Part shown: in pieces, positions 1 to 64,000 of the stretch
Layout of the letters: the number at the start of each line of letters is the position of its first letter
How positions within the stretch are numbered: position 1 is the stretch's first letter
Translations under genes and position numbers: made by a program
Notes under the pieces: model-generated
Databases searched by the model: none
The model's input: only the letters and a program-made list of their open reading frames with translations
What the model was told of the DNA's origin: nothing
NCBI GenBank assembly: GCA_973895155.1
Contig: OZ316897.1
Location: 21,799,455-21,863,454 of the forward strand
Length of the DNA: 64,000 bases
Source: Marsupella aquatica
Lineage: Eukaryota; Plantae; Marchantiophyta
Direction: 5' to 3'

Positions 1-1364
1 GAGAAAGAACGATGTACGTCCAAGTCCTGTCCAATTACTTGTTCATATGCTGACTGTCTTCCGTTGAATCTGCGCTTCTAGCTGCACCAGTTCAAATCTT
101 CTTCCGAATTGGCATCATCTAGTAGTTGCAGAGGTTGCTCTTTCTGTACTTCTTTCTCTTCTTTCCCTTCTTTCTTCGTCCCGTTCTTTCTTTCTTTGTT
201 TCTTTCTTGCATTCTTTCTTTCTCGAAGAAGATTTGATAAAGTGCAATTTGGAGCTGAACAATGTGGGAGTCTTCTGTTAACTGCGTACTTATCTCAGAC
301 CTGCTGGTGCAGCAGATCTTCCGCACTGCTGGGTCTCTCCTCCATCTGGTCTTTTTCTCCTTCTTTCCTCTCGCTTTCTAAAATCCAAAGATTTCCAAAT
401 CACTCGATTTCTCCTTTTGACCGTCATTTGTTGAGGGCGAACTTTTTCCCTGCAAAACGAGCAGGTCTTCAGAAACGCGCACCAACAAACGGCCTTGTTG
501 CAGCTATGGTTATTTTTTTTAATTTGGGGGTTCATTCGCACCAGCTGTGCCTGTTTTGGTAGTGAGTCCTGTTTGAGAGCCAACTTTGTTAGCTGCTGTA
601 GAACAGTCTTCCGAGCTGCCACCTTTGGTTTTCTTCGATAGTTTATTTACTCTCCCTCTTCGGTTGAGTAGAATGAGTTTGGAACTGGTGTAGTTGGTTG
701 CCTTGGTTCAATCTGCTGGTACTCCCAATTTGTTGCGTGTAGTTTGATTGTCTTCTTCTCATAGTGGACATTCACATGGGGGCTGGAGGTCATCCACACT
801 GACACCAACTAGCATTTGCAGCAGCAGCAGCTGTCTGTCTTTCTTTCTGTTAATTTGGTTCACTTTGTCAGTCTTCTAGTCAGCTCGAAGATTTTGTACT
901 AGTGTAGGTCTCCCGAACTGGAGAGCTCCCGGCATCTGCTGCAGCTTGTAAATTTCTTCGTTCTTTATTTAATACAAAGAACCGAAGGCGTTTTTTTTGG
1001 GATTATTGTATTGGTGTGTACAATACGAGACTCTTTTTGAAAACGAAAATTCGTCTCTGGCGGAAAGGTCGTCTTCACTGGCATTGATTCGCAATTGCAG
1101 TTCCTCTTGTTCTTGCTTTCCTCTGTTGCTCTTGGTGGATTGATTGAGTTGGCAACGGCCCAGGCATAAGGGAGGACTGATCGTCACCTATCCTGCTGAG
1201 CCATTCTTTGCGTTGGGTATTTGATGCAGGTAGCTCACCTAGGTTTTGTAAAGTAGCAGCTGTGGAGAGTTGCCTGTCGAATTGAAATTGTTTCAAAATC
1301 TCTGGAGTATAAGAGAGAAGACAAGGAGATCCGGGTTGCAAGGCTCGTGACAGGGTGTGGGGAG

Positions 1365-1371
1365 TATATAA
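1365..1371 (+). promoter_or_regulatory. Putative TATA box for the orphan ORF
   Basis: TATATAA 45 bp upstream of the in-frame ATG at 1416. Confidence 0.3.
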
Positions 1372-1415
1372 GCATGGATTTTCACAGCCCCACTCCCTTG
1401 CAAGCACGAGCCCCA

Positions 1416-2006
1416 ATGACAATTTATCTAGTGCACAGAACGCAATGGTACAAATATTTCCACTACCGGAAATGGCGTTGTGACGAAACGACAGACTTGA
1501 TGGGGGCCCACACCACTCTGGACGGAGCGCATGCTGCTGTGGTCCTCGATTTCAAGAAGAAGGCCGAGCTCAGCCGCACTCGATGGTTGCCGGAGCTCTG
1601 GAAAGAGCAGAGAGACAAGAACATCGAAGAATGGCCGCCCGGCAAGCAATTTATGTACATTAATCAGTTCATGAACGAGAGGAAACGAGAGGATGCAGAG
1701 GTGGACGTAGGGTGGACGTACATAGTGACCAACACGACGCTTTGGCAGCACGACAAGAAGAGAAAGAACTCCGACATTGCAGCCGAGACAGACGAGAAAC
1801 TGGGGACTAAGGCCAAAATCAAGACATACGAAAAGCTTCAACTGGTAGTTGTGAAGGAGGACAATGATGACATCTTCGAATTCAACAAAGAGAACAGCTG
1901 CCCTTCATGTGTGAAACTTCTATCCAAAGAGCCTGAAACACCCAGCGTAGAGGGCACCAGATTTTCAGCAGAGAGGAGAAGTCTTGGATACTATTGCCAG
2001 CAATAA
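1416..2006 (+). CDS. Hypothetical protein (~196 aa, single exon, unknown function)
   Basis: Open ORF 1347..2006 with protein-like composition (MTIYLVHRTQW...), ATG at 1416 downstream of a TATA box; no family recognised. Confidence 0.45.
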   Translation: MTIYLVHRTQWYKYFHYRKWRCDETTDLMGAHTTLDGAHAAVVLDFKKKAELSRTRWLPELWKEQRDKNIEEWPPGKQFMYINQFMNERKREDAEVDVGWTYIVTNTTLWQHDKKRKNSDIAAETDEKLGTKAKIKTYEKLQLVVVKEDNDDIFEFNKENSCPSCVKLLSKEPETPSVEGTRFSAERRSLGYYCQQ

Positions 2007-4244
2007 TCACTAACCCGCAGTCTACTCGGGGGGTTCATAGTTCGCCTCACTGTTGTATATTTTTGTAAATATTAGTACCACCTAGAAGTTACACCACCAG
2101 TAAGACCCTTTTCACCTTCTTAACAGTTAGCGTCTCTGGACGACTAACATTTCCGAAATTGCTCTCAATCTGAGAATACAGTTGCGAGATCCTGAAACAA
2201 ACTCACAGACAACATTAGCAAAATACGAGTAGAATGGCGTTGAACTACATTTTCGGCTGGCATGAAGGGACTTCCACACCTGGTCTACACCTCGCGTGTA
2301 AGCTGGCGGCAATGAGGGACCCAGATGAGCAAATGGTAGCTCGCAAGCCCATGTGCGAAGTAGCGTTGTAATGCCAATTTGGTTCGTGTAGTGATTTTCA
2401 GAAGTGGAAGTTGGCTCCAAGTAAATAAAATCCTCTCAAGCTCGGTACGCTTGCGGACTGACAGAACACACTAGACTGGTGATGATGTATGCCAGTTACC
2501 AGTCAGTTATTCAATTCTATAGTTACAGTAAATCCCCCCGACTAAACACCAGATTCCCTCTGCATCCTTCGACCACCTTCAGAACCTTGACTGGAAAGTA
2601 GAACCAAGACGAGCGATTACGAATAGCTGATGGAAAAGAGTCCTCCTTAGTGCATTCATTTAGGTCTAATAGAGAGTCTGAAAGAAATAAGGCAAGTGAA
2701 TAGATGGGTTCTTATAAGGCGGGGGCCGTTACCCTACCTGAATGCCCAATAGCTCGGTATCCAGTGCAGATCCATCTGTGGTGCTGCTGGCCGGCCTCGG
2801 GGATAGTTACTGTCAAGATTGGCCCCGAGAAGTTGGACGAGTAAGAGGACTTCGTGGCATGAATGGCAATTGGTTGCAGATTAAAGAAAGACCTTGGCTG
2901 CAGTTTGTCCACACTGGTTCAGGACTTCCAGGATAGATGATTAGTGATAGCTCTTCTGTTCATACCTAGGCATTTGTGTTTCTCAAGCTAGACAAAGATC
3001 TGTTTTCAAGTTGGTCTCTTTCAAGTTAGGTGATGACAGCCTACCCACTTTCAAGTAGTGACACTGGAGGTCTGCTGCAGTGTTTGATTCGACGTCACTA
3101 CTTCGGGTTGGGGTATTTACGAAGTTCTGGAAGTTCATATTTATGGAAAATGATGTAAAGCTGCAATCATCGCATGTAAATACAATGCAATTTGTGTTTC
3201 TGCGGATGTTTCTGGCTACTCCGTATAGCAAAGTTCTCTGCTTAAGGAGAACCTCGAGTTAGCCCGATATGTTGATCGCAATATCGTGGCTACTCGTAAG
3301 TACCCTAATTGACATGATTCTCTCACCAGTAGAGTGCATGTGCATGTCACTTCAGGCCCTTTGATTCAGATTCTTCAAAATTCTTGCACAACTTAGTTTA
3401 CGATTTTACTTGCGGAACATGAATCTTTCATTAACTCATTGCTCCACTCTTCGACATCAATAGCGTCAGCGGTAGAATGTATCATGCTCAGCAAACAATT
3501 CAAATACTTCAAGCAAAAGACTGATGTGACATCTTTAATTGGAAATATAAATTGATAGAACTAATTTGTAAGATATGTGTACAATACAGATTGGCTTGTA
3601 ACACTGCCTCGGCACATAAATGTCTGACAGTTTCAAACAACGAATTGCCCTAGAAATTCCATGGAACCATTGGGTGAAACCATCGTCTTCTACGACTGCT
3701 CTGACTACCTTAGGAAAACTCTCTCGCAGCTAGTGTCACAAAGCCAAGGTAGAACTTGGAAACTAGATTCTGAATGTCCGTTTCAATTTTTGCCTCAATT
3801 TTTTACAAAGCGGGAGAGCTCACTTCGTCCGTGGGCCAAGTGGATTGAGCTGATGGAGGCTCTTTAGTCCAGGAGAGCCTCTCGATTCTCGCATTCCAGT
3901 CAGCCTTCATTGCTTGCAACCTGGGGACATTCTGTGGGTTCACAAGTAGCTAGAGTCTGACTCGATGCATAACTCTCCAATCTTGCCAACCCAGGGCACC
4001 CGAAGCGTGCGCCCCCTGCCACAAACTCATGGAGGAAACGTTCACTGCCAGCCCAGTCGCCCCACGAAGAACCAACCCTTGGTATTGTAACAGAATAGCC
4101 AGCAGGCCAGTCCAGAGGGCCTTGCACGAGGCGGGTGGTAGACCAAAAACGCCAGCTTTGGCAGATATAGCCGGAGTTAGGTAGATGACGCTGCCTCATC
4201 CTTGAGTAAACCAACCAACCAATCCGAGATGAGGACTGTCTCTC

Positions 4245-7200
4245 TCATGCTGAGGACCTTGCATTTGCACTTACAGTGGTAACGGAGGCTTCTTCCAAAC
4301 TCCGCCTCTTTTCTACCTTAGTGAAAGCTTCTAACATGTCACCTTCTTGCCACTCAGCAAAATCTTCAACACCCACTCCACATTCCAAACCTGCCACAAC
4401 CTGCATCCATCCATCGTAAGTGAGTCAACCGTATCAACATTATCCAGTCCTCTGTGGAAACATTATAGAATTTGAGAGCTTCAGGTACGGTCGATTAAAA
4501 GTGTCGTGTATTCGGAAAATGGTCTCAAAGGTGTATATAATGTGTATGAGTTAGAGAATGATGATGTAAATCACCTCTTTCGCCATTTCCTTGACTCTCT
4601 TCAAGGAGTCCAACAAACCAGTATGAACTGCGGAGCCTTTCCTCATGACCTTCAGTCCACAACCTTTCACCAACTTGCCTTCTGTTACCATACAGCCTGC
4701 CACACGTCCACTGCCACTTCCAAAAACGGCCCTAACTTCTGCTTGCCCAAGTGGTATCTCCTCCTGCAGCAAAAATGATCGGATTAAACCTGGTCCAGAG
4801 AGAGTAATGATATGGACGACCAAACCACAGTCCATTGCATCACACCCAACTTGAAATGCCCTATATTGCAGGCATCTCAATTGTACTGGAAAGCTAAGTT
4901 GCAATCTTTACCCCTTTCTCACACAATACAACCGAAATCCTGGGGTTGGGACTGACAAATACCTCAACAACATCGAGCATTCCCTCCATGGCCTTCCGCA
5001 TGTCATCCAGCAATTCATAGATGACATCATACTTGCGAACTTCAACTCCCTGCTTTTCAGCCATGGCTTGTATGCTGGGCTGTATAGCTACGTTGAAACC
5101 TATGACGATAGCTTGGCTTGCTGTCGCAAGATCAATATCACTAGCGCTAACCTCCCCTACCGACTGCATCAAAAACCGCAGACCCACAGTGTTTTGCGGA
5201 AGCTCTTGCAAAGCCTCTCTAATTGCCTCAACCGAACCCTGTTCAATGCATAGCACCGAGGAGCATGAGAAAGTTGTAAAGTTGGAGTAATTTCAAGTCG
5301 TGTTTGGTAAAGCGCTATAATTGGTCACCTCAAAAATGAAAAATATTTAAGCTACAAACCCTTGCACAGCTTTTTGGCTTACCTGAACATCCACCTTCAA
5401 CACAACATTCAGCATATGATGCTCTGTAGCGGATGATTCTTCTCCTGCAAGTGCGTTGCCAAGGGATGCAAGGGTAACCTTGCCTTCACCAGCTTGAGCC
5501 GTTAAGCGCTGTTTTCGCAATGCTAATGCTCGTTCTGATGCCAAATCTCGTGCTGCATCTATAGAGTCCATAATTTCAAATTCATCCCCGGCAACGGGCA
5601 CATTGCCAAGGCCAGTTACCTGCACAATGAATGAAAGAATTATTTTGCAACTCTCATTCATTTAAGGATTTTCTCCAATGTTGATTGGGGTCTCAATGTG
5701 GGTAGTCATTGAACTCAGACATCTTGTAATGAGAACATTTGTATACAAATCTCAATTTACCCCAGATTTTCCAATGTAGACACATGTTTAGGTCTTTTTC
5801 TTTTTGTTATTTTGGTTTCGGGTGGGGTTCTTGTGGGGGTGCGGTAGCACAATGTCTATCGGTCTCGAACTAATTTACCACTATGGTCGTCATGGTGACT
5901 GTCAGTCAGAATATAATTGTATGGGAGGGATCCTTACTTGCACAGCTGTTGAAGGCCCAGCTTCTTCTACAATCGCTCCAGTGTCATCAGTCATAGCTCG
6001 AACCTGATCATGTAAGATGAAGTTTTAGTCCATAGACAACAATATGGCTCACAGGACAACAAAAATCCCAGGAAAGCATTCTCAGTCACAGGAAGCTCAG
6101 AATCACAATTCGCACCTTTCCATAGGATTCGCCACATAGCACAACATCTCCCTTCCGTAGTGTACCGTTTTGTACAAGCAAAGTTGCCACGGTTCCCCTT
6201 GTTTTGTCAAGACGAGCCTCAATGATAGTACCCTTGGCACTGCGATCTGGGTTGGCCCGCAGTTCTTGGATCTGTATACACGTTTTTATATCAGCAATGT
6301 GCATATGTAGACTCTTCATATCTCGATACAGGCTAGTAATCGTAGCATCTGACGAGATTATTCCTCATCAGATTTTTGGTTCCTTGAAGTGCTCAGTTTG
6401 TCCCTACAATCTTCTCAAAAGCCGCAATTAAGTACCGATACCACTTCCCTAACGTATTCATATGGTAAAGGGGAACCCTAAGGTCTGATAAGGTCAGAAC
6501 TCCAATTTTAATCCGACAAATTCCTTCATGCTCGTACTAGCTAGCCCATAGGTTGTTTATAGCCAGTCAAAAGATAAACCACAAGAAAGTACCTCTGCCA
6601 TAAGCATGATGGTCTCCAAGAGTGATTCCACTCCAGTTCCTGTTTTGGCACTGACCTGCATCACCAAGCAGACCACACCTACCTTAGTGATGCTCAATAG
6701 GTAACGCTTTCAGATGAGCACCGATGCCAGAGCGCAAATAGCTACGCTTGCAAAGGAGAATCCCAGGTGAGGACAATTATTACCGCTTCAACAAGTCCAG
6801 GTCTCACTAAACCGAGCAGATGAACAAAGCAAAGTTAAATTCGTTGCACGAACCTGTACTGCTGGAACATCACCACCCCAGTCTTCTACCATCACACCGT
6901 GAGTGGATAACTCTTGCATCACTCGCTCTGGTTGAGCTCCTTCCTTGTCCATCTGCAGCAAAAACGAAAGGTCTTCCTTGAGATGATGCAACATACTCGT
7001 ATTGTATAATCAGAAGGTGACGCATCAAAATCTTGACAATTAAAACAACAAACAGCCCAGCCATGCACTTTCTGCTCGCTCTGTCCAGTAACGACGTTAG
7101 TTGAGGACAAACAGATTCGCACGCCTCACCTTGTTTATGGCAACCACAAAGGGCACACCTGCAGCCTTTGCATGGGCTATGGCTTCCAAGGACTGAGGGC

Positions 7201-9543
7201 GGACACCGTCATCTGCTGCCACCACAATAACCGCAATGTCTGTGACACGAGTTCCTCGTGCACGCATTGCACTAAATGCCTGTCAAGTCGATTGCCCACC
7301 CAATATTATAATCACTTCAGTTGTTTCTTGGTTGGACGTGAAAAATATCCATTTTCATAATTTAAAATAGTGGCCGGGAAGGGAAAACTCCAATCATTCA
7401 AAGCTTGCAGTAGTACTACTGTAGCCAACCTGGTGTCCAGGAGTGTCGAGGAAAACACAGTCTTCCTGTTCACCTCCCACTTGCACAAGCACACGGTAAG
7501 CACCAATTCCTTGTGTGATGCCACCAGCCTCACCAGCAGCAACCTGCAGAAGATTCAAAAACTCTTCGTTTCACAATCTCAACCGAGGCAAACTGGCTGG
7601 TCCGTTAAACACAAATCCCCATTCCTCAACAGTACCTTTCTTGGGAAGTTTTAATACCATTCGAAATTTAGATGAATTATTTAAAGCAATTATTTTGGAG
7701 AATCAATTCATTTTCAATATCCACCAGTTGTTCAATCTGTCACAGTAACACTGATTATCAAAGTGGTCAGGTTGACCTGAACAAGTATAAATCGCTAAGG
7801 GTGAAGGGTTATTAACGATTCTCACCTTTGATTTTCTGATGTAGTCCAGTAGAGACGTCTGCAGAGATATATACAAAAGGAATCAGTCAATAAGGTAATT
7901 CAACAGTGAAGAAGGAATTCTGTCAGGAACGGAGATGGAGCTTTCTCGCAAAAGGAAAGCCTGGCGTAACCCATGCCACACTCTGACCCAAATTCCGTGA
8001 CCAAATGCATAAGTTGTTCCTCACACTGAACTGAGAGACTCCATCCAGTAAAATATACAGCTAAGAAAAGGCTTTATCAGAAAAGCGCCCAGCGCGACTG
8101 CGAAGCTTTGGTAGAAGAAAAACTCTGGAAATTATCCTCTCTGCGTCCTTGCATTATTGTTCCCCTCATAGAAACACCAGAGAGAATTACCTTGCCATGA
8201 TCGACGTGTCCCATAATGGTAACTACAGGGGGACGGACTTCAAGGTATTCCAGATCCTGCTCATCCAGAAATTCGGTGGTCTTCTTCGCCATTTCCTCAA
8301 CCTTGATAGTTCCAGCTTCCACGACCTCCACTTCGAATTCATGGCATACCAGACGAACAGTCTCTTCATCCAAGGTTTGATTCACCATAGTGGCAATTCC
8401 TTTCAAAAACAGAGTCTTGACCACCTCGCTATCATTTACCGCCAGTTTAGCTGCCAAATCGGCCACTGACATTCCTTCCTTGCCAACCTCGAGAATGTCA
8501 ACTTTGACAGGGGCTGCTGCTCTGGCTGCCTCAGCCTTCACCGCCTTCCTGCTTGCCTTGGTTTGCTTCCTGGCTCTTGGCCGGGCCAAACCCTTTCCAA
8601 CAATAGGGCTGTCTAGATCCACCGTGGCATCAGCATCATCTTTCTCCCTCGCAGCCACTCTTCGCCTAGCTCCGTCCGAAACACTGGACGCTTGCTTCTT
8701 TCTCCAGTCCTCTTTACCTTTGACAGGGGCATTCTTTGTGAATTTCGGTGCAGCAGCTGCAGGGGAATTTGTAGCGGGAGCTCCTCCGCCAGCGGATGCC
8801 CCTGGGCGTCTAGGGGAAGCGCCCACATCTCTCAAAATGGGCCCCTTCCGAGCTGGTTTCTCGCCATCCACTGCATTTCCGGAATCCGCAGGCTTAGGTC
8901 GGGTTGTTGTCACCGGACTCCTGGCCTGGGCTCTAAAGCTGGCATCCGGCCTGAATGATTGAACAAAATCTCTGGCTCCAGCTTCTCGTTTCACCTCTGC
9001 TCCTGCATCCCTCTGAGCTTGTGTGGGTCCTCCACTGTTGGGATTCGAGGGCGTCCACTGGGTTGCGTTGCTCCTCGGTGGTGGCCTTGATTGTGCAGAT
9101 GGTCTACTAGGCGGTGGAGCAAAGGAGGGTTTTCTTGGTGGTGCTGGTGCTGGAGCCATTGGAGCTCTCACCGGTGGTTTTGGTGCTTCTTTCAACACTC
9201 CTTCTTCAGCTTCTTCAGCTGATGCAGAGAATGAAGTCGGAGCTGGTGTTTCCTGTTCCTTTACTGGAGATGGTGACGGAGAGGGAGACGCTCCAGCTGA
9301 CTCTTTCGGTTTTTCCATATCCTCGACATTCTTGAGAATGTGTCCCAAGCTCTGCACCGAGCTGGCCTCAGCAGCAGCCACGCCATCGCCAGGTCTGTAA
9401 GCGACTTTCAGCGAGCTCCGCACCTTCGTTCTGCCAACTCTCCTGATCGAGATTCGCATCCTAGAATCGAGATACACATTCGAGACCGCCATAAACCGAA
9501 TCCTGGAATCAAAACAGACATTGGAGACCGCCATGGAAGTCAT
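4245..9543 (-). CDS. infB: Chloroplast translation initiation factor IF2 (nuclear-encoded, 12 exons, ~963 aa)
   Basis: Exons 9543-8191, 7858-7826, 7543-7430, 7279-7130, 6952-6854, 6655-6593, 6271-6116, 6003-5938, 5619-5383, 5238-4963, 4763-4575, 4400-4245; all introns GT-AG and phase 0. Motifs [20 protein letters not shown] (G1), [19 protein letters not shown] (G3), AINK-D (G4), GLECG near the C-terminus; Ser/Arg-rich transit-peptide-like N-terminus. Start Met is uncertain (9543 or 9534). Confidence 0.95.
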
Positions 9544-12500
9544 CGTATCCGAAACCGCAAGCTCCGCGCAAATCAACGCTTCTTCACTCACAGACAGAAC
9601 CCGCCATACCCGCCCGCAAAGTGCTCTTCCCCGAGACACAAATCGCACTCCCCCAAAATCCTGTAATCCTTCTTCAGTCCCAGAGAGAACCCGCCATAAC
9701 CCCTCCTGGGAACAGGGCACAAGCGTCACACTTTAATTCAAGCATTGTCGGAGAAAATCCCATTGCGAAGTTAGGACCAAATCTACAGACCACAGTTTCA
9801 GACCAAGCTTTAGTGGCTACTATACTCTTAGTTGTTTTTGAAAGAGTTACTAGGGCATGTCCAATTTGACATTTCGCATAAAGCTCCTGTTCAATTTCCT
9901 ATGATGAGACAAGTCACGGGAGTGCCATAATGGGTAGAAAATGACAGGACCGCACGAGGAGCTATCCCATGAGCGGATTGACCGTCTCATCTCATCCTGT
10001 CCCACGAAACGCCATAAAAAACAGACATGTCGTAGCGATTTGACACTCCATTCCACTCATGACAGAACTATAGTCCACGGAAACCTTATTGCCAGGATCA
10101 CAACTGCTAGACTGCCTAAGCAGCAAACCGCCCCAACAGGACAACACTTGCCCTTCGGGCTTTATCTGAGACAATGCACTTGTGAGAGGGCTCTAGACAA
10201 AGTGGATCCAAGAGCCCTAGAGGTTGCAGTAGCAGGACAGGTGTTGAAATACAATAGGTGCTGCAGGAACCCGGCTGCCCAATCGAACGGGAGTAAACTT
10301 AGCTGCCCAATCGAATGGGACTAAACAGAGCTAAGCTGCCCACTACACAAGCTGCCCAGTATCTTTTTCTGACGTCGTAGCTCGGGATAAGAGATTCTCG
10401 GAGAATCCAGGATCCAACGGACAGAGAAGTCCTTCTGACTCCCAGATTTTCCGGATGAAGCTCCTGGCCGAGAGTTGGCCACGCTAGGGACTCACCTGCG
10501 CCCTTCTGTTTTCATTGATAGCTGATTAGACGCAGAGGACTGTAGTGCGATCAGAAATTGTTGGGGCCGGTGAAAAAATACAGAGGGCTTCGGTACGTGT
10601 TTCACGTTGGAAAGTACATTTCGTTAACTCATCTCTGCCATTATGTTTTCCTGGAAACTTGATTACTATGATCAGAATTTGATAGGCTACATTGGAAAGT
10701 GTCCAAAACTCACCAAATGGCTTTACATCGGAAAGTCTTATGTTCCTCTTCAATTTACTGTAGAGATCATAAAAGCGAGCTCAGGTTGTCCATTTAGGTG
10801 TAGTTGCGTCGATCCCATCTATTCGAATGTGGCAGATTGAAGCTTAATTAATCCAATCTATTTTATGGACGCCCAACAAGCTGTAGTTGCGAGCTCAGTA
10901 GCGGATGTAGTGGACCGAAAGACTTGTGAACGCCTGGTTGAGCTCCTGACTGTGGTTGTGCTAATTGAGCTCAGAGAAGGATCATAAATTAACATTCGAC
11001 CTCACGCCTTCAAATTGGTTGAGATAGGCTAATTACTCGTTCCTGATTGGATCATAATCCTGAAATTTCCGTCTCCCTTCGTCCGGCGTGAGCTAGGTGA
11101 CAATTTCTCTTAGTTTTTAGGGGCCCCTCTAAGATAGAGCTTTGACGACGAACGAACGATCCAAGAAAATATTAGTGGAGTTCAGTCCACTCCTAATTCC
11201 ACTCAAACCGTAAATACCCACTACGAAGAAGGAGAAGAGCCGTGTAGCCAACCCGGAACGTTGTCGTTTCATGGGAAGAAGACTACTCCATACATTCCCT
11301 TCAAAATTTTCCTGAAACTTTAAGGTCGTGGGTCTAGTGTAGTCGTAAAGTATGCGTAACCTCAAAGATTAATGGGGTGACATGACGATAACCCAGTCAA
11401 GCGAGGCTTTGCATGAGTAGTACCCGAAGTTCAAAACAGAGGCAATGAGACGATTCAAATTCATTTAGGTGCATCAGTTGACATCTACGCTCGTCGATCA
11501 AGGTAAGTGCGTACTGCACCGCGTTTATGGGACCATGAGCAGTGCAAGCGTTTACCTGGTCCGACAAATTGTCAAAGAGAAGGTCCTGCAAAAATTGATC
11601 CGTCTTCAAGACAGCCAAACAGATTGCCCGGTGCTGGAATTTGGACGGTCTTGGTAGGCTGATCATTTCCACCATGAACAGAACGAAAAACCGATTTCGT
11701 GGTTGTTTGTTGTGATTCCAAAACGATGATTTTGAATCGGCTGAGACCTCATGGCTTTTCAATGATCTTCTTCAGACGCCTCGCTTCAGGGTCTAAACCC
11801 TTGCCATTGTAACCCTGAGTAGCCATTCCTATACATCCTCTCAAAGATGCACAAACGAGGTCTCGAACTGATCTAAAGTAGGTCTGAAGTGGCAGCTTTT
11901 TAATTCACCGTCCTGTGAGTGTGCCAAAAGTGAGCCGTCAGGCAGGTACATGCATGACCAGCACTGGAGGAGCAAATTAGCTCAGGGAAAATAGGTGGAC
12001 ACATTTTAATTTAACAATTCAGCCACTGGACCCACTTGAGCCAGAGACGCCACGATGTACCTGGAGTAGCCATGAATTAGAACTAGAGGAAGGATTCTTG
12101 GTGGTCAACTAAAATTTAGTTCCTTTTAAATTTAGACCAGTACTGAGGCTCCGAATGGTCGATCTCGGCCAGTTTTTCAACAGAGATCGACAATTTTTGA
12201 CCGAGACCTAGATCGAGATTATTCATCGAGTGGGGTGGCCTTTTAATTTTCAAGTCTTAACTTTGTGAAGGAAGAACTAAGGGGGAAGAGCATATAAGGA
12301 GCCAAGCCGAGAGATAATATTTTGAAGGAGCATGCATGGCAGGGAAAGAGAAAGCTTTAGAGCTCGTACCACTCCGCAAGGGTGAGCAGAGCACGCCTCT
12401 GCCACTTGCTGAAGACATGGACGCCAAGCCCACCGTTGGGAAGGGTGAAGCTAGCACCTCTGCGGATCGTAGCTCAAACGAGAGCTCAAATAGTTTCAAA

Positions 12501-13260
12501 CCGTTCGTACTGATCAAGAAATAGGGTGAGTTTGGGTCCTGGACTTGGGATGTAAGTTCCGATATCTGCGTCATGATCTGTGAGAACCCACATTGCGGTT
12601 CACTGCATCGAGTGCTGGCAGGCTACTCTAGCAACCACTGAACAGTCCACGGTCGGATGCGATGTTTGCAGCATGGCACATTCAAAAGATTGAGTGAGTT
12701 CCCGATTGAGTGATTTCTGGCCCCGAAGTTGGTTGGTAGAAGCAAGTCAGATGGTTCCTTCAGTTATCGGGTGGCATGGGGACTTAACAGAAAACAGTGT
12801 CATGTGCATGGAGTATTGTTTCAAGAATTTTTCTGCAGTTAAATCTTGTTCCGTTGTTCATTGTCGGCATTTCAGCTTTGGATACAGAAAGACACAAACG
12901 GTTCATCTCATTGCAAATGATTATGAATAATGACAATCAACTAAACACATAAAAACCGAGGAACTTTACTGAATATGCGGCAGCCGTCACTCCCAGTAAT
13001 AATTATTGCCAATGCAAAATGTGGAGCGTACAACTACCCTACTCTAACTCCACCGATTTATTCTCCTATCTTAGCGAGACAGAGAGTTGTCCGCAGCTTG
13101 ATCGACAAGCTATCACGGTGGGAGTGCAAGTATTATACATTTTGCAAATTATCTAGTATATTTTGTCTGTTCAGAGAGTCTCTGCATTCGACATCAGATT
13201 GCTAGCTTTCCTACTGGAAATCATAGTTAGCTAGTCATAACTTTCTTTGGCGCACACACT

Positions 13261-13803
13261 TCACAACTGCTTGTAAGAAGCACCATGAGATTCGAGCCAA
13301 TTTGCTTTCGCTGCATCGGGGATGGTCTGCATCTGCGAGTACATCTCAGCTGCTTCGGAGGTTGTGAGAATCCAGTTACCCTTCGCGCCATCGTCAGTGT
13401 AGACTACACCAGTAGGCTTCATCTGGCTGTCACATGTCTGGGAATCAGTCAGGAGCGATCGGCGTCCAGCTTGGTACCAGAAAGCTCCGGTGAACTGGCC
13501 TCCAACTAAGCAGAAGTTGCCTTTGCCCGAGCCGACCTGCGTGGTACAGCCTCCATTTCTGTAAAATTTGCTGACCTGAGAACTTCCAGATGTGCTTGTG
13601 ACCAGCACAGAGCCGCCGTCTTTTGCGCTCACTACACAGCAAATGTTGGATTTGATGCCATTGAATGAGTAGCCGCTCCCTTTGCACTGCGAGGTGCTTT
13701 CGTAGATTATGATATCAACTGCTCCAACGAGGCTTGAGAACTGCAGCAACAGAAGCACTGGCAGCACCGCATACACGACGCCCATTGCGCTGATCTTCGC
13801 CAT
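13261..13803 (-). CDS. Small secreted cysteine-containing protein (~180 aa)
   Basis: Open ORF; hydrophobic signal peptide MAKISAMGVVYAVLPVLLLLQFSSLVGA; Cys pattern C-x14-CC-x-C-x-C; RRSLL processing-like motif; splice acceptor (ttgcag) just upstream of ATG suggests a 5' UTR intron. Confidence 0.75.
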   Translation of the reverse strand: MAKISAMGVVYAVLPVLLLLQFSSLVGAVDIIIYESTSQCKGSGYSFNGIKSNICCVVSAKDGGSVLVTSTSGSSQVSKFYRNGGCTTQVGSGKGNFCLVGGQFTGAFWYQAGRRSLLTDSQTCDSQMKPTGVVYTDDGAKGNWILTTSEAAEMYSQMQTIPDAAKANWLESHGASYKQL

Positions 13804-14534
13804 CGTGGAAAGGTTGAAAAGGTCCTGCAAAGTAAGTCAGACCCATCCCTCAGTTAGTCCCAGCAAAGCAATCGCATGGGCTGCAAGCGCTTGCTATATT
13901 ATCAGAATGATATGCAATCAGATGTTGTGCGTATTGCGAAAAACAACGAAACAACGAAACAGCTTTGTCCATCAAACAAGTTTGGCATCTATGAAAGCTT
14001 GGCACAAAAATCGAATCCAGTCGACTGCCTATGTTCTAACGCTGCTGAGAGTGAAAGCAATGGCATCATTCAAACATAAAAGTTGCGCCATCGCGCGTCT
14101 TCACAGAACGTTTGTCTCACGAGGCTAAGTTACGGATATATTACTCAGCTCAGGTAAGGTACTAGAATTGAGCCGCCACGAGTTCAGCTGCGACTTCACT
14201 TGTAAAATCGAATGGCAGTGGTGAGAATGAGAATGAGTTTACGGTGGTTTGCATGGCTTAAATACTACTCTGGTGTAGACCTAGCTTTCTTCCAAGTCTG
14301 GACTGTGGAGTCGTGCCAAGTCTGTGTAGCAGGGCTTATCTTCCCAACGGAGGACAATTGACTGCAATTCATTTCTTTCGAGCTAGTATCACTTTCAACA
14401 GACGTGCTGCAGTTTGGGTACGGTCATTTTCTGTGGGAAAGTTCACTCTTACTGCAGACGAGAGGTGTCACTACGATGGGCTCAATCACAATTGAATAGA
14501 AATCACTCAGTGAGGCACAGTAGTACGAGGCATA

Positions 14535-14566
14535 TACGGAATACCAAATGTTGCACATTGTTTTTC
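14535..14566 (+). repeat. Left TIR of IS3EU-like element
   Basis: TACGGAATACCAAATGTTGCACATTGTTTTTC, preceded by GGCATA. Confidence 0.9.
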
Positions 14567-17500
14567 TTAGTAAAACACTCATATTTTACAAAATATATAA
14601 GATAAAGGGTATTGTATTTTATTTAAATTGTGAAATCATACAAGTTCCAAGAAAAAAAATCACTCTCCTTTGTTAAAAAAGGGGAGATATTAGGGACTAT
14701 GAATAATAGGTTGGACAAAACAATTTCATACTGTTCAATGGTGGGTAATAAAAGTTTGTTTTTTTAGATTTAGGCTTGAAAATTTTGTAAAAATGTTGGA
14801 CATATTATGTTTTGGAAGTGCGGATCACTTTTATGGAAGAAGTGAAGATGGCAAGGAAACATCAAGGAGAATTATAGGGTGACTTTTAATTCAAAACAAA
14901 AGGTTTAAAAGAGTCACATCAAAAACAAATTAACAATATACAATGATGTATGAATATTTTACTTTCCAACAAAAAATTTGCACAAAAAAATATTTATGCA
15001 AAAGAAACCTCAAAAATAAGAGTATGTGACCGCAAAACCACAAATAAATTAAAGTTTTGACCAGTGCACCAAATAAAAAATTGCACCGCCATACAAAAAA
15101 AAGTTTGCACACAAAACTCGCTCTAAAAAAAAACCCGCCCCATCAAAAAAGATGTGCATGTGAACCTATAAATTTTGGGATGATAATTTTACTCAATGTG
15201 TTTTATTTCTACGCGCACAAACACAAACCACCCACCCTAACATTCAGGGACCAATGGGGAGATAGCCAATGATTACATTTAACTATGGTTACATGACATG
15301 GATTTCACTAGACATTGTATTGTATAGTATTGTATACATTGTACCTCTTTGCTATAATGGAATCAATGCATTATTTCTCCAACATGTTGCAGTTATTTGG
15401 TGAAAGAATACCAAGCCTACTTACTTGCTTGGCCAATTATTTGTGTTACTTAGGCTTATTGGCATGAATATTGCATATTACCAGTGAAGAAATAAGTGAT
15501 AGAGGTTACAATTGCTTACTGACATGAGAGGGACGAATTGGATGTAGAGACTACCAATGGAGAGACTTCACCAAAATGAACCAGTGATGAAGTATCGATC
15601 TCAAGATTTTGCTAGGAAGTAGACTCTATAGTTGCCAATTTGAGAGGTCAGAGCCCATTTGGGGAGTTGCTTAATGTAAAGCCCCCACAAATACGTGAGA
15701 ATAAAAAATTATTCTATAAACAAAATGTATCAATTAAATTAAAAACCATTTGCATCTTTTTTATAAAAATTTGAAAAAAAATGAGTACCTTGCTAATTCA
15801 TAATTTTGTCAAAATTAGATTATTAAATATCTTTGGTACAGTCAAGTCTTTGGTTATGATTAGTAGCCCAACTATATTTAAAAGATTAGCCTTCTCTTTT
15901 TGCATCACATTCTAATAATCTAACTTGCCAATGATTCCCTAGGGTAGAGTCCAAAACATCTTTGAATCTACTCCTACTTGGCCTAGCTACTAATGTTCAT
16001 ATATAGAAGACGAGGAACAATGTGAGTGAAGGTGATATTAATTGGCAGATGAAAGTAGTAGTGGATTTCATTCATCTGCACCTAGTACTGAGAGGTGCCC
16101 CCCCCCTCCTGGTTTTCCCAATCCTACTATGGTACCAATTAAGAGAGGATAAACTTGAAACTGAAAGACATGAAGAACTGAATTTGCAGACCTTAAGTGT
16201 TGATCAAACCCGTTCTACAATCTACCATTGCAATAAGGAAATGAAGATGAGAAGATTCAACTCATACCCGCTCATATGTCCTTGGAGCTCTTAAGTATCC
16301 AGAATGGGACGAATTCTTAATTGGCTCACAAGAATAACCAATAAACTATGGTGAGCATGTTGTAGATTGATTAACCATAATTTCTTACATTATGCACTTG
16401 AGGGCATTACTTCTCACTTTGGAGGATCTCAAAGCCATTTTTGCAACTATCATAGCTCTTGAGCCATAGCAACATCACTACCCTTTAACCCTACTTTCAT
16501 TGACACAAGAACCCATACTTAGAGGGTCTTTTGCTATAATTGATGATGAATTCTTATTTGTTGCACCTATGATCTATATATATAAAATGACAAAGTTCAG
16601 AAGCAATCAAGGCCTAACTTGAGTATGAAATCTCCTACTTGATTTGGATGCTGCTGTTGGAACGTAGACTAATTTACTTTCCTCAGTGCAAACTATAACT
16701 CTAGTTCATATTCCTTTGTTAGATGTGTCTTCTAAGAAGAAAGATGCAAATAGGATTGCTACAAAGATACAAGAGGAAATAATGGAGGTTATGGGGGGGG
16801 GGGGGACCGCAAACCTAGTCAAACCATTTTCAGAAGAGCAATTGTTTCTATCTTCCATTGCAGTATGCTACAATTTGGTAGACATTGTAAATAAAGTTGT
16901 ACAAATTAAAGGCTTAATCTACTATGGTTGCCTCATCATCTCACCTAGCTATTGCATGACTGTGGGCATGCATATTGTTAAGAACTCCCATCGTACGAAT
17001 CATATAAATACCTTGTAACGAAAATGTGAGCCATTTTATTATGATTTACCTTCTTAGTGTTTGGTTCACAGCCTTTTCAAAAATTTCTAGGTTGCTCCAC
17101 CTTTTTTGAGGGGCAGCTCCTTCGTTTCACTTTCATAAACCATTCATGTTGTAAATTAAAATTGTATCCTATATAGCCCTTGTTTTCTGCATATATTAGA
17201 CAGCATGGCTGTAGTACCAGCTAAAAATTAATAATAAAGGTGTTTCATGCAACGGTGCTCCATATGGAAAACTTGGGGTCCAACAACTTAGCACGTAAGG
17301 ATGAATAGTTTAATTTGCAAAATAACCTCAAATAATCGATGTTTACACTAGGTCTTTTTGATACACAAATTAAAAGAGCCCATTGTCCACCCTCCTCTGC
17401 TCTACTCTACATTTAATTTTTTGGCCAAATCCAAAGCCTTGTTGCTCGGATGATTCTCTTGCGACTACTGTATGTTGAAGGTGAGCCCCAACAAGCTCTT

Positions 17501-17824
17501 CTTGATAATATCCTCTTGTCCAGCTAAGATCATCAGTACATTGTCAAATAACAAAAATAATTGCAATAGTCCTGATCACTATATAGAGAACTAACTTTTA
17601 ACGTCTGATAGCAAGTTGGTCCACCTCCATGCCAAGGTGCTAACTAAGCCATGCAGAGGTGGCACTCCACAACTATTGCTCACAAAAAGGCCTCTACTTA
17701 GATAAATTTAGTGACTCTTGCATTTGGAGGGTTAAGATATGCATACTCAATGATTTGAGAAAGAGCGTTACCAAAATGCAGATTCAGGGCAACATTGGAT
17801 TTGAAAATGCAGATTCAGGGCAAC

Positions 17825-18489
17825 ATTGGATTTGAGGGACGGGAGGATTAATTTCATGAAAATTTAAGACAAACAAATGAGGCACAATGTATGGTCTAAA
17901 ATAATATTTTGGCAGTTGTGGGCAGTATGAACTATCAGTGGGCGCGCAGGCGGTGTGTGATAAAGTGATTATTCCTAGAAGGGGTTTAAGTATGAAATTG
18001 AGAAATTTCCAAACTTTTCAAACCTTACATAGTGCATTATGGGGATGGAAAGATCTTTGAGTAACGTCAAGATGGCAAAGACATTGTGGCCGACCCAAAT
18101 ATTAGTGACGTCCCTCTAGTAGGGAGGTCCAGCCTATGACCAAATAATGGCTTTTGCTTAAAGCAATATTGGATTTGAGGGACAAGAGTATTTCATGCAA
18201 ATTTAAGACAAACAAACGAGGCAGAGTGTATGGTCTAAAATAATATTTTGGCAGTTTGGGGCATTGTGAACTATCAACTATTGCTAGGGGCAGGAGGTGT
18301 GTGATATAGTGGTTATTCCTAGAAGGGTTATAAAGTATTAAATTGAGAAATTTTTAAACTTTTCAAACCTTACATGGTGTTTAATGAGGACGGCAATATC
18401 TTTGGGTAAAGTCAAGATGACAAAGACATTGTGGTCGGCCCAAATATTAGTTATGTTCCTCGAGTAGGGAGGTCCAGCCTATGACCAAA
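17825..18489. repeat. Diverged tandem duplication (~343-bp period, 2 copies)
   Basis: attggatttgagggac...agggaggtccagcctatgaccaaa at ~17825-18144 and ~18168-18489; a short exact direct repeat (aaaatgcagattcagggcaacattggatttg x2) precedes it. Confidence 0.85.
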
Positions 18490-19331
18490 GAACGGAATTA
18501 ATTCGCTTAAACCAAGGTGGCCAGGACGGCAATAAGGTGAAGTCCCCTTTGTAAAGACATCTGAGTGGGACGTCCACCATTTCTCAGCATAAACGGCCAA
18601 GAGAGACCGGGAGGAGCCAAAAGAGGCTTGGATTTTACCTTGCACATATGTAAGCTTCCACAATCCTAGTGGATCAATTGTTTGAGTTTTTCTTGTCTAC
18701 ATTGTATTAAGGCCAAAGTAACCTTGGAAGATTACATGAATAGATACAAAAGACTTTTGTTATAGTTTCATTTATCATAGTGAATTGTTGTCCATCCACA
18801 AAGAAGGTTGTCAGTTTGTCACCTTGATCAGCTCGCCCAACCAAAGGCCCAATGTGTAGGCACTGTAACCACATCAGCTAACAACTATCATGGCTAGCAG
18901 AAGCCACAACTCAAGAAGTCGACATTACTGATTAACAAAAATAAATGAAGAATGAATTTGAGTAGTGCAGATCTATCAGACGAGGATCATCTTGGTAGTA
19001 AGCATGTGTGTTTGTGAGTGGCAAACTAAATGTGGACTTGGTCGTATTCTAACTGTTTCACTACTAACTTGTGCTTGTCTTTGAAACCCACTTTGTTTAC
19101 CCACTTTGGAATGCATTTATATGCATGCCCATTGCATTATTTACCTTGTGTTAATATTTCAAAACATATAGCTTAGGTGGCCCCAATTCATGCACATTTT
19201 TCCCTGAAAAGTGCCTATCTATGGCAAATTACTAGTAAGATGTGCCCTGGTCAGTCAAAACTGAATCAACTGCACAACTATTTGGGAGATCATATATAAT
19301 ATAATAAACAAAGTAGCTGACCGGGTTACAA

Positions 19332-19627
19332 CTCGGGGGTCTCACTACATGGGGACCTCCCCATCACCTGCGACGTTTTTAGGCCTTGGACCCCCTAAAA
19401 TGTAAGAAAAAAATTTATTTTTTAACCCCTATAAAGTTAGAATATTCTTGGAATATTCCAAAAATTGGATTAAAAAGGCCCTAATGTTCTTATAAGTCTC
19501 AAAATTGAATTAAAAAGACTCTATTGTTCTTCTACAAAAATTCTTAAGTCTTCCCTTACAACCAATAAAATGACCCTATCCTTCGTCGCACGTGATATGC
19601 CATTTTTGTGGAAGTGAAACCCCCGAG
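19332..19627. mobile_element. MITE (296 bp), copy 1
   Basis: TIRs CTCGGGGGT(C/T)TCACT; 8-bp TSD GGTTACAA; homologous in inverted orientation to 38344-38640. Confidence 0.9.
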
Positions 19628-20118
19628 GGTTACAAAAATTACAAATGACTAAACATAGCCTAGCTTCAAGTTCATGTCAATTACATAGGTCAGATTCATT
19701 TCTTCTCTGGCTATGGAAAATTCAAAGACATTCTGATTAATGAACTAATTTAGTAACCTAGGTGTCCCTTGTTCATGACGCCCACCTTGGAAAGAAGGCG
19801 TGAGTCTCTCAAGTACTAACATGTCTCGTCACAAAATTTACCTGCAAAATAGAAAGTAAAGTAATTGTTAAACAAACAATAAGAGTTCAATCAAAGGCAA
19901 GACAAACAAAGAGTCTAATCCATAGCGAATTAACAGACACATGCAATATACATTAAACCCAAACTAATAAAGATAATACAACTAGCAATTATATATACTT
20001 TAAGATTAAAATAAAATGTAATACGTCATATTTTATAAGTTCCCTATAAAAACTTACTTCATGTGTGGCTAGTTCTATTTCTGATAGTCTGGAGTGTTTG
20101 GTCCAAGGTATTCAAAGC

Positions 20119-21914
20119 TCATGACCTTTTTTCTGGCAAATCATTAAAATTTAGTTGTTGATGTACATAGGCTGTCAACCCCATAGTGGCACGAGAACTA
20201 CTTTCACATTCAAGAGAAAGCAGCAAATGCATTCTGAACTTGTCCTCCTCCGATAAGACTCCAATCTGATTAGTTTCATATGCAAAATCACGGATATCAC
20301 GAAGACTCTGCACCCAAAAAAAAGAATTTGGTGAATTGGAAATTAATGAAAAGAATATGCAACCAAATAAAATACATTTTGCTTCACTTACCTCATCGTC
20401 TAAATCTTTAACACCATGTTCAAAGTTTCCATGATCATCATTATGATTCCAATAATCAGTGCCAATAGTCTCGATAATATCATCTGCATCTTGATATCAA
20501 CTTGACCTTCTTCAGGATATGGTGGAGGTAAAACTATTTTAGATTCTTTGTCTCTTGCTTGAAAAGCAAGTTGAGGAATGTGTGATGGCCTGTTCACACC
20601 TCGTTCTCGCACCACTCTCACTGTATGGGCATTCCATGTTAGAATGATATCATTTACAGCATTCTGAATGAATGGAAGAAGTACAATAACAATGGAGTAT
20701 CTATGCAAGGGATTATCCATTTGCAAAAATCCTTCCTCGTATGATAGAGTATGAAATAAGTCCTTATAATGACCCAATCCTTGTTTCTTCAAGAATCCCC
20801 AAAATGCTTCGATCCTCTGTAAAAATCACAATGATTGTAAAAAATTAGTATGTTCCTTGAAATCATTTTTCCTTTTATAAGTTAAGGCCACAAAAACCCC
20901 GTGGCAGAGGGGAAACAACCATGCCATCAAAAATCCAGCTAAACAACATGACCCTTGGGAGGGCGGGCAGAAAGCATTAACAACGTACACAAACAACAAA
21001 TAGGCATCGCGGCCAATGCAACATTGGGCCCCCATAAGTCCCATAGGCAAAAAATTAGTATGTTAGTAAACATATCAAGCAAATAATTTTGATAACATAT
21101 AGTTGAGTTTAAGTACTACCTGATTATGAACTAAAGAACCTTTGCAAAAACAATGAGTATTTGGTCTTGCCCTTTCAAGATTATTTTGGACCAAAATATG
21201 CTCAATCGCATAATCATAACGAATTAATAAAGGATGACCAAATCTTTGAACCGCATTTTTATACCCTTCATAAATAGTCCGGGCTTTCTTATTTAATGCA
21301 ACATGCATATACATAACATAATGTGTAGCTCCATCGATAGCTCCATGAATTCTAATTCCATAATTTGGTAATTTGTCATATGCTGCACAAGAAATTAAAC
21401 AAAATTAGTACATCATTTCATGATCATGAACAAACTATCTGAATCATATATAGTCAAAAAATGATTGATTCAATCTAAATAAAAGGATATAAATACTTGA
21501 ATTTTACTCACAATCCATATGCCAAATATGCATTGCTTCGGTGACATCATAAACCCGACGTATTAGACATCCGCGTGCTCTTGATGCAAGTAATCCTGGA
21601 ACTAAAACATCCAAGGCATCACGTACAAGCGTTCTTGGAACTTTGTATCCAGCTCTTTGTAATCGTGCCTTTATCATTCTTATTCCTCAATCTTTTGCAT
21701 ATCCATATATGAGAATAAACTCTAGAATCAATTGCCGAACCTCCTCAAGCGTATATGTTGGATACATTTTCTCTCCATTATTAAATACTTTCAACCATCG
21801 CCATAAGGTAATTCGATCTATTCCAAGTGCTAACGCACATTCCTTCATAGTATAACCGATGTGAAGTGCTGCCATCACATCTTCACACATTGAATTGATG
21901 TTTGTTGCATCCAT
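20119..21914 (-). pseudogene. IS3EU-type (integrase-core-like) DDE transposase, 4 exons, disrupted
   Basis: Exons ~21914-21512, 21382-21120, 20816-20392, ~20309-20119 with GT-AG introns. N-terminal HTH (KECALALGIDRITLWRW), GIRMIKARL, RRVYDVTEAMHIWHMD-SYDKL, IHGAIDG, GHPLLIRYD, GSLVHNQ-RIEAFW, WNAH. In-frame TGA at 21687-21689 and a frameshift late in exon 3. Confidence 0.85.
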
Positions 21915-22287
21915 ATATTTCCCAAATATTCTCCAAAACTCCAATGAACTAATACTTTATTTTGCCAGTGTATAATTCCACCTTTTTTAGAACAATTAGA
22001 GAACTTTGTCAGAAAAACAAAGGTCACAAGACAAAAAAACAAGGCTAGTTAGAAAATGTACACTAAGTTGTCATTGCACATACAATAAAGTAGGAATATT
22101 TTTAGCAAAAGATACCCTGGATTTACAAAGGGATTTGAAAACTATGGAAGGCTCTTTGGTCTATTCAATGCCCCAGTTTAAGCTCTTGAGAGCATCTATT
22201 ACTAAAATAAGCAAAGATACAAATGGACAAACAAAATCAATATATAACATTAAAAATTCTGCTCATTATCATGACTATGAATCATGT

Positions 22288-23642
22288 TTATGCATTTTCA
22301 TTTGAAAATGTGTAGGCACCACCTAGCTTCTCATTAATTGCAATCCCAACTACGTATACCGGTTCTATAGGGGAACATCTGTACGAGGTGGCGTGCATAT
22401 CTTTTCCACGAAGAAAGAAAATATCCCCATCTAATATTGGAATCTTTATTCCATACTCAATAACAACTAGATGTCCACCTCATTCCTCCATTGAGGGATT
22501 TGATGCCATGAACATAGTGTATTTACTACAATCATGATCATTATGAACTATATTACAGTAGTTCTTTGTAAAAAATAGAGGATATGCTGGTATAGCATGT
22601 TTCACAACGTTGGGCTTGGAAAAGTATTGAAGTAATTCTTTGCTTAGATCCATGAAAGGATCTTTGCAATCCAAAAATTCCCTCACCGGCAAAAAATAAT
22701 CACAAAATAATAGGAAAATAATTTCAAATAAGATTCGATGGGAGCATTGCTCATGAATTAACTCCAATTGCAATGCGCTAATCGGAGTTGTATCAGCAAT
22801 CTTTAACTTATCCCTGTAATAACTCACAAAATATGCTCCTTTTCATTCTCTCCAATTCACAAGTGGCCCCACAACTCGCATTGTTTCAATCAATGTTGAT
22901 CTCGAATTAGCTCTACGAACAGTCCATTTGTGATTGTAGGCATCAATTATTGAATGCCTTAGAAATGGTCGATCGCCCTCTGGAACAACTCCTTTCATTC
23001 GTCCCCCTATTATTTCATTGGTAGACCTATCTTTCCAGATTTCAATAGATGACAAGGGATCCATACATAAAAGTTACTTGGTATCACCTTCCATACAATA
23101 TGTCGTTATGTTTTGGGTGGGCTAAATCCTCTCTCAATCAAGAAAGCATTTTTATGTTTCACAAGAAACTTTGGGCTTCTCTTCGCAAATGTCTTTACTG
23201 GGATTTTATGTTCTTCAAATTTTTTAAAATGATCTGCCTTCCGATTTATATATAAAATTGGATCTTTACAAAACTTTCGGACCCTGGTGGCAATCTCATT
23301 CCCAAGCGAAGATAGATTGTACCGGAAAGTGATCAAGTGGACTATTGTTTTCCACTGATTGGCAGTAAAATACTCAGACCAACGACCGGTTTTCCCCAAG
23401 AAGTGAAAACCAGAATAAAATTTTGATAACTCTCCCTTCATTTTCCCACCGGAAAAGATGTGCACACCATATTCAAAGAGTAACCAATCACCGAGTAACC
23501 ATTTAAGTAAAAACTGAATATGTAATTTTCCCAACTGAGATGTAAGAGTGATGAGCTCACAAAAATAAATAGCAGCCTTAGGAAGAGGCTGGATTTTGGT
23601 GATGTCTGTTGGATTTTGATGATCATTAAATTGAATCTGCAC
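22288..23642 (-). pseudogene. TET/JBP-like 2OG-Fe(II) dioxygenase with unknown N-terminal region, disrupted
   Basis: Reading through TGA at 22843-22845 and 22480-22482 gives FFTKNYCNIVHNDHD (HxD, 22545-22537)...GGHLVVIEYGIKIPILDGDIFFLRGKDMHAT (distal His 22395-22393)...VVGIAIN, a double-stranded beta-helix signature. The upstream ORF 23106..23642 joins via one frameshift and a TAA. Confidence 0.65.
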
Positions 23643-24557
23643 AAATAAGATTATTTATCAACATAAAGTGATAAAGAACTTAGTAATTTAGTATAGTTTA
23701 CTAGTTAATCAATATTTTGATTGACATCTTGGACCATAGTGATTTCAAATCGAATTCGAAGCATATCAACGCTAGGCACTGAGGATTCCAACATAAATAA
23801 TCTGAAAGTTTCACCCCCCCCGGAATATCAATTCCTCTTGATTTTACTCACAAAACTATGGTCTCCAAAATATAGCAATATAATGATGATAATTAATATC
23901 TTATAATAGATTGTATACTATTGGCAACAAGGTAAGATTCTTACCATTTCATCAGATTTGGAAGAAGTTTGCCTTTTCTTTCCCCTTCTTTCATTTACTT
24001 TTGCATCATTGTTACTCAATTTTAAGCCTTTCATTGAATCTACAATGAATGACAATCTATCATGAATATCAACTTTTTCATATAATTGTTCAAACAAAAA
24101 ATAACACTAACCATTCACATATTCAATCACAGGTACTTATTTGACACATAGAATTACTTTCTATAGCCTAATCTTTAGGTATGTCTATTTCTTGACATAA
24201 TAATTTTGGATATTGTTTGTATTAATGTATTCCAAACTCCATCAACAAATATAAAATTGAAGTATGCAAATTGCATGCATGCAACAATAGATGAGGCAAA
24301 AAGAGAAATGGTCACCTCGTCACCACAAATTAGCCAGTTTTCCAAATCCAAAGTTGTCTTCAAAATTGATATCTCTGCACTTTCCAAAAAATATATCAAG
24401 CTTAAGGTCCCATTGGCCATAATACAAAATCTAATGGATCCAAGTTACTATGAGTCCTCCAAAATATTCTCAATAAAATTAAATTTTTTTCACTCTTTTG
24501 TCCTTTCCTAATTTGATGGCCTATGGTGTTTTAGTCAAAGAGTCTATTGGATAAACT

Positions 24558-25243
24558 TTAGAGCCAAGAAATATGATCATGAACAGGGGTCTGCAAAGTG
24601 GGATCAATGGGATGGAGATGACAATAGAAGAACCATCTGTCAACTTCATGGGCACTATGATCATATATCTTTCGATCGCAAGCATATCCTTCTGCCTGAC
24701 ATTCCTTCAAACAGTAAAAATACCACATTGTGGGGCATCGAATGCAATGGACAATATCTGTCCAATTGAGGTCATCCTGTTCACCACATGCCTTGCATGT
24801 ATGTAACGGGCAGATAGGGGTGTGTGATGGCAGACACGCACCGCAAAAAGACCTTACACAAAATCTATCTGAACATTTTTGAACATATTGTGGAGAGTCA
24901 AGAGAACCCTCCAAATTCCCCAACTTTCCACATTGGGCACACTTTGCATGTTTATGTATGCAGTCTTTGCACTTCCACTTCCCATGTTGGCCAGAAGGTG
25001 GGGAAGACCGACCCCTAGACAATTATTCTCTGCTGCATGCAGAGATTGTGCATTGAGATGAAAGTGCCTCAAGCATGGTCCATCACAAATGACTAACTCT
25101 CCACCATCATCACAAATGGCACAACAATGGGCTACTTTTTGGTAGATTTGTTCGCGTGAAAACTTCAAAACATGTGGTCCAAACACAGTTGAATGTCTCA
25201 CCTCGCCCTTATCTTTTCTACATGGTTGTTTAGGACGAGCCAT
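24558..25243 (-). pseudogene. EDM2-like composite PHD-finger region, one frameshift
   Basis: CAICDDGGELVICDGPCLRHFH...KWKCKDCIHKHAKCAQCGKLG...CPLHTCKAC...CIRCPTMW...FYCHLHPIDPTLQTPVHDHI matches the EDM2 PHD block as I recall it, including the YCxxHxIDxxLxTPVxDH tail; overlapping ORFs 24854..25243 and 24558..25022 are joined by a 1-nt frameshift near 25000. Confidence 0.8.
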
Positions 25244-25389
25244 GCCTGCACATCCATAAACAAAATTAATTGTTAGAAGTCATAAAAAGTTGGCATAAAA
25301 TCGGAACTAACAAATCATCAAAAATACACAATAATACTACTATTCAATGAGCTATTCAAGATTCATGTACAAATTAGTTGCATACTTCA

Positions 25390-27985
25390 ATCTACATAAC
25401 AAGTCCAAGTACATGTTGTTCTCTTAGCCATGCAAGTCCCTCACAAGATGCAGGTATGATAAGAGTCGTGGCTGCCAAATGTCCCTTCTTTGAACTACTC
25501 ATAAACGAAATTAATATTCACTAAGGAAAGCAGGGTTTGAGAGATGGAATCAGAGATGGCAAAATTTCTAGAGCCACATTCCCTTACCAGAATGGGACCA
25601 AACTTTGCCTGCACATACCCCAGTAGTAGACAACGTGCTGGTGAAGTAAGAGCACCAACAAAGCTTTGGTTGAAAAATGAAAAATCAGAGCCTTTGTGGG
25701 GTACTCCTGCCTCCTAAGCAACCTTTGACTTCTCTCCCTTGCCACTATTAAAACCAGCTTCGACTTGCTAGATCTGCAACCAAGTCCAAGTGCATGTTTT
25801 CCTCTTAGCCAGGTCCCTAACAAGATGGTGGTTCATAAGAGTCGTAGCTGTCAAATGTCCCTACTTTGAAGTACACAGAAACCTATCGTTCGTTAAGGGA
25901 AGGAACATTTAAGAGATGGAAGCAGGCAGCGTGGAATTTTGGGAGCCACATTCATTGCATGGAATGGCACCAAACTTGGCTAGCACGTACCTCAAGTAGT
26001 AGACAATGTCCTGGCAAAGTTACAGCATGAATAAAGCTTTCAATGAGAAATGAAAAATCGGATGCTCCGAGGCGGTCCTCCTGCCTCCCAAGCCACCTTT
26101 GAATCCTCTCCCTTGCCACTACTTTGATCAGCTCGTACTTGCTAGACCTGCAAACAAGTCCAACTACATTGTGTTCTCTCAGCCACTTCCCTAACAAGAT
26201 GATAGTATCACAAGAGTCGTAGCTGTTGAACATCACTGCTTTGAAGTACTTAGAAATCAATCGTTCAGTAAGGGAAGCAATGTTGAAGAGATGGAAGCAG
26301 GGAGCGTGGAATTTCTGGAGCCACATTCCCAAGGCCGAAGGCAACCAAACTTGGCCAGCACGTACCTCAAGTAGTAGACAATGTCCTGGCAAAGTTACAG
26401 TATGAACGGAGATTTCAGTGAAGAATGAAAAATCGGATGCTCCAAGGTGGTCACCCTGCCTCCCAAGCCACCTTCGAATCCTCTGCTTTGCCACTATTTC
26501 AATCAGCTCGTACTTGCTAGACCTACAAACAAGTCCAACTACATTGTGTTCTCTCAGCCATGCCCCCTACAAGATGGTGGTGTCACAGGAGTTGTAGTTG
26601 TTGAACGTTGAACGTCACTGCTTTGAAGTACTCAAAAACGAATCATTCAGTAAGGGAAGCAATGTTTAAGAGATGGAAGCAGGGAGCGTGGAATTTCTGG
26701 AGCCACATTCCCAAGGCCGAATGGCACCAAACTCGGCCAGCACGTACCTCAAGTAGTAGACAATGTCCTGACAAAGTTACAGCATGAACGGAGATTTCAG
26801 TGAGAAATGAAAAATCGGATGCTCCGAGGAGGTCTTCCTGCCTCCCAAGCCGCCTTCGAATCGTCTCGCTTGCCACTACTTTGATCAGCTCGTACTTGCT
26901 AGACCTGCAAACAAGTCCAACTACATTGTGTTCTCTCAGCCACGGCCTTAACAAGATGATGGTATCACAAGAGTCGTAGCTGTTGAACATCACTGCTTTG
27001 AAGTACTCAGAAATCAATCGTTCAATAAGGGAAGCAATGTTGAAGAGATGGAAGCAGGGAGCGTGGAATTTCTGGAGCCACATTTCCAAGGCGGAATGGC
27101 ACCAAACTCGGCCAGCACGTACCTCAAGTAGTAGACAATGTCCTGACAAAGTTACAGCATGAACGGAGATTTCAGTGAGAAATGAAAAATCGGATGCTCC
27201 GAGGCGGTCCTCCTGCCTCCCAAGCCGCCTTCGAATCGTCTCCCTTGCCACTACTTTGATCAGCTCGTACTTGCTAGACCTGCAAACAAGTCCAACTATA
27301 TTGTGTTGTCTCAGCCACGTCCCCTACAAGATGATGGTGTCACAGGAGTCGTAGCTGTTGAACATCACTACCTTGAAGTACTCAGAAACCAATCGTTCAC
27401 TAAGGGAAGCAACGTTTAAGAGATGGAAGTAGGGAGTGTGGAATTTCTGGAGCCACATTCCCAACGCGGAATGACACCAAACTCGGCCAGCACGTACCTC
27501 AAGTAGTAGAAAATGTCCTGGCAAGGTACAGCATGAACGAAGATTTCAGTGAGGAATGAAAAATCGGATGCTCCGAGGCGGTCCTCCTGCCTCCCAAGCC
27601 ACCTTCGACTCCTCTCCCTTGCTACTATCTCAATTAGCTCGTACTTGCTAGACCTACAAACAAGTCCAACTACATTCTGTTCTCTCAGCCACGTGCCTAA
27701 CAAGATGGTGATATCACAGGAGTCGTAGCTGTTGAACGTCACTGCTTTTAAGTACTCTGAAACCAATGGTTCCGTAAAGGAAGCAATGATGAAGAGATGG
27801 AACGAGGGAGCGTGGAATTTCTGGAGCCACATTCCCTAGAGGGAATGGGACCAAACTTGGCCAGCACGTACCTCAAGTAGTAGACAATGTCCTGGCAAAG
27901 TTACAGCATGAACGGAGATTTCAGTGAGAAATGAAAAATTGGATGCTCCGAGACGGTCCTCCTGCCTCCTAACCAACTTCGACTT
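25390..27985. repeat. Tandem array, ~375-bp unit, ~7 copies
   Basis: Anchor gaatttctggagccacatt at ~25562, 25934, 26309, 26691, 27066, 27441, 27815 (spacings 372, 375, 382, 375, 375, 374). Confidence 0.95.
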
Positions 27986-28191
27986 CTGTTGCTTGCCAAG
28001 TCTATTTCGACTTCTCTCTTGCAAGGATTCAAAGGAGTGTTTGACCAAGTTTGAGGGTGTGTCATCAGGTTCAATAACTTTATTGTGTGACAAAGTGTTG
28101 GCCGTTGATTTTGTTGGCGGCTCATCTCCCTCCTCAGGTTGGGTTGAAATGAATTGAACTCCTGATACATACGCTTGAAAACCCTAGAAAT

Positions 28192-29288
28192 AAAAACACA
28201 TATAAGAAATCTCAATGGGTATGGCTACCTAGTTTGGGAGCCTACTGAAGTTACTTAATTTGTCCTATTGAGATTTTGTGTCTGTGTTTTTGTTTTGAAT
28301 TATTTTGTAAGATAACCATAAGGAACATAACCATGAAAGGCTTATTTTACAAGGTTCCTTAGTTTTGGTTACCTTATGTTAATTAAAGAACATCACCATC
28401 AAACCCAAAACCAACCACCCTACATTAGTGGATATCAATGTCATAAACCCGGAGGACGTTGCAAGAATTTTGTTAGTTAATTAAGTTCATATGAAACCAA
28501 ATTAAATTGGTCCTGAAGACCTGGACCCACATTTTGGTTATTGGTGAGAGTAAGGACTACCATAATATATTGTATATAGAAAGGGCCAAACAAAGTACAA
28601 TGAAGAGCAAACAAAATTTGTCCAACGAGTACAAAGGCAGAAGAAGCAGGTGCAACTTTGATTTAATTTTATTTAATAATGAGAGTGGTTATGCTTTTGT
28701 TTGATTACACTTTTCTTCTATGTGAAAGTGATGTGTCCTTTGTGACTGGCCCTTAGAGGAAAGTAAATGGGAAGTCCAATATGGAAGTAAGAACCCAGTA
28801 TGTTCTTGGTGGATGATCAACAATCCTGGGTCACGTCAATCCTATGGTGGAAGAGGTCCAATGATGACTACAATAATTTCCCACTGGGATAGAAATTTCC
28901 ACTTGTACCCAATCTTTATCCTCTGGTTTTAATTGAGTTGTAGGGTGAGTAGGGGACTGAAGATGCATATGGTTGGTACAATATGCTTGCAGTGTTATTT
29001 TCAGATTAGAAAAGGGAACAAATATAATTGACTTGTTGAGGAAGCACGGGTGGGCAAAGTTTTTATCAAATTTAAGTCTTTGAAAGTATTTAACTAACAT
29101 TGGGGCACATTTGATTGATTATATTCTGAACTTTCTTGATATCTCAAGGAAATCATTTTTAGAACATAATTTAATATCTAGAATCAAATCTGAATAAAAT
29201 AGTTTAACTAGTTTAATGAAAAGGTTCAATCACATCAAAAAAAATATTGTCCTTCTTAAATTTTTCCAGGGAACCAAAAGAAACTTGT
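28192..29288 (+). repeat. ~1.1-kb direct repeat, copy A
   Basis: aaaaacacatat...ggaaccaaaagaaacttgt shared with 30955-32043; begins with a ~110-nt hairpin. Confidence 0.85.
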
Positions 29289-29569
29289 CGATACTAGGGA
29301 AATAGTTTAGGCTTAGCCAAATTTTTTGCTTAGCCCTAACCTATTAGCCTTCAATCAATAAATAAAGTGGGTTGATTTATTTGTGGTGTTTGTTGGATTG
29401 TTCAGATGACAAGTATAACCACCTTATTCTGGTTTCTACATTGGGTGGTTACATCATTCCTGGCATGAGTAATAACATTTGGCATTGCATGGATAAGACA
29501 CTATATACACCAAGGCATCCATCTGACTTTTACTTCTCTGCTAATGAGGGCCCTCACAACACTACTCCC

Positions 29570-29735
29570 CAATCCCTGCTTCCATGTATCCCTGACCATG
29601 TAGTACTGGAATGTATTTGGGCCAAGATTGCTTTGGTGTGCGTCATGTGAAGAGATCACATTCTATAGAACTACTAGTGTTGCTTGGAGAGACCTAGTTG
29701 ATACAAGTGAGCATTGGGAAATCTTGAGGCCTTTA
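29570..29735 (+). pseudogene. F-box-like gene fragment
   Basis: SLLPCIPDHVVLECIWAKI followed, after a stop and frame shift, by VAWRDLVDTSEHWEILR: LP-D...WR-LV...W F-box pattern. Confidence 0.4.
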
Positions 29736-30954
29736 CTAATGGCCGGCCATTTGAGTCGGACATTTGATGACCTGGGTTATGATGTAGATGATCTATATAT
29801 ATGATTTGCTGAGTGTTGGTGATCTCACTGGACGGGGTATGGAGGATTAGGGTTTAATTTTGGACAAAAAACATCTTACTTTACATTTGTGTTCTCATGT
29901 CATGAGAAACTACTGAGTTTTGCCCTCAGTAAATACTTGCTATGGGTTGTTGGAATGGTTTGTCAGACTATGTGTTGAGTATGTGGAGAACTTCCGCACT
30001 GTTACTTAATACACATATGTTGAGTTTGGTATATGAATATTTTGCACATTTTGTAAGTTGGATGTTGGATGTATTTTTTTGCAATGGAGGGTATCCTATG
30101 CAATGAATGCAAGAATGGTCTTCCCCACCACCACTCCAACTGGGTTCGATGTTTTTAAGAATTCTTGTCCAACAGGTTCCAATTACATGAACATGACCTG
30201 GACACATTACATTAGAAGACCTTTAGGAATACCCATAGAACCATCTATATCAAAATAATGCCTTTGTAGCCTCTTAAACCTCCAACCTGCTTTTGCCTCA
30301 TACTCGATCATGTAAAGCTCCATCAAATTCATCCCAAGTAAACTTTCTGCATCTCTTTATGTCATCCATAGACCCATTCTGTAGTTCCTCGCGTATTTCT
30401 GTTGAATCTCTTTAGTGTCAGCAGAGCTTCATCCATTAGAGACCCAAGGTTCTTAAGCTCTATCCAGGCTTCCACTGATTTTACTTTAACTCCAAAATAT
30501 TTTATTTAGTAGCCTGGCCCAAAACTTCAATAATAACTAATGTATTTGCACATGATGGCTCGGTGGTAGTCCCATTTCAATTTCAAAATGTAGCGCGTAG
30601 ATAAATGGAAATGGATTGGACTAACCCAAATAAATGAGATGAAGTTTAGCTACATGTGACTACTAATCTTCAAGCACTCAACAGTCAATTGTAAGTTTAC
30701 AAAACTGGTCCTCTTTGCCACAAATGGGTCTCTTGAGAATATACAGCGTAGGGTATGTATAATGCATGATAATCAATTTAGTATAACTTGAATATAAGGA
30801 TAAATCAACACATACTAACAAATGAGCGGCAAGATTGAAAAATAAATTATTTGAAGGGGGTTCTTGAAAAGTTAATGAAAATATTAAGAGGGGGAAGGTT
30901 AATACGAAAGTCCAAAAATACAAAGGATACATCTTGTCTAAACTAATTCAAAAC

Positions 30955-32043
30955 AAAAACACATATGAGAAATCTCAATGGGTATGCTTACCTTGTTTTG
31001 GAGCCTACTCAAGTTACTTAATTTGCCTTATTGAGATTTTTTATATGTGTTTTTGGTTTGACTTATTTTATAAGATAACCATATGGAACATAACCATGAA
31101 AGGCTTCTTTTACAAGGTTTCCTATGGTTACCTTATGTTCAGTAAAGAACATAACCATCAAACCCAAACCCAACCACCCGACAATTAGTGGATATCAACG
31201 TCATAAACCCAGAGGACGTTGCAAAATTTTTGTGACAAGTTAACATTAAAATTATATTACATAGAAAGGGCCAAACAAAGTACCACAAAGAGCAAACAAA
31301 ATTTGTCCAGATGGTACAAAGGCAAAATAAGCCTATGCAACATTGAATTATTTTGTAATATATAAATGAGTGTGGTTTTGTTGTTGTTTGATTACACTTT
31401 CCTTTTATGTGAAAGTGATGAGTCCTTAGTGACTGGCCTTTAGAGAAAAACTAACAGGGAAGTTCAATATGGAAGTAAGAACCCAGTTGTTCATGGCGGG
31501 TGATCAACAATGCTGGGTCGCTTGGCGGATGATCAACAATGTTGGGTCGCTACAATCCTATGGTGAAACCCAAATTCCATTCACCACTGATGACTACAAT
31601 AATTTCCATTCACCACTCACGACTGTAATAATTTTGTTTTGCATAGAAATTTCCATGGTACCCAATCTTTATCCTCTGGTTTTAATTTGAGTTGTAGGGT
31701 GAGTAGGGGGCTGAAAATGCATATGGTTGGCACAATATAGTTGCAGTGTTTTTCTCGGATTAGAAAAGGGAACAAATATAATTGACTTGTTGAGGAAGCA
31801 CGGGTGGGCAAAGTTTTTATCAAATTTAAGTTTTTGAAAGTATTTAACTATTATTGGGGCACATTTGATTGATTACATTCTGAACTTTCTTGATATCTCA
31901 AGGAAATCATTTTTAGAACATAATTTAATATCTAGAATCAAATCTGAATAGAATAGTTTAAATATTTTAATAAAAAGGTTCAATCACATCAAAAAAAGTT
32001 CTTGTCCTTCTGAAAATTTTCCAGGGAACCAAAAGAAACTTGT
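30955..32043 (+). repeat. ~1.1-kb direct repeat, copy B
   Basis: Diverged copy of 28192-29288 with small indels. Confidence 0.85.
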
Positions 32044-33619
32044 TGCTAGCAGTTTAGGAAAAAACTGCACACCTAAACTAAGAAAATGTAGTTACCTGCA
32101 TGTATCATCCTTCATCAGTAGACATGAAGCAGTATAGCAAGGTTGAGCTTCCACTTTGACCCTTATCATGTTGTGGCAGTTTTGTTTTCATTTTGCTATA
32201 GGTCTTACAAGATGTGGCAAATTAAGGGCTCTCTAATTCATTTGAGAGGTCTTCATTGGCAACATGAAGGTAGAGGTCATGGCATCACATTAAACACACA
32301 TCCACATGACTGTATTGTTTTCATTTGACTCTCAATCCCTATTTTCAGCAACTAAAGAGTGCATGGCTGGAAATTGCAATCTACAAGCACTATTGTAAGC
32401 TAACTAGGCAAGGAGGCACTATTTGTGGGCAGACAACCTCAAGAGCTAGGGATTAGAAAAGTTCTTTAAGTTGTGTGGACTGTTAATGTCCCATGGCCAA
32501 AAAAGATCAGCAATTGCTTATCACCCTTCTTAGTGTTACTGGAATTGATAGCAACTTGCTAGATGGGCTTTGAGAGTCATCTTTTTTTCCATGGAACATG
32601 CTGCATGGCTTGTTGATTGCTGATTTTATTTATAGATGTGAGTTCCATCTTTAAGCCACTCAAAACTTGTTAAACCGTTAATTTCATCATACTTTCTTCT
32701 TCCACGGGAATGACCACCAAGTTTTAGCACATATTTGTTGATATTTATTTTTGATAACATATAATAACAATAAATACCAAGGTAGCACACACATGGACTA
32801 AGTACTTTAATTTTTTAACATATAGGCCATTGAGGTGTGTTTCAAGACATCTCCTGGCTGGCTTTAGGTAGACGGCCCAGGAAGATGAGAAGTAGTGAAT
32901 TCGTGAATTGAAATATGTTGCATCCATATATCATGTGTGACCATGTTGAAAGACCAAGAAATTAAATTAACTGAACAAAAGGAAAAGATAACTCTGACTT
33001 GAGCTAGTCATAGATGAAGGAAAACTTTGGGAATTGGGTTCAATATGTAGGCCTATTTTGGAACTCTTGTTGTCAGTAGATCTAAGACACTTCACACTTT
33101 AGTTCAAACCTTTAGCATAAATTATGCATTAATATGTTGTATGAAATGAGGAGTGTAGAGGCATGTCTCTTAGCTCTCTATAGGCCAAATGACAACCCTA
33201 GGCCTCTAAGGATGTCAGAAGCATGCAAGACTCCTTTGCAAACTTTTTTGTGTTAGTATTAATTTTGAATCGCACATTGCATATGAAAGAGGCTGGCCAT
33301 TAATAGCCCCTTTTGTTTTTTGGTCTCGATCCCAATGGGTTCTAAGTATTTACATTCTATCAATTGGCATTTTCAGAAACTTACAATTTTTCAACAACAG
33401 ATTAATTTTGGTCTAAGCAAGCCTTGATATATCATCCCATGATATATCATAAATTTACAAGACATCAGATTGTTAATTTAATTTTATCTTAATTTTTAAT
33501 TATAAAATTTTTAATTATTTATTTACATTTATTGTGTAACTAAGTTTTCATTGCAGTTATTAAATATAGTCTGGGAGGCATTAAATCTAAAAAATTATTG
33601 AGCATAGAGTGGCGTTTTT

Positions 33620-35077
33620 GAACTTAAAGCCCGGATGGACTGGCAGGTTGTCCATGCAGCCCCCATGGATAAAAGAAACTTGGATGGACTGGGCTAAAAC
33701 ATATAAATATGCATGGATACTATTCTTTAATTTTCTGTCCATACAAAACAGTGTCAATGATCAAAGCATCACTTCTGTCCAAAGATTTTCCCCGTCACTA
33801 ACTCTGTCCTCACTGATGTCTTAAAGATATTTTGTCAGAGGTCAGAGCACTTTAATTGAATGCTTCGCTCCATTCCCTAAATAGAGTTCAATAAAAATAT
33901 AAAGTATATTTAGGTCCTATATAAATACTTGATTTGGCCTCTATGCTTTATCAAACTTCGAGTATGAGTGCTTCACTTTTTACTCATAGTGCCTCAAGTA
34001 ATTTGCTCAATGGTAAAATACCAAATGAACTTAATTTACTCCAAAAAATAATTTAATGTTTATAAGCCCGGTTAAAAGGGAATCAAGTAACATAGTGACT
34101 CATTAACCAAAGGAACAATTCTGGTTAATTGTAAGGTGCAAGCAAATAGTAAAAATTTTCCTCGCACGAGCCAAAAAATTCCTGCATGACCCCTATTTTT
34201 CTACATGCAATTGCCTCACTATCAACTACCTGGCTGGTAACATCTCTTTTGGGGACTCCCTTTTTGCTAGCGAGCTCGCTAGCCATCTGCAGCCTTTAAA
34301 AAACACCAAAAATGTAAAAGGCACCAAAAAGCAACTGAAAATTGGAACCATTATTGTCTTGCTATCAAAATCTCCTCACTATCAAAATCTCTTGTTTGCT
34401 CGCAACATAGAATACCTCAACAATTCTCACCAAGGAGGCTATGGGGCAAATCTAAGGCAAAAATAATCTCAATTTTTACAATGGATTCATATTTTTCTAC
34501 ACATTTGTTAAAGATTCTAGGGCATTGACACTTTGCGGAATGACTATACTACTTTCAGAAATGCTTTTACATAATCTTGTAGTTTATATAACATTGCTCT
34601 TGTTACCCGGATTGAAGGAAGTTTTTCATTGTGGAGGTAAAGGAAATTTTAATTTGCATAAGCAGTTGTTGAATATTATTTTTGACAGACCATTGTTCTT
34701 GTTGTAAATAATATTTTGACTAATTTATTGCTATAGTGCTATTTGAGATTTTTTGGGGGAGTATTGTTAATGAATCCTATTTTTTAGAGAGCGCTGCTCT
34801 TGTTACAAGGAGCGCTTCAAGTACTTTGCCGCGGCGGAGATGCGGAAGATTTTAAATGTGTGTTTTCATTCCATTTCATTGACATCCTCAAATTGACTTT
34901 GAGGTGAGCACGCAATGTTCTTAGAGGGACAGAAATGTAGGTAAACAATTAATGAGAGAGTTTACCATCCATTTACAGTTGGGCTATCTCATAATTAGGT
35001 GTAAAATGGTCTGTCCCTTGTCACAGTCCATGGGGATAGATGGGGAGAACGTAGCAGTCCATCCGGGCTTTTGTTTC
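33620..35077. mobile_element. Non-autonomous Mutator-like element (MULE), 1.46 kb
   Basis: G...C termini; diverged ~50-bp TIRs with core AAAGCCCGGATGGACTG; 9-bp TSD GGCGTTTTT (33611-33619) / GGCATTTTT (35078-35086), one mismatch at a CpG. Confidence 0.75.
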
Positions 35078-35414
35078 GGCATTTTTCCTTTGCTATACAA
35101 TTCATTCATTTTCATTCAATCTATAATACTCTAGGGTAAAAGTATCGCATAATCATATCGTCAAGTACTATGCTGACACCAAATTAAATTGTGCAGTTCC
35201 ACAAGATTCTTGAAATTCTTTCAACCGTACTACTGTAGGTATTGCCACGGATAATGTGCATGAAGAAATCGGCAAATTAATGACAAATAATGTGCATTAA
35301 TAGGCGGCCAGAACATCTAGTACACAACACCTCAGTCACTTGGAATTCAGCCTCCAGTTGTGGCATCATCCATGGCTCAGATCCTGCCAGATGGAGTTCA
35401 AATCATTTTTACAC

Positions 35415-37680
35415 GCACCCCACTCAAAGTTGTCGTTAAGTTGCTGCTATTTAGATTCAGGGAGATGCATCCCTGTTTTGTCATTAAATGCACCTTGGTT
35501 ATCCTCCACACCCAAAGGGAAGTTTCTCTTCATTTTTGTGTCACACTTCAGTTTCAGGCCAGCCTTTTTGGGTCCCCTCCTTGCCCCTCCCCATCGATCC
35601 CATGTCTGGGCAGCCCTTAAACCCCGCCCTTCCTGTTGCCAGCAAAACACTTGATGGGGCCCTCTAGGTAAACATATTCTTGACGAGCCCCTAACTTTTT
35701 ACTTTCCATTTCTCAGGACCTGTGTCATTATTTTTTCCATTTTTTAATTGTTACATAACTATCATGTAGTGTGTAGAAGCAATTTCAATGTAAACTACTC
35801 TTGTTTGAAAATAAATATATCCTCTTATAAAGTATGTATGAATTATTTTGCCCTTGTCACTCGAACCATATACATTATTTTTATGTTCTCCAGGTATGAG
35901 GGTATGTGTATCTTTGATAGTACCCTGTAGACTAGAGTCTTGGTTGACTCTGATGGGTTTGCAGAAGCCAATGCAAATAGGCAGGATTTGGGAGTGAAGC
36001 GGCATGCTGAACTTGTCAATGTCTTCATAGTTTTTACAGATTGGACTAGTGGTCACAGGGCGTGATACGTACGCAAAGTGAATGTTTTTTAGTGTCCCTT
36101 TGAGTAAACGTAGAGAGGTGAATTGAGATATGATTTTGATTGCTAAAATAACACCAAGCTAGGGAATGCTCACGTCTAACATGAATATTTCCAAAAAGAA
36201 AATTGGCAAATAGTATCAAAGAATTCTTTAAGTAATGCGTGATTTATTTGAAAGAAAACAACTTTTAAAAAACACCACCTGGATAGCACCCAAAACCATT
36301 GGTCCTTCTTATGAAACTTCAGGTAAGACTATGCTTTGGAGAAATACTTTCAGGTATGAGTAATTCCAAAACATTGAGAGGGAACAACTAAAGAGAGTAA
36401 ACATTATTTACTTAACTTAAGTACTACTTCCCTTGCATAAGTATTTCAAAACATGAAAAAAAATGAATATGAGAGTGACAAGGCTAAATACTTAGCACAT
36501 ACTTTACATGTTTATTTTCAAGTACACTGAAAATTGCTTCTAGTCCATCTGGTCAACTGAAGTAGATAACTGTATGGTTATGCATGTTATAATTAAAAAA
36601 TGGAAAAAATAATGACACAGGTCTTGAGAAAGGGTTGCCGGGACAAGGGGCCCCATTAAGTATATTTGAAAAGTGAGGGGCTCATGGGGAATTTCTGGGC
36701 CATCAAGTATTTTGCTGTCATGCTGCTGACTTTTTGTTGAGTAGAGGTGGTGAACTAACTTGCCTCCAATCACGCCAAGGAGTGTTCATGCAAGCATCTA
36801 TTTTCTACTCAATGTGATCGTTTCCTCTTTCCCTTATCCCCTTTCTATTTCTTTCCCCAATTTGTTTTTGCAACAAGGCGCTTTTTGTGATCCTTTAGTT
36901 TCTGCCGTCAAATTACTTTTTTGTCTTTTCCCAACTCCATTTCTCAACCAAACCAGACTTTTTTGACATCCTTTGATGCCAGAAATTTTTGTCTGTAGGA
37001 TCTGTAGTTATTTTTGTCATTTTTGCAGTTTTTCTGGACTCAGGCTTATTTTGGCTCTTTCATCTTGCAGAGGTTAGGCTAATGTTTCACCCCTTTATTG
37101 AGTCTCTTGCCTTTGGTATCCTGTTTCCTTGTTTGACATTTTTTATTCTTTGGAAATGTGACATTTACATTCTCTTTTCAACCAGATAATTCTTTTCTGG
37201 GTTGAAATCTGAGACAATTGTAGTTTATTGCAACCCACAAAAGAGACCTCAATGCAACCAGACTCTTTTGGCATCCTTGAAGTCCTGCCTGAAATTTATG
37301 TTTTGGATGAGCGGGTTTTAGTTCTTCTTGCCATTGGTGGCTACTTTGCCTTATTTGGCTCTTTGGTCTTGGGTTTTATTCCCATGTTTCAAACTTTCAA
37401 AATACATAGGAAATCTGACAAACTACCAGAGAGCGGGCCAGAGAACCCATTAAAAAAAACTAGAAATAAAGGGGCTACCAAAAGCATAGGGCTTTAAGGG
37501 CTGCCCAGACATGGGATGGGCAGGGGCAAGGAGGGGACCCAAAAGGCTGGTCTGAAACTGAAGTGTGACACAGAAATGAAGAGAAGCTTCCGGTGGGGTG
37601 TGGGGGATAACCGAGGTGCATTTAATAACAAAACAGGGATGCATCCCCCTAACTTGAAAATAATTGACAAGAGTGGGGCG
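35415..37680. repeat. Long interrupted inverted repeat
   Basis: ~35455-35625 is the reverse complement of ~37488-37650, and ~35710-35765 of ~36575-36631; the right arm is split by ~0.8 kb of other sequence. Confidence 0.75.
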
Positions 37681-38343
37681 CACAAAGTGAGCAATGGACA
37701 ATGGCAGCAACAACAAGGTACAAGTTACACGCTCATAATGAACCTCAAGGTTGCCGTGCCCATGTACATAACTCCATTTTATAAATCACAACTAGATTCA
37801 TTAAAACCAACTTTCTCTTTAGATGTATTAATTGTTATGGTGGCGGCTGTACAGTGAACATTATGAGATTATTTCAAAATGGATACTTTTTTTACCATTA
37901 AAAGGTTGTATAGCTACGTACTTGAATGTAATGGCCACATGGTCTACAAAGATAATAATTCATGAATTTTTTAGCAAATTTCCAAATCGCCCGGGCAGAA
38001 ACATTGTTTACCTAATGTCTAAAGAATGGACACTCACAAAACTAGAGACTTAAAAATGGTCACTAAGAATCCTTTCACAAACTCCACACTTTGCAAATTA
38101 AGGAGGGACTTCCACACCAAATCGAGCAGCACCTTTGTGTACTACATGCTCCCTCACCAAATTTAGGGTGCCCATTATGCACAAGGGGGCTATCATGATT
38201 GCTTGCACGGGGAAGATTAAGGAAAGACTTTGCAAAAGAGGGGCTTCCTTTGTCAAATTGAGGGCTGCCCTTAGCTAGACTTTCACAACTTACACACAAT
38301 AGGTAAAGCCTATATAGATCGAGAGAGCACAGCCCACAGTACT

Positions 38344-38640
38344 CTCGGGGGTTTCACTTCCACAAAAATGGCATATCACGTGCGACGAAGTATAGGGTCA
38401 TTTTATTGGTTCGAAGGGAAGACTTAAGAATTTTCTGAGAAGAACAATAGGGTCTTTTAAATCCAATTTTGGGACTTATAAGAACGTTAGGGTCTTTATA
38501 ACCAAAATTTGAGAATATTCTGAGAATATTCCAACTTTATAGGGGTCAAAAAATTAAAAATTTTTCTTACATTTTAGGGGGTCCGAGGCCTAAAAACGTC
38601 GCAGGTGATGGGGAGACATCCATACAATGAGACCCCCGAG
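38344..38640. mobile_element. MITE (297 bp), copy 2
   Basis: Same TIRs CTCGGGGG...CCCCCGAG; own 8-bp TSD ACAGTACT; inverted relative to copy 1. Confidence 0.9.
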
Positions 38641-39752
38641 ACAGTACTTGCCAGGGACTACCTTTCCAATCCAAACAGTATCACTTTTGTGCATACTTTA
38701 TCTTCTTTGCTTCTTTGCTTCTATTGAAGTACTTGCGGGCCCGCTTGCGGAACTACTTGTTGATCAAGTTTGTCAACATCTTTCGAGCAATCTTTGAATT
38801 CACTCTGTCTATTGGATTTAGCAAGTGAACACAAGCTACAATTCTATGCAAAATATGGATGAGCCAGCAGAGTCTAGCTATGTACAGCAAAGGAACCTCG
38901 TGCCAGGATATGGTAAAACTCTGAGGACCCCTCCATCTCAAGTATCGGGTGCAGAGCATTCTCATTTGCAAGCCAATGATTCATTATCACCTCCAATCCT
39001 TCCATTTCCATTCTCATATCATCAGTCTGGATACCGGTTTGATGGAGAATCTAGAGGTGGGTTGAATTCACGAAGATGACCACCAATGGTTGCAAGACCT
39101 GCGCCGGTGATCAGGAATAGATCACGTTATGACAAAGAGGTGGAGCGTGCTATACATGTCCCTCTCTTGATCTACGAGGCAGAACAAGTTGACACTGGCT
39201 GTGACACGGATAACATGTCACTTAACGGAACCCAGGTCGTAGATTAGGCCTTATACGGGCATTAGGACCGTAGCCATAGCGTAGAATAGCACGTGTAGCA
39301 GTCTGTTGCCATTATGAATAGATTAGGAGTAGGTTAAAATGACCGAATAATTACGAGTTTAGGAAGAGGATTATTATGCACGACCGAGGTACGGTGGCGG
39401 CAGCGGAGTAAAAATCAGTTAGAGGAATCATGCTTGGACCGAGGCGCCGACTTCAGCTCGTTATCAATGACCAAACGGCCTGGCCTTCTCACGCTCGGGC
39501 TCATCCTGGCACCTCCATAAGAGAGGAGCTGATGGTGCTGCGGGCCATTTGCTCATGTCTACCTTTTTTTGAATTTGCGGACGTTGCCACCCACTCGCCC
39601 TTCTGATCGAATCAAGTCAACCTTTACAAGGAGATTATCGAGGGAGAAGAGCGGAATGTGGCGAGATTTAGTCAGGACGAGTGAGGCCTCCACGAGAAAG
39701 AGGACCAGCCGAGTGGGAACGCGGACTCAACGAACCGGACTATGAGGTTAGT

Positions 39753-42067
39753 ATGACCCTCACAGCCTTGGGATTTTGGACCTTGTTTGGCGAGGTAGGT
39801 GCTAAGTTCTCCGAGACTTACTGGTACTCTGTCCCGAGAAAGCCGCTTACGAACGAAGATACGCGAAGCTGGTGACCAAGATAGCACTGGTTAATTGCGA
39901 AAGGACAGCCATCACCAGGGATTCCAGCTACAACGAGCTGTGAGACTACATCACCGAACTATATCTCAGCGAGGAAGGGCTTAGATCGGTAGCAGAGGCG
40001 ATTCTTGAGGTCCCAGCGAAGTTCTTTAAGCTGAAGGGCAGCCAGCGGCTTACTCAAGCGGAGTTCGACAAGATTCTAGGGTACCTAGACCAGCAGATTG
40101 CAGCCAAAAAGCGCCAAGAAGACATCAGCAAACAACGGGAAGCGGCACGTAATCTTACGTTCCTCGGGGAAAGCTCCAATGCCTTCAACTGGGATATGGC
40201 TACCCCGATACCACCAGTGCCTCAGCCGATGACCACCGGTGTACCGCCAAACCGGTCCCAAGTCCATCCAGTAATCAACACAGAGTGTTCTTTGGGTTCC
40301 GAGCGAGCTAGTCCGCAACTCGAACAGCGTCCTCGTAAGCGGCCAAGGACTACGACGGCCCCCGAATCAACAACGCGGACCAACGCCGCGCCTGCATCTG
40401 CCCTGGTAAACCCCCCGACCAACCAGACCCGACGGCCCCCGGATAACCCGAAGTCCAACTTATTACAGGTAATCCGCGTCCCCAAAGTAGTCTGGATCGC
40501 GATCAAGAAACTTGAACATGCAGACTATCTAAAGGAGCATCAGTTGGAGCAGTTCGCTCACTTGCTTTGGAGGCCGTGCACCACCGAGCCGAAGGAGATT
40601 TGTGAGTTCATCTCCAATTTCGACACTGACGCGTCGACCACCAAGGTTTCGGGGCAGGCCTTATCACTCACGGAGCATCGGTTAATGCAAATCTTCTGCC
40701 TACCAACCGGGCCAGTGCCGGTGGAAATCCGAATTCGGGATAAGGAGTATACGCCGCGGCACTTCAAACCTGAGGGTAAGACGGACAACGGATACAAGCA
40801 GGGGGCATGCACCAACTTAACCTGTATGGAGCGGCTTAACTTCATACGGACTACCCTACACATGATTGAGCCACGATTCGAGATTTCCCTCTGCACGATC
40901 GTGCAGGTGGAACAGTACAAACAATGAAACTGGGCCCAATTCTTCTACCAAAGATTCTCGGGGGAGCTGAAGCGGGCTCAGGGTGGTATGGCTATTGGGG
41001 GGAAGACTTACTTGGGAAGTCATATCGCCATTATCCTCGCCAGGTACAAGGCACGGCGGGAGGCCAGAGGAAAGAATATGGCCACCTCAGCCCCGGCTAA
41101 TGTCACCCCCGCCCCGGAGGAGGCAACCCCGAGCACGCGGACTACCATCCCTCGGGCAAACCCCAAGCCGGAAGCCCCGACTAATACTCCGCCACCTCCT
41201 CCTGTGGAAATTCCGCCGCCCCCTTCCGTTGAGCCTCCACTACCCGCAGTACAACCACCCCCAATCCCTCCACCACCTGAAGATATCTTCCCCTCCCCAG
41301 CGTTGACTACAGAGGAGATCATTGCTCCACCCGAGGAGCCACCGGTACCCGAGAGGATGGAGGACTACCAAGTAGCCCCGGGGACCATGGCCTACGACCT
41401 GGTCCACAAGTTTAGCCAGACTATGTCTGGGGAGCTGGCAACATACATCGGACAACAAGTCTCGACGTACTTTCAACCAGCCTTCTTCATGTTAGAGCAC
41501 CAACCACGGATCGTAAGCCGCTTGGAAGAAGAACTCATGGCGAAGGGGAATGAGATCGGGCACCTCCAGATGCTGGTAGAGCACCTCGAGGAGGAGGCAA
41601 CAACCCGCCGCGAGGAGTTAGTCCGCACCGTCGAACAGCAGGACAGACTAACCCAAGAGTTAAGCGGAGCGCAGGCCAAACTCAAGAAGCTGGATGACAC
41701 CGTGCTTCAATTACGCTCAGAATCTTCGGCTCAGGTTACCAGCCTGACCGACCTCAACAAACAATTCCTGCAGGTAGCACAGCAGGTGGCTAGTCTCTCC
41801 GCCGAACGAGATAAATTGCTAGCGCAGGACCAGATCCATCGTGACTCCATCGACCAGCTCAATCTGGAGGTAGCGCGGCTCCAGACCGAGGCTGATGAAG
41901 CTGCAAATGAGGCGGAGGAGGCGGTACGGGACAACAAGGCCTTGCAGGACCGCATTACCCTACTCGTCCTCCAGCGGGGAAAACCTGGGCCCACCTCTGA
42001 TCAAGGCGGCTCGAGGTCTTGTCCCGACAAGGGGACTAGCCCTAGTCCAACCACTGCACACACGTAA
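39753..42067 (+). pseudogene. ATHILA ORF1 / plant transposon protein-like gene with Pro-rich linker and coiled coil, disrupted
   Basis: EFISNFD...KVSGQALSLTEHRLMQIFCLP...NWAQFFYQRF...YLGSHIAIILA resembles the EFYxN...VRG...LGLP...NW motif set; frameshift near 39830, TGA at 39941-39943 and 40925-40927. Confidence 0.55.
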
Positions 42068-42739
42068 GGGGTGGTTAGCGAAGGGTGGAAGCAGGCGCCG
42101 TGCGAGGCAGTTAAGACAACGACATCTTTTGGTTAGGCGTAACGACAGAATGACTGTCATTAGGCACCGATTAGCGGCAGTAAGAAGAATTAGGGCCGGA
42201 TCAGTTAGGATCAGCCAACGTAGGATGGAGTCCATCAACGGACTAGAGTTTGTCAGTAGGCTTGGCCGCTGCCATCCCGGTTGGCACCTTGTCATCGACG
42301 GTCAACCAGTCAGTGCGGCGCGGCCAGTAGTCAGTAGGTAGTTAGTCAGTAGGTAGTATCCCGGAAGGCAGTATCCTCCGGCTCTCCTCCGCGATTGTAG
42401 TATGTGACGCCAATGACATGGTCCTTATTTTGTAATCTGATTAAGTAGGTTGCTGTATGCAAGGAGTAGCTATTGATATTACATAACAATTAGCAAGATG
42501 GCAAGAATAAGGGCAATCATGGCGTTAAGAGTAGGGAAATAAAAACTATGTCGCGGGTGGTCGACGACCATATCTCTTTCAATATGTCACCAAATCCGGA
42601 TCTGTAAAGAGCATTGGAAAGATCTGGTCAAGGCAAGTAAAATCGATATAAAACACTCGGGAAACGGAGGTGTATTAAGAGAAATACGGCCTGATTAGTG
42701 TGACGGGTTAACTTATGGCCGGAATTAGCGGATTCGGCT

Positions 42740-43085
42740 TCAGTTTCGGGTTAACCCAAGCTCGACCACGGCTTAGCTTATGTGAGCACGGCTTCAGCTT
42801 AGCTCAGGTAAGCACGACTTCAGCTTAGCTCAGGTGAGCACGGCTTCAGTTTAGCTAAGGTAAGCACGGCTTCAACTTAGCTTAGGTCAGCACAGCTTCA
42901 GCTTAGGCTTAACCTAGGTTCGGATTAGATTGAACTCGGGTTAGCCTAAACTCGGGCTCAGCTTAGGGTAGGTTAGCGGATAGCGGGTAGCGGCCTAACC
43001 CGAGACCACGGGTTAGCTCTACTCGGGTTAGATAGGATAGCTAGGTTAGCCAAACTCGGGTTAGCTATGTAACTCGGGTTAGCGC
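42740..43085. repeat. Minisatellites inside the LTR-like unit
   Basis: 26-bp unit gcacggcttcagcttagctcaggt(a/g)a x ~5 and dispersed actcgggttag motifs. Confidence 0.85.
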
Positions 43086-45458
43086 AGCAGTGAGTACCCC
43101 CTCTCGGTTGCGGGGGCATAACTCTCTGTGTATTTGACCAAATCGGATATAATTGACCTCGTTGGAAAGAGGAGCTCAAGCCGCTTCCAACGCTGCTATC
43201 CACGCAGCAAATGGTTGAATACAGAAATCGGGAGAGGAGGCGTAAGCTCGCGAAAACCATGGAGGAGGGCCAAATCCGAAGTACATAGCCAATTCGAGAT
43301 AGAAATAAAGCTGCAAGTTAGGGTTCAGTAGTTAGAGATAGTGGCGGCTCTGTTAGGGCTGGGATGGGGCTCCAGCAGCGTACTACCCAGCCATTTGGGC
43401 TCATTATGAGAGTATATAGAGCAGCCCCCCGGTAGAGATGGGGGGGGGGGGACTTCAGTTGTGTGATCTCACTTAGACTGAGCAACAGGGAGGAGCTCTG
43501 TGCAAGCAAGGCTGGACTTGGACGCTGCGTGTTGGGGAGAGCTTGGTTGTGCTATTACTCAGGGAGTAATCAGCCAAGCTTCACAGCAACGGGTTGCTAG
43601 GTTTGCGAGCTGGATTGTGGCTCTTTCTAGTGAGTAGCACAACTGGGTTCTTTTCCCCCAATATAGAGCCTTGGTGATAGGTGATGTATTGGTGATTGTA
43701 AACTGTGGGGAGGATGTCAATTTGATTTGTGGTGAGCACATTAGGGAGGCTGAGACACTGATTGAGGGGCAGCAGGAGGAGCATTTACAGTTCAGTCTGG
43801 CAAGGCTACGTGATCCATGGGGAGTCCCGGCCTTTGTCTGGTGGAGAGCACTAAGGGATCTATGGCCAGAGCGGAGCTTGCAGGGCAAGCGTGAGGCCGG
43901 GCCTCATTGCAGTCTGGGGTAGATCGCCGTTAGGCCTGGTACCAGCTTTGAAGTCGAGTCAACTATGTATGCGTAACTTGACGTTCTGAATTGGAGGTGT
44001 GAGATCTGTATGTGCCCCCAAGAATGAAGTGCAGTGAAGGAGGTTGAGTTCAGGATTGAGTTTGCAAGGCAAGTACGGGATTGGTTTGAGTCCAATATGC
44101 CGTCGCAATCTGGAGTGAGCCGGGCTCAGGTTCAGGATTGAGCTTGCATGGCAAGCATGGGGCTTGCGGGGCAAGCACGCTGCAATCTGGAGTAGACAGC
44201 CTTCGGGCCTATTGTTCGGATCAAGTGTTCTCAGTGAACTATTGTGCACATCGTTGAATCTAATTGAGTTTTCCTCTCAGGCCTCATTTCTCTCTTGGAT
44301 GTGTGTGTGTGTGAGGCAATCTAAGTGTATGATGGGACTAGCAGCGCCACTAAGAGGTGTACAGGGTGCATTGAAGCGGGCTGGGTGAGGACTGTCATAG
44401 CTCTGATTGCTGAGAGTGGAATGGCAGAGTGGTGGGGCAATGGCTTAGAAGTCCCTAAGCCGGGAATCAGTCAAGAGTCACTGGTTTATGGGTACATTCC
44501 GGCGGCGGAATAGAAACATACCTATGACAGTAAGCATACGTATAGACCTATGCGCACCGTAGCGCTAGGCCCTGTGTGTACGGGCCCGATATGAAGACTC
44601 CTTCTCACCAGAACTATCATGAGCGCGGATCTGATTCCCAACCTTGGTTCTTAGGGATTGAGCTTGGGTGATGTGTGACGGAGTCTTGTTATGATAGTCT
44701 GGTGTTAAGGGCATAAATTGGTGTTTACCGGCCTTCACAGCATCCCTTCGTGATCCTCAGGTACAAGGAGATGGTTTTGGCACCCATAGTGACGTCTTTG
44801 GTGTTAAGACCCATGTCAATCGCGTGACATAGTATTTAGGCTTCCCCTTCCGCTATGGAAGGGGGAGAAGGCTTAGTTATCTCAGCAAAAGAAAGGTGAG
44901 GCACGGGGAGTCCCGGCCTGAGCAGGGTCAGAGCGCACCAAGGAGTGAGAGCCAGAGTCGAGCTTGCTGGGCAAGTGCGAGGCAGGGCCTCGTAGAGACT
45001 GGGCATCGACTGCCGTTGGGCCTGCTGACCCCCTTTGAAGTGGAGTCAACCATGTAAACTGATGCTTCGCTGAGTAAATGTAGTCTTTTCCCCCTAATGT
45101 TTCCGCAAGTAACTGGTGTTGTGTGTATGCTTTGTCTGGGTAAAGGCGCCATTTTAAGGGACGTACCGGGTGCGGAGTAATGGTAGGGATTGCCACTCAT
45201 TGTATGTCACAAGGTCCTATCGTGTCAATGGCTTGAATGGCCCCAAGCCGGGAGTTAGTCCGAGTCACTAACTGAGGGAATATTCCAGCGGTGGAAAACA
45301 AATATACCTATGACTAGTACGAATTATGCAAGTGTTATACCAGTAAGTATATCGACTTAGCCCGACTTAGGGCTAATAGAGGTCACTACACACCTCCTTG
45401 CCCTCACCCTCACCCTTACTGGTGGTCGAGGTCACACCATGGCACTAAACTGGATTTA

Positions 45459-47494
45459 AGGCTCGACAGAAGGGGGCGGTGGAATTTCCTCAGGGGGCGG
45501 TGGCAGAGTATTAGTCGGGGCTTCCGGCTTGGGGTTTGCCCGAGGGACGGTAGTCCGCGTAGTCGGGGTTGCCTCCTCTGGGGCGGGGGTGACATTACCC
45601 GGGGCTGAGGTGGCCATATTCTTTCCTCTGGCCTCCCGCCGTGCCTTGTACCAGGCGAGGATAATGGCGATATGACTTCCCAAGTAAGTCTTCCCCCCAA
45701 TAGCCATACCACCCTGAGCCCGCTTCAGCTCCCCCGAGAATCTCCGGTAGAAGAATTGGGCCCAGTTTCGTCATTTGTACTGTTCCACCTGCACGATCGT
45801 GCAGAGGGAAATCTCGGATCGTGGCTCAATCATGTGTAGGGTAGTCCGTATGAAGTTAAGCCGCTCCATACAGGTTAAGTTGGTGCACGCCCCCTGCTTG
45901 TATCCGTTGTCCGTCTTACCCTCGGGTTTGAAGTGCCGCGGCGTATACTCCTTATCCCGAATTCGGATTTCCACCGGCACCGGCCCGGTTGGTAGGCAGA
46001 AGATTTGCGTTAACCGATGCTCCGTGAGTGATAAGGCCTGCCCCGAAACCTTGGTGGTCGACGCGTCAGTGTCGAAATTGGAGATGAACTCACAAATCTC
46101 CTTTGGCCCGGCGGCGCACGGCCTCCATAGCAAGTGGGCGAACCGCTCCAACTGATGCTCCTTGAGATAGTCCGCATGTTCGAGTTTCTTGATTGCGATC
46201 CAGACTACTTCGGGGATGCGGATTACCTGTAATAAGTTGGACTTTGGGTTATCCGGGGGCCGTCGGGTCTGGTTGGTCGGGGGGTTTGCCGGGGCAGGTG
46301 CAGGCGCGGCGTCGGTCCGTGTTGATTCGGGGGCCGTCGTAGTCCTTGGCCGCTTACGAGGACGCTGTTCAAGTTGTGGACTAGCTCGCTCGGAACCCGA
46401 AGAACACTCCGTGTTGATTATTGGACGAACTTGGGACTGGTTCGGCGGTACTCCGGTGGTCATCGGTTGAGGCACTGGTGGTATCCGGGTAGCCATATCC
46501 CAGTTGAAGGCGTTGGAGCTTTCCCCGAGGAACGTAAGATTACGCGCCACTTCCCGTTGTCTGTTGATGTCTTCCTGGCGCTTTTCGGTTGCGATCTGCT
46601 GGTCTAGGTACCCCAGAATCTTGTCGAACTCCGCTTGAGTAAGCCGCTGGTTGCCCTTCAGCTTAAAGAACTTCGCTGGAACCTCAAGAATCGCCTCAGC
46701 TACCGATCTAAGCCCTTCCTCGCTGAGATATAGTTCGGTGATGTAGTCTCGCAGCTCGTTGTAGCTGGAATCCCTGGTGATGGCTGTCCTTTCGCAATTA
46801 ACCAGTGCTACCTTGGTCACCAGCCTCGCGTATCTTCGTTCGTAAGCGGCTTTCTCGGGGCAAGAGTACCAGTAAGTCTCGGAGAACTTAGCACCTACCT
46901 CGCCAAACAAGGTCCAAAATCCCAAGGCTGTGAGGGTCATACTAACCTCGTAGTCCGGTTCGTTGAGTCCGCGTTCCCACCCGGCTGGTCCTCTGTCTCG
47001 TGGAGGCCTCGCTTGTCCTGACTAAATCTCGCCACATTCCGCTCTTCTCCCTCGATAATCTCCTTGTAAAGGTCGACTCGATTCGATCAGCAGGGCGAGT
47101 GGGTGGCAACGTCCGCGAATTCAAAGAAAGGTAGACATGAGCAAATGGCCCGCAGCACCATCGGCTCCTCTCTTATGGAGGTGCCAGGATGAGCCCGAGC
47201 GTGAGAAGGCCAGGCCGTTTTGGTCATTGATAGCGAGCTGAAGTCGGCGCCTCGGTCCAAGCGTGATTCTTCTAACTGATTTTTACTCCGCTGCCGCCAC
47301 CGTACCTCGGTCGCGCGTAATAATCCCCTTCCTGAACTCGTAATGATTCGATCATCTTAACCTACTCCTAATCTAATCATAATGGCAACAGACGGCTATA
47401 CGTGCTATTCTACACTATGGCTACGGTCCTAATGACCGTATAAGTCCTAATCTACGACCTGGGTCCGGTCAAGTGACACGTTACCCGTGTCACA
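45459..47494 (-). mobile_element. Truncated second copy of the LTR-like unit (first ~2 kb), inverted
   Basis: Reverse complement of 39200-~41236; begins TGTGACACGG at 47494; ORFs 45771..46940 and 45456..45707 are near-identical to copy-1 peptides. Confidence 0.85.
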
Positions 47495-47559
47495 ACAACT
47501 CAATCGTACCCTCTAATATCTGTTGAAAGCACCAAGGAGCCCATGTCCCTGCTCTGTCG

Positions 47560-48075
47560 TTACCTGTTGTAAAGTATACAAGGAATTATGTATAGATCCC
47601 CAAATATTATAGAGTATACAAGACTAATTCTGTAGATTATCAAATTGTACCCAAAATGCCCCATTGCACACTGTCTTAGAGTACTCCAAAGTACTATAGA
47701 TTATGAAAGGGTAGCCAAAATGTCTCTGAATATCTAGAGGATGAATCTTTGAGTACCCCATATGTCATAAAATGACCCACATTCCTCTGCTTTACCAAAG
47801 GGTAGCCAAAATGTCTCTGAATATTTAGAGTGTCTTAGAGTACCCCAAATATCATAAAATACCCCATAGTCCTTTACATGACCAAAGGGCACTAAAAATG
47901 TCCCTTAGTTATATCATATATTGAGTGACCCATAGCACCCTACATATCATAGAGGGCTTCGTAGTACCCAGGAGTACTCCAAATATCATAGAGTACCTAA
48001 GAGTACTCTAGATTATTTACCAAAGGGTACCCAAAATGTCACCAAAAATCATAGAGTACCCTATTACCCAAATAC
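47560..48075. repeat. Degenerate minisatellite
   Basis: Recurrent agagtac(c/t)ccaaatatcata and agggtagccaaaatgtc motifs. Confidence 0.6.
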
Positions 48076-49051
48076 CCGGGCTAAGTCTGCACACTGTCCA
48101 TAAGCAAATGCTATCCAAAAAGGTTTTTGGCATCTGGAATGAAGACTCATTGGTTAAGGAAAGAAAAAACCCACCAAGAATTACAAAACATCACAAAACT
48201 TGATGTGTTATACCAAGAGTTAACCTTTGTTGATAGATTACCCTATTACGTATTATTTAAGATTATACATATATCTTCTTTAATGTTGTACGTACATATG
48301 TATCATTCATAAGTTCACTTCTAACCACGGTAAGTTGACAAAAATTCAGGAACTCTCATTGGCTCCATGTTTGCACAGGTGTTTATATTTTTTCCATCTT
48401 GGTTAAACCGTACCTCCAATAAAATTTGCACATCATGCATGTCAATCAAGCGTGTGTAAAAAACTTACGCACGCATCTCAAGTGTGTGTAAAAAATTACA
48501 CATCTCAATCATTTGCGCCTCATTTAAAAATTTGGACCTCATTCCAAAGTACTTCCAAATATTTGCACAGTCATATTTGAAGTGCTTGAGAAAACTTTGC
48601 GTCTGCCTCTTAAACTTGGCCGTTCAAAAACTTTGTAACTTAGAAAGAAAATAAAAGCACACTCACATCCATTGTTGAGGCTTTTTATTTCCCATTCCTC
48701 TTCTACATTTTTGAGGTAAGCTTTTTCTCCTAAAATATTAGGCGTAATTTTTGTCATCTCCTCGGTAATGTGAGAAATATAAATCTAGAAAAGTCCACAA
48801 TTTTTTTTTTTGTTGTATGACAATTTTTTATTTAAGTCTTGAATAATAAGATTTATTCAAAAATGAACTAATGATATAACATTTATTTAACTCATAAATG
48901 AGGAAAATTAATATTTTAATCAGTCAAATCTGTTCAGATGTTATTTAAGAACTTTTGAAAAAATTAATTATGAACTATAAAAATATTGGTCACCCCTTCT
49001 TCATTGACCAATATGTTTCTTCTTTTTAACAATATATTTTTGTTTTTGAAG

Positions 49052-49083
49052 GAAAAACACTCTGCAACATTTGGTATTCCGTA
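49052..49083 (-). repeat. Right TIR of IS3EU-like element
   Basis: Reverse complement TACGGAATACCAAATGTTGCAGAGTGTTTTTC; followed on the + strand by GGCATA. Confidence 0.9.
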
Positions 49084-51782
49084 GGCATACTGTTTTACCC
49101 GACAATATAAAAAGTGTTCCCCCCCCCCAGTCCCCCCCCCCCCTCTGAGTGTTTTGAATTTCCTTTATGTACTACTCCTCCTCTTCAGGTCTATATTAAT
49201 GTTTCAATCTTGCATTGCCAACCCTTTGTTCTATACATCCTAGCTAGACTCTCTTAGGCAACCAGTTGCGTGGGTTTTCACATTTTCATCTCGACTCCAT
49301 CAGTGTCGATCAAGTCACAAGTTAAGGTCCATCTGCAGAACTGCAAGATTCAGGGGAAGGACAAATGATTTTCTATATAAGTAAAATCAAATCTTTCCTT
49401 CAATATCGTGAGTGATAAAATGAGACGTTCAATTCAGTCTAGAAAGAGCGGAATAAATATATGTCCAGTGGACCCTCGATTGGACCAGGTATCTGTGGAT
49501 GGTAAAAACACTAGTTAATGCTATATGTCTAAGTACAGAAGAAAACATTTTGCAGTACATTTGGGTTGTGCTGGTCCATAGGGGTTTTAGTTCCAAATAT
49601 ACGCAATGGACAAATATGGCAACCTCTACAGTCCTGTCCTGACCTTTCCCTGAAAAATAACTTTTCTTCCCCATTTGGTTGGCCAGAAAGACCTTCCTGT
49701 GCTTATGTGACCCTCGATCTGTCTCACTATACAGTAGGTGCCTTGCCCTCGCTCTTACCTGCATCAGCCTGCAGCGGTACCTTAGCAGCAGCTGTATGCG
49801 GGTCGCGGTACAATCTGCCGTGACTTATCTTAGGAGGGGCTTTCCAAAGAAATAGCTTAATTAGTGGCTGCATTGGCAGCACTCGCACGTGAAAAAGATT
49901 GGAAAATCTTGCCCAAGAAGGCGATAGTCTTGTAGCACATTTTCCCATTGGTTTAATTGAAAAATTACTCTTGTCCTCCCTCTCTGATGCACCCCAGCCC
50001 TTGGCCTCCCTGATGCAGGGACGTGGAGGAGAGAGAGGGGAGGGAAAGGAGAGAGGAGAAGAGGGAAAGGGGATATAGGGAGAATAATGAGAAAAGGGAA
50101 GAAAAGGAAAAAGAAAAAGAAAAAACCAGATTCTCCCCACTAATTCCCGGTAAAGTTGTAGCCACCGTGGCTCTTTAGGAAGACATCGCTTTCACAATAA
50201 GACTAACCAAAATGAGAACATTTTTGCACTAACAATCACCCATTCAACCAAAACAACTTGTACACAAGTTGCACAACAAGACATGACCCCAAACATGATT
50301 GCACAGGCACACGTCAACAATAATGACGGCCTCCATGACAGCCTATCTGAAACAATATTTGAGTTCCATATCTGAAACAATATTTGAGTTCCATGACTGC
50401 AACATGGCCCCCATGACGACCAGGCCACCAACAACAACACAGTTGCAATGAATAAGCGTGCCAGCTCTCTACAACAGTTTTGTGCCTCACTGACTTTACT
50501 TGCCTTGGAGATTTTCACGCTTTGTAGACATGCATACTTTTGCATCAAGATGAGCAACTTCAATATATATATCTCATGTCACAACATTTCATTTCATAGT
50601 TCTACCCCGAGTTTTGATCACCTGTACTTTTTTGCCTCATCTCAACTCAAGGGCATTAGACTAGTGTAGTATAATTGACATACATTTTATACTTGTAGGA
50701 TCAAACTAGCTCCGATCCAGATATTAAGTGTACGAGGACTACTTGCAAGAAGTTATCTGTCATTGAGACACAAAACACCTATACCCAAGGCGTCGAGCAA
50801 GCAGGATCAACAACACTATTGTAATCTACCCCAAAGTTTGTTATTAGAATTGTTGGTCTTAGATCAAAGATTCAAAGGAGGACAGTAAGAACAATATGCT
50901 GAAAGAGTGAAGTGGGTAGCTGTCGTCCAGTGTCTTTAACCGTGTTTTCCTGGTGGTTGATCTGGGTTACCCCCTGCGAGAAATGGTCACCAGGAGAATG
51001 CTATCTCATATATGGATCGAGAGAATGACCAATGGGCTCTTGCCTAGCATGGAAGCCCGCGTGCACTGTGTGCTGTTAGCTGACTTTTTCTCTCTATATA
51101 TCTGGGACAGAGTCGAGATCTAAAGATGATGAGCCACGTCGGGAGATAGTACAGTTTACATTAGAAAGTAGTGTGAAGGTGGGTGGACGTCAGTGAAGTT
51201 GCGAAGTTCATCATGTTAGTGTAAGCTGGGCGGAGGCAAAGGAAGGTTTAGGAGAAGATCTTCCATGTGAACATGTATTACAGTGGTCGTCACAGGGTGC
51301 TACACTGATATAGGTCAATGTCGAAGCATTTTGTTTAAGGGAAGAGACGTTGCGTCGGCTCTGCCAATCCATTGGGTCCACATGGCAACAAGTTTCTGGA
51401 GACTACACTATTCACCGTAATTAGTGTTATGCCGGAATTAGTGTTATGTCCAAATTAGTGTTAGTCACACTTATTTATGTGAACTTGGTCTGGAAGCAAA
51501 AGTAACACTAATTGGTGTCGGTTTCTAAAATCTTTTTTGAGGTTTTGTTTTAAATATTTTGTTTAACACACTATAGAGCACCTAGAAGTGAAAGCTCTGT
51601 AGTAGTGGAGTCAAAGCTTTGTAGTCGTGGAGTCAGGGCTAGAAGATTTGAGGGCTCCGCAACATTTAGTGTCGCGCGCAATAGTTTTTGGAGGTTTTAT
51701 TTCAAGGTGCGGAGAGCGCTATAGTCGTGGAGGCTAAAGTGGGATCTTTTTCTAGTCAGTGCACATTGAACCAGCGCTCAGG

Positions 51783-51900
51783 TTGTGCTCATCAATCATG
51801 GCAGAGCTACAGTAGCAAGGATACTCTGGCATGCAGTGAATTGCATTGTGCTCATCAATCATGGTAGAGCTACAGTAGCGAGGATACTTTGGCATGCAGT
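51783..51900 (+). repeat. Direct tandem repeat, ~64-bp period x2
   Basis: ttgtgctcatcaatcatgg(c/t)agagctacagtagc(a/g)aggatact(c/t)tggcatgcagt twice. Confidence 0.85.
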
Positions 51901-51995
51901 CAAGGGCATTATTGGGAAAGCGTGATCAACTGATATCTCTAGAGTTGAAAGCGTACATTCTCTTTGGCATCGCTACAGTGAGCTTTGCATCACTA

Positions 51996-53266
51996 AACAC
52001 GTTGACGGACCAAACGAGAAGTGTGACCACCAAACGAGAAGCCTGTTCAGTTTTTGCAAAAAATGGTGATACAAAATGAAGTTTTTGGTCAAAATCAACT
52101 TTTTGAAAATAATTGGAAAATGGATCAGTTTTTGCATTGCGTCCATTGATGTTTTTGGAGCTAAACTAATGATCATGAGATTAAAAATCTGGATGTCATC
52201 TTTAGTGAGAGATTAGAGACGAGAATCCTAATATTTGGAAAATCAAATTGTGTTAGATAAATTTTTGCAATGGTTTCCAAACTCAAGATTTTGACAAAAA
52301 TCAGAATTTTTATGATGAGAGAAAGTGCACTCAACTTTTAACATGCCAAAAGTGATACGATGTATCACATTTTGGATGCAGTGTAGGAATTGGCTAGCGC
52401 AACCCCCCCAAATGTTGTTTGACACGATAATGAAAATAATGACAACAATTTATAAATTTAAATTCACGCAAAACTCCAAATTTGACTATCATGTCAAGCC
52501 AAAGTTTAGGGAGCTACCACGTAGCTGCGTAGTTAAGCCCACAGTCAGTTACTTTAACTCAGAACTGGTTAAGCTAACTAAGACACATCAATTGTACCCC
52601 CGCAATTATGGACCAATATTGTTGCACTGTTAAAACCAGCAAACCGAATCCCAATCATGATCCATGGATCATGGGTTACTGTCCATACACAAAACTAACC
52701 GTTAAAAACATGATCCATTTTTAAACCCATAAAATAATGAGGGGAATTCCATCTGTGATCCATGGATCACCAATGTTCTCAAACTTAAAACACTATCCTC
52801 AAAAATTGCTTAAAAGTTTTTCTCATCTCTAAAACCTTGAGGGGAAGCACAATCGTGATACGCAGATCAAAATTCTTGCGGACACAATAAAAATCATCTC
52901 AAAAACACATACTTTTACCATAGTAGGATTCTTCTTGGGTTAACTTGACCACAGTTGGTATCTTTTTGGAATATGCCCTATTGGGTATGCCATGCTTTGA
53001 AGTCTAGTTGTTAAGGAATGTAAAATGTGATACTCTGTATCATATTTTGTATTGCCTCCGTAGAAATTGATGATACAGAATGTCATACTTCTTCATTTTA
53101 TGACATTCACTAGTCCAAATTTGGGATGTTTTGTTTTTCTGCTTCAAAATGTTTGATTTTGTAGGAAATCTTGATTTGTATCACGTTGTGTTTTACACTT
53201 AGAAAAGATTTGGGGTGGCCCAAACGAGAAGCCTGTCACACTTCTCGTTTGGTCCGTCAACGTGTT
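51996..53266. mobile_element. Non-autonomous TIR element (1.27 kb) nested in the pogo-like element
   Basis: Perfect 32-bp TIR AACACGTTGACGGACCAAACGAGAAGTGTGAC; 4-bp TSD ACTA (51992-51995, 53267-53270); no coding capacity seen. Confidence 0.85.
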
Positions 53267-53739
53267 ACTAGGGAGTGGAGGCTCATTGGCATTGCTGCAG
53301 CGTACAGCCCTACAGTGCAAGGTAAGAGGACGTAAACTGGCCCCATTCTTTATGATTTAGATATTTTTTATTGCATGAACAAGCAGAATTGTACACTACT
53401 CCCTAAATTCACATTTATTCTTGCTCTCTTCCTGGATTCTTTACCTACAAGCTCAAACTTTTTACGATTAAGATATTCCTTCTTTAACAAAAAGAACTCA
53501 CTACCCACAGAATTCAGATTTTATCTTGTTTCTTGCTGGCATTTTGCTAAAGCTCGCGTCTTCTTAAGATTCAATCCTTGCTAAATTAGTTTTAATCTCA
53601 TCAAACGCTCCAACCCAATTTCTGATTGAACTTCAATTACTGTAGTCAGAGTTCTGCATGCATAGAAATAGACCGGTGGGTCCAGAGTGAATTAATTTGC
53701 TTTGAATTGTTTTCCACAGAGTTTTAGGGGTTTGATTTA

Positions 53740-55360
53740 TTGGATAGAGCAAGGATGTTCCAAGGGTCACCCTTGCTTGCAGCTTGGGCAAGAATTCCAG
53801 CTGCCAATGACCCATCCACTGGTGAGACTAGCACCGAACCTGTTGTAGCTACTCCAGCTCCCGCTCCAGAGATGCCACTGCTTGTATTGTCTGTTCGGGA
53901 TGCACAAAACGTTGCCACCAAGGCCCAACATTTGAAGGTGATCAATTGGATGATTGCTGCTGTGCAAGAGAGGGGTACCGAGGAGAAGATCAAGTCCTCT
54001 GCTGTGAAACAATTTCCAGATATTTTTAGGCAGAGGTCAAGATCAGCAAATCTCATGAAGGCAGGGAGGTGGTGGAAGGACCGAGAGAGCATCCTGGAAG
54101 AGTACAAAGTGCAAGGATTATCAATTAGCCGGTCAGATGTGGGTGGAAGGAATAGAATTCAGATGAAGGTACGACCAGGGAGAGGAAGAAAGCGACATCC
54201 ATGGATTGAATGGTTATACCCCATAGTGAGAGAAGACTTCCAAAGACTCAAAAGGGCTGGCCTGAAATTCTCTCCAAGGGTATTGAAATTAGTGGCCAAA
54301 AATGCTCTACTGACTAACCCTCATATTCTTTTCAATGCCAGGACTGTCTTGGGTGACAGTCCTGAACTTCTCATTGATCGCATCACCTCTAGATGGACTT
54401 AGACATTTCAGGAGGCCCATAATATTGTGCATAGGTCACAAACAGGGAAGCTACAGGTCTTTGGAGCAAAACGTGAATTCATTGAACGTGAGGTTGCTTT
54501 TCACATGGGAGTCTTATGCAAAGGATTTTGAGATGGCACATTAGACGAAAATCTGCAAGAAAATATGGATGAAACTCATTTTCAGATTAACATGGACAAT
54601 GGCCGTATACTAGGGTTTAGAGGGGATCAAAACGTAAAGTATGCAGATGTGGTTTTAGGAGGAGTGGGCATCACCATGGTGGTAAAGGTAACTGGTGGTC
54701 CCAGAGGTAAAATTGGTATTCCATTCCTGATTTTTCAGAACACCTTGTGCAGCTACCCTATCAAAGGCATAAAGTTGCCATTACCAGATGGAGTTTGTTA
54801 TCGTAGCATAGTGAAAGGTTTCATGAATAGTGTTTGCTTGGTTGAGTATTACAAGGAACCAAAAGTAAGTTTTGCTGACGTGAGTGGAGGGAAAAAAGTG
54901 CAGTGGATGGATAATTATCCAGGTCACAAGATTCTGCCAGCAGCACAGGAGGCTTTGCAACGCATCAACACTGAGGTCCGTCGTTTCGCAGACAATGCAA
55001 CAGATCTGATACAGCCTTGTGACTCTTTTGTGATATCCAAGATCAAAGATGCCTGGACCCGCCGATGGGAGGAGAAGAAGATGTCCCTAATTCGTGACAA
55101 CCGGTGGCAAGGAGATGGTAGGGTAGGGACTAGTGGAGCATTGAAAAATCCAGGTAAATGGTTTTTTCTTCAGCTGGCAGCTGATGCAGTGAGAGATGTG
55201 AATAGTATGGTCGATAAACATTATGGTATCAGCTATGCTCAAAGGCAATGATTTGGACAGGCCTTTCCTTGAACCTGGAAGGAGTTTGGACTGAGCAACA
55301 GCTCACTCCCGACTTATAGAGAATTATTGTCAAGTTTAATTCGAGGCACTTTTGAAGCAG
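53740..55360 (+). pseudogene. DDE_1 (pogo/CENP-B-like) transposase, disrupted
   Basis: RPGRGRKR and CENP-B-like HTH region; ENMDETHF, WMDNYPGH, NATDLIQPCD (DDD triad); in-frame TAG 54400-54402, TGA 54529-54531, frameshift near 55240. Confidence 0.85.
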
Positions 55361-56241
55361 CAGTCAATGGACAACCACAACCCCTTGCTGTTGATGACCC
55401 TCCTTGTGTTCCAAATGATCAGCCAGAGGAAGGTCAGGGCTATGCTGTTGTAACCAAAGTGAATGCAAGTGAAGCCCAATCTGATACTAGTGATGAATTG
55501 TGTGCCCAATCAGATACCAGTGCTAGTGATTTTGAGAATTCTGGTGATGAAAGTGATTCATTGGAAGATTCTCACAATGAAAGTGATTTTGAGATTGCAG
55601 ACAATGGGCCCATTGATAATGCTGTTGACATTGCTGTAGAGCCCACTCCTACGGCTCCTTTTGCACAAGGACATCTAAGCTCCCGGTTTCGTAGACTTGC
55701 TGGAATGATTTAATTTTTTGATAGATAGACTATGAATACTGTAGCGGCTAGCAAGTGGGAAGTGTTCCACAATTTTGTCAGGAGCAATTTAATTCCCAAT
55801 CATTAGAGGAATAAAATATTGTGAACAGTTTAGGGGCCAGCTCTTTGGAAGCATTCCAAAATTTTGTTGCATGCAATTTTGAAAAATAAAAGATAAGGAC
55901 GATTAAAAAATGGTATCTATTGTACTTTAGATTGCACTAAAGTGAATGCTCGTTCATTTTGACTTGGTAAATGTGCTGTTTCTATATGGAATCTAAAAGT
56001 ATGTACACTATAAAAAATGTTCACCAAGTAAAATAAACAATACATGGACAAGTGTCGACCTGCTAGAGTTCAACAATGGGCCATTTTATTCAATTTGAGG
56101 GCCATTTTATTCAATTTGAGAGTACACTGGCACAACAGGTACCAACATCTGTTTTAGGGAATTGTACAAAATGAAAGACTTCTTAATTTTGTACTATACA
56201 AAATTTTAAATGTTGGCTCAGATATCATGTTGTCAGTGATT

Positions 56242-57063
56242 CTATTTCCAGCAATTATCCTTTCGCTTACGGATCTTCACCAATTTGGCCTCAATGTCAT
56301 CCTCCTTGTTCCTGATATCTCTTTCCACGTCTTTGGCCCATTGAGCTAACAATTTCTTTGCACTCAATGTGTAAGGCTCTGCATCAACGATACTATGCCT
56401 TTCCATGCATTTGGAAAGCCAACTGTAACTGACGATCGTAACTGAATTGCACCACTGTCCTGGGTCCCGAAAATGATTCTGAACATGAAACCAATCACAC
56501 GCAAAAATATGTGTGACACTTGGGCCCATTTCCCTCTGCACTTGTCCTCCGTAATCCTCAAATTGAGACATGAAAGTTTTAAATTGGACGGGTGGCATTG
56601 AGTCTGTCACAAAGTAAGCCCGGGTATCAAAGGTTTGGAAAATCGTAGTTCTTACACCTGGTGGCAATGGCAGTGTGAGGCTCCAATACCCATCTGCTGG
56701 CCTAAGGCAAAATTTGTGCGTATCCACCAATTGTTGAGCATCCCAGCAAGCTCCAACCCAATCCCAACTCACCATCACAATCTGATGTATGAACCTACGG
56801 ACAGAAATGTGCAGGGCTGCCACAAGTTTCTCCACTTCATACCAATCATGTGCAATAAAATGGGTGTTGTGAATGCTTGGGAGGTGTGTTTGTTCACCAC
56901 CCCCTCCCAGAAATTTGAGCTCCAATTTCTTCCTTGCCCTTTCTTCTATCCCTCCATAGAAGGTGCAAGCACACACTGAAGCAAAAATTACACACTGCTC
57001 GGACTCATCCATGGGATGCACATTCTTCCCGAACAAGTTCATTGCCAAGAAAGCAGCAGACAT
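56242..57063 (-). CDS. BRCT-domain protein (273 aa) carried by the pogo-like element
   Basis: Intact ORF; C-terminal YFVTDS...FEDYGGQV...VTHIFA...IVSYSWLSKCME...DAEPY fits the BRCT consensus (GG, TH, WxxxC). Confidence 0.7.
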   Translation of the reverse strand: MSAAFLAMNLFGKNVHPMDESEQCVIFASVCACTFYGGIEERARKKLELKFLGGGGEQTHLPSIHNTHFIAHDWYEVEKLVAALHISVRRFIHQIVMVSWDWVGACWDAQQLVDTHKFCLRPADGYWSLTLPLPPGVRTTIFQTFDTRAYFVTDSMPPVQFKTFMSQFEDYGGQVQREMGPSVTHIFACDWFHVQNHFRDPGQWCNSVTIVSYSWLSKCMERHSIVDAEPYTLSAKKLLAQWAKDVERDIRNKEDDIEAKLVKIRKRKDNCWK

Positions 57064-58056
57064 CTTTTTTGTCTAAATTCTGAGTTGTCTGTTCAGTGAG
57101 GTCAATTTTCTGAAGCCAACAATCGATTTATGAAGTCAGCAATTTCTAAAGCCAACAATCAATTTCTGAAGCCAACAATTTCTAAAGCCAACAATCAATT
57201 GATCTAGGCACTGATCAATTTCTACTCAGGTTTCTCAAAGCAGAGATTGATTACACGTATAAGATGCAAATTAGATTACACGTATTACTTCAATTTATCA
57301 ATTTCTACTCTGTGAGAGTTCTCCAAGCAAAGACTGATTACACGTACTAATCCAATGAACTTTGCAGTAGTAGGAGCAACAATGACCCAAATGGATTCCA
57401 ATAGCTGCAGAGGTAGCAACTCACAATTCAAGCTAGCAACTTCAACTTCACAGCAGGTGCAACTGTTCAGCACCGCAATAGCAACTCACGTTCAACAGCA
57501 CAATAGCACCAGCAATCAACTTGGCAGTAGGACTACAAGGATCGATCAATGAGCACCAATATCAACCAAGCAGCAACGATCCACTTCTAGCAGCATCAAT
57601 GTTAGACTGAATGAGAGTGACGGCTGAACACCCTAACAAAGAGCCTGTGATGAGAGGCCTGGATGCCAAGAATATTTGAAATCCCGTCATTTTGGCGTCG
57701 CGCAATACGACCCAAAAACTCACGTGAATTAGTGTTACGTAACACTATTTGCCATGCGCGTAATTAGTGTTTACTTGGAATTAGTGTGACTAACACTAAT
57801 TCGCGAGTAGACCCTGAAAACAGGCGCTCTCAAATTAGTGTTACTCACACTAATTACGGTGAACAGTGTAGCTTCTGGGCATGTTGATTAGTGATTACCT
57901 TGTTCACATTGCGCCATGACGTTGAAGCGTGTCACTAGAGTAGCAGACCGAAGACAAATGAATGAAAAAGAGGTGTATATAACTACGTTAGACTTGCTGA
58001 TGAACGTGGCTCGAGGCTTGCGCTCAAAAGTATGTCGAGTGAAGTCTGGGATTTGG

Positions 58057-58166
58057 GGATGCGCACTGGAAATGTCGATGAGGATGCGTGTTGGAAATGT
58101 CGATGAGGATGCGCGTTGGAAATGTCGATGAGGATGCGCGCTGGAAATGTCGATGAGGATGCGCGC
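58057..58166 (+). repeat. 25-bp minisatellite x ~4.4
   Basis: ggatgcgcg(t/c)tggaaatgtcgatga repeated head to tail. Confidence 0.9.
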
Positions 58167-61100
58167 CATAAATCAGACTCACTTCAATTACTGAGTATAT
58201 ATATATTACAATTTTGATATCTACGTTGATATCTGCTCTGCAATTATAATAAAGAAACCCGCCAAAAGTAGTCAATCTTCTCTCTTTACAATTCAGATTT
58301 GGTGGGAACAAAGCCTGACCATTGGATTTATGTTAGGTTTGGATTTATGTTAGGTTTAATTCTAACCTTTTATCAGCTAGAACTAAGTGTCCACCAAAAG
58401 GACCTTAGGGTAGGTAGGTGATAATAATCAGGAGGGGCAGTAATAATTATGAGGGGAAACCGAAAGGGTACAAGTAAAGTACACCAAGACATTTTGGTAC
58501 ACATAAGTATATTTAATAGAGGTACTCAATCATTACATGTTAAAAGCCTAATATGTATCTACATGTAGAATTAGAAATATGAAATAATCTAATATGGGTG
58601 TATGTGATTGTGAAAATTATATTTTTTAATGGAAGTGAACTTAAGTAGTTTTTTTTCAAAAAGCTATAAACTAATAATTTGAGGCCAATTAAAACAAAGT
58701 CATGGAAAAGTGGAAACCAATCTTGATCTTTTGTCTAAATTATTATTTCGAATCACCTCAATATCTTTTCCTCACTTTAATATCGTTTTTTGCCTAGACA
58801 TGTTTATCACCTTCATATTTTTTGTTCACATTGACAATTAACTTCTCTCCTCGACATTTTTTTATCACCTCAACATCTTTTATCTCCTTGACATCTTTTG
58901 TTCACCAAGACATCTTTACGGACCCCACTAGAGGTTCCTTCCAAAATTCCTGGCACCACAGCATGCCATGTCAGCAACAACCGCAACAAACAAGAATGGT
59001 CATGTTTGCGCAATGAATAAACTCCTCTCCATCTTGTTACGTCGCTTTTCATGTAATTTTATGGACGCCGTGCCGTCAAAACATAATGTAAAAGTAATTA
59101 AAAGTAGTTCATCCAAATCTATTGATACAAAGGGCGAGATTAAAAACATTCACCCATATTCTCTTTACTTAAATTTATAGATGTTTTTTTATAAAAGTAA
59201 ATAGTGTTCAACGTAAACAGTAACCGTATTCATGTGTAACTGCCAAAATAAAACCGTCGGAACAAAAGAAGCACATCAACATTTCAAAAGGGAGGAAGGC
59301 TTTTGATGAAAGTAATGAAAAGAGGAAAGCTCGAAAGGAGTTTTGCCTCTTGAAGTGCAAAGTAAAGAGGAATGTTGGAGAAACAAAATCAAAAAATATC
59401 AGAAGCCTAATGAAGAAAGCAAAAATGAGAACTGATCAAGGACAGAAAAGAGGCGCAACACATCTTAATCAGAAACAAATAGATCGAGCAGAAAGAAGGA
59501 GAAGCAAAGAGAATCGATAAGGACATTGACAAGATCGATAAGGACTGATCGACCTCAACTACTCTAGCAGATCACTGAAGCTCAACGTAGTAGTCCACTA
59601 CAATCCATCCCGCCCCCAATCCACACTGCAAGGAGCGCACCTCCGCGCCACAACCTCTGTACGCGCTCTTGTTGTTGATTTTGATTGTACGCGCTCTCGT
59701 TGTTGATTTTGATTGTTGATTTTGATCGAAGCTGCCCCATCAAAGATTGTTAACAAACAAACGATCAAATCAGGAAGAGAACGACTGCGATTTGAACCAA
59801 AAGAGGCCATGGCAAAGTGAAAGCGATACAAAAGGGCGAGATACAAAAGGAAGAGATACAAAAAGGCGAGAGAGACTAACACAACGCCCCGATGATCCAG
59901 AGAACAATAGAAAATTGAAAGAGTAATTCCATCTGCATACGACAATGCTTGCTAGTTGCTACCCAGGCTGGATCATGATTGATTGATTGCTGCCCCAGTT
60001 GCTACGTGACTAGCAACGAATGCAGGACAAAACTCTAATCTAGCCATACACGACAGGAGAGGACAATAGCCATGCACGACAGGGGAGGTAATTGCTTACG
60101 TAGGGCATGGCCTGGTGACGCATTTTAGCAGTAGATTCACCTTTGTGAAGCTTTTGGTGTAAGTTGGAGTTCCCTCTCAGCAGCGTGTTGGTGGCTCTTA
60201 ACTTTACTATGCCTTGAGATTTCCCACCATGTTTTTCCAGATAGATTTTTTTGTTCGAGTGGGCCATACACGATCGGGGCAGAGAAGAGCTGTAAGGCAG
60301 CGACCTGAGCAGAAGAAAAAGGCAAAAGCAGATTGATCGAACAAGGTCAACTTTCTTATGAGCTCACCTCCTTGTCAAACACACTGAGTAATTAATTGTC
60401 ATTCTCGGGCGAGAACTGTAAACATGTGGAGTCGAGTTAGGAACGGATTTATCCTCAGCATGGAGTCAGTGCTCAATAATAGACTCTTTGCCCTTGGGGA
60501 CTGTAATATCATGTGCTTTGAGGAATTGAAGTCAACAACATACACTTTCGCAGTCATTTATAGCCAAACTTGCTGACGACGTCCACTTGGCAATTGCAAT
60601 GCTGTCCCTAAACTGGCACCTCAAAAGTCATGTTCAGTGTCAAGTAGTTTGGCCAAGACTTGCACCAAAGCGCCTATGATTAGGGCATTCACCATTTTTC
60701 CTTCACGAGCAAGGAAACTAACTTATACTATACATCAAATAGCTACAGTTGAAATGCCTCCATGTATTGAGATTCTATAGCCTTGAACTTAGCGACTTCC
60801 CACAAGCCGATCTTGAAAGGAGAGCAAATGAACAATTGTCTCGATTAAGCTGGCCCAAAAAAGTCATTGTAATGCATCACAGTCAAGTTCCTGCGAGCCG
60901 AAGGGTTTTGGTAATCAAGACTGATCTTGAAAGGAGAGCAGATGATCACAACTCAACTTCAAAATAGTAAACACATTCAGTCCTAGTACAAGAACTCAAT
61001 GGCTAAACACCCGGCAAACTAAAAAAGAGTAACACATGACAGCAGTTCGTTAATACAACTTGGGCTGCTGCCAAATCACAGCATAGGACAAATCCTTATT

Positions 61101-61363
61101 TCAAGGAGGCCAGAATCATAACAGACAGGAGCAATCTGCATGTAGAGAAATGCATATCAGCCACAGTGTTGAAGGCATGTTCTTCAGACGAGATTGTCTA
61201 ATAGGTGTCACCTGGACCACTGACTTTAAGGACGGTGTTCAAAACACTACAGTCGAACCTAACTAGCATCACAACCACCAGCCTACAATGCGATGGGCTT
61301 CCTGGTTCAGCTTGGAAAGGCATATAAGAAGCATAGATTTGAAGTACTAACTAACTGATGAGT

Positions 61364-61622
61364 CTAATTTTCAAAGGACTCCTCATCATCATCTTGCAAA
61401 GGCTGTGCAGCAGCAGCTGTGAGCTCGGCCTCGTACCTGTAACAATGACCAGATAAGGTTGGTCAGGAGGGCAACTGAAAGATCAAAGAAAGACTACTCA
61501 AACTAATTATATTCAACGCTCAAAGACGATCATATAACACGTACTGCTCTTGTGCGGCCAGATCAATGTGGACTTTGGGGGGAGCCAGAGCTGGAGATTC
61601 GACGAAGTAAAGGTTCACATCA
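61364..61622 (-). CDS. RAN: Ran GTPase, last two coding exons only (partial gene or remnant)
   Basis: Exons 61622-61545 and 61436-61364 (GT-AG intron) give [49 protein letters not shown], the plant Ran C-terminus with its acidic tail. Confidence 0.8.
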
Positions 61623-62449
61623 CTGCAAGAAGATGGGAGTGAAGGTAAATCATTGGTACTAGGTTCATTTAATTTGCAAATTGACTTGGACAGGTTAACC
61701 ATCACAATTAGACGATTAGAAGCAGCTTCTGTCTAATTGTCAGTTCAATGGACTTATTGAATGCAAGTGCGGTTTGAAAATGACTTGTGCTATCTCTTTT
61801 GGGTGTATCCAGGTTAATCGATACTGCGAAGAGGCTTGCATAAGAGATGAATTTTGAAAGTGGAGAATTGTAGCAAACAACAGTGTCGCGAAGACAAACT
61901 ATGAGGACTTAATCTTGAAGCAAAATGTCGTCTATGCCGAGCAGAAGCGTGCGTGTGTTCGGCCGCTTGGCGGTGGATGTGTGCATTTGAAAAAGGATGT
62001 TACGATTGTGGATCCGTAAGTTGCTCGTGTTCTTTGTCGTTTTATCTGGTTTTATTATCTATTTTTGCCTTTGGAGGCTTTTTTACAAAAAGTGCATCTA
62101 AGAATTCTATACCATGAGTCTTAAGCGTGAAAGAATGTTTGCATAGATCTACAGTGCTGCTCGGTGCGTGTATTGATTTATCTCTTTTCAGGACCTCAAC
62201 TGCGTTCCCAAAGTACTGAACTACATGGTTCTTAGACTTTATAATGTGCAGGGTGGGTATTGAGAGATAAACCTACCCCAAGTTTTTGATATCGTTTGTC
62301 ATCGTGTCCTAGGGAGATCGTTTACTTGTTGGAAACTCTAAAAACTTAGTGTGACTTCATGTGACCTATAATTAGAGAGACACCTTAAATAAAGTGAGTC
62401 ACGCGACCTATACTTAGAGCCTATAATTAGACTGAAATTTATAGTCAGA

Positions 62450-63851
62450 TGTATTTTATAGGCTAGGCTATCTTACTAATAATTTGCAAAGCTACTTAAG
62501 GCCTATGGTCTAGAGTTAGCAACTCCCAATAAAGACAAAACTGATAATGAGTCTTTAATAATCACACAACTTAAAAAATGAAGATAAACAAAAAAACAGT
62601 ATGGGGGAGGGTGAACAAAGAACTATATGGGCAAAGATGAACCCAAATTAAAGCATACTTAGAATTGTTTCCGTGCAAGCTCTTTCTTTCTACATATCTC
62701 TACTTTCAAGGAACCTTGGGTAAGAGGCCTAGTTAGTGTAACTTACTACAGGTGGACACTTTATCTAATGGAAAGTTTGTTTGGTACTCACACAAGTCTT
62801 CTTGCAGAAACGGCATGCTGTGTCGGCCGACTTACTTAATGGTGTTCAGGAAGTTGGACGAGAGTTTTCAAGTTACTTAGAGAAGTGAAGCTCCGGATAA
62901 GTTAAACAGCGCTTCTACATACAGGTTTGTTGTCTCCTGACATCAAGTTCTTCCTGCTTTTTGTGTGGTCCCTAACATGATTATTGAACCCTAAACTCCT
63001 TGCTATTTTCTAATATAATTTTTGGTTATTTAATTTGGCATTTACTTTGTTGCGGTCCTTTTAAGACGGTTTAGTTTGCTTCGAATCCGGACCAATTCCA
63101 AATCATAGCCATGTCTGAATTGCTTTTTGTCATTACAATTTTGAATTGCAACAAAGATCCTCACTTCATAAACAACATGAAATTAGATTGACACCTGAAA
63201 TAAACTTAAGTGAGTCACAATTTTATGTGAAATGTATTTTATAGGCTAAGCTATCTTACTAATAATTTGCAAAGCTACTTAAGGCCTATGGTCTAGAGTT
63301 GGCAACTCCCAATAAAGACAAAACTGATAATGAGTCTTTAATAATCACACAACTTAAAAAATGAAAAAAAAAGTATGGGGGAGGGTGGACAAAGAACTAG
63401 ATTGGCAAAGATGAACCCAAATTAAAGCATACTTAATTAGAATTGTTTCCGTGTTAGTGTAACTTACTAGAGGTTTAAAGTTTGTTTGGTACTCACACAA
63501 GTCTTCTTGCAGAAAGGGCATGGTGTGTCGGCTGACTTACTTAATGGTGTTCGGGAAGTTGGACGTGAGTTTTCAAGTTACCTAGAGAAGAGAAGCTCCG
63601 GATAAGTTAAACAGCGCTTCTACATACAGGTTTGCTGTCTCCTGACATCAAGTTCTAGCTTCCTGCTTTTTGTGTGGTCCCTAACATGATAATTGAACCC
63701 TAATTTTTGGTTATTTAATTTGGCATTTACTCTGTTGTGGTCCTTTTAAGACGGTTTAGTGTGCTTTGAATCCAGACCAACTCCAAATCATAGCCATGTT
63801 TGAATTGCTTTTTGTCATTACAATTTTGAATTGCAACAAAGATCCTCACTT
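62450..63851 (+). repeat. Tandem duplication (~0.6-0.7 kb x2)
   Basis: atgtattttataggcta...gatcctcactt at ~62450-63166 and ~63232-63851, with several indels between copies. Confidence 0.9.
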
Positions 63852-64000
63852 TGGAAAGAACATGAAGTAATCATTATATAATAAATATACAATATGTAGC
63901 TAGCTAGGCCGACCATGATAGAGTAGGTGGTAAGGGACTGAAGAGTGTAAGCAGTAGATAGGGATCGACTGTGATGGAGGTGTTCACGCCCCACACCCGG

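Follow-up and report, generated by a model that had tools for sequence, protein, structure and literature searches.

Can a plant DNA transposon carry its own means of escaping the silencing imposed by its host? The question is raised by a giant element in a 64,000-nucleotide stretch (the window) of contig OZ316897.1 of the liverwort Marsupella aquatica, which bears a dioxygenase gene and a region encoding PHD fingers beside its transposase gene. TET enzymes are reported to be missing from plants. A TET family carried by transposons in a land plant, if true, would be an exception to that reported absence, would allow the origin of plant 5hmC to be tested in seed-free land-plant lineages, and would carry the TET-transposon strategy of fungi over to plants, where VANC would be joined by an enzymatic means of anti-silencing; a compact PHD and TET pair would also be a possible tool for epigenome editing.

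The element occupies positions 14535-49083 (34.5 kb). Its boundaries, and other copies traced through the contigs of four sequencing runs (X1-X4), define it as follows:

14529-14534, unstranded: left target-site duplication (TSD), GGCATA
14535-14566, plus strand: left terminal inverted repeat (TIR), starting TACGG; an X3 contig begins exactly at 14535
49052-49083, minus strand: right TIR, ending CCGTA; loose contig ends lie directly behind 49083/49084
49084-49089, unstranded: right TSD, GGCATA

The initial 21 bases of the two TIRs are the same and 30 of 32 bases are identical in all, with 81% identity when the pair is extended to 53 bp; none of 100 block shuffles of the window produced any 21-bp perfect inverted repeat. 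Contamination was ruled out: plant-type flanks surround the TSD-bounded element, and flanks and element are covered by the same runs. Its interior holds several repeats and insertions:

17820-18489, unstranded: left-arm tandem duplication of 345 bp without a coding match
19332-19627, unstranded: nested very-high-copy MITE with an 8-bp TSD, skipped by a contig joint
25398-27982, unstranded: 375-bp unit repeated 6.9 times in tandem, directly upstream of the PHD region
28188-32043, unstranded: internal direct duplication (28188-29288 vs 30951-32043, 82-89% identical), no coding match
33626-35071, unstranded: probable nested TIR element with 28-bp arms, TSD not clear
35450-37659, unstranded: piece bounded by inverted repeats, possibly nested
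38344-38640, unstranded: second MITE copy with an 8-bp TSD, 89% identical to the first
39200-47494, unstranded: GC-rich nested foldback with TG..CA ends and 2.0-kb inverted arms, 95% identical

The nested inserts (two 0.3-kb MITEs, the 1.4-kb TIR piece and the 8.3-kb foldback) total about 10.3 kb; without them the element measures about 24 kb, or about 22 kb if the unclear 2.2-kb piece (35.4-37.7 kb) is also removed. The first MITE, at a depth of about 600x background, is skipped by a joint in three of the four runs, and we infer from TSD length that it is hAT-like. No Pfam family above cutoff was found in the long ORFs of the foldback, and none at E 0.01 in six frames of 14535-20104 or 28201-39203; no alpha-kinase was found in those two intervals by the six-frame Pfam search or in 47495-49083 by ORF listing alone. 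A minus-strand frame of 125 codons is open in two of the seven 375-bp units, and the units are near-neutral (dN/dS about 0.8). A possible resemblance of this repeat to an RFTS-like domain found no support, given that same dN/dS, no RFTS-like Pfam match, 0 PDB profile matches and a best Atlas score of 0.79. An earlier interpretation made from the letters of the window (the sequence-only reading) was silent on this seven-copy array, as it was on the broken state of the three genes, which are:

24558-25246, minus strand: multi-PHD-finger coding region, putatively NSD/EDM2-type, about 230 aa (sub-cutoff Pfam and PDB matches)
22288-23654, minus strand: TET/JBP-like 2OG-Fe(II) dioxygenase gene, about 450 aa (homologues, fold, conserved residues)
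20119-21914, minus strand: IS3EU/GingerRoot DDE transposase (Pfam rva_4, splice sites, GingerRoot likeness)

All three are broken in the window copy. They lie head to tail in the order PHD, dioxygenase, DDE transposase, with spacers of 904 and 374 bases. The sequence-only reading had proposed this order, TIRs and a perfect 6-bp TSD enclosing 34.5 kb, a net length of about 24 kb and an IS3EU-type element, and each of these proposals held.

The transposase has GT-AG introns, an N-terminal HTH and a readable DDE triad, together with one in-frame stop in exon 1 (21687-21689) and a probable frameshift near 20490. Pfam matches to rva_4 (PF24764; E 7e-14 and 5e-9) are over the cutoff and that to HTH_23 (E 6e-4) is under it, and 51 of 106 residues (about 48%, hand count) are identical to the GingerRoot DDE query printed in Cerbin et al. 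(2019; PMC6839031). GingerRoot is the name given to the plant IS3EU lineage (PMC6839031; PMC10045372), and the two form one clade (PMC10045372). The features of that clade are present: TA..TA termini with TIRs (TACGG..CCGTA), a 6-bp TSD (GGCATA on both sides), an integrase-like DDE domain with a weak N-terminal HTH and no HHCC, and several insertions with differing flanks. Published GingerRoots, including those of Selaginella, have TIRs of 100-150 bp and lengths of 3.9-12.9 kb (PMC6839031), whereas the present element has a TIR of about 32 bp and a net length of about 24 kb. The element is a member of the GingerRoot clade outside the Selaginella-described families.

The dioxygenase gene is interrupted by three in-frame stops and by a single frameshift near 23064. 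A phmmer search of 1.84 billion representatives (E<=1e-3) returned 21 matches, 20 of them credible; P0021, a 1219-aa repeat protein, was dropped as spurious. Two homologues are full-length and open (449 and 457 aa), and identity across the aligned rows is 21-68%. The HxD...H iron triad of TET/JBP enzymes is present, with HxDxD (H177, D179, D181) invariant in 19/19 aligned rows and the distal His found in all 16 rows covering that site, 13 of which also have a conserved Arg five residues past it. In TET/JBP enzymes an Arg of the last core strand binds 2OG. This canonical residue is missing from the family alignment, as it is, by eye, from two published IS3EU-borne PU-type TETs in Table S1 of Kojima (2025; PMC12730594), and the motif order likewise agrees by eye with the PU-type TET domains of that table. 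The N-terminal region of about 190 aa is without an assigned family; a piece of it matches P0017 (E 1e-10) and gives no match to P0013 (E 0.17).

Sequence profiles place this family below the usual thresholds. Pfam gave no TET match for the window dioxygenase and no Tet_JBP or 2OG-FeII_Oxy_6 match above the gathering score; sub-cutoff matches of this type came from 4 of 13 homologues and from a homologous locus, L002 (PF20515 best, E 0.0014). The PDB yielded 0 matches to the dioxygenase piece by sequence and three to the family profile, none significant (one a beta-hydroxylase, E 0.6), and PHROGs yielded nothing for the catalytic part. Word-based searches found one near homologue among 196 candidates and no longer homologue among 277. 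Locus scans confirmed 0/589 in metagenomes (alignment A1) and 0/2 in viruses (homologue P0024), and the motif pattern occurred nowhere in the prokaryote genomes or viral contigs and at two metagenome loci, of which L001 was rejected as a chance match inside a bacterial gene with no tblastn match. A tree of 19 rows (P0007, P0015, P0017 and P0021 left out) holds one well-supported group of six, including the window protein and L002, and gives no information on origin because it has no taxa and no root. The enzymes constitute an unnamed family of about 450 aa, whose position below Pfam cutoffs may be the reason that it was missed.

A single-sequence AlphaFold model of the dioxygenase (pLDDT 34) was discarded, and the model used was built from a 20-row alignment (pLDDT 69, pTM 0.70; pLDDT <50 at residues 175-178). 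All Foldseek rows listed through rank 16 are CcTet, CMD1 or NgTET1 (best E 2.7e-6), the earliest non-TET structure appearing at rank 22 (E 2e-4). Against 48,161 chains, VIA-align placed NgTET1 at the top (Z 13.8, rmsd 3.9, 205 residues aligned), with AlkB second (Z 12.6, rmsd 3.3, 175 aligned), so that the TET lead over AlkB is just 1.2 Z; TET2 scored Z 12.0 (226 aligned), CMD1 11.6 (210) and CcTet 11.3 (210). Atlas neighbours of homologue P0010 score 0.92-0.96, and among them are clusters in which 15% of members have PF20515 and 16% have PF12851 Tet_JBP, at a recognition value (1664) under the level where a high score counts as strong. Atlas, Foldseek and VIA-align all point the same way. The dioxygenase, whose predicted double-stranded beta-helix fold is nearest TET/JBP, is assigned to that family with high confidence, as the sequence-only reading had proposed.

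The PHD region has one frameshift near 24999 and a possible splice acceptor at its 5' edge. Its Pfam matches, PF23011 (E 7e-6, 26.6 bits) and PF23004 (E 5e-4, 20.6 bits), fall below the cutoff of 27, and its best PDB sequence match is NSD2 (E 1e-7); a second PHD piece had 0 matches in the same search. The sub-cutoff Pfam matches suggest an NSD/EDM2-type region, and its closer likeness may be to EDM2. For the 2.5 atypical NSD-type PHD fingers of EDM2 the candidates here are these sub-cutoff matches, and the PGR, ELP (methyltransferase-like) and proline-rich regions of EDM2 are missing, the frame ending at 24558 directly after the PHDs.

Other copies bear on whether this is a family or a single relic. 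Among the loose ends listed, contigs exit the TIR exactly behind 49083/49084 in three of the four runs (two plus three in X1, one in X2, two in X4). Because the last base of the TIR is thus followed by differing flanks, the element is a multi-copy family with other insertion sites. Diverged relatives of the right arm (33 differences per 264 bases) and of the dioxygenase gene (35 in 389; 57 in 447) occur in the runs. Better-preserved copies exist, judging by contig sequence, because the main contigs carry one extra base at both frameshifts, that of the dioxygenase in 4/4 runs and that of the PHD region in 3/4. Linkage in other copies was followed through short overlapping contigs and summed depth, the latter not being copy number; among the contigs listed none joins PHD, TET and transposase, and neither an empty site nor paired TSDs appear among the loose-end rows listed. 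Context is available for a single homologous locus, L002: its TET ORF is open (41.5% identical), and the 2.3 kb behind this ORF contain no transposase or PHD match, the upstream side being cut off. PHD and dioxygenase are both, quite probably, regular cargo of the transposon family.

The presence of this pair on a transposon suggests a kit with which the element protects itself from silencing. The dioxygenase of intact copies would oxidise 5-methylcytosine (or a related base) in DNA, and the PHD protein, the product of a separate gene, would bind methylated H3 tails in silenced chromatin, where it would either recruit the oxidase or act as a competitor of the host reader; once functional 5mC is lost, the transposase could be expressed. 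That the enzyme acts on DNA to counter silencing is somewhat favoured, and cooperation of the PHD protein with it is a tentative proposal; for the whole explanation, in which both cargo genes counter silencing of the element, the chances are about even. The CHG o/e ratio (rough count) of the element's own parts is 0.59-0.84, lower than that of the left flank (1.15-1.21) and of the right flank (0.98); such CHG depletion is consistent with a long history of methylation and is counted against an anti-silencing function.

Alternatively, the PHD region might be a fragment taken up passively from a host EDM2/NSD-like gene or from some other repeat, unlinked to an otherwise working TET cargo. GingerRoots do capture gene fragments, 22 of 77 carrying passive host fragments (PMC6839031), the region lacks the other EDM2 domains listed in PMC7529245, L002 has no PHD match, and PHD-like sequence occurs in other contexts, with loose ends inside the PHD region and a summed depth over 24822-25335 of 2-19x the element background. 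Against such capture stand the restored frame of the main contigs and about 230 codons with Cys/His spacing and no internal intron or stop; moreover, the region is not obviously a recent host copy, because none of 14 candidates in a word-based search (a weak test) was a longer matching protein. Passive capture is considered unlikely.

Other functions for the cargo were also weighed. The enzyme may make another mark (CMD1-type glyceryl-5mC, thymine hydroxylation or 6mA oxidation): CMD1 and CcTet rank as high as NgTET1 in Foldseek, the last-strand Arg is missing, and Kojima (2025; PMC12730594) holds that other activities of PU/PE types cannot be excluded. Or the PHD protein may steer integration to heterochromatin, a role discussed for transposon-borne PHD, chromo and MBD domains (PMC6673714) and in keeping with the GingerRoot preference for gene-poor regions (PMC6839031); however, the window copy lies in a gene-containing region, about 4.8 kb from an IF-2 exon, and the PHD gene is separate, unfused to the transposase. 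These readings together are rather improbable. Least credible, and very improbable, is that all the cargo is neutral hitch-hiking DNA or that the dioxygenase is a host-derived 2OG oxygenase acting on something other than nucleic acid. Every gene is broken in the window copy, AlkB and prolyl hydroxylases lie within 1-2 Z of NgTET1, and the PDB profile matches, the beta-hydroxylase included, are non-significant; yet metal ligands are invariant over 19 diverged rows, full-length homologues are open, diverged paralogous dioxygenase copies occur within the same runs, and the three structural and embedding comparisons converge on TET/JBP. Taken further, the anti-silencing reading would have seed-free land plants harbouring an unrecognised TET/JBP family, spread by giant GingerRoots that pair it with a captured heterochromatin reader, a two-component eraser encoded by the element that would find H3K9-methylated chromatin and oxidise 5mC at such sites, and so be an enzymatic source of 5hmC; this extension is speculative and, as a whole, doubtful. 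The TET gene may derive from symbiotic fungi, a suggestion based on the PU-type motifs and the fungal nearest Atlas clusters, which are not evidence of transfer.

Among known systems, CcTet, NgTET1 and CMD1 are the best structural matches and share the HxD...H triad, at 9-15% identity; the enzyme here differs in its HxDxD spacing, the missing last-strand Arg and the N-terminal region of about 190 aa. The PHD cassettes of EDM2 and NSD proteins (PMC7529245; PMC3632883) likewise comprise NSD-type fingers, although EDM2 itself is a large protein of the host and has additional domains (PMC7529245). CopiaMBD elements (PMC6673714) also bear a chromatin reader, as predicted here, but are retrotransposons with a DNA-methylation reader and no described oxidase. 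VANDAL elements, in which VANC provides anti-silencing in Arabidopsis (PMC5735166), resemble the present element as plant DNA transposons with internal tandem repeats and their own anti-silencing cargo (putative here), but belong to the MuDR superfamily, and VANC is a sequence-specific binder not reported there to be a base oxidase. GingerRoots of Selaginella lepidophylla and mosses (Cerbin et al., 2019; PMC6839031) share the TA..TA ends, 6-bp TSD, plant host, DDE core and extra coding DNA; their cargo consists of recent host fragments, 79-98% identical to their parents, in contrast to the whole, ancient enzyme gene found here, and the main text of that article contains no instance of the words dioxygenase, oxygenase or PHD.

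The closest parallel is with TET-bearing IS3EU families published for Pucciniales (rusts) and the truffle Tuber indicum, for which the same anti-silencing role was inferred (Kojima, 2025; PMC12730594). These share the IS3EU transposase, the 6-bp TSD, a TIR of more than 30 bp ending TAYGG..CCRTA, the PU-type motif order and a TET/JBP gene adjoining the transposase (in the same orientation in three families), and one family shares the element's initial 7 bases. They differ in host, in size (about 8-13 kb among the rows listed, as against about 24 kb without inserts) and in the alpha-kinase gene, which in all of them lies on the far side of TET, in the position taken here by the PHD gene. The sequence-only reading's view that the combination is new on IS3EU elements thus stands in part: the pairing of TET with IS3EU was already known from fungi. 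In the literature searched, which did not extend to Repbase or to Iyer 2013/2014 (which may list plant TET/JBP genes), there is no report of a TET/JBP gene carried by a land-plant transposon or accompanied by a PHD gene, and it is the plant host and the PHD pairing that appear to be new.

The element at 14535-49083 is a decayed but real member of a mobile family of IS3EU/GingerRoot transposons. Its main features, and one gene of its left flank, are as follows.

14535-14566 and 49052-49083, inverted: terminal inverted repeats (TIRs), initial 21 bases identical, 30/32 in all
21914-20119, minus strand: transposase
about 23654-22288, minus strand: dioxygenase
about 25246-24558, minus strand: PHD coding region
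25398-27982: tandem array of 6.9 x 375 bp, directly upstream of the PHD region
19332-19627 and 38344-38640: MITE copies, two independent insertions inside the element, with 8-bp target-site duplications (TSDs)
4551-9732, minus strand: bacterial-type IF-2 gene in four separated (intron-split) pieces with a long N-terminal extension, left flank

GGCATA adjoins the element at either end, and no 21-bp perfect inverted repeat arose in 100 composition-preserving shuffles of the window. The left flank has a GC content of about 45%, most of the element 34-40%. The PHD, dioxygenase and transposase regions lie head to tail, with spacers of 904 and 374 bases, and each reading frame is disrupted in this copy. 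Besides the MITEs, nested inserts include a GC-rich foldback of 8.3 kb and a probable TIR element of 1.4 kb; subtracting them leaves about 24 kb. The termini, TSD, gene order and net length proposed in the sequence-only reading are thereby confirmed. A six-frame Pfam scan of 14535-20104 and 28201-39203 gave no extra cargo. The foldback (39200-47494) has TG..CA ends, 2-kb inverted arms 95% identical, and a middle of 26-bp tandem repeats, and is without CHG depletion; a long ORF in each arm (327+379 aa and 416 aa) contains coiled-coil as well as proline-rich stretches, and no Pfam family reaches its cutoff there.

Two exons of the transposase score above cutoff for Pfam rva_4, the match to an N-terminal HTH is weak, and the introns have GT-AG ends. 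TA..TA ends together with 6-bp TSDs define IS3EU elements, which form one clade with plant GingerRoot elements (PMC10045372, in the part available); within plants, the accessible literature reports GingerRoot solely from bryophytes and lycophytes. By hand count, 51 of 106 DDE core positions are identical in the query sequence that PMC6839031 prints for GingerRoot.

Contigs from four of six public sequencing runs (X1-X4; two studies, two coded organisms) were compared with the window. The suggested check for other insertions revealed further sites, with contigs leaving the TIR at its terminal base into different flanks: at least 2+3 in X1, at least one in X2 and at least two in X4 exit exactly behind 49083/49084, and none does so among the X3 contigs listed. 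Because both TIRs match there, these exits may be left or right element ends. One X3 contig starts exactly at 14535. Main contigs differ from the window by about 1%, lack the first MITE (three of four runs), and carry one extra base at the frameshift sites of the dioxygenase (all four) and the PHD region (three), as well as three extra bases at 22684 (all four), where the dioxygenase homolog P0004 has one residue more. A subfamily about 12% diverged, pieces 87-91% identical that also span the dioxygenase gene, and an internally deleted form joining 48641 to 49031 (3/4 runs) are present too. The contigs suggest a family of few copies that includes better-preserved members, summed contig depth not being equivalent to copy number; those listed include neither an empty site nor a contig across all three genes. 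The first five bases of an X1 loose-end consensus are the reverse complement of an X4 consensus start; the consensus rows being mixtures, this is no more than a hint that the two could be opposite ends of one further insertion with a common TSD. The MITE family reaches about 600x background depth in all four runs.

The dioxygenase protein had no match in Pfam, PHROGs or PDB sequence searches. A full HMMER search returned 21 matches, one discarded as spurious, from Logan, ENA/NCBI and JGI assemblies; all ten homologs looked up were singleton clusters, two of them named, as 'hypothetical protein'. The window gene aligns in both its frames with one homolog, P0017, and so represents a single gene of about 450 aa, like the open homologs P0010 and P0013. 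HxDxD is kept in 19/19 aligned rows and the distal His in all 16 reaching that position, and homologs give sub-cutoff Pfam matches to Tet-like PF20515 and Tet_JBP. With a structure model built from a 20-row alignment (pLDDT 69, pTM 0.70), Foldseek ranks CcTet, CMD1 and NgTET1 above every other 2OG oxygenase, and VIA-align places NgTET1 top (Z 13.8; AlkB 12.6), aligning 205-226 residues in TET entries versus at most 192 in the other rows listed. Atlas neighbours of P0010 take in TET-type clusters, its recognition score being low. Judged by eye, the motif order resembles the PU type, one of Kojima's TET/JBP classes; the last-strand Arg is absent, as in two PU-type IS3EU entries. The iron-ligand motifs and the predicted fold uphold the earlier assignment, and the protein is very probably a TET/JBP member.

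The PHD region gives hits to two NSD-type PHD Pfam models, neither above its cutoff, and to NSD2 in PDB; its closer likeness may be to EDM2. Contig depth over it is 2-19x background and loose ends fall within it, implying similar sequence in other, more numerous contexts; these genomes may hold a more numerous PHD-bearing repeat. In X3 and X4, depth at 24308-25335 greatly exceeds that of the remaining element, and in one X4 contig the MITE is linked to PHD sequence. The adjoining array has seven units of 125 codons, two fully open, with near-neutral divergence and no match in any search made.

CHG observed/expected values of 0.59-0.84 in the element's own parts against 0.98-1.21 in the flanks suggest that the family was methylated over long periods; CpG depletion is less distinctive (0.22-0.60 against 0.52-0.75). 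In the left flank, the IF-2 gene is probably a nuclear gene for an organellar, likely chloroplast, factor; with the CHG pattern and the plant range of GingerRoot, it makes a seed-free land plant the likely host. Also in this flank, a 191-aa minus-strand ORF (13261-13836), about 700 bp from the TSD, has a signal-peptide-like start, several cysteines and no Pfam match. To the right, at 53728-57072, a Pogo/Tc1-like DDE_1 transposase region (E 6e-5) converges on a tandem-BRCT ORF (56242-57072; E 9e-8); inverted repeats near 51403 and 57871 enclose the pair, possibly another cargo-bearing transposon. Inside it sits a nested 1.27-kb element (51996-53266) whose 32-bp TIRs are perfect.

The leading proposal, at roughly even odds, is that dioxygenase and PHD protein are anti-silencing cargo: the PHD protein may recruit the oxidase to silenced chromatin, where it would erode or convert 5mC, so that transposase expression could become possible. 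Against this count the CHG loss itself and a dioxygenase homolog in a JGI metagenome contig (L002, 2300-3211 minus; open, 41.5% identical), behind which 2.3 kb hold no transposase or PHD; this ORF converges on an unassigned coiled-coil-like ORF. Passive fragments in 22 of 77 GingerRoots (PMC6839031, in the part available) also count against it. That the TET is functional and the PHD unrelated is a lesser prospect, about half as probable as anti-silencing; other chemistry, or integration targeting, is unlikelier still, and wholly neutral cargo is improbable.

The sequence-only reading knew of no such combination on an IS3EU element. Kojima describes IS3EU families with a TET gene from a truffle and seven rust species (PMC12730594), so the TET and IS3EU pairing was already known; the TET and PHD part appears to stand, no report having been found. 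Neither that pair nor a TET/JBP in a land-plant transposon was found in the literature, though Repbase, Iyer 2013/2014 and paper supplements could carry such entries. As far as the available text of PMC12730594 goes, the fungal families share the terminal pattern of the element and always carry an alpha-kinase. According to the accessible portion of PMC7529245, EDM2 binds chromatin marked with H3K9me2 and contains, next to its 2.5 atypical PHD repeats, other domains; those domains are missing beside the element's PHDs, and EDM2-type PHDs occur across many eukaryotes (PMC3632883, seen in part). The 375-bp array, by analogy, may resemble the tandem VANC targets of VANDAL elements, as described in the available part of PMC5735166.

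Follow-up and report, generated by a model that had tools for sequence, protein, structure and literature searches.

The broken gene of a predicted TET/JBP-family oxygenase, likely cargo of an IS3EU/GingerRoot transposon in a liverwort

Genomic Organisation of the Locus

The window (the whole stretch of DNA that was analysed, 64,000 nucleotides) carries on its minus strand a broken gene of a predicted TET/JBP-like oxygenase, which sits inside a 34.5-kb transposon of the IS3EU/GingerRoot type (14535–49083). A check of open reading frames and translations placed the part of the gene noticed in the preliminary description at 23064–22288 of the minus strand, where reading through the two TGA stops that lie in frame at codons 74 and 195 (22845–22843 and 22482–22480) yields 258 codons, including those for His174 (at 22545), Asp176 (22539) and the distal His224 (22395). 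A tblastn search with an intact relative of 479 aa, P0024, aligned residues 223–479 of the latter to 23064–22291 (61%, E 2e-103) and residues 34–235 to 23618–23025 in a different frame (42% over 202 aa, E 2e-49). Because P0024 aligns further upstream in the other frame, the gene starts upstream of the ATG at 23064; by this alignment the full gene comprises about 480 codons, from about 23640 to 22288, and the originally described span is its C-terminal half alone (22288–23064, minus strand), which contains the predicted catalytic β-helix core. The N-terminal half (23025–23636, minus strand), which the preliminary description had missed, follows a predicted splice acceptor (23637) and contains a TAA codon (23108–23106) and a frameshift near 23064, so that the gene has four breaks; both TGA codons and the quoted motifs are all present, but on the minus strand, and the TAA and the frameshift had escaped notice. 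Upstream, a predicted GT-AG intron (23944–23637) preserves the frame to a putative further exon (23945–24080, minus strand), which contains a basic RRGKKR stretch, a possible nuclear signal. The window's copy of the gene is probably no longer functional, and intact sibling copies may exist.

The gene is not recognisable from the read-through product by itself. The His-x-Asp pair and the distal His do lie at the spacing of a double-stranded β-helix (DSBH), as had been pointed out, but the combination of H-x-D with a His 45–53 residues further on, when stop codons are permitted, is found 18 times across the six frames of the window, which is not above the chance level (mean 28, maximum 40 in 20 base shuffles). 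The read-through protein matched no TET or 2OG family in Pfam and nothing relevant among PDB sequences, and its model, folded without an alignment, was unusable (pLDDT 36). The reality of the gene rests on its homologues.

The transposon is delimited by a left terminal inverted repeat starting with TACGG (14535–14587, plus strand) and a right one ending with CCGTA (49031–49083, plus strand), preceded and followed, respectively, by a perfect 6-bp target duplication, GGCATA (14529–14534 and 49084–49089). The 53-nt arms, longer than the 30 bp expected of IS3EU/GingerRoot inverted repeats, are 81% complementary, including 28 of the 30 terminal bases. TAYGG..CCRTA ends, reported for the TET-carrying fungal families, and a 6-bp duplication are described as IS3EU signatures (PMC12730594; PMC10045372). 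There are 86 TAYGG and 89 CCRTA sites in the window, and only the pair 14535/49083 combines a 6-bp direct flank with matching arms; one other pair with a 6-bp flank is complementary at 17 of 30 positions. Inverted repeats of about 300 bp at 19332 and 38640 were considered as ends of the element and rejected, being separate miniature elements, each with its own 8-bp duplication, with an empty site in X1 and X3 of the public sequencing runs.

The transposase gene (20120–21956, minus strand) encodes a helix-turn-helix followed by an integrase core, the latter matching PF24764 (rva_4; 52.4 and 36.7 bits, cut-off 26), a family that we take to be the link to IS3EU, and the former matching HTH_23 below the cut-off (E 6e-4). 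The D, D and E residues were located in the motifs WHMD, RYDY and RIEAF. Three GT-AG introns are predicted (21511–21383, 21119–20817 and 20391–20308), and this gene is broken as well, by an in-frame TGA (21689–21687) and a likely frameshift near 20480. By its ends, the 6-bp duplication and the DDE transposase, the element agrees with the IS3EU/GingerRoot group. Some 330 bp separate the TET-like gene from the transposase, upstream of which it lies and whose orientation it shares, and the GC contents of the two are similar (0.365 v 0.356). Upstream of the TET-like gene, a second cargo gene (24558–25279, minus strand), frameshifted near 24990, encodes an NSD-type PHD zinc-finger module, with the profiles PF23011 (26.6 bits, cut-off 27) and PF23004 (20.6 bits, cut-off 27) falling short of their thresholds; the module is presumably similar to the triple PHD of EDM2 from plants. 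The bins over the PHD module show elevated summed depth in the public runs, which indicates related copies elsewhere. No Pfam match to an alpha-kinase was found in 100 short frames or the long ORFs of the element, although a decayed gene could escape such a search, and no second full element with both the transposase and the TET-like gene was seen. The non-coding DNA of the element is poor in CpG (observed/expected 0.32–0.40, versus 0.66 in its left-hand flank), which is what a long history of methylation would lead one to expect.

The element has accumulated other repeats. A nested miniature element of about 296 bp (19332–19627), with its own 8-bp target duplication, is very high-copy and is not an end of the TET-carrying element; its summed depth is 44,000–199,000 in X1–X3, compared with 50–1,000 nearby, and it is missing from this site in X1 and X3. 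A second copy (38344–38640) lies in the opposite orientation with an 8-bp duplication of its own; the ends of this miniature inverted-repeat element are CTCGGGGG..CCCCCGAG. Also located within the transposon are a tandem array of a 375-nt unit (25398–27982; 6.9 copies, 86% matches) and a nested GC-rich insertion of 8.3 kb (39200–47494) with inverted arms of about 2 kb that are 92–96% alike. The 375-nt unit is divisible by three and gives long repeated minus-strand frames, for which no Pfam profile exceeds its cut-off; the GC-rich insertion has TGT..ACA ends and no evident target duplication, and its arms contain frames of 327–416 codons, again with no Pfam match above cut-off. Direct repeats (28188–29226 and 30951–31980, about 2.7 kb apart, 82–94% alike) and a 345-nt doublet (17820–18489) are present in the element too.

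Outside the transposon, an exon of the plastid translation initiation factor IF-2 (8182–9543, minus strand) serves as a marker of the host. It is nearest to Calypogeia fissa (79% over 470 columns) and is 56–58% identical to Marchantia and Riccia, and on this sequence the host is a leafy liverwort, which sets aside the flowering-plant frame in which the gene had been placed. About 700 bp from the left end of the element, a single minus-strand frame (13261–13836) encodes a small protein that contains several cysteines and probably a signal peptide; it has no Pfam match. On the other side, the region 51403–57871, bounded by 25-bp inverted repeats, contains a piece of a DDE_1 (pogo/Tc1-like) transposase (54532–55251; 23.2 bits, cut-off 22), a BRCT-domain frame (56242–57072; 32.7 bits) and, nested in it, a smaller element whose 32-bp inverted repeats are perfect (51996–53266).

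Part of the region was found in six public runs, four of which contain at least half of its words, with three organisms and four studies represented; no RNA runs were among the public runs matched. Three runs cover 30/30 bins of the interval 19000–26000 and a fourth covers 19/30, and one of them may be the source of the window. Among the 40 of 594 differences listed, which do not include the sites of the two TGA codons, every contig in the four runs differs from the stop base of the window at 23108, and at 23064 an additional base is found in the main contigs; the two upstream breaks, the TAA and the frameshift, seem to be specific to the window copy. X1, X2 and X3 also contain a second, frameshifted version of the gene region with about 90% similarity. 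Among the contigs listed for three runs, those with the transposase, the TET-like gene and the PHD module had 3.0–4.4 times the median depth of the miniature-repeat contigs, depth being a different quantity from copy number, and this gives a weak hint that the three genes were multiplied together, in a few near-identical copies.

Protein Family and Active Site

A scan of 1.84 billion representative proteins gave 21 matches at E up to 0.001, and a profile search gave nine, four of them new, P0024 among those. P0019, an unrelated repeat protein of 1219 aa, and P0013, apparently frameshifted, were excluded from all alignments, and altogether 23 relatives underpin the case. P0024 has 479 uninterrupted residues and is 61% identical across the whole C-terminal half. 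Function annotation was found for none of the 20 relatives looked up, the dropped P0019 included. The search against the Tet_JBP profiles, proposed in the preliminary description as a check, did not bear out the assignment: besides the absence of a match for the read-through protein, all relatives stayed under the cut-off, with weak sub-cut-off matches to PF20515 or PF12851 in 7 of 21 relatives (best E 3e-4), none in seven further relatives, and no Pfam TET match whatever for P0001 and P0024; the best scores were 20.6 bits versus 34.9 and 19.1 versus 27 for Tet_JBP (PF12851) and 2OG-FeII_Oxy_6 (PF20515). The profile of alignment A1 ranked CMD1 of Chlamydomonas reinhardtii first among PDB sequences (E 0.039); with the cleaner profile A3, CMD1 was absent and the top match was an unrelated β-hydroxylase (E 0.044).

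In the family tree, which has 20 rows and no outgroup and is silent on origin, the window protein clusters with P0024, P0002 and P0003 (96/94) and with P0004 (99/99). The long members P0008, P0011, P0025, P0030 and P0032 (405–457 aa, about 23–30% identity to the window protein) fall into three other clades. Judging from these sequences, the family predates the element in the window and extends beyond it. No related loci were found in viral contigs, metagenome contigs or annotated phages.

The predicted iron ligands are strictly conserved. In alignment A3, His174, Asp176 and Asp178 (codons at 22531–22545, minus strand), the last a predicted base-contacting residue, are invariant in all 21 rows with a letter, the predicted third ligand, His224 (22393–22395, minus strand), in 18/18 rows, and Arg51 is present in 11 of 12 rows; the triad and Asp178 are unchanged even in relatives at 23–26% identity. 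In TET/JBP dioxygenases, an acidic or Asn residue shortly after HxD contacts the cytosine N4; in profile A1, Asp178 aligned to the DTDD stretch of CMD1, one residue nearer to HxD than CMD1 Asp350. The last strand, which in TET/JBP dioxygenases carries an Arg for the distal carboxylate of 2-oxoglutarate and a base-stacking Phe/Tyr, is different. TET2 (R1896/Y1902/H1904), NgTET1 (R289/F295/H297) and CMD1 (R410/F416/R418) are described as sharing an Arg-x5-Phe/Tyr-x-His/Arg arrangement there (PMC7854593), which in CcTET corresponds to R385/F391/R393, and the R385A substitution is reported to abolish activity (PMC11040006). With the register set by sequence, of the 17 rows of A3 that extend to this strand, none shows Arg or Lys anywhere from 234 to 241, and none has an aromatic residue at position 242, where Ala, Val or Thr is found in 17/17; Asn244 is present in 15/17 rows and Tyr237 in 12/17, and Arg or Lys occurs five residues past the distal His in 13/17. 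The caveat of the preliminary description that the canonical 2OG-binding Arg was not obvious was well founded, and in the alignment its absence appears as a trait of the family and not as decay. Because the last-strand Arg and the aromatic residue are missing family-wide, the enzyme probably deviates from the textbook TET reaction in its co-substrate or its product. Ascorbate-using TET homologues of the CMD1 type are characterised by a Trp358-like block of the 2-oxoglutarate pocket and by the formation of 5gmC. CMD1 is described as an active enzyme with ascorbate as co-substrate, whose last-strand Arg points off the site and is not used for 2-oxoglutarate (PMC7854593), and the chemistry of the family studied here likely differs, as that of CMD1 does, from that of the solved TETs.

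Structure Prediction

AlphaFold modelling was conducted with the intact relative P0024 (61% identical to the window protein), using an alignment of 24 rows. The model has a mean pLDDT of 62.5 and a pTM of 0.54, with values mostly of 76–92 over residues 381–470, which contain the catalytic strands, and the predicted fold is a double-stranded β-helix. A Foldseek search with this model against the PDB, of the kind suggested in the preliminary description, ranked CcTET (E 1.5e-9), CMD1 (2e-7) and NgTET1 (2e-6) highest, the first non-TET structure following at 3e-5. A VIA-align comparison with 48,161 chains gave TET2 (Z 15.9, rmsd 4.4, 243 aligned), CMD1 (Z 15.5, rmsd 4.9, 253 aligned) and NgTET1 (Z 13.8, rmsd 3.9, 206 aligned), followed at Z 11.4–11.5 by CcTET, ALKBH3, AlkB and a prolyl hydroxylase, and a second run reproduced the order; CcTET, first in Foldseek, is thus level with AlkB in VIA-align (Z 11.5). 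The TM-scores of the matches are 0.25–0.35 by query length. In a library of viral structures, a JBP1/TET domain of a phage was the best named match (E 3e-9). The lists of PDB matches contained no structure of JBP1 or of a phage TET, an absence that is uninformative. In the Atlas, a value of 0.93 was obtained for fungal clusters in which 13% of members have Tet_JBP or 15% have PF20515, the recognition value (1867) being below the 2300 mark and the three best clusters having no family.

The outcome that would have counted against the original proposal, with dioxygenases acting on substrates other than nucleic acids leading the structural matches or with no DSBH predicted, was not what the P0024 model gave: a DSBH is predicted, and TET/JBP-family structures lead, ahead of AlkB and the prolyl hydroxylases, which upholds the TET/JBP-like identity. 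The protein very probably has the TET/JBP-family fold, as modelled on the intact relative; the predicted fold and the iron triad agree with that family, while the last strand and the Pfam scores do not, and we refer to the protein as TET/JBP-like and not as a canonical member.

Discussion

The arrangement found in the liverwort resembles elements described in fungi. TET-carrying IS3EU elements of rusts and a truffle are reported, some with TET in the orientation of the transposase (PMC12730594), and in the description given there (Kojima 2025) the rust and Tuber elements share with the element studied here the TAYGG..CCRTA ends, the 6-bp duplication and a TET/JBP gene beside the transposase. 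They differ in that the described hosts are fungi only and in that all carry an alpha-kinase gene, which was not found in the liverwort element, where a PHD module is present instead; the liverwort protein is, moreover, under the cut-offs of PF20515 and PF12851, the comparison being with the elements as that paper describes them (PMC12730594). In the green lineage, 10 of the 11 TETs of Chlamydomonas, with CMD1 among the 10, are described as transposon-borne, and TET-carrying transposons as occurring in the integrated giant virus of this alga too (bioRxiv 10.64898/2026.10.09.758095); according to the available text, these genes ride a Helitron and another cut-and-paste element, unlike the IS3EU/GingerRoot carrier found here. 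CMD1 is thus a TET homologue of the green lineage found on DNA transposons, and it was a tied best structural match (Z 15.5–16.2); it has an Asp shortly after HxD, to which the conserved Asp178 may correspond, and, as described, a last-strand Arg that is not used for 2-oxoglutarate (PMC7854593), but the identity is 12–13%, and CMD1 keeps Arg410, Phe416 and Arg418, which are absent from the family studied here. The likeness to TET2, NgTET1 and CcTET lies in the predicted fold and the His-x-Asp...His triad, and from its motif position TET2 Arg1261 may match the conserved N-terminal Arg of the family; the differences are the missing last-strand Arg-x5-Phe/Tyr-x-His/Arg and an extra helical N-terminal part of about 165 residues.

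Among plant elements, GingerRoot of Selaginella lepidophylla is described as having an integrase-like DDE transposase, TA..TA ends, a 6-bp duplication and extra genes, with lengths of 3.9–12.9 kb and inverted repeats of 100–150 bp (PMC6839031), compared with 34.5 kb (nested inserts included) and about 45–55 bp here; the word 'dioxygenase' is absent from the main text of that paper. TET homologues have been stated to be absent from plants (PMC11233409, PMC13638503), and the available text of five other papers (PMC13519894, PMC11065753, PMC3417536, PMC8889193, PMC4738411) contains no report of a land-plant TET. Our literature search, some of whose wording may miss 'TET/JBP', found TET genes reported neither from liverworts nor from other land plants, and an earlier mention in bryophytes is possible. 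Iyer et al. (2014) reportedly mention a transfer of TET/JBP genes to Viridiplantae. What is apparently new here is a transposon-carried TET-like gene in a land plant, such genes being already known in fungi and Chlamydomonas.

The interpretation that we favour, if by a modest measure, is that the locus holds the catalytic half, now broken, of a gene for a predicted TET/JBP-family iron oxygenase, likely carried as cargo by the transposon, whose product would modify DNA bases and so blunt silencing by methylation. Intact copies would encode a nuclear enzyme that binds Fe(II) via His-x-Asp...His, flips a base, 5-methylcytosine being the likeliest, out of double-stranded DNA and oxidises or otherwise modifies it; the modified base would escape maintenance methylation or be repaired away, and the element would stay transcribable. 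The adjacent PHD module, as a putative reader of histone marks, could direct the enzyme to silenced chromatin. Action on nucleic-acid bases seems probable to us, and an anti-silencing role has slightly better than even prospects. VANC proteins are sequence-specific regulators and are not known to have an oxygenase fold. They provide, in the VANDAL (MuDR) transposons of Arabidopsis, a described example of a plant transposon with its own anti-silencing factor (PMC12730594), and for the rust and Tuber elements the anti-silencing role is, in the text available, a proposal, as it is here (PMC12730594).

Several other explanations bear on separate parts of this interpretation. The altered last strand, with the Arg and the aromatic residue absent from 17/17 rows and each replaced by a small residue, namely Val, Ala or Thr, could mean that a TET-derived protein kept its iron site, lost co-substrate binding and became non-catalytic or weakly catalytic, binding or masking methylated DNA or acting as a scaffold with the PHD module, given that these residues are reported to matter in CcTET, CMD1, NgTET1 and TET2 (PMC11040006, PMC7854593). 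We regard this as fairly unlikely: the invariance of His, Asp, Asp and His down to 23–26% identity argues for retained catalysis, CMD1 is described as active though its last-strand Arg faces away from the site (PMC7854593), and the Arg/Lys five residues past the distal His (13/17) and Tyr237 (12/17) could substitute. An iron oxygenase of the same superfamily with a substrate other than DNA bases, such as RNA, a protein (for example, a histone) or a small molecule, would accord with the non-canonical base-recognition residues and with the fact that AlkB and prolyl hydroxylases match the P0024 model too (Z 11–12); TET2, CMD1 and NgTET1 lie 2–4 Z units above them, with 206–253 aligned residues versus about 175, and the transposon context counts against a non-DNA substrate, so that this explanation seems improbable.

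It is also unlikely, in our opinion, that the gene is a passenger, taken passively from the host or another element or inserted later, with no role for the transposon, although 22 of 77 Selaginella GingerRoots are reported to contain host gene fragments (PMC6839031), the liverwort element has at least three nested insertions and its pairing of the two genes was seen once. The whole gene is present and not a fragment, it abuts the transposase with the same orientation and composition, and an annotated plant name, which a conserved host gene would have, was found on 0/20 of the relatives looked up. The precedent in fungi and algae favours selected cargo, and we consider it quite likely that the TET-like gene is true cargo of the element. 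Liverworts host fungi, and among the nearest Atlas clusters those with taxa come mostly from fungi, as they would if fungal or viral DNA had been misjoined into the plant assembly. This is highly improbable: the perfect 6-bp target duplication links the element to a flank with the intron-bearing plastid IF-2 gene, a very high-copy repeat is inserted within the element, the interval 19000–26000 is covered in the public runs (30/30 bins in three, 19/30 in the fourth, one of them possibly the source of the window), and relatives in viral contigs were not found.

Returning to the favoured interpretation of a base-modifying cargo enzyme, a bolder form of it, which we hold to be rather doubtful, would be that land plants have TET-family enzymes in the form of a liverwort transposon-borne lineage that dispenses with the 2-oxoglutarate Arg and the stacking aromatic residue, uses another co-substrate (ascorbate being the obvious candidate), makes an undescribed DNA base and is steered by PHD onto silenced chromatin, keeping the element alive. 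No seed-plant member of the family was identified, and the oxidised cytosines of seed plants are therefore left unexplained by it. The active-site changes found family-wide point to a possibly new chemistry, and the intact relative is a concrete enzyme with which oxidised or novel bases may be sought. The presence of a gene with a predicted TET fold in a liverwort transposon extends the pattern of transposon-carried TETs, known from fungi and algae, to land plants.
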